From Octopus vulgaris (lineage: Eukaryota): DNA of 64,000 nucleotides. The notes beneath the pieces were generated by a model that was not told where the DNA came from, searched no databases, and saw only the letters and a list, made by a program, of their open reading frames with translations. Numbering within the stretch: the first letter of the stretch is position 1; each line of letters opens with the position of its first letter. The translations under genes were made by a program, and so were the position numbers. The stretch is from positions 80,910,001-80,974,000 of the forward strand of contig OX597820.1 in assembly GCA_951406725.2 (NCBI GenBank), given 5' to 3'. Shown here piece after piece: positions 1 to 64,000 of the stretch.

Positions 1-86
1 GAAAACCTTAAGCTACCAAAATATTTTTGATTTGTGATGTTATTAAATCTAATATAGTGTGTATACTGTTATAATATCTTAATTAG

Positions 87-260
87 TTTCTAAACAACCT
101 GAAATTCTACGCGATGAGATCAAAAAGGCAATAAAAGAAAAGGATAAATCAGCTTTAGAGAGTTTGATAAAAACTTTTGAAAATATAAGACTACCTGAAC
201 TCGGTTTGGATCTCAGTCGAGCAAGAGACGTTTTAAGAAATTTAGGTGGTGATTATGAAG
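87..260 (+). CDS. repeat exon 1 (type A, 174 nt)
   Basis: ttag|..|gttagt; [57 protein letters not shown]. Confidence 0.9.
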
Positions 261-1066
261 GTTAGTTACCTTATAATAACAGTATGCGTATACGTTTGAA
301 AACTAGTTAATTTCTATTTATAAATGAGAATTATAATTTTGACTCATAATATTAAAATCAACTGTAAATATTGATGGATAGAAATTTTCTAAAAGAAAAT
401 AATCAATGAACACCCAAACTATCTTGTACTTTATATCTCTTTATAACTATAGATTCATTTCTAGAACATGTTCTTCCTTACAGTTAATATTTCGAAACTG
501 ACTTTATAATAATTTTCATAAGGAAGAAAACTTTTGTTTATCTAAATAGATGCGTGTTTATCCTGATAACTAGTATTTACTTTTTTTATGTATTAGTTAC
601 TATTAATAGTTTTCATATTTAGTGGTGATATTTAAACCATTTCAATTAATAGGGAACGTTTCTGTGAAATCTCTACGTGAAAAATTGCAAAAGGCGATGA
701 AATCTAAAGATAGACGTTTGCTAGATTCCGTCATAAGAGAAACTGTGGTCGCAGGCATTCCAGAATTAGAAACAGACTTACAACAGGCTAGAAACCTGTC
801 TGATATTCTTTCAGGTGGCAGTGGAGGTCAGCATTTGGATTAGTGTTCTGTTTTATAATCGTATCTTACTGGAACATGTTTATAACATAAATAACAATTA
901 TTATTTTCTCGATATAAAGCAAAATGTCTTTTTAAAACCCTGCTAAGATTTGAACTTAAATTTAATTTTATATCATGTTAACATATTGGTGTTATCTGGC
1001 AATATTGTGCCACATTCTAAACTTTTACATAAAATATACTAAAATAGGTACTTGTTTCAAATTATT

Positions 1067-1131
<65 letters not shown>

Positions 1132-1208
1132 GGCATTATTATACATACATGCCTCACGCTGATAATTTCTTGTTAAGATTCCTTATTAAGAAGTTATCCT
1201 TAATTGTT

Positions 1209-1259
<51 letters not shown>

Positions 1260-2444
1260 TAAACCTTTTTTCCGATTAGATAAAAAGTCTCCTGCCTATT
1301 TGCGCAACCTATTATCAAGAGGTATCAGACAGAAAAATGCATCATGTTTACAAGAGGCTATTAATGAATGCGAAGCAGCTAAATATCCGGAATTATCCTT
1401 TGATCTGCGCAAAGCCAGAGACGTTTTAGAACAACTCACTGGACATCGTAGAGGTTTGCATCTTCTTGCACTCTTGTTGCGTGCAGACAAAGTGGCTAGA
1501 TATCGACAAATTTATAAATTCTCGCTTTTTTTACGAGTTTAAAATATTCGTTTATTTCATATCAGTAAACATTTTATGATTTCATAAAATATAATCGAAA
1601 CATAGATTAATAAAAACAGACTTTAGATATCAATATTTAAATTACAATAACGCGACAAGTTACAAATGTTCTCTCTTTTTTTGCTCAGAAATGTAAATAA
1701 CAATTGCACGTTATTGATGGCTTCTGTTTCGATGAATGCATATGCATATAATTCTATTTATTTGTATCTTTCTCAGTTCATATATAATATGTGCGCGTGT
1801 GTGTGTTGATGTGTATATACTTATATATTGTTAGTGTGGAATAGAACATCGTATTATAATTGTGTCATGTTTACAATATTTCAAGCACAAATTTCTGTGC
1901 AACTGGAGCATGCTTAGTGAAGTGATTGTGAGAATCCATTAATACCAGCCAAATTTTGATTACTAGGAACACTGACACCTGAGTCTTTACGAGAAAAGTT
2001 GAGGGAGGCAGCTGCCACAATGGATCAAGACGAATTGGACAATGTAATAATGGAGTGTATAGCTGCAGGTCTGCCAGAATTGGATGCTGATATAGAAAAG
2101 GCTCGGCAAATCTCTCAGGATTTAGAAATGCAACGACACAGAGGTCAGATTGAAACTAAATCGAGAATTTACTTTCGTTTACACAACGACTTTAGTTTTA
2201 AGACTGATACTTATGTTTAAAAAATGTAGCTTCACTTTAATCATAATTATTTTAGTCTTTTATAGCCTTTCTTAACATTTTTCCTTTGTGTAAATAATTG
2301 AACAACTGATAGCAGATGATTTCATATTTTGTCAATTTATATATCGATATGTTATGATTTCACGTTATCTTATAATAGTTTTATAGTTTTATCAAACTAT
2401 ATTGTTTTAACTTTTTAATCAATCTTTTATCTATTTCTTCCCCT

Positions 2445-2517
<73 letters not shown>

Positions 2518-4757
2518 CTATTTGGTCGCACAACTCCATACGTACACACGTATACATATGTGTGCGCGCATGTGTATCTTTAATCTTACCGTTTCTTCTT
2601 TCGATGTTCAGACATACAATCTCCAGATTCATTGCGAAAGCAACTGGCACTTGCAATGAAACAAAAAGATGCCGGTAGCCTTGAAAAACTAATTGATGAA
2701 TGTGAGGAAACAGGTTATCCTGAATTAGGTTCCGATTTGCGCAAAGCCAGAATTACGTTGGAAAGTTTAGGTGGAGGACGTGGAGGTTAGATCTCAACTT
2801 GTTTTAATTTTATCTTAGTTTCTATATCTAAGTACTTTCTATTTCGTTGTATTCCGATTGAGTAATTCTTGGTTGTTGAATTTCCTATAAGCAATTATTC
2901 ACTTCTTTATTATTAACTTTATTATTCAATTTAGCTATTCATATTGGAGTTCTTTGAGATTTTCCCCACTTCTGAAACATATGTCAATACATATAAAACA
3001 GATTCCATCCTGTGATTTTTTAAAAAGTTTTTTTCTTATTGAATTGTAAAATATTAGAATTCTTAATGACTAGCTAATGCATATTAGAATCATCAAATAT
3101 AGTGACGTACATTAAATATCTTGCTATATTACTTGAATAAATGCTGTTAAATTTTGGTTATCAGGAATAATGTCACCTGATTATCTACGAGACAAACTAA
3201 AGTCTGCAATGGAGACTAAAGACAAAGAAGCTTTGGACAGAGCTATTCGCACGAGTATTGCAGCAGGAATGCCTGATTTGGAAGTTGATATACAAGAAGC
3301 TAGACGAATGTCTGATATCCTAGCTGGTGGTGATGGAGGTTAGACTCAATGTGTTTATCCTTCGCATGCTGCCTGGTTTTAGTAGATTTCCATAGAAAAT
3401 CTATTAGAACTTAGAGTAGTTGCAAGTTTAGTAGTTAATTTTATTCATATTTAATTAATTTTTTTTATCACACAATTTACATATTATTGATATTGATTTT
3501 TCCTTACAACTTATTTAGTTACAATTTGTATATTTTCTCTGTATAAACGTCAAAAGAGTGAGCTCCAACGATTATTCGAATGGATGCGATAAATGTTTTC
3601 GACCTAACGTAGTTACTCTTAAACGGTAATATAGCTCTGATTTTCGAGCAATGATATAAAATCGATTCAAAGTTTTATTAGTAATGAGATTGAAAATGTC
3701 AAATAATTACAAAAGTAATAAAGTAATTTAGAAGATGATATAAAATAAGGTTGATGATGATGGTGATGAGGTTAATGTAAGAATCGATCATGATGATGAC
3801 AACGTTGATGATTATATGATTAAAACTTAAACAAGAAACTATTTAAAGGATGTTTTCTTTTTTCTAAATGTTTGTATAGAGAGGGAATGTCCATTTTATT
3901 TACGAGATAATTTGGCCAAAGCTATCCGAAGCAAAGATCCACAGGCGTTGAATGATGCTATCAAAAGCTGTGAAGAAGCCGGATATCCAGAGCTTGGTTC
4001 GGATGTTCGTAAAGCAAGGGATGTTCTTGAAAGTCTTGGAGGTGGTCGTGGAGGTTAGAAGTTACAAAAAAATATTTTCTACTTTTCGCATGGCCACAGT
4101 AGTTCAAGAAGCAAAATGTGATGTAATTTACAATAAAAAAATTGTAGAATCGATAGTCGCTGGATAAAAGATATAAAAGAAAACTTTATTTATGTCCTGC
4201 ATGCTAACCTGCCGAGATCGATGATGCTTTTATCCTTCCAGGATTGAAAACATTAGTGCTTGTCAAATACAGAACTCGATCTAATTGTAGTTGGTAGTAT
4301 TTTGAGTCACGTGTGCATATAATGTATATGATCGATTTGTTTTCTAAACCTTGTTGTCACTATATATTTTTCCGTTAGGAACAAAATCTCCTCTTCAACT
4401 AGAAGAAAATTTAATAACTGCTATGAACGAGGGAGACAAAGAAAAATTAGAACGTGCCATAAATGAAAGCATCGCTGCTGGAATGCCTGAACTTGACAAC
4501 ACTATAACTGAAGCTAGAAACATTCTAGGTGCATTAAAGGAATCGCAGGAAAGAGGTTTGAACCTCCACTCAATTTTAAGATATACGTAGATTAGTAAAA
4601 GAAAAAAGAATTGTCGACTTTCATGAATGCATGCATGCATGTATACATACACGCACACTCTCACACACGCACAGAGGCACACACATTCGCACATAGACAC
4701 ACACAAGCATATGTATGAGTATATACATACTATCCATCTATCTATGTGTATATATGC

Positions 4758-4799
<42 letters not shown>

Positions 4800-5135
4800 A
4801 TGTATGTATGTATGTATGTATGTATGTATGTTGTATGTATGTATGTATGTATGTATAAAAGATACAAAGAGTTTTCGTCAGGATGACTCAAACCAATACG
4901 TTTGCACTCTGAGTACTCAAATCAAATAGGTATGCAAAAATGCGAGCAAGTTACCTAATAAAACAGTTGAAGAAGGAGAAGAGTACGAGAACAGGACAAC
5001 GGCTGAAACGTTGTGGTCAAACAACCGAGATATGGATATTAATCTGAATACATACACACATTCATATTTATATATATATTCACATACACATGTGCATACA
5101 CACGCGTACACACTCATACACAAACACTTATACAT

Positions 5136-5183
<48 letters not shown>

Positions 5184-5654
5184 TGTTAGAAAATAAATTA
5201 ATTTTGATTTCAGAAGTAATTCATACCTCATTTACAAACGAATCTATTATTTTTTTATTGCGAGAGATGTGTAATCATAATTTGAAAGAATTATTATTAT
5301 ACTCTGTCAGTGGTTTGATAGAATTTTTATTATATTCTTTCTTTGGTTTTACATTAGTGCCTAAATCTGCTGAGAACTTACGTGAGGAACTGAAAAAAGC
5401 ACTAAGAGAGAAAGACAAAGCCGAACTGGAAAGATTAATTATAGAATGTGAGGCAGCACAGTTAGCCGAACTCGGTCTAGATCTACGGAAGGCTAGACGA
5501 ACGTTGCAAATTTTAGGCGGTGGTCACGGAGGTTAGCGATCAACAGCTACAAATATGCGCAATTCTGAACATATACATGCAAACAAAAATGCGTATATCC
5601 ATGAATGTATATCTATGTATGTATGTATATATGTATATGTGCATATACATACAT

Positions 5655-5752
<98 letters not shown>

Positions 5753-6187
5753 GTTCTTCACTCATTTATTACTGTTCTTATTTTATGTAATCTCCATTGT
5801 CCAGAAATCTTTCGTCACACATATGTAGCCTCTTCAACGACCCTTCCCATCCACGTGCATCCTTCTGCTTCACTTAATGTGCATATATATATATATATAT
5901 ATACAATAAAAATGGTAAATAATTTTCCTGTGGTTTTTCATGTAACCAACAATTATTTACCGGTAAATTTCGGTATGTAAATACGACAAAATAATTGTCA
6001 AGACCTTTGTAAGGTTCAGTATATAGTAAAGAAAAATAAGTTGGCTAGCAGCGAGCTGTTTCGCCTCATACCGAAGGAATTAGAAATGGCAGTCAAAGAC
6101 CCTTTTTTCCATTTCTATAAGTGGAGATTCCACTAATTCCTTCGGTATGAGGCGAAACAGCTCGCTGCTAGCCAACTTATTTTTCTT

Positions 6188-6250
<63 letters not shown>

Positions 6251-6765
6251 ACATGATATTAAAGATTCAGTTCATAAAATGACCCTAAAATATACCTGCT
6301 GCAATGTGTTATAATAATTATGCTTTATAGTTAATTTTCGTACAAACTAAATGCAGATGTTTTATATATATAATTTCCGATTTTGAAAATACATACACAA
6401 TCCCATACATTTGTACTGAATATATATATATAATTTTTTTCGTGATGAGATAAAAAAACAACGCTGTGTAGATTTTAGAACATTTATAGATAGGTCTTAT
6501 AGGTGTTTCCAGGATATTTATTATATCCCTTCATCGGAGACGGTGTGAGAGAATGGTTAAGTAATAGTTAATTTAGATAAGCGTTGGGTTTTTTTTTATC
6601 TAATTACGAAAAAATTTTTTTACATACACACGCTGACATATGACCAACGTTCAACCCCTTATTTGCATAATCACCGAACCTGGAACTCAGCTACGGTCTA
6701 CCAATAGCACTTATTCAGCATTACCTGATATCTTTGGGTCTCAATGACACCATTACGTCTCATAA

Positions 6766-6802
<37 letters not shown>

Positions 6803-7958
6803 TGTTAAATTATGCTTATAATTATATTATACTATATATACTTCTATTAAAACTGCAAAATAATCACAAACCGTTCCATTAGTGATATATATATACACCC
6901 CTTTCTCCATACATCAAATCATATAAAAAGTTTAACACTGTTCTCACTTCAGTCATAGCCAATTTTTGTAATATTAATATTTATCAAATTTCTGCTGATT
7001 AACGTTCAATAAAATAAATTTGTTTGATTAATTACGTGCCTTCAAAAGCGTAACGATGCAAATTAGACTATCAACGTATATCCTAGCCAATTTATGACTG
7101 CGTTTTATAGTATCCTAATATTCAATGCTGCTGATTGAGGAAGGAAGCCGAGTACTTCTCTGACGTATGACTAACAAGTCGTGGAACAGTCGGTCGGAGT
7201 TTCGCCCTACTTTTCTTCAGTTTATGGGGATCCCCAAAAACTGATAATGATATGAATATAATATAATGCACAGATAAATAAATGGAATTAAATAACTATA
7301 TACATTAACAAATTAAATTAAATACAAAAAGAACAGAAAAAATAAGCAGATATAAACAGATGAACAAAATAAATAAAAGCGAATTAAACGAACATGTATA
7401 AACATTTGTAAAAGAATATAATAAAGTATGAATATAGTAAGAATATTATAAAATATTAAGGTTGCAACAACCAATTATTTTAAAGATTATCTGCATTAAT
7501 TTTCATCCCGTAGGATCAATGAGTCCAGATACCTTAAGGAAAAAACTAAATGATGCAATGAAATTAAAAGATAAAATTACTTTGAATAAAGCCATTCGCG
7601 AGTGTGTAATTGCTGGATTTCCCGAAATGGATGCTGACATACAACAAGCCAGAGATGTAGCAGATAAACTTGGTGGTGGCACAGGAGGTTAGAACAATTA
7701 TTTCAACCCGACTAAGAAACATAATTAAGAAATTTAGTATTTTATAAATATAAATAGAGTAAAATTTATATCTTATTTGCTTTATGTTTTTATGATTATA
7801 TTTGCAATAATACAGTGCTATCGCAGCGATCTTATTCTGTACAAAGCCTTCTAAATCGATAATTTCGGTGTGGGGATGTGTAGTCTAGGGTGTGTCAATG
7901 TAACAAAATATAATATAAATATATTATATGCACGCGTACATATAATACATGTGTGTTT

Positions 7959-8017
<59 letters not shown>

Positions 8018-10734
8018 TGTGTGTAAAACAAAGGAATGCAGTTTGACCTGGTAATTATTGAAAATGTTACATCAATTATCATGTTAGATTATACAAATAA
8101 AAATAAATTTAATGAGAAAGTGTGTGTCCTAGAAGATTATAATAATCAATTAAATAGCAAGTAATCACACTATCAGAGAAACACCCAAGCGGAGGGATAT
8201 GAAAATGTGTCATATTAGTTCTCATTCGTTAGAATTATTGTAATAGATCTAACGCCAAGAAGACTGAATTACAGATTTAGGGAACTAAACATTTATTGTA
8301 TTCACACATTTTTAGTGGAGAGATAAGCAATCTAAGAGATGGATAAGCAATCTAAGATGGATTCAAAGAGGTGACAGTTTCCTACATTATTCTTGGAAGT
8401 GATTTTATAACATCGCGTGCTGGAATAATAGTTACCATTTCCAGTGAGTTGCATCGCTACATCTATACGTTTGTGGATGTATTCCAATACCCTTAGCCAT
8501 ATTTACAATGCTGTCCACTGCAATATATCAGATGTTTTCGGCATATCTGGCCCTAGGTAAAACCGTTTTAGCCCGCATTTTTGGAGAGAATCTTTTTTTT
8601 TTTTTGGAAAGTTTGGAAATTCTAGATGAAAGAGCCCTAATGATAGACTTCATTACTGCTATAAATGATTGGAATATCTGTAAACGTATTGCAGGTTTTC
8701 GTTGTGTTTGTGATGCGAACGATAAAAACTTGTGTTAAATTCAAAAGTTACATCCTTAAAGTTAGCTACCTTACCCAAACATAAAAGATATTGTTAATTT
8801 CTGGATAAAAATTCTAAGCATTCTCTATCCCTCTCTAGTACTGCGTTACTACATTTACGGAAAGTAAGAAGATCCTCATTCTTACAGAGATCTTCTTCAT
8901 TTTCAGGGAACTACCTTTTAATTCAAAATAAAAATGTGATCAGTAACTTGTGCTGAGTTACTTGATCCTATAGTTATGTCAAAGTTGTTAAGCCAGCTCT
9001 TTCTACTCTAATGTTTACCTTTGAATTCCATAACTGTATTCGTAGCCACTAATATCAAGACTTCCTGTCTGGGGAAGTTCTTCATACTGAAAATAAGTAT
9101 TTTGTCGAGGAAAGTTTGAGTAATAGATGAGCTCTGGCAAGAAATGTCTATTTTAAAAAATGTAATATTAACCTTATGATTTATGCCTTTAAACCAAATA
9201 ATTACTTCTAAAGTGTTAGACGATAAGTTCAACACACGTTTTCAGTACATGTATAATTCTGTCAAATATCTGTATACTTATTTTTTGACGTCTAACATTA
9301 AGGGACAAATTAGCCTAACAGAAAGATTTTTCACAAAGTCGTGTTTATGGTACTTCACGTTTATGCAAGTTGTCTTAGGCAAATAAGGATAAGTTCGATC
9401 TTCTATGTAAAGTGGCTGACAGTCCTACGTCTCACAAAGTTGGTATTATCAAAATTTGATTCAAAAGTTACTTTATAATCTCTGCTCCGTGAAGCTCCTT
9501 TCTAATTAGATTTTTGTAAGAGTCACTTTTAAGTTTATACAAATTATCAGTTTAATTTGGGTGTGCACGAATCTCAGATAATGAAGTTTTATTAAGACAT
9601 TCGGTTTTCCTAACTTTTCATTAAACCGTAGAGTGTGGAGTTTGAATTTCATGTATCTAATTAGATTTATCAGTTCATCTTCATGTCCTGCTAGATAAGG
9701 TGAGTTCCTATAGGATTTGAACTCTCGTTTTATTCCATGATAAAAACTAACCGGTTCATTACTCAGATTATTGCGGTTAAAATAAACCCTCCAATGCATC
9801 CGACGTATAAAGTAGCTAGTTTTGGGATAAATGATTTTGTACACTTCGTTCTACTTAGCATACGGATATTCTCATGTGGTACGCTTACGCAAAATTTCTC
9901 CATTCCATTGGTAATCCGTCGTCAGCACTCATATAGATAGAAGAGTGGAGCAATAGAGTAAGAGGACAGGGATTTAAGATATCTAGACTAGACTGTAAAG
10001 GTAAGAACTTTTGTATTAGTATGCAGTTAATCTAAAATAGTTATTCGATGCAAATGTAAAACCAGAGAAACGCACTGGTTATGAGAATAGGGTACCCATC
10101 GTATAGTATAAATGTAGACGTACAAAGGAATGCAGATGAGAGTACTACATTTATTAATAAATAACTGTCGTTTCGATAATTAGTAGAGATATATCAATTA
10201 CCATTTCAGGTTATATAAATAAAAACTTAATGTAAAACCATACGATATTAAATGAAACTTTTAACCAATCATTTCATCAGATTTGGTGTAAATGGAACAA
10301 CAACGTACATAGCTGAATTGGTTAAATAAATATGTAGGGGTAACAATATCGTAGTAATGAAGTAGTAAGTTGTTAGAGAAACAACTAAGCAGGGGACTGT
10401 GAGGACAAAGAGTCATATTAGGTCCCATTCATTAGATCTATTGCAATAGATTACACGCCAGGGATAATAACTGACAGATTTAGGAAACTAAAGATTCATT
10501 ATATACACATAATAATAGATAAGCTGACTAAAGGATAGGTTGGAGCTATTGGGGGAAATCATTTATAAGGTTCAAAAGGATGAGAAAGTAATTGTAATAA
10601 AAATACGAAATATAGCTATTAGGCTGTCCACCCGAATTATTATTGAATCAGAGTTGATTTGAAATTGAATAAAAGATATTAAAATGTAGAATTATCTGTG
10701 ATAAAGCTAGAGTAACACAAACCCTATCCTCTTA

Positions 10735-10778
<44 letters not shown>

Positions 10779-11169
10779 TCAGACTCTCACGCGCATATCT
10801 ATATGACTAGTTTGTATGTGTTCTTGATGGTGACAAGTTTATAAGAAAGCCACTGCTTTACAAGGTCCGTAACAAGGCCATCGGGCGAAGCAAAATATAT
10901 TTTGTCGGACTCACGGTCATGGATTAAACTTAAATATGTATCTATGCATCTATATAAATGTATGTGTACGTACGTGTGTGTTTCTGCGTGTGATACATAT
11001 AGAATTGTGACTAAAATTCTTTGACAACATCAATATATATTGTTAATATTTATGTACACTATAGTGAAAACACGAAAATAGCCTTACATTCAATAAATGC
11101 TTTGCAAAATAAATGAAAACCTAAGCTTATGTAAAGTCTCAAATTTCTTCTGATAATATTAAAGTAGCT

Positions 11170-11234
<65 letters not shown>

Positions 11235-11249
11235 ATGATAATTTACATC

Positions 11250-11281
<32 letters not shown>

Positions 11282-12360
11282 TATTACCATCAAGGCGACG
11301 AGTTGGCAGAATCGTTAGCATGCCGGGCAAATTGTTTAATGGCATTTCGTCCATCTTTACCTTCTGAGTTCAAATTTCGCCGAAGTCCACTCTCCCTTTC
11401 ATTCTTTCGGGAATGATAAAATTGAGCACGAAGGTCGATGTAATCGACTTATCAGATCTTTTCTATTTGGCTGCAAATATTTAATCTCTTCAATTCCTGC
11501 TCGAATTGATTTCATATTTGGTCTAATGATATGGCTTTATTTTCGCAATAAATCAATAATTGAACTGTTATTAGCTTTTAAAGTTTGAAAATTTTGGGTA
11601 ATTTTAGCTAATGGTAAGCCACAGACACATTCATGCCTGTTTCCATAGTAACACACCAAACATGGGAACTCTTTTGTTTGCGACTAAGAGGAATATATTC
11701 TATGCACACGTGTTGACAAATATATTTTACGCGAAACCACGCATGAATTCCCACGTTTAGAATACAAATTCGCAAACGTTTTTTGAAAATTCCAAAAAAT
11801 AAATAAGTCATGAGGGGTTATATGTCGTGCATAATTCATTTGTTTACAGTTTCATATATAAACACGTGCCATTTTCGGAATATTGACAACACGTGCAATT
11901 TTCAGGATGTTGATAAAATGTGCAGTCACACAAAATGACAGCTTCCAAATCCTGTTTTATGACTGGGTGAAAATTTCACTTTTTCCAGAAAATTTTTAGA
12001 ATTTCTCCTAATTACAGTAATGTACAAACTTTTAAAATTTTCAATAAACTCTAAGTATTCGAAAATTGGCAGCTAATCAGAAAAGATCCAACTTATCCCC
12101 TCCCCGAATTTTGCTTGCCTTGTGCCAAAATTTGGAATCGCTAGCGCGCCGGGCAAAATTCTTAGCGGTATCTCGTCTGTCTTGACGTTCTGAGTTCAAA
12201 TTCCGTCGAGGTCGACTATGCCTTTCATCCTTTCGGGGTCGATGAAATAAGTACCAGTGAAACACCGGGGTCGATAAAATCGACTAGTCCCCTCCCCCAA
12301 AATTTCAGGCTTTCTGCCTATAGCAGAAAGAATTACTATTATTATTATCATCATCACCAG

Positions 12361-12403
<43 letters not shown>

Positions 12404-15400
12404 TTCATCATCATCTATGAATAATTTCTGAAAAAATTATTTAATGTTTGCCTCCAGTGTAAGTTCATAATGATATTTTCTCAACCACTCTTCTAACAGA
12501 CAAAAAGTCTCCAATTTTTCTCCGCAACCAATTATTAAGAGACATGAGAAAGAAAGATCCTGAAAATTTGAAAAAATCCATACAAGAATGTGAGGATGCT
12601 GGATACCCTGAATTGGCATCTGACCTCCGTAAAGCAAGAGATGCCCTCGAAAGTCTCGGAGGTGGCCGCGGAGGTTAGCCTGGAGTTAAACATTCCATGT
12701 CTAAATAAATTTCTTTCATCAGTAGTTAGTTCTTGTAATGTTTAAACAGAGTACAGTTTTTAACTACAGATTAAAGCCATAAAAAGAATTTTTAAAGCCA
12801 TTTCTAAGATTTTGTCTTTCAAAATTATATTATTATTATATGACATATTTTAGGAATTTTCCTATTTCTCAATTTCTGTATTGTTGGAATGTAAACAATA
12901 AGATGTACTTGGATAATGTTTTAGGAATATTATCCCCTTTCGCCCTTCGTGAGGAACTGCAAAAAGCAGTTATGGAAGGCACCATAGACGATATTGAGGA
13001 AATTCTTGATAAATGCATTGCTGCTGGAATGCCGGAATTGGACTCTGATATAGAACATGCCAGAAGCAAACTGGATGAACGACGAAAATATGAAGGTTCG
13101 AAAGTTGATATTGAGCAATTTTTTCTCAGTAATGCCATCATTTTTACGAGACATTTTCTCCTTCGTGATAAAAATCATTGAATAACGTGAGCTACATCAT
13201 AATTTCTTTGATATTTTAAAAAAAGTTGTATAAAGGTGGTATACGTATATTATATGTACGTAAAGCTTTCAAAATTCGTACAATTGTTGAATATTACTGT
13301 AGTTCTAGTAGTTTTAAATATATACTTTTATTGCTTATTAATTTTGTTATTAAATTTTGCTTTGATTCTAAAAATGAAAGGTGAATTTATTGTTATGCTA
13401 ATGGCCTAATGAAATCCAAATCTATTTCGTTCTTATATGTAGCTTCTCCAGATGCATTGCGTAGAGAATTACAGAAAGCAGTTGAAGCTGGAAACACGGC
13501 TGCTTTGGAGAAAGTTATTAGTCAATGTGAAGATGCCGGTCATCCAGAATTGAGTTCTGATTTGCGAAATGCAAGAGATATTCTAGAGAGCTTAAGTGAT
13601 GGTCGTGGAGGTTAGATTTTTATTTCAATCACGTAGATGTATAGTAGTAAGCATGTAAATGTATAATACTTTTACAAGCGATTACAAACGAGATGCATTT
13701 CAGTATATTGCACGAGAAATCTATTCCCCGTTGGTTTTAGTGGGTTCCAAATTTCATATTGTGTTTGTGCCAATAACATTATTGTAGCTCAATGATCTTC
13801 ATCCTCTTTTAAGATGCTGATGTTTCCAAAATATAACATCGAATATGGCCTGGTGTGAAGCCCGATATCAGTGATTAGCAAAATTTACTTGACTTTGAGC
13901 AAAAAATGAAAGATGTCTGCAAGTCTCTTCTTTCTTCTTGTGCTCACATCATGAGACATTTTGATCTCACATGAGAAACTTTTGATCTATCATGAGAAAC
14001 ATGGCGTACTTGCTATCACAGTATCTTTGTCCATGTTTCGGTTTTATAATATGATTTATGATATGAAATACATAATTATATAATTCAATGAATTATGATT
14101 CTGCAACAGCGGCGCATTTCTTGATTAATCTATGTTGCAAACCTACTTTTAATTGCTATTTTAGGGGTTACACTAATCTCTAATAGTATTTGAGAGTGAT
14201 ATGAATAAATTTTAACTTTATTATTGATAGGACCGTGTTGTGATTACTGTTCCTAGTTGTCTAAAAATTTAACTGATAAATGATTAGCAGTATGAAAAGT
14301 ATCTTAATAAAGGAAACTTCATATCCAGACATGCATTAATAAATTGATAGTAAATATGAAAATACAAAACAAAATGTACTTGGGGATTTGAAATCATTAT
14401 ATTCATTTGAAACCCTTGCATTTCTAATTCATTTCTGAGTTTTAAAGGGAGTTCCATTTTATGTAAATGAATGACATAAGCTCTTTTATCATATCAAGAA
14501 GTTTATATTCTGATGATTCCGAGGAAAATTAAAAGAGATTATAAAAAATGATGGCAAAGAATCTTTGGAAAAAAGTACTCTAGAATGTGTTGCTGTTTGA
14601 ATAACTGAACTCGAGGCAGTGTTGGTGACGTCGTATGCAAAAACGGATCTTTCACATCCTAGTTTCAAGAGATGCCTCTCGAAATCTCTAACCTCTGTCA
14701 GTGTGTCTTATGGTTGTCATGTACAGAAATGGAGAGAGCGGGGAGCATTGAAGAACCGAACACATAGTACTGAAATATCCCGACAGGTGTCCAGTCACTC
14801 TGATCATCATCAGCCAGCCATCATTTCCTGTATTTTGCCAGCTGTTATCAGCCTTTCGCAGGACTCTGTATTCTTATCGAGAGTCGCAATAGGCCGTCAA
14901 TATCGGTGGTGAAGGACACTTCCGTTTACAATTCGACATCTACTCCAAATTTTTGAGCAGAGTGTCACTGAAAAGCCGCTTACACCTAGTTCAATAGACA
15001 TTTCCTTCACTACTTTTCACGTCGAGGACCACCATTTTCCCATCTGGGTTCTGGAAGATCCATCTGTATCTGAAGGCTGGTGCCTTTCTGGAGCAGCACC
15101 ATCATCCATATTTCCTTTCCATACCAAATAAGATGCAAAGATCTGAAAAACACCTTCACCCAGCTAAAACGATAATGATAACGATAATGATGGTGGTGGT
15201 GCTGGTGGTGGTGGATAGGTTTGGGGTGTTAGAGCAAGTGATAGTAATGGCAATAATATTAACAACAAAAACAACATTGACCTCAATAGGGACGCTGCAC
15301 AGCATGTAATTTGTGCAGTAGAGAATCCATTCATATATTACGCTAGAAGAATGCTGTCCTTAATAAACAGTTTGATGTAATCACATTCTGTCGGTATACA

Positions 15401-16432
15401 TTTTACAAAACATTTTCTTTTTACCATCGAACGACTGCTTTAAATGACTTAGCTAACTATAGACATACCTTAATTTGAATGGAACTTCAAGCATATAATA
15501 TTTCTTTTGTTTTTTATCCGGCTTTATATTATTTATATTATTTTTAATTCATATTTTGCCAACAGCTTCATTCTTATTTACACGTACAAGACACTTATAC
15601 TAAACCAAGTCGCCAACAAGTTACACTGCTTGTTTTATACCTCAGGGGGATAATGTCGTATGCTATTCCCTCTTTTTATAGATTTTCTTTGATGACCTCT
15701 TTCTTTGCCACCTTCCTCGATGTTTAGTTTTACAACCTTTCCATTATAAGTTTAAGTTTCCAAACTGACTGACTGAGCTTCGTATTTGTGTTTCATTCTT
15801 TTCTTTCGTTCGATGTTTTCTTTTTCTTTACGACTTACTCAACTCCACACTTTTCGTTAACCTTTTTTCTCTTTTCCTTATACTCACTTCTTCACTAGTA
15901 ACTGTTCTCCTTCTTTCGTCTTTTTTATCGATGCATTTGTTAATCATGAACGTTTATCATGAATATGTTGCCGACTACTACTACATTTACAATTTATTCT
16001 TCTGAATAATATGTTTGATGATTCCCTCGCAAATCAATTATCATATGAATTAATATTTTAAAAACGTTTTTGCTCTACGTAGCAGTCCTTCATTATGTAT
16101 ACTAATTTACTTAATATGCATTATAACATCGCCCAATCACCGAATCTTTGAAACAACTGTAAAGATTATATATATTCATCCTGTTATGTGTATATGTAGT
16201 ATCTATTATAGATGATCCCTATCATCTGGAATTGTTTTTCTACCAGTTCTCTTTATTATTCGCTTGAACTCTACCTTTTGTAACCAACTCTTGTTCTACT
16301 GGACTACATTACTCTGATTAGAAATTGGAATTTAAAAATTTGATCAGTCTGAGAGATAATTCCAAACCAGGCCTGCAGTAGCGTCTTTTCATCCGCTTTA
16401 TATATATTTATATCTATCTATCTATACACACA

Positions 16433-16507
<75 letters not shown>

Positions 16508-17194
16508 ACACATATAAATGTTGAGCAATAACCGAAAGAGTACGATCACGAATACAGGCGGCCGATATATAATTCCACCGAAGCATCACCGGAGTAATGT
16601 ACATAGTTCAAAGTTCAGGGGGGCCTCTCCAGGCCGAGTCGCTCCTTTCTGCAGTTCCAGTACTACGAATATGTGATTAGAATGTTACTGCAAAGAATCA
16701 CATGATGAATTTTTCAATCCGAGACAACTGGCAGAAGCCCTAGGGGTAGGACAAAACCGAAAGGGTTGGATAATGTCCATAGTCTCAGTTGGTTACTCTC
16801 GGAAATCCAGCCGGAAAGTCTAATGATGGTGGCTTCGGAGAGGACCTTATAGAGGACGTGCCGGAGGACTCTACCCCCTCTACCCTCTCAGGAATAGTGG
16901 ACAGAGAAAGATGGATATATTTGTGTTTGTGTGTGTGTGTGTGTGTGTACTTTTATCTTCTACATGTTTCAGTCATTAGACTGCAGCCATGCTAACGCAC
17001 GGCTTTATGGATTTTAGTCGAATGAATCGACCCCAGTACTTTTTTAAGCCCGGTACTTACGTTATCAGTCTCTTTTACTGAACTGCTAAGTTACGGAGAC
17101 GTAAACACACCAACGCCGGTTGTCAAGCGGTGTCGGGAGACAACACAAACACAAAAACAAATACAAAGACACACACACACATATGTATTCGTAT

Positions 17195-17227
<33 letters not shown>

Positions 17228-17244
17228 CATGCATATATATATAC

Positions 17245-17294
<50 letters not shown>

Positions 17295-17757
17295 CATAAT
17301 GGAATAATTACTATGAAGCATTGTGTAGAATATATTGTATAAATGATCGTGGGTAAATGTAAGAAAACAAATACATTAATTCACATATTTGTTTTCTTGT
17401 GATTTACCTTTCATTTACTTCTTATTGTTTTGGTCTTACCCACGATCTTTTATACAATATATATATATAAAAATTAGAAATATTGCATTTCTAAATCTCT
17501 CAGAAATAATTATACAGTAGCAGCACGATAGAGTGATGGTTTGTTGCCATTTTAATGTGGCAGCCCCGGGAAAGGGAAGAATGCTACTGCTATTTAGCCC
17601 CAGGAAACGTTTTTTCCAGTTGGGTACGTGTCATAAGCGTTCTGTGTCCTTAAATTTTCAAACAAGGTGTTTATTTTCCCTGTTTCCTGGAGTAACATAG
17701 CAGTAGCGTTCTTCTCTTTCCTGGGACTGCCACATTAAGTTGGCAACAAACCATCAG

Positions 17758-17791
<34 letters not shown>

Positions 17792-17962
17792 GCGACGAGC
17801 TTCTTACAGTTTTCACCTAACAAATCCACTCACAAGGATTTGGTTGGCCCGAGGCTAGAGTAGAAGACACTTGCTACGCATTGGGACTGCAGTCAGAACC
17901 ATGTGGTTGGGAACCAAGCTTCTTACCACACCCACACCTGCGCGCGCGTGTGTGTGTGTATG

Positions 17963-18008
<46 letters not shown>

Positions 18009-19340
18009 ACAAATAAGATGGTAATTTTTTCGAAAAAATTATCATCTTATTTCTCTCGTACAATACATATATTGTACGTGTGTGTATATATATGTGTGTG
18101 TGTGTATATAAACGTGTAAATAAATACAAACAAATGTTTGTTTATATTTATCTACACGTAGTTATACATATGTATATATATATATATATATAGTGTGTGT
18201 GCGTGAATGCGTGTGTCTGTGTGCGTGCGCGTGTGTGTTGGACATAAGTGTCATCTATTCTAAAAATCCTTGTCGTATCCAACGGCCTTCTTTTCGATAA
18301 CATCAATTAATAAAGTTTTGATTGGGTTAATCACATCCTGACAGAGAAAATTACTCCGCAATGAAGTCATGTAAATATTTCTTTGTTTGCTCCACTAGGA
18401 ATGTAAAAACCATGATAGATAGTTATATACGACACGTTACTAGCTGCTGTTGTATTACCAAATGATGAGCATTCTGCTGTACTTCTGAAACAGTTTTCCA
18501 TTATTCCTTCGTTCTATTTTTAATATATCACAAATAAAACAACTAACTGGTGTGGTTTCTTTATCTCAAAATATGAGGAATCCACTCATCGTCCCATTAT
18601 ATTTGGTTTGCTATGCGGTAGTATATTTTAATTTTGTTCTTTTTGTTTTGCCGATAATTACACTGCTTTGTTCAGGAACATTTTTTTAACTAAAAACGCT
18701 AGCTAAATCTATTGTCTATTGTTATAAAACAAGCGCGGAATGTTAAAATTGTATTTTTAGCTTGGGTATAATAGGGCAAATATTTTCTATACAATTCAAT
18801 ATATTTAGACATTTGTCTTTGTTAAGATTCCTGCTTTAAGGTTGTCTTGTTACAGAATCCTGCACTATTTATTAATCACTGAGATGAGAAACATCGTTAG
18901 CACAATTCTACACCAGTAAAAATTCAACAATATTTTGTTGAAAGTTCGTGATGGATTACTTTCAGAAATATTCGCGAACAGCAATTTCTGATTCACTTAG
19001 TCTATTTCGGATAGCAGGAACAAAGTCTGGCGATTCACTTCGTGAAAAACTGAAGGCAGGAATTTGGTTAGGAGATGAAGAACATTTACGAAATATTGTC
19101 AATGAATGTGTTGACGCTGGCATGTCAGAACTTGATTCGGAAATATGTAGAGCAAGAAAGCTTCTTGAATATTTGAATGATTCGCTTAAAGGTTTGGTGT
19201 TTATTGAGTTGAAGAAATTTGAAAACGGATATCGTTCTAATGATTATTCCATTTTTTCTCATACCATAACCTTAAAAACGTTTACTACAATCCTACACAC
19301 ATACACACAAACATACACACACACGCACACATGCACACAT

Positions 19341-19387
<47 letters not shown>

Positions 19388-22300
19388 TGTAAGTTATTAA
19401 GTTTCTTTAATTCTTACTTCAACCTTCGGATTAAAGTGAAATACATTCGAAGTACGATTTTACTGTACTTTTTTAGTGAGTTCCAAAAGTGCATACTTTC
19501 TGGTAAATTCAGCCATGTGCTTTATCGGAAATATATTGACATATTATATGTATAATATCACTTTGTATAATTTCTAGTAAGAAGAGATATTATTATTTAT
19601 TTGATATTGAAACTGATCTGCATTCCATTCTCACCTCGTTACTAAACTTATTTTTATTTAATGAATTGTTTAGAATGTTTTGGTTAAGTTCAAAATGTGA
19701 AAAATCTCTATTATTAATATATTGAAATTAATACTTAAAATGGTGAGGAAGATATCTAAGTAGAGTACCTAGTTAAATACATTAAAGTTTCCTGGTTCAT
19801 CCACTTCTATATATACAGTTGGAATTTACAGAAAAAAAAAGACGAAGACAGGTGTCTAAACAACAAACAGGTGTACAGTGAACATGTTTCAGAGCTGAAT
19901 AGTTTTTAGCTATGCTTTAGTATGCACTTACCTAAAAATTATCTTTGGGCATATGCACAAGAACTAATTTTATACATGAAGCTAATAAATAGCGTTTTTG
20001 ATATATCCTTAGCACTATGAATGTGAAGGGTTCAAAAATTTTCTGAATTCCAGTGTACATATCACGAGATGTTGGCATTTAATAATGAGTCTAACCTAGG
20101 CAATCGGCCAACAATTTGAGAGAAGGGCTTAGTTACTTTAATCAACTTCAGCTCCTGACTTGTTCTTTATTTTATTGAAACCAGGAAGATAAACGACGGA
20201 ATTTGGAGCAGAAAGTCAAATCATTTTGACCGAGGCTCTGAAAGTTTTGCTTATTCATCGCCCTGATGTCAACGTTTAAATATATGATCTCACTGTTGTA
20301 CGTTTATTTTTTCAGCTATTTTTATTATATCTATAATACTACAAAACTTACAATTTTTACTTCTATCTTCCAATTCATTGAACCTTAACTGAGTTGACAT
20401 CGGCAGGAGTTGAACTCAAAATATAAAAGAGATGTAAAAGGAAGATGTTATAATTACTTCAACGGTTAATTTATCTGCCACTTTAGCAACAATGCTTAGT
20501 TAATGCTGTTGCAAAATATATTAATTTGAAACCGTAATGAATTGATATAAAATGTATAATTACAGATGATCTTCCACTGAATTCAGTCTGTAAAGTAATT
20601 TTCTTTAAATTTATTTTACTTTCCTTCAACTTCAAATATCTCAATTACGCACGGAAAGATTCCAATGACATCAAATGACTCATGAGAGGCATTAATAAAA
20701 TAAGAGCTAAACTATATTGTGTTTAATGGAGTAACTACTTGTCCCTATGGACAATACCAGACGGTGTTTTTTAGTCTTCCCAGTGTTATAAAAACAATGT
20801 TAAAGCAAAATAGTAGTGGCTTACGTTTCCCTTGCGTGTTAATTGTTCTATACCGTGATATAAATACATATATTGTAATTTGTTCAATGTACCCTTACAC
20901 GCTGTCGGTTACAGTGTCTCCCGCTCATCCTCACTCAGTATGTCTCTCCGCTATCATCCTCATCCTTGTTAACTATGTTTTTTGGTTTTTTTTACTGCAA
21001 CCAAATTTCCCTCACACTCTTTTTCATTTTAACCACCTTTTTCAGTAAATTCGGATTCTTTACTCTTTATCAAAAATTTCGATTTTATACATTAAGAAGG
21101 CGAAGATGTATTACAAATACTATACACATTTCATAATTACAACTTACAACCATATAAATGCTAAATTTGAGTAATAAAATAACATCTCCAGAGATATGTT
21201 TCGTTTTTGTAGCTTGCAATTTCATTTCTGAACTGAGACATTTAAACATCTTCGCTTATATTCACACTACACGAAATAGTTTCAACTCTAAAATTAAACG
21301 AAAAATGCTTTTGAATGAGGCATCAACCAGTAAAAACAACATAGCTGATATCAGTATTTTTACATTAATGGATGACTGATGCATGCTTGAGAAAATGCTA
21401 TACAATATATTTTTCAATACATGTATCATTTAAAGATGTATATGAGTTGTTTGCTAAAAAATCTTTCAAACCTTTTTAAAACCCTGAGATTATAGCAACA
21501 AGAAATATAGAAAGTGAAAAATAAAAGAGCCAAAAATTCGGACAATGATTTTGTCGTATTTTCAATGTTTCGGCTGGGACAGAAGAGAATAATATGATCG
21601 ATAGTAATCACACGCTGTCCTTTTTTTTTTTTCCTATAGGATCAATAACACCCGATTCTTTGCGTAACCAGTTAAGACGTGCTACCACCCAAAAGAACAA
21701 AGCAAGTTTGGAAAGGGCTATTCACGATGCTGAAGCTGCTGGTTATCCAGAACTTACTTACGATCTCCAAAAAGCCAGGGAAACTCTTGAAAAACTTGGT
21801 GGCGGTCGAGGTGGTGAGATAACAATTATTTATACTATTCTTATATAAGTGTAATTTTTATCGGATTTGTCTTCCTGTGTGTCTCTTTGTTTTACTTATT
21901 TTTCTTTATAATTAACATGTATGTTTATTTAACAGATCTATTTATTTGAATGCTGCCAAATTTGATAATGCTTTACATTTGTCTTGAAAATAATAACATT
22001 CCAATCACTTTTGTTGTTTTTTTTGAGAGCGCGAGATCTTATTTAATATTCCAGTTATATGCTCATTTTCACTGTTTCAGGAGACTGGACTAAAAGTAAA
22101 AGATTATTTCACTTATTTTATATTTCAGTTATTTTGTACATCATAAAAATTTAATGTTACAGGAAAATATTTTGAATTTCTACAGAAAAATTATTTAACT
22201 ATTAATATCATAGTCCGTATATGTTTGTTCCGTTTATTTCACACATAGGAAATACTTTTGATATAAATACATTTCATGTTGTTGACATTATAATATACAG

Positions 22301-22688
22301 CTATTTGAATCGCTATATGAAAGAAACCAAGAAATAATTTGGATTTGAAAAGGAAACATGAATATCATAATAAAAATCAAATATTTTGTCATTTATAGTT
22401 GAATGTTTACCAGTGATATATGCTTATATTGTTAAGAAAAAATTTTTTTCTGTTAGCTATATTGTTTCCTTTTACTGAAAATAAATTACATCGATCAATT
22501 TCAATCACTTATAGAAACTTATAAAAATTATTATATGCAATATTTTCCTGGTCATTATCTGTTTATCAAATCCCACAAACGCTTACACACCACACAACAC
22601 ACCACATAACACACGCACAATTCACACTCACACACACACACAGATATATATATATACATACATGTATATATATATACATACATACACG

Positions 22689-22736
<48 letters not shown>

Positions 22737-22778
22737 CATACATACATACATACATACATGCATACATACATACATACA

Positions 22779-22809
<31 letters not shown>

Positions 22810-22846
22810 GTACATACATACCCCATATATATATATACATACATGC

Positions 22847-22899
<53 letters not shown>

Positions 22900-24947
22900 G
22901 TCATCCCATAAATAATACGGTTTTTTATACTTTTATTTTTCAAAATTTAGACAAAGTTCTTTTTCAATCTAAAATATATTCTCCTTCATTTTTTACAATG
23001 CTCTTCCATCGTGGAAGACTTGCAAGGCTCCTTCTTCCAAAATTCACTTGTCCGGTACGAAAAATACTCCTCCAGTACTGTTCTGACCTGGTCTACAGAA
23101 TTCATATTTTTTCCGTCCAAATGATTTTGAAGACTACGGAAAGAATGAAAGTCGGATGGGGGCACTGTCCGGTGAATATGGTGGTGGGGCATCGTTTCCC
23201 ATTCAAACTGCTCCGGCCTTTGGAATGTCATCCTCGCTGTATGTAACCGATCTTTATCCCGATGAAAGAACACCTTTCGTCTTGAAACCAAAGATGGACG
23301 TTTTTCTTCTAGCGCTGACTTGAATGATTGGTTAAATGACCAAATCTAAGCTCTCTGCTAGTTCCTCAGCAGATACGATGGGATTTTACTTCACCAGAGT
23401 TTGCAGGACGCCCTCGTGGAGTTCAGCAGATCTTCCAGGACGAAGCTCGTCTTCTAGGCTGTATTTCTGAATTTCTGGATCCACTGTTTACACTGGCTTA
23501 CGCTTATTCCCCGATCCCCATATACTTTATTAATATTCCTCACACGTTCCGTTGCGTTGATGCCTTTATTGAACTCATAAAGCAGAATATGCTCCTTTGT
23601 TACTTCTATTGTAGCTTTGGAAAAATAACTATTAAAATCGAACTGCACTCTTCAAAACTTGCACTAAGAATAAACACAAAGTAAAATTACTATCTGCATT
23701 TATAGCAAGTTGATGCAGATAGTTTATCCCGTCCCCCTCCGACCAATCAATTGAAAAAACCGCATTATTTATGGGATGACCCAATATATATATATATATA
23801 TAAATGGGATTTAAAAATCCTGGCATATATCAATTAAGCACTCAGTATAAAAGAATAAGATTAAATTTCCAACAATCAGATACCAATAAATGTAAGTAGA
23901 GTACAAATCCCAGGTAAATCCTCATGCATGACAGGTAAATCCAACAATCCTTTCGTAGAATTTTAAGAAATTCAGAGTATTTAACAACAATAAATATGTA
24001 CGAAGAAAAATCACATCTTTATTTTAGATCACACCTTAAAGATCTAACAATTGTTTCAAAGGAAGATTGCGTAACGACTTGACTTCGAGGAATGTTTTAA
24101 TTTATAATGGTTTCACATTTGCAGTGCTACGGAGTGATGGCTGCTGACTGTTGAATTTGAAGGCTTGGATCTTCTTTCATATTTTCCAGATTCTTTCCCA
24201 ATGGTTCTTTTGTGGAAACGTTTTGTTGTGCCAATTTATAAAGTTAGGTGGGAGGGCTCCGCCTTGCTCGGTGAAATTCTATGGTGATCAGTGCTAGATA
24301 GTCGGGTGTATCTATATTTCGTTTTTATTCATTGTTGTAGCTGTTTCTTATATGTTTTTATTTTTTCTGCCTTTCAAGTTATGGTTGTGCCTTACATCTT
24401 GTCCTTATTCTGTTTTTGAGACTTCAACATCCATATCACAGCAGATATTCACCGTGTGCCCTTAATAGACGTACTCCTTTATCTCCTCGATTTCATCGCT
24501 TTCCAATTCTATTCGACTTTGTGCTACGTCTTCCGACTGCATATATTTTGTTTTCATGTGGTTCATTTTAAGAGCTTTGTTAGAGTCGAGATGAACGCTG
24601 TGTTGAAATCTCTGGAAATGCAAGGTTTCAAGGTACAATACATCAAACTGCTCAGCGATACAAACTCTAGATGCACAACAGATATAGCTCTGCTATCACC
24701 ACCAGTAAGAGCTCCATTTGAGAAGGCTGTCAAGCAAGGAGACACCATCTCTCCAAACCGCTGTATCGCATGTCTAGAAATGGTTATCAAGGACATCGGC
24801 TAGACAGGTGTTGTAAACATCAATGGCGAGCAACTAACACAGCTCCGACTTGCAAATGATATTGCACTCATCGCTGAAACCACAGACCAGCTGCAGACCA
24901 TGCTGACAGAGCTGGACACTCAGAGCTTAGAAGTGGGACTTTATACA

Positions 24948-25017
<70 letters not shown>

Positions 25018-25032
25018 CATATATACATACAT

Positions 25033-25066
<34 letters not shown>

Positions 25067-25527
25067 GTCAGCTAATGATGGAGGTAAGTTGGATTGTTGG
25101 TATGGCTGTGGAATAACACATCCTTTTGGTATATAATGCCGTGACATCTGCTATACAATCTCACCAAGTCCCAAACTAACAAATATTATTATGTTACTCC
25201 ATATATTCTCTACAAATAGGCAATCGAGTCGCAAATGACAACAAAATAAATCTGAAAAATCGAATATTTCATTGATTAAGCAATTATTAAGCAATGGATT
25301 ATCTGGTTAATTAGGTATTTGACGAATAATGATATAAGGAATCGAATTATAACCAATGCTTGTGATTTTATTGGCACATTGACCCCTTCCAAGACATACA
25401 TGTATATATATATACACACACACACCTCACTTGTATATTTACCACTTCTAAGGTTCCACTCGCTATGAAATATATATAGCCCGTATCTTATCTACTTCAT
25501 TCCTTAATTCTTGTATGTATGTATGTA

Positions 25528-25580
<53 letters not shown>

Positions 25581-28390
25581 TGACGCGACAATTCAGCGCT
25601 AAATAATTCAGCGCTAGATAATTCAGCGCATAGACAATTCAGCGCAGGGCATCTAATTGAACTTAGGTAAAGGTTATATTGGGGATGAAAAAAAAGGGAG
25701 GGGGGTTATTTCAATTATTTATTTAAAAACATGTAAAGATAAAAAGCTACAGTAGTTAGCTACTTAAATTTTTATAGGAGCTTCAAAAGGTGTAGTTGTC
25801 GTTTCGTATGAGCATGTGTATAGATAGAAATATTTATTTTTTGCTGATGCTTTATTATGACCTGATTATTTTTAAAGCTGTGTCGGTTTTTGGAGTCTTT
25901 GCTGTATTCATCATCATTACGTCACATGTATGGGGCGAAAATTAAGTCCAACATGTTGGAATTCTTAGCTATACTCCTCTTAGAAAATACCGGTATATGC
26001 GTCACATTGTTTTTTATCGTTTTTTGTAACACACGCTCACATTCATATTACGCATATACAATATAATATATTATTTAAAATATGTATCATAAAATATATA
26101 TATTACTTAAATAATTTATAACATATATATATTGGTGTATACATACATTAATGTAAACACTGGTATGGATTTTACAGCATTTTACTCGTGACATATATGT
26201 ATGCATATTAATGTATATGTGTATGAATGTATCTATTTATATGTATGCAAATATGTTTTTGTGTATCTATGTGTGTATAAAATCTTACTGGCTGATATAC
26301 AAAATATGTTTCCCGATTTTGGATATTGAAAAATGGACAATTAGGGCTTGTGGTAAGGATCTATTTAATTTCTTCCTCCATTCCGATTTCTGAAATTGTT
26401 CTATTTAAAACTTAGGGATAGCTGCTCTTGGTTTCCAGAGAACTGTCACTCAACAGCGTTTCAGAGAAAGCAGATTGGGTCGTCCCTCTTCAGGTTATGA
26501 TGAATATAAAAGAATATCATCAGAGCATTTTCAAAATAAAGATTCCTCACATATTGGGGATAACAGATTCAGAGGTTGGAACAATAATTATATTCGTATA
26601 AATCTGACATAACATAAGTGTAGATAATTTTAGCTCCGACTTAAAATATTAGTCGAAATATAAAAACATATCTGAAAATTAAATAAAAATCAGTATTTTA
26701 TAATTGCTGATCGAAATTATAATTGAATTATATTTCGATTTAATTTGAAACCTTTAGTTATTTGTGTATATACATCCATACAAATACACGTGCACTCATA
26801 CACACATGTACATATATATATGTATATGTGTGCATGTATGTGTGTGTATTTCAGAATAGCTTTGATAATGGTTTCTAATTTAGGCACAAGGTCAGTAATT
26901 TTGAGGGAATTTGTCGATACCATCGACCTCAGTACTTCTTTGGTATTTAAAAAAAAATTAAACCTGAAAGAATGAAAAGCAAAATTGGCCTTGGTGTGAT
27001 TTGAACTGAGACCGTAAAAAACCCGGAATTAATAGTGCAAATCATTTTTTCCGATGTTCTAAAGATTCTACCAGCACACCGAATTTGGAATAGTTTATAA
27101 TAATAACATTCATTTATCTATGTATCTACTTGCTTACCATTCTAAGAATCATCGAACGATAACTTTGAATTTTAGATTCCAAAACAGATATTAAGTCCCC
27201 AGGTAATCTGCGCTGCCGATTACGGACAGCTGTTGAGCGGAAAGACAGAGTAAATCTTGAAAAAATTATCGAAGAATGCGAAAGTGTTGAGTATCCAGAG
27301 CTTGGCCCTGAGCTGTATGAAGCAAGAAAAACTCTTCAACAGCTGGGAAGCCGCTTCGAAGGTTAGCATTGTATTTTTAGCATTTTAATAAGATTTATTA
27401 GCAAGGGTTTTTAAATATCATGAATACAACGAACTGTCAGAAATACTAACTCAATTTCTCTTTACTGATATTTCTAACAGTTGATTACGAAACATAAAAC
27501 AGAGTAAGTATAAGGGAATAAGTGTTAAAGATTATATTGCTAATTTCTGAATATCAGTTCACTTGATATATAAAATCTTTATACATTCATGATAAAGTGA
27601 ACATTTACTTCAAACTTTCACAATCTGGTACAAAATGCTAGTTGCATGATTAATGATTTTAGAAGGGATTTTAAGAGTTTCTCTTTAAATATTTAATGTA
27701 AATGAAATTCTGTTTTCATGAATTTGTGTAGTTGTGGACCTCTAAACTATTTCAAGGAATCCTAACATCCTAACAAATTTTTCTGATCATTAACCGTTGT
27801 TGGTATTTGTGTTAGTGTGTAGCCATCCTTATGATCAGGCAGGATTATTTATTATGATAGGTATTAAGCAATTATATCTTTAATAAGTTTTCATTTAATT
27901 TAAATTTAAAGGAAAGTGAAAGATCAATAACATTCTGAAAAACAAAATATATTTTGATGCATGAAATTAAGTACCAAGTGGTATTTTATCAATTACCAGG
28001 GAGTACATCACCCAGCATTTTTCGAGACAAACTTAAGGATAGTATTAAGCTAAAAGATGAAAATGAAATCGCATCAGCTATTAACAGATGTATTGCTGCC
28101 GGCTATCCTGAACTTCAAAGTGATGTTGATAACGCGCGAAAGTCTTTGAACATCTTACAAGGCGGGGATGGACGTAAGATGTTATTTAATGATATTTTTC
28201 ATCACAATGCCAATGTTTTCACCACCAATGTAATCATAATAATGTTGCTATCATTTGCACAGGAAATGTGTGTATACACGCACACGCACATGCACAAATG
28301 CGCGCACGCACGCACACACACATACACACACACTCAACTCGCGTGCACACACACACACACACACATATGGTTAGAAATAATTTATATATG

Positions 28391-28447
<57 letters not shown>

Positions 28448-28871
28448 CATATGTGTGTGCGTATTTGAAAATGACTTTATAAATACGCACATATACATTT
28501 ATACATGCATGAACGCATATATACTCACACACACACACTCTCACCCATCGGTTCTTCATACGTTTTCAACATAGAGCAATTACAATGCACTTAGCTGTAA
28601 AGCACATGACAGAACTAGATAAGCAAAGGTTAGTGGGAAACACTTCTAAGCTCAACTGAGTTGTTAAATAAATTAAGCGATTAGTGATGGAAGCTATACT
28701 AATAACATAGTGGAATGTTAAATGCACAGACAACACATACTAGTCGCACTCAAAAGAAAAATATCTGACTAATGACGTATTAATTTAAAGGTCGAAATTC
28801 AAATTCCGGTGGTAACATCAAAACAATGACATTGACACTTTGTCTAGCATAAAGTAGCACAAACACACACC

Positions 28872-28906
<35 letters not shown>

Positions 28907-31900
28907 ATATAACAAAATAATAAATAAAACATATGCATATATACATACACATATGTACATACCTACATCTATATGTATATATACATGCATATATGGGTAT
29001 AGGACACCAAAAAAAAACGTAGAACACAATGAGAAACGAAAGCATAAAAACAAAACCATGGAAACAGACTTTTTTCAAACAACGAAAAAACAGTGTACGA
29101 GACATACAACATAAGGAATATTCCCCTTCTTCAGTTGCCCCTGTTTCGACTACTCCGTCCAAAGAAGGAATAGTGTCTAAAAAATCCCCCATTCAGTGAA
29201 ACTATGTAGCTTTACAACAAATATTTAAAGTACACACTTTCACATACAACTGCAATCTTTTTTTATTTTATTTAATCATTTTTTTACCATAAAGAATATA
29301 AAACTGTCTCTCTTTTCAACTTTTTTCCACTCCTCACTGCAAATTCACTGTACTCTTCTTATCAATTTTAGCACAATACACACCCACATGCTTGTGCGCG
29401 CGCACATACACACACTCACTTAAACGTTAATAACGAAGTAGTAGAATGAGTACTCAACACCAAAAAGACGGATGAAGCTATTGTTCATATAATATTAGTT
29501 ACTTCTCCAATACCTGAAGCTTCCTACTGATAGTGATCAGCATTTTTAACTGATAATCTGACATTAAATTTGAAGAGTGTTCATAAAATTACAGAATAAT
29601 TTTATCTTACGCATCTAGTAATCCCATATACTAGCATTATTTGCTGTATAATTCTGTAATCTGAGTAAATGAACGGAAAACAAAAATTAATCTTCTTATC
29701 AAATAACACGTTTACTTATTAATATTTACAGAAATAAATTTAAATTAGTTACGTCTATTTGAATGCTTGAAATTCATATTTTGTTTGAAATTCTAATATC
29801 TGCGCTTTCTTTTATATGTATTTTCTTTCTATTTAAAAAAAATCTATGACTGTTGGGTTTATCATCAACTAGATATTACTTCAGCAGAAAAAATCAAAGA
29901 TCAACTAAGGACAGCTATCAACCAGAAAAACAAATCACAATTAGACAATGCAATTTGTGAAGCTGAAGAAGCTGGTTATCCAGAAATCTCCGGTATTCTT
30001 TGCAAAGCGAGGGATACTATGGAAAGTTTGGGTTATGGTCGTGGAGGTTAGTTTATTATAATTCACTTAGAAAATGCACTGAATAATTTGTGCAAAGCTT
30101 TTGTATGTCTGAGTAAAAAGAGAAATAAGTATTGGTGTTGTGGTTTCTGTTACTTTCAAATAATATATTGCAATGAAACAATATATGAGTATTGATACTT
30201 CAATGAAGATGCTGACGGTTAATTATATTTACTGGAGGTTAATGGAGAAAAAGACATGTTAATGGAATGCATCTGGGAGCATGACTATTCGATATGTTTA
30301 CATTTGCATCCCATTGCATGTAATGAGAGAATGAGATTGTTTTGATTGTAACTATATGGAGAATATAAGTACTGTCCACTAAAGAATAAATAGCAGAAGG
30401 AGAATTATGTATGTATAGAAAACTTGGCTGTTTATAAATATATGTTTTCCTGTGTGCTAGAATGTGAGTTAATGTCTGTGCAGAGTATAACATTCAAGAA
30501 GCATATGCAGTTCTCTTGTATGTTACAAAGTTGCCCAATATAAATAATTAGATTTTTGAGTGGGTATATTCTGAAAAGACAAGATTACAGATTACTTAGT
30601 TGTGGTAACTACTTCAAGTGTTGTAGATTGTTAATCTTTATATGTGCATTTCCTATATGCAGAGACTATATATATATATATATATAGTATCCAAAATTTT
30701 GAATGTATATGTGTGTGCGCGCGCGCGTGTGAGTGAGTGTTCATACATTTATAATGCAATTTATTTAGGAACCAATGAATGAAACTAAGTTATTAACTCT
30801 CTGTTCCAAAATGATTTAAGGTTCTTCTTTGATGATAGTTTGTTAACTTTTCAGTAGACGAAGGAAGTATATAGGTGTATTTAGGAAGTATATATATGTC
30901 CTGTAAGCGAGCATTCGTTTATGTGTAACTGGTTTTATACGACATCGTGTAGATTTTTAATATAAAGCTAGGCATGTTCGAAAGGTTCTCACTCAATAGA
31001 GCTGCGGATGAAAAGAGATATGTCAATAAATGCTGAAACAGTACGAAGAATTTGCAATCCGTGTGATTGTAAATGTTTGCAAGTTAGGTGATTAACTTCT
31101 GGAGAAAATCATTATATAAATGGCAGTGCAATACTCATTAAATCTATTTTTTCCTTGATAGCTTTTGCTAAAGGTTTATCAAAATTTTAAATCACTGATA
31201 GTTATTTTCCTTCACCAGGAGTAAAGACCCCCGATTCCCTGCGCATTAAACTTGACCAAGCAAAAAGACAAAACGATAAATCGACATTAGAAAGTGCGAT
31301 TGAAGAAAGCATTGGATCCGGACATCCTGAATTGATGTCTGATATCCAGTTAGCTCGCTATGCTCTTGATTTTATGGAAGAGGACTGCGCATCAGGTTGG
31401 TTTTAGTTAGCTTCTGCGAAAAGGCCCATAAATATTGAATTAGGCTTCAATATTTTCTTAGCTTTTGTGACAGCTTTAAATAGTTGTTTTTTTTTTAATT
31501 GCAGTTTAAATAAAATCTGTCTGCATGTTATTTTGTACAACCTTGCGTTTTTAATAGCATTAAACTTTCATTATACTCAGTATAATGAAAATTACAATAA
31601 GATATTTTAATATGTTTTTCTTCTCTATATTTGAGCAATAGCTTTTAGCTATTTATCTAATGCCAAATATAGAACAGATATCAGGAATTAGATTTTAAAA
31701 ATGTTCCCAAATATTTTGTACAGCAAATTATTGTTAATTCTATAAAGCTGCTTTTGGAATCATATCACGTATTGCCTCAAATGGAATTACTTTTGCTCAC
31801 ATTAAATTTGCTTTGCCAATATTACAGTCGCTTTGCCATCTATTTCTGCTCATACTCTTAATATCTTTCTACAACTCTTTGACAGGTTTAGTTGTTCCAC

Positions 31901-33024
31901 ATTGTTCACTAATGTATGATATATAGAATATAAGAGATCAACAATCACAAAAGTTTACACACACATACACACATACTATATATTATTTATATGTACATAT
32001 ACACAAATGTGTGTGTACATGTATTGTGATTGTCAAATGAATTTCGAGTATCTTTGTATTCTCATTGCAGGGCAGATGCCTGTCACAGTCTTAATAACTT
32101 TTTTTTTACATGGACCTTCAGTTGACTGTCTAACCCTGAGTTTGATCTTACATATTTTTTGACAAATACATCGCATTTTGTTTTATTTTTGTCAACAATT
32201 ACATTGACAGTGGCTCTGGCCTTGTGCATTAAGACAAAAGGAATTTTCAACAAGTTAGATTATCACACCATTGAACATGAAGAACAGCAGTGATACGGCA
32301 GAGCTGTTGGTGATATGTACATCCCTTGTTGATCTCATGTTATGTTAAAGTGAGATTATTTCAGGATCCTATACCATATAGAATTTTAACAGTTTCAAGT
32401 TTACAGAAATAACGTTCCACTTTTTGATGGCAATTTCGATTATTTTTTTCTGACATATTTCAAAGTTTGTTCTGTCTTTTTACATTTTGACTTCATGTGC
32501 TATTGGGGTGAACGTTTTCTTTAATTGTTCTTAGTTTGTTAAATTAATTATCGGTCATGTTCTGAGGTCCGCTATAAATGATGACTTGTGACAAGACGAG
32601 AATGCATTACTTACTAACTTTATGAAATTTCAATTTCCAGTTTTACAGCATTTTGGATATTAATTACATCAATTTAATGACTGAAGTTATTAGATAAATT
32701 TTTATTGTCTTTGCAATATATTCAGTGCGTAAATAACAGTAAATGAAACTTTTATTCATTTCACAAATACGTTAAAATAAGAAAGAAATGTAGTTTTTCC
32801 CACCCACAGAAAAACGATACTATTGATGTATGAACTTTCTTTAAGAAAAAAGCGTTCTTTGCATGAATACTTTATCCTAAAGAGCGATTGGAATTTTGAT
32901 AACGCAGGCGAAGTGCAAAAACAGTTTAGGAGGAATTTCAAACAGATATGAATGTATGCGTGTGTATCGGTCTATATATATTTGATGAGGCCTAAATTAA
33001 TTCATTAATTAATTAGAAAGGCTG

Positions 33025-33114
<90 letters not shown>

Positions 33115-34159
33115 GAATAAAGTTTAGACCCAGAAGCAATGTATCTGAAAGTTTTTGAAAACTGACTACTGCCAACTATTACTTACCTTTTATCTTCCAT
33201 GTAAGCACTTATCTTCTATGAATCAGTCCTAGTTTAATTTGATTATGAACTTATTTATTTTCCCTATATTTCTAGAGTAATTACAAAACATTTATGCTAT
33301 TCAATTACAATTAACTGTGCAAATGGAAACATTCCCTAAAATTTTGTAGTTCAACACGTCCATGATTTACTCAGAAGCATGTTTAACTGCAGATGAATAC
33401 CATAAAAGCTATAGAGGCAGTAAGATTTTAAATGGATGTGCAAGTCAAAGAAAGTACATGTTATATTTACACAACCCTCTCTTTATAATATGCGCGTCAT
33501 ATGCGTAGTAGGTAGGGAACCTGGTGAGTCGAGTCCAATCATTAACACTAGATTGAAAGCTGAATTTCAATTAGATCTAAAAGTACAAAACATATTACCT
33601 ATTCCATATGGCTACACTTACAAATTCCAGTGTAATAATATAACTTTAACATATAGTAAAATAATTTTGAAATAATATAAAATAATGCATAATAACGATG
33701 TGACATATAAAATGAGATTATATATTGCTAAAAAATGTGATTATCAGGTATAAAACCCTTTAAATCCCTGCGCGCGAGACTTGAGCCTGCTCAAAGAGGA
33801 AGTAGTCCAGAAGTTACTGAGAGAACAATCAAGGAATGTATAAGTGCTGAACATCCGAAGTTGTTACCTGAGATTCAACAGGCTAGAGATTATCTTGCTG
33901 CTCCAAAAGGTAACTGTAGAGGTGGGTCATGCGATTCGAAGACAAAATTGCTTCAGCTTAACTGCTCTACACAAAATCACTTGCCCTCTGCAACTTTCAG
34001 CAGTAGTCTTCCATGTGTTTTATATTACTTAATGAAATATATGCTTTCTATACATTTGTGCTTTTAAAAGCACTTCTTTGCTATTACTATCATTTTCACT
34101 TTCACTCTCTCTCTCCTATACGCAAACATATTCTATCTCATAATGATATATATTATATG

Positions 34160-34228
<69 letters not shown>

Positions 34229-36235
34229 GGAGTAAGCACATAAATGTGAGACAAGGTGGAAAAAAGAATACTCAAATACCAGAGGTAGAGTAATAAGCTT
34301 TATTTAACGGGAACGTGAAACTCCGAGTAACAGCTTTTGTTATATTTCTGCTGCTTTTAAATAAAGTATATATATATAAAGAAAAGAAAAATTATAAGCG
34401 TAGACGATCTTTTAATACAAAGTTGGTACAAATCCAATAAAGATTCTGCAAGTTGTTTCCAAGCCTAATTAATTCCAAAACAAAACGAAAAAAAAAATCC
34501 TTTTGAAATTAGAATTAGGCTTTTCTTCAGGAACTCATTATCGGAATTAATGGGTTCAATCAACAAAAATATAAAGACTTTTAATAGCCCAGAAAGGAAC
34601 AAACAATTAAATTATGATAGAAGGAAATTACGCGGACGCCAGACCAATCAAAACCAGAAAAAAAAAACAGAAAAAAAAATATATATGTAAAAATCCACTT
34701 CAGTGTTGATTAAAATAGCAATTCACAATATATAAATATTTGATAAAATTTGCTATTACCGCCTAAACTACACATAAAGTTAATGAAACAAATAATCTAT
34801 TAAATACTAAGAATTATAGAGTTAGCTAATTAAAATATTAAAAAATTAAAAACCAATATATTATTCACTAAAGCGTAATTAATACCATAATTCAAAGTTA
34901 ATAAAATGATGATTCCAAACGAAAACAAAAAGAAATTAATTTATTTACAAATGGCCTACTTCGAGTAAAACAGAGTAGTTTTCCTTCGATATAAATTCGT
35001 ATCAATTTTAGTGGATAATATATTGGTTTTTAATTTTTTTAATCTTTTAATTAGCTAACTCTATAATTCTTAGTTGTTAATAGATTATTTGTTTCATTAA
35101 CTTTATGTGTAGTTTAGACGGTAATGGCAAATGCCGTTATCAAATATTGTGAATTGTTATTTTAATCAATGTTGAAGTGGATTTTTACATATAGATTTTT
35201 TTCTGGTTTTTTTTTTTCTGGTTTTGATTGGTCTAGCGTTCACGTAATTTCCTTCTATCGTAATTTAATTGTTTGTTCCTTTCTGGGCTATTAAAGGTCT
35301 TTATATTTTTGTTGATTGAAGGCATTCCTGAAGAAATGCCTAATTTTGATTTCAAATGAATTATTTTTCCATTTTGTTTTGGAATTAATTAGGCTTGGAA
35401 ACAACTTTAAAAATCTTTTAGTTGAAACCAGTTTAATATAGGACCTAATTTTCCAAGAATACAGATAACAGAAATTTCTCTGAAAAATGTGTGTTGAATT
35501 ATTTGCTTTAGATTAAATTTCAAAGTTTGCTTCGAATGTTTGCCTTAAATTGTTTTGCTACAGTGAAAATCAATCGTAAATAATATCTACATATTCACCC
35601 CGCCCAAAAAGAAAGACATTTGCTGTTGATTTTTCCTTTAATTTTCATCTTAAATATTATAGAACACTCATCAAGTTTAGATTTCTTTGCCGTTGGTAAG
35701 GATTTGAAGACCTTACATCATCCAACGCAGCCAGGATCAGTAAAGAAACCCAGTCTACTGAAATTTGTACGACAAGGTGACACCTCAGAATATCCAGAAA
35801 TAGCTCATGGCATGCTTCCCACTGGAACTCCTTTACAGCAGTTAAGCAGACCCTGTGGAGGTTAGCAATTTGATAACAATTTCGGGGTTTATTTTAGCTC
35901 CAAAAACGTTTGTGGAACTACTAGACATACAAAGATGACAGAAGTAATCCTATATTATATAAACTTTGCAGTTTATATAATATAAACTTTTAATATATAT
36001 TATATAATATATATATTAATGCTATATAATATAAACTTTATATTTAATATAAACTTTGCATAAAATTAAATCATACAATAAGTACTAGAAAATTCTTCAA
36101 CTGAACCCTACTAAATAGCTCATTAAATTTTTTTGAGTTTAATCGAAAAAAATATAGATTTTTTCTATTTTTATGATTAAATATCCTGATTTTATGCTAT
36201 ATTATTTCAGTCATATCTGATACATGCGTGAGTGT

Positions 36236-36270
<35 letters not shown>

Positions 36271-38136
36271 GTGCGTGCGTATGTGCGTATGTGTGTGCAC
36301 GTACGTACACACGTATGTATGTATGTATGTATGTATGTATGTATGTATGTATGTATGTTTAGAGGTAGCAGTCCGTCTCGCGAGACCATGAATTTCCGTC
36401 AGGAAAGCTGGAAAGTTTTGCTTCGATCTTAGAAAAGGAGCGTCTGTTGTAAATGCAAAGATCCACATGTGAGTGATAGTCACATCGGCAGTTGGTTAAG
36501 CAACTAACTAATCGATCGTTCGTTAAAGGCGTTAGTCAAACAATCAATTGGTTGTTTAACCAACGCATTAAACAAACCTTCGATTAGTTAGCTGGTTAGA
36601 TATTTTACAGATTGATTAACATAAAGAAGTGATATAGAACCTGTGGGTGTGATATAGAACCAGTGGGTGTGATATTATTACTGGCGTAATGACCCTCTCA
36701 AGACACATAAGGTATTTTTAATTTTTTTATTTCCCATCCAAAATCGATGAAAATAATGAATGCTGTTACTTCACCACAAGTTCTATCATCCATTGTTTTA
36801 GAGGTTTTCTTGAACATATTGTACTTCATTAATAGTTGTCAGATCAGAATGATTGGTATCCTTTTATTATTTTTTTCTTAAGAAAAACGATACCAAATAT
36901 CTTTAGGAATCAACTGAAGAAAAGCATAAAAACAAAGAGGTAAAAAATTGGAGACAGTGCTACAATTTACGCGGTTAGTTTGATATCTTTAACAAGTTCA
37001 GATTATAAACTTATAGTTTTATGCTGAACTATTTCTTTTCTTGTATATATTGGACTTTCCACCTTGCTTTATCAAAAATAAGCACATGTGAAGCAAACAT
37101 ACAAAGAAATGCGCGTTAATACACATATTTGCATACTTAATACATATGCGTGCACACATGCATAATTTTAAATGTAAGATATCCCGTTTTAATAAGCATT
37201 AACGTTTAACATTGCAATGAAAAGTAAGTAAAGCGACTGCACCAAAGGTTTTGATCTTTCGTTGACAGATAAAGGGATGTCTCGAAATAGTTTCTGGTGT
37301 CGTTAAGCCTTCATCAGAGAAAGAAAACTTATATGTTGTCATCAGAGAAATGATTAGTTTATTGCTATTTGATGTATATTCAAAATTGGTCTAAGCTTAA
37401 CAAGTCAGCATATGCACTATCAACAACGATTGACTAATAATATTGGTATGAAAAAGTACGCCTTACATTTCAGCTATCCCCCAAACACTAAGTAGTGATC
37501 TATATGCTTATTTATCTCTGTGTATGTGCGTGCGTGTGTATGTGTGTATGTACAGGCAACCAGTCTGTCATTGTATCAACTCAAATGCGTTGGACAGGAA
37601 ATGTTGTGCGTATGTAAGATAATAGGATTCTAAAGCAACTGTTCTACGGTGAAATGTGTACTGGAAAGCATCCTCGGTACAGAGTCTGCATAAAAGGCAA
37701 TTTGAAAATACTGATATCAGCGTAAAGTACTAGGAAGAACTAGCTTTGGAAAGAGTTGAGCAGAAGAATCGTATAAGGGAATAATGACCTTCGATAATCT
37801 GGACGATGCAGGTAATACAAGGGATATATATATATATATATAAGTATCAATCTTAAAATAATTATTGAGGTTGGTTTAATCGATTAAAACTTTGATGTTG
37901 TGCACTAGAACTGTCACGTTCCTAGGACTCAAATATGTAGTTGGATTACAGCCATTCTGGAGTACTACATTCGAACGGGTACTCAATAATTCCGACCCCA
38001 ATACTTATTTCAGACTGGTATTGATTTTATTCAGTACTACTTGTCAAAATGAAAGGTCACAGCATATATAATTTTCTATATCGATATAAATATAGACTCG
38101 GACTCATATACACATAAACACACAAACATACACGTA

Positions 38137-38180
<44 letters not shown>

Positions 38181-38384
38181 ACCCGTGGCAATAGAATACA
38201 CTTGTTATGCAGTGGGATCGAACATGAACCACGAGGTGGTGAAGTGAACGGCTTCCCCCACGAAAACACGCTTCTGTCTATTCTATGTATATATTAAAAA
38301 TCTTGTTTTGAGTATTAGTATTTTAGCGACAACAGCGCCTTCTTCTTTCGGCAACCAAGTCCAAAAATTTACCACACATATACG

Positions 38385-38428
<44 letters not shown>

Positions 38429-41400
38429 CATTCAAAATAACAAAGAACATCCCAGCCTCTCTCAAAACATCCTCTTCTCAAAACTCAAGAAAGCAAATTT
38501 AACTCCAGATTTTTTGGCAACTAACTCACATATACAGGATGTCTCAGAAAGATTTACCCATGTTTAAAACTCTTCCTAAAGACTATCACTTTGGGTAATA
38601 TTATCTACATTTCACATAAAGATCTTGCATATGTCTTTTGTTCATGTGTCTATTGTTTCGTTCGTCTATAACAGGTTTGTAAACAAACGTGGCATCGAAA
38701 GCAAAACGTGACCAGATGGCCACTTTGAAAATAGTTGGCGTGAGCAACGAGGACGACAAAATAGTTGAATGTGTGCCATAAAATAGTGCTCAATATCTGG
38801 AAACAATTTATGGAGTCTGCTACAACCTCTAACAAGCCAATTCCTGGTAGGAAACGATCGATTCATACCAAACAAATTGCTGAAGCTGTGAAGAAGCGAA
38901 TGAACCGAAATCCTTCCAAGAGTGCGAGAAAAACTGCAAAAGCTCTTGATATTTCAAAACCGTTGATGCACGGGATTTTTAAAGAGGATTTAAAGCTAAC
39001 TGCACACAACAAACAATCTCGGCAGTTAATTTCTGCAGCTTCCAAGAAGAAAGGGCTCGACAGGGGTAAAACCATGTTAGATGAGATGAGGCGCACCGTT
39101 AACAAAGTGTTGATCTAGTCCGACGAGAAGATCTTCACCGTGGTGGCAGTTGCCAACAAGGATAATGACAAGCTTTATGAACGTAATGAAGAAGATTTGC
39201 CCGAAGGCAGCAGGAGTCATTAAACGTTGTCAGAAAACAATTTTACTCATGGTGTGGGCCGCAGTTGCATTTGATGGGTCCAGGTCTTGCGTGATCTTCA
39301 GCGATGCTGGTGTCAAGGACAACAGTAAAGTTTATGCAGAAATGTTGGATGAGAAAGTGTTACCCTAGGTCACAGAAACCTTTGGTGGCCGTTACATCGT
39401 CATTCAAGATAGGACTCTCGCCCACACATCCAGTTTGACATAGAGGTGGTGCAAAGAACATTTCAGCGGTTTGGGGGACAAGACGATATGGCCTCCCTCA
39501 AGTTCAGACATCAATCGCGTGGACTTTGCTATCTGGTCCATCTTAGAGAGAAATGTTTCAGCTCGCTCCTCTTCAAATGTGTTAGATCTGAAGAAAGCCC
39601 TTGTCTTCATGGGTATATATATAATATGAGGGAATATCATTCCAAACTTACAGGGAAAAATTCAATTTAGAAATACTAAATCAAATTTCACAAAATAAAA
39701 TATTTATATAAATTTTTAAAATACCACATTTTATCAATATATATGTATGTATGTTTATGAAAAAATTGCATTTATGTATTATCTATGTATAATAATTCCA
39801 TACATGTATGTATAAGTGTGTGTATATGTGTGTGATTGTGTGTGTGTGTGCACGCTCTAATGCCTAACACTGAGACTTATCCTGATTTAATAGATTCACT
39901 AATAACAACAATCATGATTCTTAGTCTATTTGAGTTAATATAGCAAAGTTGTGTATCTTTTCACTATTAAATTCATTCTTAATACATTTATTACAGGGAC
40001 CAGCTCACATATAATGAACAGTATTTCCTTACATAATTTTACCGTCTGGTTTTTGTGCGTTCAAAATGTTTTACAATTTTGCTTTTTGATACGTTTTCTT
40101 TTATCATTCATGGTTAAATATAAGCGTAATTATTATACTTTTAAATCCTCGAAGGATGATTTTTTTTTTTTTTTTACTGCGATATACATATATGTCTGCG
40201 CGCGCTCGTGAATGTGAATAAGTGTTACATTCGAGTATGTATTATATTTGTATATCATGACATACACAATTAACAATTCAAATTGTTTACTTTCAGGTAT
40301 TAAAACAAATTTATGTGTGTGTACTGTTTATTTTTCTATTTTTATAGATATAGAACATTCTTTTGCGTTGGGTTGTTTTTTTACATATTCAGGTGAAATC
40401 TGTTACTGCAATAATTTCTGAAATAATATTCATTTGAAAATATATTGAATTATAATTGTGTTTCTGTGCCTTGTCAAAAGAAAACAATATGCATAATATC
40501 ATAGTACACTGCATATGCTATACACATAACCATATTTTGTCAATAAAAGGTATAAAGACTCCTGAATCACTCCGCGAAGAATTGAAACATGCTATGAAAG
40601 AAGCAGATGAACCAGCATTGGCACGGGCTATCAAAGACGCTACAGCTGCTGGTTTTCCAGAACTGGCATCTGATGTACAAAAAGCTCGTGATAAATTGGA
40701 CCAAATGAGAGGCGGACGTGGAGGTAAGATTCTCAGAAATATTACTGAGGTAAAAACACTTGAACATCCTACTATGCTAGCACCTATGCATTCCTCCGTT
40801 TTGCTAGATTTCTTCTCACTCTTAATTTTGCGATGTAGAAACAGTCCTTGGAAAGACTCTGGGCACAAGAATGGCTACCACATACATCACATATTTGTTG
40901 ACTTCATTGAGGGAAATCATTTCCCAGTTCATTGGGTCCAGCCCAGAATTATTCGGTTATTACACTAACTGTCACCTTCTCTTTCCCCTTCACTTTCCCC
41001 CTCTCTTTCTCTCTCTCTCTCTCTCTTTGTGAAGAACAATACTGTTTCTTCTTTGTCAGCACGTTTTATCTCTCGTCATTTCACTTCTCTTACACCTCTG
41101 AGATCACTGTCTTATTGACCATTCCATTCTCACACTCTCTGCTTCAAACCTACTTCGACTTTCCCTTCATCCACAAACCATGTATTCCTCTGTCTTCGCT
41201 GGTTGTGTAACTGCTATCATTATTCAGCTGCAATACATGTCAGGTCTATTTATTCGACGTGCTTATCCACTCACATTTAGTCAAGCATCCTCTTCCCGTA
41301 CTTGTGCCATCGACTACACTTCAGCTCTTACACACCACGTCCGGAACCCAGCTCACTGCATCCAGGTGCGCTCTCCTCTGCCTAATATTATACTTTCCGT

Positions 41401-41787
41401 TTTCCCTCCTCTCACCCATTTTTTTCTTTTAAGCAACCCACGTAGCCTCCTCAACCACAGCTTGATACGGGAAAGAAACATCCCATATATATTCCCTGTT
41501 CCCGTCTTCGCTGTTATACCCGTTCTTTCCTTACAAACATCGCCAGCCACACTGGACCTTCCGCGTTAAAACTCTTCCCGGTACACTCCCAGTGACCTCA
41601 TATATGTGCTCAAATTATTACTTTGCAAAAAAATGAGGGCTGTGATATTAAAATCTCTCATTTGCGAGGAATCCGTGCGATGAAATAGGTTGAGACATAC
41701 TAATGCCTGTATTCTAGCGTGACCATAACAAATACCAGGAATTGGTAAAAATAAAAAGAATAAAAGAATATGTATGAATATGTACAC

Positions 41788-41857
<70 letters not shown>

Positions 41858-41994
41858 GAAAAACGATTAGCGATCTATACAAATCAAATTTTTATATATA
41901 AAAGATGGAGGTGGAAATAGCACAGAAATAAGTCTAAGATATTTCAGTTTAAGAGGGAATTTAATAAACGTGATATTGAAAGGACATTTAACAC

Positions 41995-42046
<52 letters not shown>

Positions 42047-45000
42047 TGGACATAGATGCTTTTTAGCCACTCTCTTGGCAGGAACACAAAGATTTCTTTT
42101 AAACAATAGACAACTACACCCCTTCTCTCATTCTCTAACACTTTGAACTCTATACCAAAATAGAAGATAAATTGTTTTTACTTCAAATTTTTATAAATTT
42201 TTACTGATATTTGATAAGATAAGATTCATCGAAACCGGTAATATCTTCTTTATATAATTTTTAGAATTTTTATTAACTTCCCTCTTAAATCGAAATTATT
42301 AAACTTATTTTTGTGCTAGTCCCAACTCCATCTTATATATATATATGTATATATATAAAGAATAAACAAGTCAGCAAGATTGTACAAGTTGTATTAAGTT
42401 AATGATATATCATGGAGATATAAGTTGACAATTCTAAAACACTTTTGGTTCAAGCTGGTATATCTATCTATCTGTCTGTCTGTCTATCTGTCTGTCTGTC
42501 AGTCTGTCTGCCTGCCTGCCTGTTTGTCTGTCTATCTATCTATATATATATACATGCATACATACATACATACATACATACATACATACATACATACATA
42601 CATAAATACATACATACATACATACATACATACATACATACATACATACATACATACATAAAGTGGAAATGTGTGTGTTTATATGATGCATTAAACTTCT
42701 TTCACAAATAGCAACAAAATCTGCTGAATCTCTGAAAAAAATGCTTCATGATGCTGTTGCTATGAAGAACAAATCAGCGCTTGAACAAGCTATCAAGGAA
42801 TGTGAAGCTGCAGCTTACCCCGAGTTATCATATGACCTTAGAGAAGCCAGAGATGCGCTTGAAAATATTGGTGGCGGTCGTGGAGGTAAGTAACACAAGC
42901 CATAATAGATTTTCACAGTTATAATGACATATATATACGAAAGGATATATAAATATTTTGGGCTTTAGTGGATGGCATAGCATTTCAAAATTCTGGATTC
43001 GTTAAAATAAAGTTCAGATTAAGATCTAAGTTCAAGGTTGTTTTCCTTCCTGCAAAATTGGTATCATTGTACCTTTATTATACTATAATCTTTTTGAAAG
43101 GCGGCGTATTTTCAGAGAAGGTTGGTAACGAATAACGTAACAGTATTTTTGTTACAAGTTGAATGTCCTACCAGTTCAATTTTGGTTTTTAACCTTCCGT
43201 AACTGTGATAAAAGGATTGCGTTATTTCAATTAATATAATAATCTTTATGTGCAATCATCATATATATTTTTTTACTGCCAACAAGGGGCTAAACATAAA
43301 GGGAACAAACAAGGACAGACAAAGGGATTAAGTCGATTACATCGACCCCAGCGCGAAACTGGTACTTTATTTAGCGACTCCGAAAGGATGAAAGGCAAAG
43401 TCGACCTCGGCGGAATTTGAACTCAGAACGTAACGACAGACGAAACACCGCTAAGCATTTCGCCCGGTGCGCTAACGTTTCTGCCAGATCGCCGCCTTTG
43501 CAATCATCATATAACAGGCTCCCGGTGACTGATATTACATTTTAGTTTCTGTTCCTAGTTAAAGCTTATATATCTCACATTACTAATGCATTCAGAGAAA
43601 TAAGATTCACATCAAATATTTGATTTCCTAAGAATATGCGTATACTTATCATCCGTTCACATAATCCCACTAACCGCATTTGCAGTAAATCTAGGTCTTA
43701 TCTGTTACTACGAGAGAAATCAGTTAGAGAATTGAATACTTTAAAAACTGTCAATCAAATGTAAGCTTCCTGTAACTCTAGTCTTATTTTTAATCCCTGC
43801 ATATATCTATGATTACTTTTTTATCCTTTTCAGGTTCCAAGTCTCCAGATATTTTGCGGAACAAACTTAAGTCTGCCATAAGACAAAAGGATCCTATTGC
43901 TATTGAAAAAGCTATCAACGAATGTGTTGCTGCTGGGCAACCAGAACTGACGGGAGATATCCAGCAAGCGAGAGATACTTTAAATAGTATCGGAGGTGCA
44001 CATAAAGGTAAGTGTCTCTCAATATCATTTTGTCTAAGATAGAGTAGAAGTCAGCCTTGGACGAGTTGGTAGGATTGCTATTTTTTTTAGGAATCTATTG
44101 TAACATTTAGTGGAGAAAAATGTCCATCTGGTTGTGGATCTCTGGCTAGTAAGTCTAACATGTAATTGGTTGTTGTACACTGGACACTATACAATCCATA
44201 ATTCGAGGAAACGACTAAACCCTATATCAGATTGGCTATAAGATGATCTTTGGAATTAAGGTTTGATGATGAATATTGGAGAGGCGTCTTTAAATGTACA
44301 AGAGTGGTTAAGTTCAATGTTTGGTAGCTAACAAACAACCCGTCAATTTTATGGTATTTCAGCTGCAGTAATTATTTTTAGCGATTTCAACAAGTCCGTT
44401 TGAGATACAACATCCACAGTAGCTTGGTGGTTACAGAATACAAACCACCGATCTGTTGGTTGGTTTTCCACAATATTCTTAACTTGTGTTATGTCACTCG
44501 TTTATCATTTCTTATTTACTCTGGAAACCAAGGTTACAAGTTAAGCATCTTTGAAAGATACTCGACATATAAAACTGTAATACGGAGTCGTAGATACTAC
44601 TTGATCCGGGCCCACCCCAAACAAATGGCATACATGGAGTGTGGATGACAAGTGGCTCTCATAGAGACCCTACAAATCATTAAAAACAGTTCTGGTCGAC
44701 ATTACTCGTTGCCTCTGCCTGGGAAAAATACGTCTGGGAAAAGAGATATATACTAGGCTGATGGGCAGCAAACATTGTTAATAGTTTTCTTGTATTACAG
44801 ACTAAGTTCTGTAGATCTGCTTTTGTCCTTTCAACTATCCTGCTTCATTTCTAATAATAGATACTGCTCTCAAATATAAGGTCGATATTATGTTATCATC
44901 ATTCAACATTGAATTTAATATTCTCTTTATTCTCCATTTGTGCTGATATATAATCCCATTTTTTTCATTTCTTTTTCTTATTTGATTCCATCAACCTCTA

Positions 45001-48000
45001 TCACACCCAGGGATTAATACCTTGCACCCTCCTTCATTCGATTATTTTAATTCCTGGCTTTTGTTACACCTTCATTTCAGACCAATTTTCCTTTCCTCAG
45101 AATCAATACTGTGCACTTGGGAAACCCAAAATCCACCGAATATCTCCAGAAAATAGTCGGGCACAATTTATTTACTACACTGTCCAACTGTTTCTCATTA
45201 ATCGTGAACAAATTCAAATCATCTCTATAGAGTAAAAGGTTTAGCTTGTCAATACTTCTCCCCGGATCATAGGGTGTCTTTACCTATTGTAACATACGAG
45301 TGACATGAGAACTATAACGAATAGCATGTGATACACACTGTCTTCCTGAAATAATTCTCGATTTATGCTAACTTTTCCAATGGGCAGCTACTTGGTGTTC
45401 CATTGTCTCATACTGCCACAGATTAATACTTTGATCTTAACTGCCACTTTATAGATATCCATGGGGTTTTTTCGCTCTAGCTATGTGGTACCATATCGTA
45501 ATAATCTATCCAGGTCACTCCCGAATTTGTCAGCCTTTCTTATACAGTTCTTTATTACCATTTTGCTAAGGTGACATAATTATTGTTGAACAAGAGGCCT
45601 CAGTGAAAAAATAAAACTTAACGGAACGCAAGTGCGCCAGGCAATGTTTAGTTTCGAATATATAATGTGTTATTCAAATATATCCGGGTTCGTTTGGAAA
45701 TCTTTTATATATATAGAGAGAGAGAGAGATTTAAGGGGCCTTTGAGATAATGTAAGCAATTATTTCAAAATAATAAACTATATTGAAAAGTAACAATGTT
45801 AGAATGTTGGAAATAATACAATTCTGTTTTTGTTGTTGTTTTTTTCATTTATGTTCTGAGCTTAAGTCCAAGCGGTATTAATTTTGATTTTAGTCACGCT
45901 GAGATTGATAACATAAGCTTTTGTACTTTTCTAATAAATCACTTAAATATTTTTGTTTTGTTTGTAGCTCCAAAATCTCCATCTCTCTTGCGTGATCAAC
46001 TAGACCATGCCGCTAAACTGAAAGATATTGTTGGTCTTGAACGTGCTATTGCTGAAGCTGAAGCAGCCAAGTCTCCAGAATTAAGCAATAAAATAAAACA
46101 AGCCAGAGACCTTCTCGATTCTTTGGATGGTGGTGGCAGATGTAAGTAATTTAAGTTATTTCTATTACCTTCGTCGCCAGTTTTATAATTATACAAACCT
46201 ATATAAACACACAGATATACACGCTTGCCTACACCCGCACAGACACACGCATATATATGTATGATTATATGAAAATTACTTCCATATAATCAATATTTAT
46301 ATTTTATGTGATTCTCCCAGTTCCTGAAACAAAGAAGTAACACAGAAAATACCTCCTCCTCCGTTACAAACTCCTCATTGTGGTTAATGAAGAGAAATTA
46401 ATATTTTGAATAACAGCAAAAGTAGCCGGATATATTGCATTTTCTTGTTAATCACTGCATTTTAGCAGATTAAATTTAACTTTGGTTTCTTTTAGTTTTT
46501 ATGAAATTTATCAATTTGCTTTCATCGACCTGTATTCTGCATTCCTAGTGGAAAGATACGAATATACCAAAAGCTTGAATAAAAAATCATTCTTTTGATT
46601 TTTATTCACATCACAAAATGATACCGTAAAGTTTTGTAGAAACATATTTCCATTTTAAAGTCCATTAATATATATGCAGGGGAAGCGCATGTTGCTGAAG
46701 CAATACCGGACAATTAGCCAAAAAGTTGGCGAGGGCATATCATGCCACTTGAATTTCTATGCCCCAAATTTGAAAATCTATACCTTGTTTGGTCAATAAT
46801 CCTAGTTCTGTGTAGTTCATATAACTCCATATAATACTGCTACATATATTTATCTGCCAACTGCATAACGTTACGGATACTAAACATAAGTATCAGTCTA
46901 GGTTGGCTGCAGAAGTCTGTGAATGAAAACAATAATGATTATGATTTCTAACATACTCACAAGCACACAAATTTTCGGAAAAGCAACAGATGCTTAAACT
47001 GACCTATGAAGGATGCAAGATAAAGCTGACCGTGAGAGCATGTAGACTCAGAATAATGAGGGAAAAACTAAATACTCTGAGAAATTGATCTAACATGCTA
47101 CATTCTTCCCGCTAATGCCTTCACGAATAAATCTATTAACTCGACATGCGAAATTCCATTTAGAAATGACAATATCAATCAACAACTGTCTATTTATTTA
47201 TATGTAAGCCTGTATATGTTTATTTATATATGTTTCTCCAGTTTCTTATTTCACTTTATTTCATTGAACATTTTTAGCAAGAAGCTTGTCACCCGAGCAG
47301 GTTGGTACTTTCCTTGACCAAATAAACGCATCAATAATTCATAAGGACAAACCTAAGTTGGAGAAAGCAATTGCTGCAGCTGAACCTTACAGACATCCTC
47401 AGCTGGAACCTCAAATTCAGAAAGCCAGACCATTGTTGGATGCTTTAGATATTAAAGATAGTAAGAAAATTTCAATTTCAAATAAATTTAAACGTTTTTT
47501 ATTTGTTATGATCTTTATCATCAGCTAATTAACCAGGGCAACAGTTGCTCTAGACTCTTGATTCGTTATTATTAACGATTGATCCACATTTCTTTTATCA
47601 ACAATTGTTCCACATTTCTTCGTGATAGACAATTAAACGAAAACATAAACTAAATTCTGTAAATTAAGTAAATTCTGTCGCAGGTTATAGGCTCAGTTAA
47701 GCTATATAATACTTTTTGTATATGAATTGACTAGGAATCTAAGTATCTATATAATCATGATCCATCTTGTCTTCGATTTCCCTGAGAGTTAGTCACATTT
47801 ACAATGAGACTGCAATCTCAAAGATGCAAACCTATTCACAAACGGAATTACATCTGATGTAATGTTGAAATACGGTTAAGCATATATATATAACTCTCCA
47901 ACAGACATATCGTATATTGGTTTCAAATTTTGACACAAGGCCAGCTATTTGGAGGGAGTGGGTAAGTCGATTACTTCGACCCCAGTATTCATCTGGTACT

Positions 48001-48175
48001 TATTTTATTGACCCCCGAAAGATGAAAGGTAAAGTTGACCATAGCGACATTTGAACTCAGAACGTTAAGACGGACAAAATGTCGCTAAGCATTTTTCCCA
48101 GTGTGCTAACGATTCTGCCAGCTAGCTACCCTAGAAATATCAAATATTAAAAACAATACACTGTGTGACTGTGTG

Positions 48176-48227
<52 letters not shown>

Positions 48228-51200
48228 GTGGATTGTCGGAAAAAAGAGTACTTAATACCATGGCAAAGATTAATAATATTTTATTTTGGTCGAGGCAGTC
48301 TCTTGCTTCTCTAAGTTTCACCTGTAGGTGCACAACATCTTCAGGCAAGTTGTTACTGGAAACAGGCCATACATACATACATAACAGACACATATACACA
48401 CATGTTTGTGCATATTTATATTTATACACACCAACAGATACACATGGATTGTATTATATATTCATTTTTCTTTCCCTCGCACAGAACTCGAAAGTGCTTT
48501 CTTGACTGACAACCAGGAAGATATTCGACGATGCGTTATAGAGATTGAACAAAAAAATCTCACCGATTATTTGTCTATTGAAGTGAATGAGGCTCGAAGC
48601 AGGATCCGCGGTTATGCAGCCCCTGATCCCAGTGCCTTTCTTAATCGTGACGATGTCAGCATTGACTCAAGAACTAGTTCTAGAATGGGCTGGTACATGC
48701 GTTCTGCTGGTTTCTCTCATGATCTTCTCATTAGTGCATTGGTGGTCCTTAGCGAATATGAAAGACATTCTGAGGTATGTAATAAGCTATTTTACGATTG
48801 TTAATTATAACTGCGAGAGTTACGAGATATTTGCATTCTCTCACAAGTAATTGATTTAACATGTATCGGGTTTTAAAATATTGCTAATTTTAACTGTCAA
48901 TTCCAAAACTTTAGACTTGCTAGTAAAATATTCATAATTATTACAGAGGAACTTGCATGAGATCTAGTAGATAAAGTGATGAATTCTAGGCCGTAGGTAT
49001 ACTTGATTGAATTTCGTTAGACAATGTTCTGAATCCATAATCTATAGCGAAGTCGTCCTACCTGTAATACCTACCATATAGTGGTAGGATTTATAACTGT
49101 AAGTAGTGCGATTTTATTAAAATGAATGTATAATACTTTGATCAAACCCTCTACTTCCCAAAGCAACTTGAAACAAATGGATATTAAGATGATCTCCAAC
49201 AGTGTAAATAGGCAAAATCAAAAATATAAGTACTGTACTTGCAAATTTACTGGACCATAAACATTTAAATTTCTTTTTAATAAAGAATATTCACACTGGC
49301 AGTGCTGAAATTAAATATCATTAGTAATAGGGTATCTTAATTCCATCTGGTATTTCAGCTTGTTATTAAGGTATAATAAGGGCACATATACGTTTATGGA
49401 TATTTATACAGTTTGCAAATATTGATGTTATAACTGGTTATAAAATTAGATTTTTGACATATTTTGTGCTTTGCTACAGGCCGCCATCCGCCTTGTTTTA
49501 TTGAAATAGGTTATCAATAGAAATAAATAACTCAGCTCAAGATCCTCTCAACTACGTTTACTTTACAGCTTTCTACGTTGCTTGTACCAAACCCAATAGA
49601 TGAATTAAATTCGGCATGCAAAGTTAACGAAATTCTCTTTAATCTGGCAAAGAATATACATATATAAATATAAGAAAAGCAAAACAAGCAATTACTCTGT
49701 TTTAATTCTGAAAATCGTCAAGAAGCTAGTCTCTATATTAAAGTAAAATTTAACGTTACTAATGACAATTACTAAACCATCAATATATGTTAAAGCCTTT
49801 GGATTAAAACCAACGTTAAAATAAAATTAAGCATCATTACTTAATATATTGTCTTGATCACGTTATTCCACAACTAACTGTTTTCTTTTCTTTATATTCA
49901 CAGTCACAGGCATGGAGAAATTACCAGCATTTCTTTGACATTTCAAATTCAGACGGCTCCAGTCGTCGTGTGCTTGGTTTTGACATTGATCAAATTTACC
50001 AAAACCTGTCTGCCAGAGCTGATGAAATACTCACCCGTAACACAACTGACGAAGTTCAGTTGATGAACAGAAGCGGACAAATGTCTTATTCTTGGGTAAA
50101 TAATAATTTATGTTTACATGACATCTTCAAAAATATTTCATCTGTACGTGAAAAATGCTTCATAGTTATTAGCGACAAAGGCAGTATTGATACCAAGAGA
50201 TAATATTTGTCCCCACTTAAGTGGATGGTGTGTTGGAACTGTGGTAGTTAGCATGAAGGAAACTCTCATATTTGCTTTAGGTGCATATAAACACTCTTGT
50301 TTACATCGCTAGTGGGAGACAAATATCTGCCGAGACTAACAGATGAGTGAATTTTGTAGCTTGTGAAACAGTTTTCGGATTTGTTTAGGTGACTGGTTTA
50401 AGCGAGTTCTTCATTTTACGACTCTAAAAACGACGGGAAATTTAGGAATATTAAAACAATCCTAATTATCACTCCTCTGAAAATATAAGGCCTTTATAGT
50501 CAATTAAAATAATCCAGTTTTGAGAGCAAACTACGGCGATCCGATAATTGCAAGTAGACAATGCTAAAGCTAACAGTAGATCTAAAAGGCACTGATTTCA
50601 TGATCCTCCATTGGTTCCTGAATGTTTGCTAAAGAAAATATATAACATTTATTTGCCTGAAAATTTTGATCAACCAAAATTCAAACAAGAGAAACTTTTG
50701 AATTCAAAATATGCGTGTAAATTTATTGACTCTCCATGGCAGAGACCTGTAGTTCTTCATGTCAATCTCAGCTATACGCGGTTACCCACTGTAAATTTGA
50801 TGAGCGTTGTTTTGTATAAAAATGTTAAATTAATCGAAAGAAAAAAGTTAGGATCTGAATCACTTTTCTGCATCAGTTAGCATCGCTTTTTTATGTGTGA
50901 GCTTACACCCAGCTAGATCTGATTTTCCGTTGAACTTAGTATCTTTTTGGTTTGCAAAATAGTTACCGGTAATTACATTCGAGTCGAGTCAATCAATTAT
51001 ACACCTTCCCCTACAGACATTGGCTTCCAGTGGAAATAATGATATTTAAATTAAGCCTTTTGTTGACTTCGGCCTTATGTAAAGAGGTAAAATACTACAA
51101 AGTATTTTCTCTGTTACTCAACTACTTCTATCATCTGCTGCATTCTTGTGTCTGAATAAAGATTTGTAACAAAGGAACGAGGTTACGCATTTTTGGAAGA

Positions 51201-51878
51201 AAGGTTTATTTCGGTTATAATGAAATTTGTATCTGACTGGTATAGCTTTAAATATTTTATCGACCCATAATGAAAGACTTATTCAATCTCGGTAAAAATT
51301 TCTGTGATTAAGTACTGCAAAATATAAAAATACATCGTTCTATTGAATCTACCACTCATAACTAAATAGTATATCACATTTTTATATAGTCATAACTAAA
51401 TAGTATATCACATTTTTATATACTGTCATAACTAAGTAGTATATCACATTTTTATATTGAAGTTTATTTGATTTGATTTTCTTTAATTTTGTTTTCATTT
51501 TCTTTTGTGTTTATTTTTTTAAAATTTTCTTTTATGTTTATTTTTTTTTTTTTCATTTTCTTTATGTGTATTTTATTTTCATTTTCCTTCCATCTTCAGA
51601 GTCGCTCTTTGAACGAACAAATGAGAGCATATTTCCATAACCTCAACGGTACTACGGGCGGTGGAGAAAGCAGTTTCGGAGAAACTCACAGTATGTCGCA
51701 AATGTCGGGCACAAGCAGGACAGAATATCAAGCTTTTACCGCAAGTCGAGAATCGTCTCAAGGAAGTGATAACACTAATGCCCATCGACCTGCAACTGAG
51801 AGGCATTCGACTACTTCTTCAGTTCGATCTGTTAACCGATCCGGTCCGGCTACTTTCTTTTCACAAAGAAAATACTAA
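87..51878 (+). CDS. 5'-incomplete multi-exon gene (29 exons in window): giant protein with 26 tandem ~58-aa helical repeats, a divergent dynein-MTBD-like/hillarin-type C-terminal domain and an S/T-rich tail
   Basis: All exons have AG/GT borders. Exons 1-26 are phase 1-1 with lengths divisible by 3 and no stops. Exon 27 is phase 1-0, exon 28 is 0-0, and exon 29 ends in TAA. Exon lengths sum to ~5.3 kb (~1,770 aa). The domain identity is inference from motif recall. Confidence 0.88.
653..826 (+). CDS. repeat exon 2 (type B, 174 nt)
   Basis: atag|..|gtcagc; [57 protein letters not shown]. Confidence 0.9.
1280..1453 (+). CDS. repeat exon 3 (type A, 174 nt)
   Basis: ttag|..|gtttgc; [57 protein letters not shown]. 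Confidence 0.9.
1967..2143 (+). CDS. repeat exon 4 (type B, 177 nt)
   Basis: ctag|..|gtcaga; [58 protein letters not shown]. Confidence 0.9.
2612..2785 (+). CDS. repeat exon 5 (type A, 174 nt)
   Basis: tcag|..|gttaga; [57 protein letters not shown]. Confidence 0.9.
3165..3338 (+). CDS. repeat exon 6 (type B, 174 nt)
   Basis: tcag|..|gttaga; [57 protein letters not shown]. Confidence 0.9.
3880..4053 (+). CDS. repeat exon 7 (type A, 174 nt)
   Basis: atag|..|gttaga; [57 protein letters not shown]. Confidence 0.9.
4379..4555 (+). CDS. repeat exon 8 (type B, 177 nt)
   Basis: ttag|..|gtttga; [58 protein letters not shown]. Confidence 0.9.
5358..5531 (+). CDS. repeat exon 9 (type A, 174 nt)
   Basis: ttag|..|gttagc; [57 protein letters not shown]. 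Confidence 0.9.
6020..6196. repeat. perfect 64-bp inverted repeat (fold-back) abutting a (TA)n tract
   Basis: 6020-6083 is the exact reverse complement of 6133-6196, with a 49-bp spacer. Confidence 0.92.
7514..7687 (+). CDS. repeat exon 10 (type B, 174 nt)
   Basis: gtag|..|gttaga; [57 protein letters not shown]. Confidence 0.9.
8020..10510 (-). mobile_element. decayed, internally deleted Penelope-like retroelement with diverged terminal direct repeats
   Basis: Minus-strand peptides [21 protein letters not shown]...[14 protein letters not shown] (PLE N-terminus-like), [13 protein letters not shown] and [15 protein letters not shown]. Direct repeat of ~8210-8310 at ~10413-10510 (tcatattag..cattc.ttaga..tattg.aatagat...acagatttagg.aactaaa). 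Ends approximate. Confidence 0.55.
11170..11290. repeat. (TAG)n and (CAT)n microsatellites
   Basis: Direct reading. Confidence 0.95.
11294..12135 (+). mobile_element. tRNA-derived SINE (Nin/Deu-domain-like) split by a MITE insertion
   Basis: Head ggcgacgagttggcagaatcgttagc...ctgagttcaaatt. It breaks at gacttatc (11453) and resumes as acttatcccctcccc...ccttgtgcc (~12091-12135). Confidence 0.75.
11454..12089. mobile_element. non-autonomous DNA transposon (MITE) with ~24-bp TIRs and an 8-bp TSD, Merlin-like
   Basis: Left TIR agatcttttctatttggctgcaaat; right TIR reverse complement ggatcttttctgattagctgccaat. Flanks gacttatc (11446-11453) and aacttatc (12090-12097). Superfamily inferred from the GG terminus plus 8-bp TSD. 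Confidence 0.7.
12135..12335 (+). mobile_element. Nin/Deu-domain-like SINE, 5'-truncated copy
   Basis: gttctgagttcaaattccgtcgaggtcgactatgcctttcatcctttcggggtcgatgaaataagtaccag; matches other copies in the window. Confidence 0.8.
12500..12673 (+). CDS. repeat exon 11 (type A, 174 nt)
   Basis: acag|..|gttagc; [57 protein letters not shown]. Confidence 0.9.
12925..13095 (+). CDS. repeat exon 12 (type B, 171 nt)
   Basis: ttag|..|gttcga; [56 protein letters not shown]. Confidence 0.85.
13443..13610 (+). CDS. repeat exon 13 (type A, 168 nt)
   Basis: gtag|..|gttaga; [55 protein letters not shown]. Confidence 0.9.
17295..17460. repeat. short fold-back element between (TA)n tracts
   Basis: atattgtataaatgatcgtgggtaa (~17332-17356) pairs with ttacccacgatcttttatacaatat (~17436-17460); inner pair aagaaaacaaata/tatttgttttctt. 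Confidence 0.7.
17471..17760. repeat. fold-back element with ~75-bp imperfect arms, same family as 61502-61760
   Basis: Arms ~17535-17609 and ~17682-17755; shared leader aaattagaaat.ttg.atttctaaat.tctcag. Confidence 0.8.
19018..19191 (+). CDS. repeat exon 14 (type B, 174 nt; TAGCAG tandem acceptor)
   Basis: tagcag|..|gtttgg; [57 protein letters not shown]. Confidence 0.87.
21640..21813 (+). CDS. repeat exon 15 (type A, 174 nt)
   Basis: polyT-atag|..|gtgaga; [57 protein letters not shown]. Confidence 0.9.
22896..23784 (-). mobile_element. mariner (DD34D-type) transposon, internally deleted and defective, inserted in (TA)n
   Basis: TIRs ttgggtcatcccataaataatacggttttt and aaaaaccgcattatttatgggatgacccaa, with TA flanks. 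Peptides [17 protein letters not shown]...QWIQKFRN and [18 protein letters not shown]. Confidence 0.9.
24535..24940 (+). mobile_element. RTE-clade non-LTR retrotransposon RT fragment
   Basis: [15 protein letters not shown]...[11 protein letters not shown]...[29 protein letters not shown]; degenerate RT motifs with an internal stop. Confidence 0.75.
25588..25646 (+). repeat. 4 tandem copies of a ~15-bp unit (aattcagcgc core) next to (TA)n
   Basis: acaattcagcgctaaataattcagcgctagataattcagcgcatagacaattcagcgc; possibly a transposon subterminal repeat. Confidence 0.75.
26870..27081 (-). mobile_element. diverged Nin/Deu-domain-like SINE
   Basis: Reverse-complement similarity to the 12135-12335 copy (ggcacaagg, catcgacc..agtact, atttgaact). 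Confidence 0.6.
27188..27361 (+). CDS. repeat exon 16 (type A, 174 nt)
   Basis: acag|..|gttagc; [57 protein letters not shown]. Confidence 0.88.
28000..28173 (+). CDS. repeat exon 17 (type B, 174 nt)
   Basis: ccag|..|gtaaga; [57 protein letters not shown]. Confidence 0.9.
29873..30046 (+). CDS. repeat exon 18 (type A, 174 nt)
   Basis: ctag|..|gttagt; [57 protein letters not shown]. Confidence 0.88.
31219..31395 (+). CDS. repeat exon 19 (type B, 177 nt)
   Basis: ccag|..|gttggt; [58 protein letters not shown]. Confidence 0.87.
33748..33921 (+). CDS. repeat exon 20 (degenerate type B, 174 nt; alternative in-frame donor after 33909)
   Basis: tcag|..|gtgggt; [57 protein letters not shown]. Confidence 0.72.
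34452..35406. repeat. long imperfect inverted repeat (~400-420-bp arms, ~135-bp spacer)
   Basis: 34452-34872 is the reverse complement of 35007-35406, e.g. gttgtttccaagcctaattaattccaaaacaaaa vs ttttgttttggaattaattaggcttggaaacaac. Confidence 0.92.
35663..35860 (+). CDS. repeat exon 21 (highly degenerate; 198 nt, or 180 nt from the acceptor at 35681)
   Basis: Open phase 1-1 frame ending ..[29 protein letters not shown]|gttagc. It keeps YPE and the family-typical GGAG|GTTAG end. Confidence 0.55.
36500..36593. repeat. imperfect palindrome/hairpin
   Basis: aactaactaatcga...gcgttagtcaaacaatcaat / tggttgtttaaccaacgc...tcgattagttagct. Confidence 0.65.
38533..39612 (+). mobile_element. Tc1/mariner superfamily DD37D (maT-type) transposase pseudogene
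   Basis: HTH region PGRKRSIHT...[17 protein letters not shown]; catalytic SDEKIF; IQD-(37 residues)-D ending [16 protein letters not shown]. Several stops and a frameshift; the 3' TIR is not seen. Confidence 0.85.
40550..40723 (+). CDS. repeat exon 22 (type B-like, 174 nt)
   Basis: aaag|..|gtaaga; [57 protein letters not shown]. Confidence 0.9.
41040..41700 (+). mobile_element. possible decayed Penelope-like element fragment (RT thumb region)
   Basis: [12 protein letters not shown]...[13 protein letters not shown] resembles the PLE pattern M..F..RGYP...IDR..AL; heavily degraded. Confidence 0.4.
42712..42885 (+). CDS. repeat exon 23 (type A, 174 nt)
   Basis: atag|..|gtaagt; [57 protein letters not shown]. 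Confidence 0.9.
43266..43498 (-). mobile_element. full-length Nin/Deu-domain-like SINE with a 15-bp TSD
   Basis: TSD tgcaatcatcatata at 43251-43265 and 43499-43513; tRNA-like head ggcggcgatctggcagaaacgttagc...gagttcaaattcc on the minus strand. Confidence 0.88.
43834..44007 (+). CDS. repeat exon 24 (type B, 174 nt)
   Basis: tcag|..|gtaagt; [57 protein letters not shown]. Confidence 0.92.
44880..45570 (-). mobile_element. decayed non-LTR retrotransposon RT fragment (R4/Dong-like)
   Basis: Minus-strand motifs [31 protein letters not shown] and FGFPKC, in RT order; frameshifted. Confidence 0.65.
45968..46141 (+). CDS. repeat exon 25 (type A, 174 nt)
   Basis: gtag|..|gtaagt; [57 protein letters not shown]. 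Confidence 0.92.
47278..47460 (+). CDS. repeat exon 26 (divergent, 183 nt)
   Basis: ttag|..|gtaaga; [60 protein letters not shown]. Confidence 0.88.
47918..48125 (-). mobile_element. Nin/Deu-domain-like SINE
   Basis: Reverse-complement match to the 12135-12335 and 43266-43498 family. Confidence 0.8.
48485..48774 (+). CDS. exon 27 (phase 1-0): last degenerate helical repeat plus start of the C-terminal domain
   Basis: acag|..|gtatgt; [42 protein letters not shown]...[31 protein letters not shown]. Confidence 0.88.
49910..50095 (+). CDS. exon 28 (phase 0-0; alternative in-frame acceptor at 49904)
   Basis: cagtcacag|..|gtaaat; [62 protein letters not shown]. Confidence 0.85.
51356..51458 (+). 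repeat. 3 tandem copies of a ~35-bp unit
   Basis: tcataactaaatagtatatcacatttttatata x3. Confidence 0.85.
51600..51878 (+). CDS. terminal coding exon 29 (Ser/Thr/Gly-rich tail)
   Basis: Long polypyrimidine tract then tcag|; [34 protein letters not shown]...ATFFSQRKY*. Confidence 0.85.
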   Translation, partial: SRSLNEQMRAYFHNLNGTTGGGESSFGETHSMSQMSGTSRTEYQAFTASRESSQGSDNTNAHRPATERHSTTSSVRSVNRSGPATFFSQRKY

Positions 51879-52207
51879 ACAAATTACGGCACTGATTCAA
51901 CTGGAAAATGATACCTTTTTGTTGTTCCTTTAATTTTGGTTTTCTATATTCACAATGATAGCAAGTACAAGGAATATATATTATTTGAACTAATATAACT
52001 TTTATATTCTCTTTTTAACCTTTTGCATATGTAAAGGTATAACTTTTTACTAAGCATTTAACCGCATTCCTTAAAATATATTCAGATCTACCATATCAGT
52101 TCATATATAAAGAGAAAGAAGCGAAACCCTACTTTCTCATATATTCTATAGAGAAGATAAGTTTTTATAAATTTGTTTTAGTAATAGATAATATTTCGAT
52201 TGTTGAA

Positions 52208-52213
52208 AATAAA
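52208..52213 (+). promoter_or_regulatory. candidate polyadenylation signal (a second at 52647-52652)
   Basis: AATAAA downstream of the stop codon; weak evidence in AT-rich DNA. Confidence 0.35.
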
Positions 52214-52877
52214 TATAAAAATTTCAGATTGTTTGGTTAAGAATTTTTGCAGTTTTCGCACTTCAAATAGTTAAAGTTTCGTAATATTCTATATATTTCA
52301 TATGTAAATGGCTTGTACCTAATATGACAGCAGTTACGCAAAGAAGCAGACTAACACAATTTAAAACAATATTATACATTTCTCTTATTTTTACAAACTT
52401 ACTTTTGTGATAAAAATGATTGTGGATACTGTTTCAAAATTACAAATTATTTGAAAGAAGGAAAACACTTGAACTGAAATTATTTGATGGTTATTGAACA
52501 GATATGGTAGATTTTTATATTAATCATAATTATTATAATAAATGATTTAAATTACGATAATTATATACCGAATATACTATTTCAAACCTTCAACATTTAT
52601 ATTTGTTTTCCATTTATTTGCTCAACTTATAAAAGTGCCTTCTCTGAATAAAGTTAAACCTGTATTGTTTTAAAAAAACGACTTCTAGTTATCAATTCGC
52701 AATGTTTAAGACAAACAGTATAAGAAAAGAGCAACAAACTTACCGGTGGAACTCACACTACACATTTAGCGAATATCATCCACTTACTGACTGGCAAACG
52801 ATATATAAATGGTATGTGTGTGTGTGTACACAGAGAGAGATAAAGTGTGTGTTAGATAGATATACACAGATATATAC

Positions 52878-53700
52878 AGCGGCCGGCACAGTTCCGCTAA
52901 TCCGCTAACTGCTAATTAGCGAAACTAACTTTTCATTTAATGGTCAGGCACGCTGTTGGATTACTACATGTACACGTGACAAGGCGTGATTGGTCGACGC
53001 AACAGCAGCTAGCTGAGCAGCATTGTGTAATTCTGCAGTTTTGAGTTGTGTTCACTTACGACGTTGTCACATTAGAGTGTCTTACAGTATCAGCAACAGC
53101 AGTGAACGTTATCAGCTTATCAAATTATCGCTTATAGTTATGGAAGGTGAAGACGTTTTTGTTCGGCTTGAGGATGAAGGGCCTGTTGAGGAGAGTGCAT
53201 TGACTGTGGGTGAGTCAGCTGTCGCTCAGGTTGAGAGCCAGGAGCCTCAGAACCCGTGGCTCTCACCTGGAGGTCTACTTTGTCCTTACGTCAAGGGATA
53301 AGAGGAACAGTAAAATCTTGTACTTCTGGTGCGTCATGTGCCAGCCCAAAGAGACCACCATCAAGGGACAAGTGGTGAGCCTCTGCAACTTGAGGTTGCA
53401 TGTCAAGGGAAAACACTCAAAGCATGCCATCCAATTTGAGGAGAGGAAACATAAGCAATCTTCTGGTAGCAGTGCCAGTAGCCAATCGTTGCAGCCATGT
53501 GCAAAGAAAGCATTGGCGAGGTGTTTGCCCAAACTGCTGGCACTCGCGTCCGTCAGTCTACGGTGGACAGAAGGAATGTAGACCTGTTTATAGACACTTT
53601 GTCGGCCTGATCGAGATGCTGAACCCTGGGCAGGATGATCTTAGCCAGCCATAAACAGCTGGAGGAGTATCTTACTAGGTATATATAAAAAGGAATTTAT
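52878..53700 (+). mobile_element. 5' fragment of a hAT-like DNA transposon (BED-finger-like region)
   Basis: Terminus cagcggccggcac followed by short cgctaa repeats; peptide HLEVYF...YFWCVMCQPK...NLRLHVKGKH (CxxC...HxxxxH); frameshifted and truncated. Confidence 0.6.
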
Positions 53701-53821
53701 TAATATTATGGAGTACTTCATATTTTCTTAATTTTGTTTCATTATTTAATTATTCATTTATAATAGAAGGAAGGTTTCTATGATAGTTTTGGGTTATCTT
53801 CTTCTTCAATAATAATTATTC

Positions 53822-56800
53822 TGTTGATTCAAGGAGCTGGAAATACGGAGAATGAAGTTCTCAGGCGGAGTAAATTCAATAACCGTTTATTCACAGGTGC
53901 TTCGTACAAGGGGTTTGCTTTCAGTAACCATCCTCACAACAGTGCGTAGTTAGCCTTCTCTCCCATACACGTGAGGTTCAATAACCTCTGGAGACAATGC
54001 ATGTGGTATCACATCGGGACAAAAGTCCGCTGTGAGCTCCTGGCTTCGAAGTCTTGCTCGGCGTCAGCGAGGGAAGAATGAGAGAGAAAATGTTATTGGC
54101 TTTCCCTAAAATAATGGTTGCAGGCGAGATCTCATTTTTGTGTCGCGTATGGCAATGGTTACAGGCGAGATCTCGTTGTTTCAAAATGGCGCTGACTTCT
54201 TTGTGTCTCGCTACAGGGGCTGCCCCTTGAGAACGCCAGTGCAAAAATAGAGAATAACTGGAGCAGGCACAAGAAAAGAGCAAAGATGGTAACCGATCAC
54301 AAACAAAAAGATTTGGTACAAAAATGTGATAAGTCAAAAAGAAAAATAATTGCAAGAAATATAATTTAGCATGCACAAAACTTGACAAAATGTTCAATGG
54401 CAGAGTATTGGAATTGTTCAGTAGCACAAGAAAGCAATTGCCTATCACAGGAAACACAAAAGAGATTGTCAGATATAAACAGTTCTGGTACTGCCTGTCC
54501 TGGTGACATAACGTTTGTTTGTGTTAGGTTGTGGCGACGAAGGTGAAGGTGTAGGTGATGGTGTGGTCAAAGGTGCATGTGCGGGTGGATGTATAGGTAG
54601 TTGTAAAGGATCAAAAGTGGGCGTGGCTGGCGTGTCATCGAAGGGTGTGGAAACCTCAAAATATGCCTTTTTAAGTCTGTCGACTGACACGGTCTCTGCC
54701 CGACCATTGATGTCGTGACTAAAACTTTTGGGTATGCGCGATAGCACACGAAACGATCCTTTATAGGGAGAAACGAGCGGTCCTCTGACAGAATCATACC
54801 GGCATGAGTCCACTTGTCAATATCCGGTAGGACGTGAGAGTGAATAGATTGGTCACGCGGATACATTGGTGAAAGACTTGAGAAATACGAGCGAAGTCTG
54901 GTGGCATACGACGTTGGATCGGGATGCTATGAATTGGCTGGTACTAACATTGTACCAGGAAGTGCCAAGGAAGTACCGTAAAGGAGTTCGGCAGAGGAGA
55001 AACCTAAGTCAGTCTTAACGGCAGTGCGACAACCGAGAAGAACGATAGGCAGAAATTCTCTCCAAGACTGTGGATCAGGAGTGGCGCGTAGAGCGGCCTT
55101 CAGTTGCCTGTGAAAACGTTGGACAATCCCGTTGGACGCTGGATGGTAGCTGGTCGTACAAATGTAATGAACACCTAAGATTCGTGATAATTCACGAAAT
55201 AAGGAAGCTTCGAAGTGGCGTCCACGGTCAGTGGTTATTTTAGCTGGAACACCAAAACGAGCAAACCAATTAGAAACGAAAGCTCGAGCAACTGACTCAG
55301 CGGAAATGTCCACTATTGGAATAGCTTCAGGCAAACGAGAGAAACGATCGACGCATGTCAATATGTAAGAGAAACCGCGACTGACAGGCCATGGTCCATT
55401 CAGATCAATGTGGACATGGCGAAAGCGAGTCTCCAGTGGAGAAAACTGTCCAAGAGGAGCGCGAATGTACCTGTGGATTTTAGAACGCTGGCATTTCACA
55501 CAAGAGCGTGTCCAAGCGGTGATCACACGGTGCATATTAGGCCAGAAAAACCGAGCCGTAATAAGCTTTACCGAAGTAGCGATGCCAGGATGTGACAGTG
55601 AATGCAAGGCATCAAAAACAGAACGCTGGTGGTTCGCAGGTACAAACGGTCTGGGAGTACCAGTAGCTGTGTCACAAAGGATTGTGCCTTCAGCAGACGG
55701 AAATGGAAAATAGGCAAACTTGCAACAGGACAACTTGGTAGAACTTAGATCCAATATATCCAGAGCTGGCTGATCCTGTGCAATGGCAGTTAAGTCGATT
55801 GCAGCAGGAGATGAAAGAGAACACACAGGGAGACGAGAGAGTGCGTCAGCAGGTACGTTCTCTGTTCCAGGTATATGTCGAAGGTCACTCGTGAACTGGG
55901 AAATATAGTCCAGGTGACGAAAAGCACGAGGTGAGTGTTTGTCCGATTTAGGTGACAGAGCAAACGTAAGAGGCTTGTGATCAGTATAAATCACAAAATC
56001 TCGGCCCTCGAGTTGAGGTTGAAAATGATGAACCGACAGGTAGATCGCTAAAAGTTCACGATCAAACGTACTGTAACGACGTTCAGTTGGGTTTAATTGA
56101 CGAGAAAAGAATGCCAAAAGTCGAGATTGATTATCGACGGTATGTTGTAAAACGGCACCGACCGCAGAGTCCGATGCATCAACTGTTAAAGAGAGACAGG
56201 CATCAGGAACCGGATGTGCAAGCAAAGGAACAGAAGTTATTTCCTTCTTGATTGACTCAAAAGAAGACAATGTCTCGGCAGATAGAGTGATACTCTTTTA
56301 CTTGTTTCAGTCATTTGACTGCGGCCATGCTGGAGCACCGCCTTTAGATGAGCAACTCGACCCCGGGACTTATTCTTTGTAAGCCCAGTGCTTATTCTAT
56401 CAGTCTCTTTTGCCGAACCGCTAAGTGACGGGAACATAAACACACCAGCATCAGTTGTCAAGCAATGCTAGGGCGACAAACACAGACACACAAACATACA
56501 CGCACACCCACATATATATATATACATATATACGACGGGCTTCTTTCAGTTTCCGTCTACCAAATCCACTCACAAGGCTTTGGTCGGCCTGAGGCTATAG
56601 TAGAAGACACTTGCCCAAGATGCCACGCAGTGGGACTGAACCCGGAACCATGTGGTTGGTAAGCAAGCTACTTACCACACAGCCACTCCTGCGCCTAGGA
56701 GTTTTTTTTTTTTGTATTTGCTTTCAGTAGTTGAGTCAAGGGGAGTAACTTGTCTGCACATTTATATATGAATCTCCTGTAGAAGTTGCCGATCCCCATG

Positions 56801-58690
56801 AGGTGACGCAGTTGGCATAGAGAAGTGGGAGGTGAGATGCGTTGAATTGCATCGACTTTGGAAGAGAGAGGTCGAATACCATTAGAGTTGATATAACGAC
56901 CAAGCAATTCCAGAGAGGTATGTCGGAAAACACACTTATTGGGGTTGATTTGCACATTGTAGGTGCGAAGACGCTGAAAAAGTTGAGATAAGTGTTGGAG
57001 GTGATTTTCACGCGTGTCGCTAGCTATGAGCAAATCATCGACGTAAGCGAAAACACAGTCAAGTCCATAGACAACTTCGTCAATAAACCTCTGGAATGTA
57101 CTCGTTGCATTCCGCAAACCAAAGCTCATAAACAGGAACTCGATACTTCCAAAAGGGGGTGATAACGGCAGTTTTTAGAAATATCGTCAGAGTTCATCGG
57201 AATCTGATGATAAACCCGGATGAGGTCAACCTTGGAAAAAATAGTACAACCATGCAAGTTTGAAAAAATATCTTGGAGATTCTTTATCGAATAGCGATCG
57301 GGAACAGTACCTGCATTCAAACGTCTGTAATCCCCCACCGGACGAAAATCTGAATCCCTTTTCCGTGCCAAATGAAGAGATGCCCAAGGGCTGGTGGGGG
57401 GGGGGCGAATAAGGCCGAGTTGAAGCATATGCTCAAACTCAGATCGAGCCTTTTTGAGCCACGAAAAACGGGTGGTCCAGAAGTAGTGATATAATGGAGA
57501 GTCGAGTGTGTGACTTTGACTGATTTGAAAGTCGGATCTATCAGCTCTGGGAAAGAAGCCAAACGAGAGTGGAACTGAATTCCAGCAGTGGCGACAAAAA
57601 ATGACTGGTTGAAAATAGCATTAGTAGTAACCCGAGTAGGCATAAACAAAGACGTAGAATCGTCCACGAGTCTCTGTCGTCGGACATCTACTAACAAGTG
57701 AAAGTGGTTTAAGACGTCCGCGCCCAGAATGGGGTATGGCAGATCTGCTATAACAAAAACCCATCTAAAATCCCTTCGAAGGTTGAGATCTAGGTTTAAT
57801 GAGACCTGACCGTAAGTTTTTATCGGGGATAGACTCACCGCGTGCAGGTTAATGACAGGTTGCTTCGTTAGACACACGATCCTTAACAAAGAATGCAGGA
57901 TGAGATGAAAAATTGCGGGAAGAAATTGACGTGCCCAAATCTTCCGCAATTCGTTCCCCGACAGCTTGAACAAACAGGGCTGGATGCATCAATGGGCTTT
58001 GTCCTTAAATCTGGCATGGTACCAGCAGAGACTGGAAACCGTTGGAGTAGAACTAGGCGACCGTGGATCAGAACGGCTTCTGCTGCGAGGACGACGAGAG
58101 CTAGCATCTTCTCGCCACAGCGTGTCCATGGGACGTGTTAATGCATCGACTTTCTCCAAAATGTCATGTGATGAAACAGGAGACTCTGTAGTAGCAGAGG
58201 AAGCTACTACGGGGTCCGAACAGGTATGGTGAGGTGCAGGCAGCACAGTAAACTCTATGATCTTATCCACCATGGTGGCTGTCTGATCGAGCGAATTGGA
58301 GTCGACTGTTGTGGCCAATATCGATTGGACATTCGGCGGCAGACGAGAGAAAAACAATTTCCTAAGCAGAGGATTGTCCTCAAATGGAGTGTCGCTAAGT
58401 CCTCGCAACCGACGAAGAAACTCAGATGGTGTCCTATTTCCCAGGTGTTCATCCTGCAACAGTGTCCGGAATTTACTCTCTGCGGATTGTGTGTTCCGAC
58501 GGAGAACCTCGGATTTGACGGACGTGTAAGTTGCGTCCGGATGTGGGTCAGTAATGAGGTCTTTCACTGAGCGTGCAACGAGGTAAAGGCATTCCACAGT
58601 AAAAAAAGGTTCAGTTGCTGTTGGTGAGGTACAGCATGGGCAGAAAAATATGCATCCAATTGAGCAAACCAAAGTAAAACGTCACCAGTC
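53822..58690 (-). mobile_element. Ty3/gypsy LTR retrotransposon, CsRn1-clade-like, defective
   Basis: gag 57989-58672 with CWYHARFKDKAH*CIQPC (CHCC motif). Protease remnant ILGADVL. RT 57428-56697 (DYRRLN, FGLRNA, YVDD). RNase H-integrase 56293-54927 (DAS, YSTFDRELLA, HxxxHPG..CxxC, TDRG, SNGIVQRFHR). C-terminal PYKGSF motif. LTR limits uncertain. Confidence 0.92.
56294..56696 (-). mobile_element. full-length tRNA-derived SINE inserted in the gypsy pol gene
   Basis: Head aggcgcaggagtggctgtgtggtaag (A box)...gggttcagtccc (B box); internal TA/TG microsatellite; second copy at 16950-17943. Confidence 0.88.
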
Positions 58691-59637
58691 TATGCGGGCA
58701 AGCTGGGAATACTCATCTTTTACAGAGGAAAGAAAGGAAAAAGGAAAAAAACTATGGGAATGTACAAAACTCTCACAGAGAAAAGGACCAATGAACCGAC
58801 AAAAGTGTTGTTGGAATAATAAATGTGCGTGCAGGAAAAAAATTTTCTTAAATCTTTTTTTTATTTTTTTGTACTGTGTGCAGAAAGGTAAAAAAAAATT
58901 TTCTTTTTTTTTTTTCTTTTTTAGTCGCTAAACCTGTGTTTACAGTCCGCTGAAAGAAAAATATTTGTTCCGTTTGTTTTTTTTTCAAGTAAACGAAAAA
59001 AGAGACGAAGAGAGAGAAGAAAAAATAGGCATAAAAGTTCACAGTTCAATTTTCCGATGTGGCAGAAATAAGTGCATAGGTGCAATCCTGCGTAGATCCA
59101 TGTGGGTTAAAGTCCTGATATTGTAAACATCCAGAATAGAGACACGAACATCTCAACGTTCAATAACGGAGGTGACTTATTAAATGGTAAAAGGAAAGAA
59201 AAGCACATTAATAGAAAGATGTAGATAGAGTGAGCGGGGAAGTTAAGGATTAGCTTCAGGATAAAGTAAGGTATATAAGCATATAGTGTCTCAGAATATA
59301 GTGTGCAGGGATAGCCGAGAAGATAAGAGAGAGGATTAGGAGGTAGAGGAAGGTAACGTAAAAAGGTGAACAAAATAGAGCAAAGTGAAAGGAATTTAAA
59401 GAGAATAGTAGGTGTCAGTGGTATTCTTCTAGTCTAGTAGTAAATGTTTGTGTCTGTTCTGGTTAAGGTCAGTGGCTGTAGAGTTATTTTTAGCAATGGG
59501 GTTATAGGGTATATAGGTAGTCGAGAGTCAGGAATTAGTTGAATGTTAAATTATTTAGGAGTGGAAGACACACTTAAATATTAAGGGATTTATTAGGTTA
59601 TGATTTTAAAATAAATTAAAGATAAATTAAAGAATTA

Positions 59638-59929
59638 ATATTGTTATATTAAGGAATGGTCATTTTGCCAGTTTAGCCAATAAAAACACATGCACTATAT
59701 ATTTGGTGTTACTTTGCTTCAGCGTTATCTATTTTTTACATTAATCTTAATCTTATTTCGGCCAGAGTTCTTTCGTCACACTCCTGTGACTGCATCAGAA
59801 CTCTGGCCGAAATAAGATTAAGATTAATGTAAAAAATAAATAACGCTGAAGCAAAGTAACACCAAATATATAGTGCGTGTGTTTTTATTGGCTAAACTGG
59901 CAAAATGACCATTCCTAAATACAACAATA
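59638..59929. repeat. near-perfect ~130-bp inverted repeat with a 25-bp spacer
   Basis: ~59638-59771 is the reverse complement of ~59797-59929; the spacer contains a gtcac..gtgac mini-hairpin. Confidence 0.9.
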
Positions 59930-60075
59930 TCTGTTTCAACACACGATTTTACATCAAAAATCTTGCAAAACAAATATATAAACGTAATAAAGAATTAATA
60001 TTTATGGCATAAAGTGATGAGGTAAGGTAGATAGAAGAGGTAAGGTAGATAGAAGAGGTAAAGTAGATAGAAGAG

Positions 60076-60260
60076 ATGCCGTGCGAAATGCATAGCGATA
60101 TTTCGCCTTTCTCTACTTTCTGAGTTCAAATTCCGCCATGGTCGACTTTGCCTTTCATCTTTTCGGGTTCGATAAATTAAATACCAGTTGCGTACTGGAG
60201 TCGATCTAATAGGCTGGTCCCCTCCCCCAAAATTTCGGACCTTGTGCCTAGAGTAGGAAA
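60076..60260 (+). mobile_element. Nin/Deu-domain-like SINE, 5'-truncated, preceded by an 18-bp x3 tandem repeat
   Basis: ttctgagttcaaattccgccatggtcgactttgcctttcatc...ccttgtgcctagagtag. Confidence 0.8.
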
Positions 60261-60722
60261 GAAGAGATATAGAGGGGTATGTGTTAATGATCATGGTGGT
60301 TCGTATATGGGTGGTATTCGTAGGTGGGGGTAAACATTTAGATTTATGAAAGAATTCAAAAGTGCAGAATTTGTGCTTTATTTACAAAAAGATTGCCAAA
60401 ACTATGCATAGTCCAGGAAAGATAGAGTAAACGTTTTTATTTCTCTTTCCCTTTCAGAATTACAACTATTGGTGGTTTGGAGTTTAACTGCTCTTTCTAA
60501 TGAGTCAGATGTCCTATTATGGTCATCTCTTATGTGTTTAAATGCTCACTGTATTTTCCTATGAATAATATATAGTCTATAATATATAGTCTATATTGAC
60601 TATTTTTCCTTCTCGCTAGACCACTGGTAGCGGAGAATTTTTCTAGAATTTTTCTAAAATTTTTTTTTTTTGCTACCCTAAGATTTATTAATTTATGTCT
60701 GTATGTCTATATGTATGTATAT

Positions 60723-61485
60723 CAGTGGAGACTCCCATACTCAGGCTGTTCGGGCTTAGCCCGAGTATAAATTTAGTAAAGTGAGCGTGTATTTGCAAGC
60801 TGATTTAATTTCTACCAACACTGCCTTCAAGTATGTAATTTCAGCCAATAACTCGAGCTCCTTTTATTGAGCCGGTTGCAGTTCCCCGTCTGGCAGTCGT
60901 CTTAGCACTGCCCTGTGTTAAAGAATATCAATCGTAGCAGACGTTCTCTCGACATCATTCACACGTGCCTGTCTCAGGCTCAGAAGTTACAGACCAAGTT
61001 GTTATCTATGATCGTAAAAATTAAGGTAATTCAAATTCAATGTTTTCTTGAAACAATAAATGTCTACGGAGATTAGGATTTAAATTCCAATCTACGAAAA
61101 GTTTCCGTTCTAAAATATTCTTTGAAGGAACGAAAAATTACCCAGCAACTCGGGCTAATACGATCAAACCTGGTAGGTACAAAAAACTTACTGACATCTC
61201 TTGTCAAGAGTACAGGCAACAGTCAGATCGCTGATGTTTGTTGCGCACTCCGCTGTCGTTATTTGATTGCCATTATTCTGTGTGTCTGTATGTAAAGATC
61301 AGTTGTGTTTTGCAGGATTGTTTTATTTTTACCTTTAACTTGGAAATGGAGAAAGACATAGTGCTAGATATAAAAATAAGCCATTTGGGGCGATAAATGA
61401 AGCGGTAAAACGTGAAATTCTTCGAGTGTCTTATGTGAAATCTGTGATGAGCCAGAGAGACGCTGATGACCTGGAGTCACCGCTG
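60723..61485. mobile_element. hAT-type non-autonomous element
   Basis: TIR cagtggagactcc vs reverse complement cagcggtgactcc; 8-bp flanks atgtatat/atatatat. Confidence 0.5.
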
Positions 61486-61501
61486 ATATATATATATATA
61501 T

Positions 61502-61760
61502 AAATTAGAAATGTTGAATTTCTAAATGTCTCAGAGAGACATAAGCGGTGGTGAAGCGATGTAGTGGTCGTATACTGTCAACTCAATGTGACAGTCCCGT
61601 AAGGGAATTACACCACCACCATTTAGCCCTTTGCAAATATAAGGACACAGAAAATGTGTCAAAGCCGACAGGAGACGTTGATGTTTCTTAGGGCTAAATG
61701 GCGGTGGTGTAATTCCCTTACGGGACTGTCACATTGAGTTGACAGTATACGACCACTATA
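61502..61760. repeat. fold-back element with ~69-bp near-perfect arms between (TA)n tracts
   Basis: 61562-61630 is the reverse complement of 61691-61759; same family as 17471-17760. Confidence 0.88.
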
Positions 61761-61849
61761 TATATATATAATTAAAATCAAAATGAGGGTGAAATATATA
61801 TATGTATATATATATATATAAAATTAAAATCAAAATGAGGGTGAAATAA

Positions 61850-61892
<43 letters not shown>

Positions 61893-61895
<3 letters not shown>

Positions 61896-62336
61896 TAACT
61901 GAAATACCCGGTGTTGTCCCAGTTAATGACTCCGAGAATTAACAATAACATTGCAACGAAAAGAACACTCAGTGAAATTTCGAACTAAAACCACTTTTTG
62001 TAGACCTTTTTATTTTCTTCTTTTAAGAATATATTTATGTTTGATATCCAAATTCCAAACATATCTAAGTTCAAGTCTGTAAAAAATTGTACACAAATTC
62101 AAATCTTTTGAATCCATTTTCAGTTTCTGCTTAAACGTACGCTTTACTCTAACTCAACATTGCAATCCCAAGTGCTAACACGAAACCCTAGCATTAAATT
62201 CTGACCCTCAAAGGGGTGAGAAAGAGCATGATATGAAAGACGTGTGTGGAGAGAGAGAGAGACAGACAGAGACAGACAGACAGGCAGACAGATAGAGAGG
62301 GCAGAGCGAGAAAGAGCGCGATATGAAAGGTGTGTG

Positions 62337-62380
<44 letters not shown>

Positions 62381-62605
62381 GACAGACAGACAGACAGAAA
62401 GAGACTGAGAAAGAGAGAGAGGGGGGATGAGAAAAAGAATGAGTTTGGTTTAATCACAGAAATAGTTGTTGTAGGATTAAGTTACATTTGTGGGTATAAT
62501 GTCATAAATGTATGTGTATACATGTTAATAGAGTAAACCTTGGATCTAAGTCATTCATTTTCTTAAAGGTGACAGCGAGTGACATACTTGGTACAGTATT
62601 ATATA
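61893..62605 (+). mobile_element. possible non-autonomous Helitron/Helentron-type element with internal (GACA)n
   Basis: Begins actaactgaaatacccggtgttgtccc (short hairpin-type end), contains GA/GACA microsatellites and ends near tattatatat; recall-based. Confidence 0.3.
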
Positions 62606-62746
62606 TTTGTAAAATTGAATAGAAATGGTATTTTCTAATAATTTTTCCACTTTAATAATTAGATGTAAAGTGGAAAAAATTATCATTATTCATTTTTTCA
62701 AATATATATATCAGAGTGAAACGAACATCATCTCAGTATGACTCAC

Positions 62747-62825
62747 AAGAATGTTTGCCGTGTTTTGCTTTCTTGAGTCTTGTCAATGACATGTACCCAG
62801 TCATCATATGCTAAGAAGAAATCTC
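62747..62825 (-). CDS. possible isolated internal exon of a neighbouring minus-strand gene
   Basis: tttcaag|..|gtgagt, 79 nt, DFFLAYDDWVHVIDKTQESKTRQTF; no partner exon found. Confidence 0.3.
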
Positions 62826-63813
62826 CTTGAAATTGCAGAAAGTTTGCCAAGTTAAAAGTAACTAAAGATATGCAATTGAAATAGCCACCTAACATATATG
62901 CACCACTGAATGGTGAAAATCTGAATTGTCTCAGAGAAAATCTCTTCATAGATATGTTATGTTGAAAATAAAAAGTGCTATATAAGTGGGTGAAGCAAAT
63001 ATCATCCCATAAGTGATGTTCTTATGAGTCACAACAAAAACAATGTTTACCATGTATAACATGTTTATTACAGATTTTCTGTCAAGCAAAAACTGCTGTG
63101 CCATACCTTTCAATATTGTATATGTTAATTATGGGACATGGAAGTGAATTTTATATAGAGGGTAGAAATGACGAGCATAATCAGCTTCACATAAATGTTT
63201 TAATAGATCCAGAGAAACAAACACAAAAACAAAAGGAAAAAAAAATCAAAGTTGGTGAAGACGACAATATGTAAATGTCTCAGCCTTTACCAACAATTTC
63301 TACTGGAATTTATTTTTAGCTATCATGTTTATTTCTGAGGACAGTTTGGCTGGCTTTACAGACATTTTTCTGATAATTCAAACAAATTCTTAGTGTCTGA
63401 GATATGAATATATTTAAACATTCCATTCATTCCTAGATCTGACCAAGCTAGTTTATAGATGCCACTTGGATGTAACTTGAACAAATCAAAGTACATTTAA
63501 GATAAAAGATAAAAATAAAATATACTCGGGTACTGTTTCTCTCTCTCTCTTTATCTAGCTACTTATCACTCCCAAAACATTTGAATAAATAAGTGTGTGT
63601 ATATGTATATTTTCAACTTTATTCCACATTACTATATTACATGGGCATACATATCCATTTATCCAATATCCAAAAATAAACAAAGAGGAACAAGGAAAGA
63701 AAAAGAAAGAAAAAAAGAAGAAGAGAAAAATGAAAAACAAAAAAAAAAAGAAAGAAAAAAGGCAAAAAACCAATGCAACACCAAGTACCTCAATTGGTTA
63801 CATAACACAAGGT

Positions 63814-64000
63814 CTAACAGAACTTATTGAAGCAAGCCAATACACTCATGGCATTACTATGGGTGATGGTAAGGTTAAGGCATTGGAACAGCCAAGCAGC
63901 CTCATGGGTGTCACCTGACACCTTGATGAGGCAAGCTGCCCATGATGACAAGCACTTCGCTGTTAGCAGCTCAACCCTTCCAATCATCTCAAACACCAGA
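63814..64000 (-). mobile_element. 3' end of a CRE-like (REL-endonuclease) non-LTR retrotransposon
   Basis: SGDTHEAAWLFQCLNLTITHSNAMSVLA resembles the C-terminal pattern TGDxRExxWLxQRLSxAxxRGNAxSxL. Confidence 0.5.

Follow-up and report, generated by a model that had tools for sequence, protein, structure and literature searches.

Locus and exon content

The window analysed is a stretch of 64,000 nucleotides of Octopus vulgaris (assembly GCA_951406725.2, contig OX597820.1, positions 80,910,001 to 80,974,000). It carries the 3′ end of an array of 184 intact modules that spans ~191 kb of a KY/hillarin-like gene; exon 1 of the window is array module e160, and 25 module exons lead to the end of the array (Table 1). 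A transglutaminase-like and Ig-like head lies upstream of the array, and a dynein MTBD-like end lies downstream. The array forms a single locus with a coding total of 32,091 nt, contains no stop codon, and is built from modules whose lengths are all divisible by 3. The open frame is kept in 184/184 modules, though fourfold-degenerate sites are near saturation (0.36 versus 0.31), and protein identity of the modules to O. bimaculoides is 84-100% (95-96% between species for exons 17-19). Two fused B-A double exons were found in the array, and four similar open frames in relatives.

The 19 exons of a preliminary description of this DNA were all correctly positioned, on the + strand, in phase 1-1 and open, and the lengths it gave for exons 4, 8, 12 and 19 (177/177/171/177 nt) were confirmed; exon 13 is 168 nt. 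Pfam scans returned no family over cut-off for the 58-residue modules. Existing database entries for the gene are uncharacterised fragments of 5,242, 1,769, 313 and 192 aa, and we found no description of it in the literature on hillarin, kyphoscoliosis peptidase in cephalopods, or octopus giant and repeat proteins, although supplements and subscription journals could hold one.

Table 1. Modules and tail exons in the window (window positions)
Feature	Position	Strand	Basis or remark
Exon 1 (e160), A1	87..260	+	Frame/splice check, class profile
Exon 2, B1	653..826	+	Frame/splice check, class profile
Exon 3, A2	1280..1453	+	Frame/splice check, class profile
Exon 4, B2, 177 nt, no Gly linker	1967..2143	+	Profile; splices to exon 5 in 4/4 runs
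Exon 5, A1 slot	2612..2785	+	Contigs, profile (unable to separate A1 from A2)
Exon 6, B1	3165..3338	+	Contigs, profile
Exon 7, A2	3880..4053	+	Contigs, profile
Exon 8, B2, 177 nt	4379..4555	+	Contigs; branch point to exons 11, 10 (direct) and 9, 15 (decoded, mixed loose ends)
Exon 9, A1, skippable	5358..5531	+	Contigs, profile
Exon 10, B1, skippable	7514..7687	+	Contigs, profile
Exon 11, A2	12500..12673	+	Contigs, profile
Exon 12, B2, 171 nt	12925..13095	+	Profile
Exon 13, A type, 168 nt	13443..13610	+	Principal component; spliced to exon 15 in X1, X5 (decoded)
Decayed B-type module	14497..14661	+	nhmmer E 3.9e-5; has stops, no in-frame acceptor
Exon 14, B2, skippable	19015..19191	+	Contigs, profile; second acceptor 19018
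Exon 15, A type, re-entry hub	21640..21813	+	Contigs; purine +3 donor; continues to exon 21
Exon 16, A1-like	27188..27361	+	Contigs, profile; bypassed by 15→21 join
Exon 17, B1-like (profile)	28000..28173	+	Profile, trees (with exon 23)
Exon 18, A type, A2 slot unconfirmed	29873..30046	+	Profile, tree
Exon 19, B2-like (profile), 177 nt	31219..31395	+	Profile, trees (with exon 20)
Exon 20, divergent B-type module	33748..33921	+	Principal component, profile
Degenerate A-like module	35681..35860	+	Nucleotide HMM; frame and splice sites intact; further acceptor 35663; used in O. sinensis model P0157
Possible decayed-module fragment, weak	36883..36939	+	Nucleotide HMM E 9.9
Exon 21, core module, A/B ambiguous	40550..40723	+	Contigs, principal component; GTAAG donor
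Exon 22, core module	42712..42885	+	Matches Argonauta model
Exon 23, core module	43834..44007	+	Matches Argonauta model
Exon 24, core module	45968..46141	+	Matches Argonauta model
Exon 25, core module, 183 nt	47278..47460	+	Matches Argonauta model
Tail exon 1: degenerate last repeat and first half of MTBD-like domain	48485..48774	+	Argonauta model, profile
Tail exon 2: second half of MTBD-like domain	49904..50095	+	Argonauta model, profile
Last coding exon, ends at stop codon	51600..51878	+	AATAAA near 52209, 52538, 52648

A/B alternation and the four-exon register

Exons 1-15 had been described as alternating strictly between types A and B, and this was borne out: the unsupervised first principal component alternates across them, and their even-minus-odd lag identity of 0.097 was reached in 0/5000 shuffles. 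Among 116 non-redundant modules of the array, 107 of the 115 neighbour pairs alternate, and the A/B split needs one change on both trees.

The superimposed period of 4 (A1, B1, A2, B2) was examined by within-parity shuffles, 5000 for each test. It is weak when only the window is considered (p 0.02-0.07; 117/5000 for exons 1-13, 278/5000 for 1-15, 274/5000 for 1-19, 372/5000 for 1-25), strong upstream (0/5000 for e50-68, 8/5000 for e137-172), and absent in the first 49 modules, where the shuffle test gave 1221/5000 (e7-31) and 721/5000 (e32-49). The register is lost after exon 13, where the decayed B-type module is followed by a B2 module (exon 14) and an A-A pair (exons 15-16). Four genomic A-A neighbours occur inside the array. 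At register gaps the missing module is mostly a B2; searched for with a nucleotide HMM, it had left no trace between e31/32, e136/137 or e159/160. A further decayed module was detected after e53.

Class profiles were built from 42 array modules that do not lie in the window (39/42 right in leave-one-out) and reproduced 15 of the 17 class calls made in the preliminary description, missing exons 5 and 18 by 1.0 and 1.2 log units. Its motifs were counted over 60 position-labelled modules. LExLI occurs in 8/16 A1 modules and in no other class, and D[IK]LxGGxG is confined to B1 (10/15). Px[YF]LR[ND] occurs in only 4/15 A2 modules and in one B1, and ELG is not specific to A1 (10 A1, 6 A2). The lack of a Gly linker in B2 was confirmed, with 0 Gly in the last 8 residues versus 3.1-3.4 in the other classes; 10 of 14 B2 modules are 177 nt long.

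By sequence, B1 and B2 are cleanly separated and A1 and A2 poorly. B1 and B2 are supported clades and A2 is not a clade, and none of exons 16-19 joins the clade of its class; the predicted groups {1,5,9,16}, {2,6,10,17}, {3,7,11,18} and {4,8,12,14,19} are therefore not supported as written. By profile, exons 16, 17 and 19 are A1-like, B1-like and B2-like.

Duplication in blocks

Upstream of the window, one four-exon unit of 2235 bp has been copied 18 times at >99% identity, and the 17 full units carry 0-14 mismatches each relative to the reference unit. Both ends of the amplified quartet fall in the A2-B2 intron. No clear block of more than four exons was found apart from the pair e12-13/e16-17, with nearest-neighbour identities of at most 0.71. 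These results support the proposed growth by two-exon and then four-exon blocks: the oldest 49 modules have period 2 only, a whole quartet has been amplified 18-fold, and B1 and B2 form clades. An A-B pair would have been duplicated first, diverged into the quartet, and then spread by unequal crossing-over.

Tandem and skipped joins

Splicing was assessed with RNA-like contigs from four studies (X1, X3, X5, X10); the RNA nature of these runs is a guess made by the software and is not on record, and the contigs show joins rather than whole molecules, none of them covering the full array or linking the head to e1. Exons 4-5-6-7-8 lie within one contig in X3, X5 and X10, X1 has each join separately, and the boundaries between exons 5 and 6, 6 and 7, and 7 and 8 are matched exactly. 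Direct skip joins at exact exon ends were found for 8→11, 8→10, 15→21, e57→15 and e2→15. Exons 9-10, 14 and 16-20 can be left out, and so can very long stretches of upstream modules; the 8→10 skip comes from a different organism, in whose genome exon 9 may be missing. The 15→21 join occurs in 4/4 runs. Exon 15 receives e2 and e57 directly, and exons 8, 13 and 14 in decoded joins; five joins rest on mixed loose ends decoded by eye. The 8→11 and e57→15 joins preserve the A/B alternation, whereas e2→15 is A-A and 8→10 is B-B. Since skipping is seen beside tandem joins, inclusion is tandem but optional, and an obligate A-B pair is unnecessary.

The head and the array have the same strand and order, and are joined in the Argonauta predicted model (P0158), which reads head-e1-e2-two modules-exon 15-like-21..25-tail, contains 10 modules, and maps in order on the octopus locus; the e2→15 join is present in the RNA-like contigs. 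A core of eight modules (e1, e2, exon 15 and exons 21-25) would give a form of ~1,600 residues, and optional exons, included as the splicing state of the cell allows, would extend it to ~4,800 residues with an exit at e57 and up to ~11,500 when splicing re-enters at exon 15. It is therefore likely that a single gene makes tether proteins of ~1,600 to >11,000 residues.

Optional and core exons have different donor sites. A pyrimidine at +3 is present in 95/106 donors of optional exons and 0/15 of core exons, with +3 T in 2/10 dynein donors for comparison; the array donors share ancestry. The optional exons are read as those with AG|GTYAG donors, and the core modules as those with ordinary purine +3 donors. 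Our search of the literature on weak donors and tandem arrays returned nothing bearing on +3 pyrimidines.

Predicted fold of the modules

AlphaFold modelled three helices per module (pLDDT 84.5, pTM 0.28) and was unsure of each linker, and Foldseek with an eight-module model returned generic helical matches only (TM below 0.2). In the model, B2 modules are set apart by a longer third helix and by a linker of 5-7 residues versus 9-10 elsewhere, and the helix is still broken at the B2 junction. The modules are thus predicted to be three-helix beads without fixed mutual orientation, each of which would fold alone, the glycine-free B2 junction perhaps being somewhat stiffer. For the rigid junction suggested at every fourth module, the shorter, glycine-free linker speaks in favour and the helix break against; the suggested obligate A-B interface is not supported, in view of the A-A and B-B junctions made and of the low pTM.

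Head, C-terminus and relatives

The head has three stretches of Ig-like KY domains (PF23265, E 5.7e-60, L005:5988-7352). The transglutaminase-like core (PF01841) was detected in the Argonauta orthologue at 25.1 bits versus a cut-off of 23, and maps to two exons of the octopus locus at 89-92% identity; one exon alone gave E 0.19. At the positions of ...GYAQAF and HAWNAV in 9crn, the octopus sequence is KGSYESLF and RNTWNAV and lacks the Cys-His-Asp triad, the position of the catalytic Cys being assigned from what is general for the family. The head is therefore predicted to be catalytically dead.

The family most closely resembled is that of the cytoskeletal KY/hillarin/LTD-1/Cyk3 proteins (PF01841 plus PF23265; molluscan members include Haliotis XP_067666272 and Saccostrea LOC133178144), which shares a transglutaminase-like core without catalytic Cys/His, Ig-like KY domains, helical repeats and the C-terminal domain. 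Haliotis has ~6 matching repeats, mostly continuous helices, whereas octopus has 184 modules, one per exon, with Gly linkers, a four-step register and optional splicing. Hillarin has an N-terminal LIM domain and W180 repeats, and a LIM domain also occurs in LTD-1. Pfam scans of P0158, P0091, P0159 and P0160 gave no LIM hit, and the octopus protein is probably not hillarin in the strict sense, although it may have one more exon upstream. W180 repeats in hillarin are named in titles cited by PMC3081291. According to PMC3081291 and PMC3718969, hillarin localises to the axon hillock and to the cleavage furrow and acts with septins, and the Cyk3 domain is inactive. Among solved structures, the best relative of the head both in sequence (E 6.2e-10) and in fold is Chlamydomonas FAP246 (7n6g_6E), of the ciliary central-pair C1; it matches the head region only and is without a repeat array.

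A search for relatives of the C-terminal domain found three proteins. With a profile of the domain, nine PDB entries matched at E<=10, and eight of these are dynein heavy chains, the best match being weak (E 0.012, profile positions 9-118). The ~120-residue profile aligns over the whole dynein MTBD (6kio, 6kjo, 7kzm) and shares Ile-Ser-Tyr-x-x-Pro, Leu-Gly, Trp and Tyr-x-Trp; the octopus protein differs in having no stalk or motor, and its copy, in which the first motif is partly missing, is the most divergent row of the alignment. The Pfam MT family gave no hit for this domain, and in the Haliotis model the domain is poorly modelled, with Foldseek matches dominated by Ig. Microtubule binding is thus a prediction from this alignment.

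Interpretation

Taken together, the results argue for a KY/hillarin-like gene enlarged by block duplication, in which each exon is a symmetric unit encoding one module; the exons are joined in tandem, and long runs of them can be skipped. The products are probably variable-length bead-chain tethers that link a catalytically dead head of transglutaminase-like and Ig-like domains to an end predicted to bind microtubules, and such a protein might span a cytoskeletal gap.

An unlikely alternative is that the expansion is largely neutral: the short core form alone would matter, and optional exons would multiply by unequal crossing-over, tolerated as frame-keeping and usually skipped. This would agree with the decayed modules (two near 14.5 and 35.7 kb, perhaps one near 36.9 kb, and one following e53), the 18-fold block, which resembles recent copy-number drift, and the Argonauta model with only 10 modules, but is opposed by open frames in all 184 modules despite near-saturated fourfold sites, by the conservation in O. 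bimaculoides, by class-specific residues held in register, and by long forms spliced in 4/4 runs. The fixed rod of the preliminary description, with all modules always included, obligate A-B pairs and every fourth junction rigid, is distinctly improbable. It would account for exons 4-8 in one contig in three of four runs, for register gaps that are mostly B2, for the fused B-A exons, for the B2 helix and linker, and for the skips that keep alternation; fixed inclusion is, however, ruled out by 15→21, e2→15 and 8→10, and the genomic A-A neighbours, the pTM of 0.28 and the low-confidence linkers of the model argue against the rest.

Exons 16-20 are very unlikely to form a separate small nested gene, as in RefSeq LOC128248363 and LOC118764272. 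Their bypass in 4/4 runs, their place apart from the quartet clades and the identity of exons 17-19 would fit one, but strand, phase 1-1 structure and module family are those of the array, both RefSeq models start in intron-like sequence upstream of exon 17, and a minor 15→16 join is possible among eight loose ends beyond those listed. Mutually exclusive choice of the Dscam type, in which tandem duplication is paired with exclusive choice (PMC9013439), shares a large set of paralogous frame-preserving exons, many upstream exons able to join one hub, and decayed copies among intact ones, but is virtually excluded because neighbours are included together (exons 4-8), two modules can share an exon, and hub joins carry long upstream contigs; the tandem inclusion favoured over it in the preliminary description stands, and fixed inclusion does not.

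With titin and nebulin the variable-length chain shares giant size, position-specific classes, block duplication, and length set by exon skipping or super-repeat number. Titin skips between exons 50 and 219 (PMC3575840), and nebulin length varies by super-repeat number across species (PMC7754682). A register of this kind is clear in octopus for A/B and B1/B2, weak for A1/A2 and without period 4 in e7-e49; whole-block duplication and tandem inclusion with length variation were both found, the latter in the RNA-like contigs. The modules themselves are all-helical 58-residue beads without sequence or fold relation to Ig/Fn3 or 30-residue actin-binding modules, none of which was found by Pfam or in the model, and in octopus the skips lead to a single hub exon and are accompanied by a donor class of their own.

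More speculatively, and with considerable doubt, the gene may be a molecular ruler under splicing control. Conserved AG|GTYAG donors would mark ~175 optional exons as one switchable set, and a tissue factor would set how long a run is included before the jump to hub exon 15, with exits preferentially after a complete quartet (B2). The product would be a microtubule-anchored cephalopod tether of 8 to ~178 beads (0.2 to 1.3 MDa), tuned like titin without being related to it, and its length would also vary between animals by copy number of the four-exon unit.

Stages of super-repeat evolution can be read along this one locus: its 5′ end has period 2 and its central part period 4, together with a recently made 18-fold quartet and, at the 3′ end, modules in decay. 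The contrast of core and optional donors offers a direct test of one splice-site feature that possibly governs the skipping of >170 exons. If the long form is made, it would be a protein of >1 MDa whose module belongs to no Pfam family, and length tuning of the titin kind would have arisen independently.

Extent of the array and identity of the gene

An HMM built from the first ten exons recovered 25 intact modules in the window, all on the forward strand (87-47,460), every one in phase 1-1 and 168-183 nt long. HMM, profile and motif checks confirmed, within counted limits, the exon coordinates, lengths and motifs of the preliminary description. Examination of 200 kb of upstream DNA placed the array start at window position -143,636 (negative positions lie upstream of the window; modules of the whole array are numbered e1-e185, of which e173 is decayed, and exons 1 and 15 of the window are e160 and e175), giving 184 intact modules and 32,091 nt with no stops. 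Searching the octopus's own genome, with scores for 150 of 181 candidates, returned at least 92 matches, every one of which fell within this locus. Comparable helical repeats were also seen in a Rhodelphis myosin tail (P0010) and several dinoflagellate/protist proteins, with E values, taken over many repeats together, of 1e-27 to 1e-10, a likeness reflecting either homology or convergence. Two-module frames comparable to the two-module exons of the table were present in relatives as well (P0006-P0009).

Features of the locus (L numbers, upstream DNA pieces; A and B, the two alternating module types; A1, B1, A2 and B2, the positions of the four-exon unit)
Feature	Location	Strand
Five head exons: transglutaminase-like core, Ig-like KY domains, charged helical linker	L002-L005, window -181625 to -150014	
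Two-module exons, B + A without intron between	L008:3167-3514, L008:5809-6156	
Decayed module between e53 and e54	L013, window -78706 to -78612	
18-copy block, B2-A1-B1-A2 per unit	L014:4714 to L018:5241 (window -65286 to -24760)	
LTR-retrotransposon frames (RT, RNase H, integrase; Gypsy-like order), broken into several frames	53,978-58,681	-

The LTR-retrotransposon frames lay directly behind the gene. Stretches at ~22,900-23,760 and 38,640-39,610 resembled, by eye, decayed Tc1/mariner elements; they gave no Pfam match in the single forward frame scanned.

The closest proteins were uncharacterised Octopus bimaculoides models, LOC106876157 (1,769 and 5,242 aa; 84-100% identity per module), and exons 17-19 were 100% identical to an O. 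sinensis model. The O. bimaculoides model P0002 was without e66-138, e150-162 and exons 9, 14 and 16-20, through splicing, loss or an assembly gap. A profile run against 1.84 billion representatives gave 286 hits at E<=0.001. The best 150 of these 286 included a protein from Haliotis that combines Ig-like KY domains with about six comparable repeats; its head had a same-strand match 10-20 kb ahead of e1. The matching octopus exon, 1.36 kb long, carried three PF23265 (Ig-like KY) domains by Pfam. A 1,720-aa model from Argonauta, which runs from head through e1, e2, two modules, an exon-15-like module and exons 21-25 to tail, mapped in order onto the octopus locus. Judged by its head sequence, the gene belongs to the KY/hillarin-like family of transglutaminase-like proteins. 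Sequence comparison showed that the core is without the catalytic Cys and His, in which it resembles the inactive family members Cyk3 and hillarin as described in PMC3718969. When the C-terminal domain, as a profile of four rows, was compared with PDB, eight of nine hits were dynein microtubule-binding domains (best E 0.012); the Pfam MT model gave no match. The domain is likely of the dynein microtubule-binding type.

Probable growth of the array by pairs and quartets

Exons 1-15 had been described as alternating between types A and B with a superimposed period of four, and growth by two-exon and then four-exon blocks had been proposed. The alternation was upheld (0 of 5000 shuffles as extreme). 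Period four was marginal within the window alone (117 of 5000 shuffles for exons 1-13; 278 of 5000 for exons 1-15), but strong upstream, in e50-68 (0 of 5000) and e137-172 (8 of 5000). The shuffle test detected no period four in e7-31 or e32-49, where period two was kept. Period two only in early modules and period four later fits pair-first, quartet-later growth.

A 2235-bp four-exon unit, present 18 times, makes up modules e65-e136. Its 17 full units have 0-14 mismatches to the reference unit, and on both sides of the block the common sequence stops inside the A2-B2 intron. These features are direct evidence for the quartet as a unit of duplication. All 72 exons were open, with amino-acid changes confined to the last copy. 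The copy number may differ from animal to animal or be a product of mis-assembly.

In a tree of the 25 window exons (171 columns), a single change accounted for the A/B division, and the four classes took five changes, against a mean of 10.4 after shuffling (0 of 200 shuffles as low); only 1 of 22 branches was well supported, and the four predicted position clades were not recovered. A tree of 67 modules, with one of the 18 copies of the 2235-bp unit kept and e1-49 left out, recovered them in part: a B1 clade held 14 of 15 B1 modules (support 98/93; outsider, exon 17), a B2 clade 13 of 14 (support 97/91; outsider, exon 19) and a more weakly supported A1 grouping 13 of 16, but no A2 clade was found. 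The quartet is therefore mainly A-B1-A-B2, and exons 16-19 are, on sequence, a looser relative of it.

Splicing of the array

Four runs of 23 listed (X1, X3, X5, X10), from four studies and with RNA status guessed, were mapped on two repeat-free stretches (2,520-4,660 and 19,390-22,100). In the first, all four runs contained the joins 5-6, 6-7 and 7-8 at GT..AG, with exon 4 ahead of exon 5, and in three runs the exon 4-8 joins all lay within one contig. Because these neighbouring exons were joined together, mutually exclusive choice is excluded and the proposed tandem inclusion is borne out, given the guessed RNA status. Contigs branched after exon 8, to exon 11 in X1 and to exon 10 in X3 (a different organism); mixed loose ends in X5 and X10 read as exons 9 and 11. 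In the second stretch, exon 15 led to exon 21 in all four runs among the loose ends listed; a minor 15-16 join may lie among eight further loose ends.

On its upstream side, exon 15 was joined to e57 (X3) and e2 (X5, X10) through loose ends that were unmixed and fell precisely on exon boundaries. Mixed ends decoded by eye led into it from exons 13 and 8 (X1), from 13, 14 and e57 (X5), and from 14, e57 and one undecoded partner (X10). Genomic loss is an unlikely cause of the e57-15 skip, because X3 carries both this join and exons 4-8. Three of the five partners (e57, exons 8 and 14) are B2, as in the Argonauta model; the 13-15 and e2-15 joins are A-A, indicating that A/B alternation is not obligatory. 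Chains of 8, 63 and up to 178 modules follow from these joins, and products with head and tail would have ~1,600, ~4,800 and ~11,500 residues, as calculated from joins and not from whole molecules, which were not among the contigs. In X1, exon contigs of the two stretches had a depth near 10,000 versus 10-30 for intron contigs, a hint, from what is a poor measure, that the gene is expressed very strongly in one sample type.

Donor sites

Among 106 non-redundant optional exons, 95 had a pyrimidine at donor position +3 and 105 had AG at -2/-1, with background composition from +7 onward. A purine occupied +3 in all eight core modules (e1, e2, exon 15 and exons 21-25) and all seven head and tail exons. 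The Fisher value for this split is too small, since array donors share ancestry, and against the split, +3 T also occurred in 2 of the 10 donors that were read by eye at dynein loci (two loci yielded no donor). Identity at +3 between modules was 0.63, versus about 0.3 over the remaining intron, despite fourfold-degenerate sites near saturation (0.36 vs 0.31), suggesting selection on this base. In distant relatives, read indirectly from protein, 78 of 99 open frames had the continuation expected from a +3 pyrimidine and 12 that expected from a purine; 9 were ambiguous. G|GTTAG, found in 58 of the 106 optional donors, creates an in-frame stop, TAG, one codon inside the intron and, left unspliced, would terminate the protein immediately; 49 of the 99 frames likewise stopped at an in-frame TAG past the donor.

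Predicted structure of the modules

AlphaFold modelling of eight O. bimaculoides modules (12-row alignment) predicted three helices per module (pLDDT 84.5, pTM 0.28). The rigid junction proposed for every fourth module finds partial support in the two B2 modules, whose third helix was 20 residues long (16-17 in the other modules) and whose linkers had 7 and 5 residues (9-10 in the others), but confidence dipped at every linker, B2 included; the B2 junction is likely stiffer than the others. Given the two A-A joins and the low pTM, an obligate A-B interface is not supported. Repeats in the Haliotis model (pLDDT 57) were mostly linked through continuous helices.

Proposed mechanism

Since the exons are symmetric, any run can be added or skipped without frameshift. 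Quartets would be added by unequal crossing-over, as shown for the recent block and presumed for older ones. Ordinary donors may fix the short core and weaker donors make the remainder conditional, with exon 15 as the re-entry point after skipped runs; the joins themselves were observed. The array is unlike Dscam, having no mutually exclusive choice, and resembles titin and nebulin, as described in PMC3575840 and PMC7754682, in super-repeats and length isoforms without being homologous to them. No description of this octopus gene was found in literature searched by keyword. By analogy with its relatives, the product would form a bead chain adjustable in reach, running from a dead-enzyme scaffold head to a predicted microtubule-binding end.

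Follow-up and report, generated by a model that had tools for sequence, protein, structure and literature searches.

The last exons of a repeat-bearing gene in Octopus vulgaris raise the question of what domain closes the long series of helical repeats that precedes them, and of what such a domain would bind. The stretch of DNA analysed (64,000 nucleotides, hereafter referred to as the window) contains the 3' end of this gene, and an earlier note on its letters had proposed that the encoded C-terminus is a degenerate relative of the microtubule-binding stalk head (MTBD) of dynein, of the type found in hillarin and kyphoscoliosis peptidase (KY)-like proteins, in a cytoskeletal tether whose short helical linker has been massively expanded.

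Three tail exons on the plus strand follow the last repeat exon. The first (48485..48774) encodes the last half-repeat (to ~48606), a proline-containing linker (~48607-48657) and, from 48658, the MTBD-like helices H1 and H2, with the Tyr of a lost YxxP motif at 48694. The second (49904..50095) covers H3, with a conserved Trp at 49913, through H6 and the beginning of the CC2-equivalent helix, while the coding part of the third (51600..51878) comprises the end of that helix (to ~51638), a poorly conserved tail of 79 residues rich in Ser, Thr and Gly (44%) and the stop codon. The 3' UTR, on the same strand, extends approximately over 51879..52660, with contigs reaching 52464-52600 or beyond and AATAAA at 52208, 52537 and 52647. 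The peptides and exon joints that had been proposed are borne out: the peptides were located on the plus strand at 48487-48774, 49904-50095 and 51600-51875, and the junctions 47460>48485, 48774>49904 and 50095>51600 are of the GT..AG type and present in the contigs of all four RNA-like runs (4 studies), these runs being taken as RNA by guess and not by record, with joined forms that are free of introns, and their contigs being indicative of presence and not of level or tissue. Contigs link the last five repeat exons with the three tail exons, one of the seven joints missing in one run, and contig depth is far higher on exons than on introns. Downstream, the window contains an open frame (53204-53581, plus strand) with a Cys/His pattern reminiscent of the BED zinc fingers of DNA transposons, and a GC-richer block (53981-58681, minus strand) in which several broken frames look, by eye, like parts of an LTR retrotransposon (gag, protease, reverse transcriptase and RNase H). 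Elsewhere, a divergent, intronless beta-tubulin-like open frame was observed at L070:1495-2781.

The tail is the 3' end of an octopod gene spanning ~233 kb, which encodes, in this order, a transglutaminase-like domain, three Ig domains of the KY type, a charged helix, an array of 184 repeats (~58 residues each) and the tail. Upstream of the window (OX597820.1:80728375-80910000) are 159 further repeats, so that the earlier numbering of the tail exons as 27-29 counts the window only, and five N-terminal exons that encode the start, the transglutaminase-like domain (two exons), the three Ig-like KY domains and the charged helix. Residues 1-870 of an Argonauta protein map to these five exons with 74-96% identity, the N-terminus of that model mapping to the first exon located here. 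Pfam domains in the Argonauta ortholog are limited to PF01841 and PF23265. The transglutaminase-like core (PF01841) scores 25.1 bits in the ortholog against a cut-off of 23; the two exons matching it in O. vulgaris are 89-92% identical to the ortholog, and a single transglutaminase-like exon scanned alone scores 12.5 bits, below the Pfam cut-off. Ig-like_KY (PF23265) is matched by three stretches (E 6e-60) within an upstream open frame of 455 residues. Identity of the first tail exon is 98% with XP_014780069 of O. bimaculoides and 83% with a protein of Argonauta; the orthologs carry the database label 'uncharacterized', and LOC106876157 and LOC115214248 have zero mentions in the open literature searched.

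KY, hillarin, LTD-1 and Cyk3 have the PF01841 and PF23265 domains in common with the octopus protein. Unlike KY, which keeps its putative catalytic residues, the octopus transglutaminase-like domain retains the Asp and has no Cys or His at the presumed catalytic-triad motif positions, and the catalytic His is absent from the octopod domain in an alignment with FAP246; judged by sequence, its catalytic residues have apparently been lost. Of the upstream domains suggested for a search, the transglutaminase-like and the Ig-like ones were found, whereas no LIM domain was detected in the Argonauta model (Pfam) or in the exons matched to it here, and no SH3 domain either. Hillarin has an N-terminal LIM domain, and since none was found here, 'KY-like' probably fits the gene better than hillarin proper. 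A weak match (E 0.016) was observed between residues 151-290 of the protein P0006, the transglutaminase-like region, and FAP246, a protein of the ciliary central pair, which places domains of this type in a setting associated with microtubules. Eight more loci with KY-like Ig domains are present in the genome, on contigs C5, C8, C14 (four loci) and C26 (two loci); neither the tail nor the repeat was matched at E<=1 in 20 adjoining stretches (194 kb, nearby DNA only).

The repeats were searched for in 264 kb with a profile built from the 25 repeats of the window (E<1e-5), which yielded 184 matches, all on the plus strand and 119 of them distinct. The exons are mostly 174 nt long and 182 of the 184 repeats are flanked by phase 1-1 splice sites; two repeat pairs, each within one shared open frame, may represent double exons. 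All 184 are free of stops across the profile match. Mean identity between repeats is 38-48% by lag, with peaks at lags 2 and 4; all of the 150 scored matches to one repeat fall in this single locus, and the repeat matches no Pfam family over the cut-off. In the window, the last 25 intact repeat exons (87..47460, plus strand; mostly 174 nt, phase 1-1) each encode a helical repeat of ~58 residues, and the last five (40550-40723, 42712-42885, 43834-44007, 45968-46141 and 47278-47460) have GTAA donors and are spliced in series. Two decayed repeats with approximate limits lie on the same strand, one with an in-frame stop and a frame break (14517..14680) and the other a fragment (36890..36990). The product would reach ~11,800 residues if every exon were used, a figure obtained by arithmetic from the exons. 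Thus, with 184 repeats here against two before the domain in the aligned relatives, the claim of a massively expanded linker holds.

Upstream of the window, OX597820.1:80845236-80884640 consists of 17-18 tandem units of ~2,235 bp with four repeat exons each, at least 99% identical and yet not identical to one another. This block represents either a very recent amplification within the gene that added ~68 repeats or, in part, an assembly effect, and the differences among the units argue against simple assembly copies. A short interspersed repeat, probably a SINE, was also noted in introns of the window (43305-43498 and 47914-48123), where contigs from each of the four runs accumulate in very large numbers.

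Relatives of the tail were sought by a full HMMER scan (cut-off E<=0.001) with the last repeat and the octopus tail as the query. It identified 15 proteins, four close fragments (52-81% identity) and 11 distant proteins (21-29%), the latter being non-cephalopod relatives with E-values of 1e-10 to 7e-4 that include proteins of Helobdella, Lingula, Patella, Nucella, Ridgeia (2), Owenia, Gigantopelta and the sponge Oscarella; the proposed homology of the tail with the C-termini of invertebrate KY-like proteins is thus supported. Ig-like_KY is present in six of the 11 relatives, and Pfam MT matches three, that of the sponge alone exceeding the cut-off. The KY-like proteins of Lingula (XP_013404632), Helobdella (XP_009018530), Owenia, Patella and Gigantopelta share the domain order and a homologous tail with the octopus gene, but possess ~2 helical repeats and an intact YxxP where the latter has its 184 repeats and a remodelled tail. 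In an alignment of the 11 relatives with the octopod tails six columns are invariant, of which four, together with a Leu/Trp pattern, lie in the MTBD-like part. A profile of the 11 relatives alone, not fully independent as its members were picked by the octopus query, scores the tail of the window at 52.7 bits (E 2e-18, a one-sequence E-value) against at most 3.6 bits in 500 shuffles (284 scored), and the match is therefore not due to chance. In the reverse direction, the Ridgeia protein P0017 searched against the 2.8-Gb genome gave tail exon 2 as the best of six matches, albeit weak (E 0.18), the others including repeat exons of the gene itself and two sites within loci likewise matched by Pfam MT; P0019 gave only two matches, both in loci of the latter kind. 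Word-index protein searches returned 3, 3 and 4 proteins, and the alignments are consequently shallow (13 and 17 rows). The Oscarella pearsei protein P0020 has no KY domains; its N-terminus is weakly EF-hand-like (E 0.06) and is followed by two helical repeats and by an MTBD-like end that exceeds the Pfam MT cut-off. An Atlas cluster of similar make-up occurs in molluscs, and some mollusc clusters already carry the label of MT-domain proteins through automatic annotation. Neither the repeat array nor the occurrence of an MTBD-like domain within KY-like proteins was found described in the titles and abstract openings of the open literature searched; the family and the fold are known already, and it is their combination, along with the repeat array, that was not found there.

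The relationship of this family to the dynein MTBD (PF12777 MT; PDB 6RZA, 6RZB, 3ERR, 5AYH) is evident at the level of profiles. Searched against the PDB at E<=1, the family profile matched 18 sequences, 17 of them dyneins (14 so named and three recognised by title, length or an identical aligned stretch; best E 6e-6) and the last a designed protein. The alignment with DNAH6 begins at the end of CC1, covers H1-H6 and reaches into CC2, and Asp, Tyr, Trp, Leu and Trp positions common to octopus, the invertebrate tails and dynein are in register. The sponge protein P0020 alone matches dyneins (E 1.8e-5). A model of the canonical domain from Ridgeia (pLDDT 92.9) gave in Foldseek 32 listed matches, all to dynein-containing entries, one at E<=0.001, with TM 0.70-0.73 to isolated MTBDs; VIA gave Z 16.8 (rmsd 2.9, 141 residues), 16.7, 14.0 and 13.9 for four dynein stalk or MTBD chains and at most 7.7 for unrelated folds, and an Atlas model of the canonical domain agrees with the dynein match.

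For the octopus tail itself, no Pfam MT or dynein match was obtained with sequence alone (tail exons and O. bimaculoides proteins), the ESM Atlas gave no match for it, and phmmer of P0004 and P0006 against the PDB detected no dynein. A match to the MOC1 resolvase (E 1.3) and other weak rows of the phmmer searches were treated as chance. The tail was modelled with the O. bimaculoides sequence (113 of the 116 domain residues identical, no dynein in its alignment), the pLDDT being 81-92 over the repeats and 44-70 over the MTBD part. This model superposes over 115-118 residues on dynein MTBDs, with Z 9.8 for that of DNAH7 (rmsd 2.8 over 115 residues) and 9.3 for that of mouse dynein-1, values in the range (Z 7-10) that the structure-comparison tool calls common among helical proteins. 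In a wide VIA search, the best rows covering residues 115-238 of the model were dynein MTBDs (Z 7.4-7.9), ranked below two helical matches that are unrelated and fall on the half with the repeats. The Foldseek check that had been suggested placed dynein entries in the top six rows, but at an E-value of 0.026 at best. As the octopus tail alone has no dynein match, the link to dynein is transitive and complemented by a modest model; family profile, sponge protein and the canonical and octopus models together uphold the homology of the tail-family domain with the dynein MTBD, and the octopus tail is a remodelled relative of that domain by way of the invertebrate KY-like tails. The octopus tail, like its canonical relative, is predicted from the models to adopt the six-helix stalk-head fold, six helices between two long ones, and has, as dynein does, conserved Trp residues in H3 and where CC2 begins. 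Unlike dynein, the gene mapped from first exon to stop, and the Argonauta ortholog in Pfam, have neither an AAA+ ring nor a long CC1/CC2 coiled-coil stalk, and the domain follows helical repeats within a protein of the KY-like type. Further candidates for MTBD-like domains outside dynein were seen in chain L of the Toxoplasma intraconoidal microtubule entry 9ya2 (Z 8.7) and in an oomycete Impact_N cluster (TM 0.55), on which nothing was found in the literature searched.

In dynein, the tubulin interface is formed by H1, H3 and H6 according to one report (PMC6629372), and two others (PMC6125590, PMC4230729) single out K3298, K3299, E3378 and R3382 as key. The H1 Glu is present in all 11 relatives and the Arg or Lys that comes after it in 10 of them and in DNAH6, whereas the octopods have Arg and Gly at these positions. 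The placement of mouse K3298, K3299 and R3382 on the columns of the tail, made through the DNAH6 alignment and the mouse sequence, is tentative. YxxP occurs in 11 of the 11 non-cephalopod relatives, with two prolines in eight, and the octopods keep the Tyr and have lost the prolines, just as had been noted of the YxxPP motif. The H6 Ser, found in 10 of the 11 relatives, is Asn in octopods; the basic H6 position is present in only one of the 11 canonical relatives, which makes their own binding to microtubules uncertain too. Net charge of the domain is -2 and -1 in the octopods and -2 to +8 (median +3) in the relatives, and the CC1-equivalent helix, which runs unbroken in the canonical model, is interrupted by the proline-containing linker in octopus. 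With the H1 Glu/Arg/Pro-Pro motif lost and a proline linker in that helix, control of affinity by registry shift is unlikely. Dynein-style microtubule binding has probably been lost in the octopod tail, as far as its residues can tell, the losses affecting helices through which dynein contacts tubulin. The domain is nevertheless conserved among cephalopods, at 113/116 residues with O. bimaculoides, 93/116 (80%) with Argonauta and 71/114 (62%) with a more distant ortholog, far better than the adjacent C-terminal tail (32/78, 41%, and 22/76, 29%, with the latter two); it is thus remodelled and not decaying, and the word 'degenerate' was an overstatement.

The best explanation for these observations, to which we assign a probability of about 0.6, is a two-ended scaffold with a KY-type head, an adjustable helical rod and, at the other end, a domain that derives from the MTBD and has an altered surface. 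By analogy with KY, Drosophila hillarin and Cyk3, the pseudo-transglutaminase and Ig domains at the N-terminus may dock on a cortical or contractile scaffold. The literature places KY at the Z-disc with no enzyme activity shown (PMC6078408), describes the binding of Cyk3 to Rho1-GDP via an inactive transglutaminase domain, the action of Drosophila hillarin with septins at the furrow and an actin-like localisation of LTD-1 (PMC3718969, PMC3081291), and regards transglutaminase-like domains as co-opted for protein binding (PMC3718969, PMC6078408). A proteomic study (PMC11431876) names an octopus 'kyphoscoliosis peptidase', this one or a paralog, and proteomic data of this kind may bear on expression. 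The repeats would build the rod, the last helix of one repeat continuing in the model into the first of the next, and skipping of symmetric exons would set its length between about 10 repeats (~1,700 residues, Argonauta model) and at most 184 (~11,800 residues). The tail would have retained its fold, changed its binding face in cephalopods and likely serves to anchor one end of the rod.

An alternative is that the tail still binds microtubules through a rewired surface, the protein being a motor-less tether whose splicing defines how far from a cortical or contractile scaffold they are held. It would account for the MTBD topology kept in the model over 115-118 residues, the strong conservation among cephalopods and the Arg residues that persist near H1 and H6 in a shifted register; in addition, the Toxoplasma chain 9ya2_L, from a microtubule cryo-EM entry, matches the canonical model (Z 8.7) and suggests that proteins other than dynein may use the fold on microtubules. 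However, none of the H1 Glu and Arg, the prolines, the H6 Ser and the unbroken CC1 helix has been retained, the domain carries a slightly negative net charge, and the literature consulted on KY, hillarin, LTD-1 and Cyk3 points to Z-disc, septin, actin-like and Rho partners and not to microtubules. Such a tether is therefore considered unlikely, binding of the octopus tail to microtubules is doubtful to the same degree, and the domain may have lost the one activity that its homology predicts.

The adjustable rod of the preferred two-ended scaffold depends on the use of the repeat exons. In run X13 a contig joins exon 21640..21813 (plus strand) straight to the exon at 40550: of the 175 letters preceding the latter, the last 30 are identical (30/30) to the end of exon 21640-21813, the next best place having six mismatches, and five intact repeat exons have therefore been skipped. 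Donors of the GTAA type are found in all seven end repeat exons (the first two and the last five) against three of the 177 internal ones, copies that share ancestry and are not independent. Public gene models contain 10 (Argonauta), 23, 27 and 87 (O. bimaculoides) repeats collinear with the array described here. From this contig and the gene models, rod length is probably adjustable by variable exon inclusion. Support from RNA-like contigs extends to the tail and to the six final repeat exons in use, and inclusion of the other 178 is backed by open frames and the O. bimaculoides models. It could accordingly be argued that the tail is a genuine, conserved end domain while translation of most internal repeat exons is rare or absent, the array being a graveyard of birth and death in which the 17-fold block is neutral amplification or assembly error, and that the working protein is an ordinary KY-like one of ~1,700 residues. 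Internal donors are indeed mostly GTT-type (83/109 non-redundant), two repeats in the window have decayed, five exons are skipped in the sole informative contig, there are 10 repeats in the Argonauta model, and the 17 units of the block are nearly identical. But a mostly silent array is hard to reconcile with 184 stop-free repeats, 182 of them with phase 1-1 sites, with the strong divergence of the 119 distinct ones, with the 87 collinear repeats of the O. bimaculoides models (84-100% identity, 60 consecutive) or, for a simple assembly copy, with the differences among the 17 units, and we regard it as quite improbable. Finally, a merely convergent helical resemblance between the octopus tail and the dynein MTBD, which the low pLDDT of the octopus model and its want of direct Pfam, phmmer or significant Foldseek matches might suggest, is largely refuted, and very remote, given the unbroken chain of significant profile matches from octopus through the invertebrate tails to dynein, the five residues in register and the Z of 16.8 for the canonical member.

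Modular rods of the titin, nebulin and spectrin type offer an analogy for the array, their modules being unrelated to the repeat described here; the octopus array resembles them in having one exon per module, a 2- and 4-module periodicity and symmetric, skippable exons. More tentatively, a widespread and hitherto undescribed motor-less animal family, from sponge to annelids, brachiopods and molluscs, might bear the dynein stalk-head domain, and octopods might have turned it into a titin-scale ruler (at most ~11,800 residues), its length set by splicing of ~180 symmetric exons and its stalk head tethering it to microtubules or a new partner. The MTBD is usually regarded as a part of the dynein motor, and here, with strong support from structural comparison, it ends KY-like scaffold proteins across the invertebrates. 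An uncharacterised KY-like family thereby gains a testable ligand, microtubules, and its tails form a natural series in which binding faces range from intact to remodelled. In octopods the gene may encode a giant protein with an exon-per-module rod that is perhaps tuned by splicing, which would be relevant to the mechanics of cephalopod muscle or nerve and to the evolution of exon arrays.
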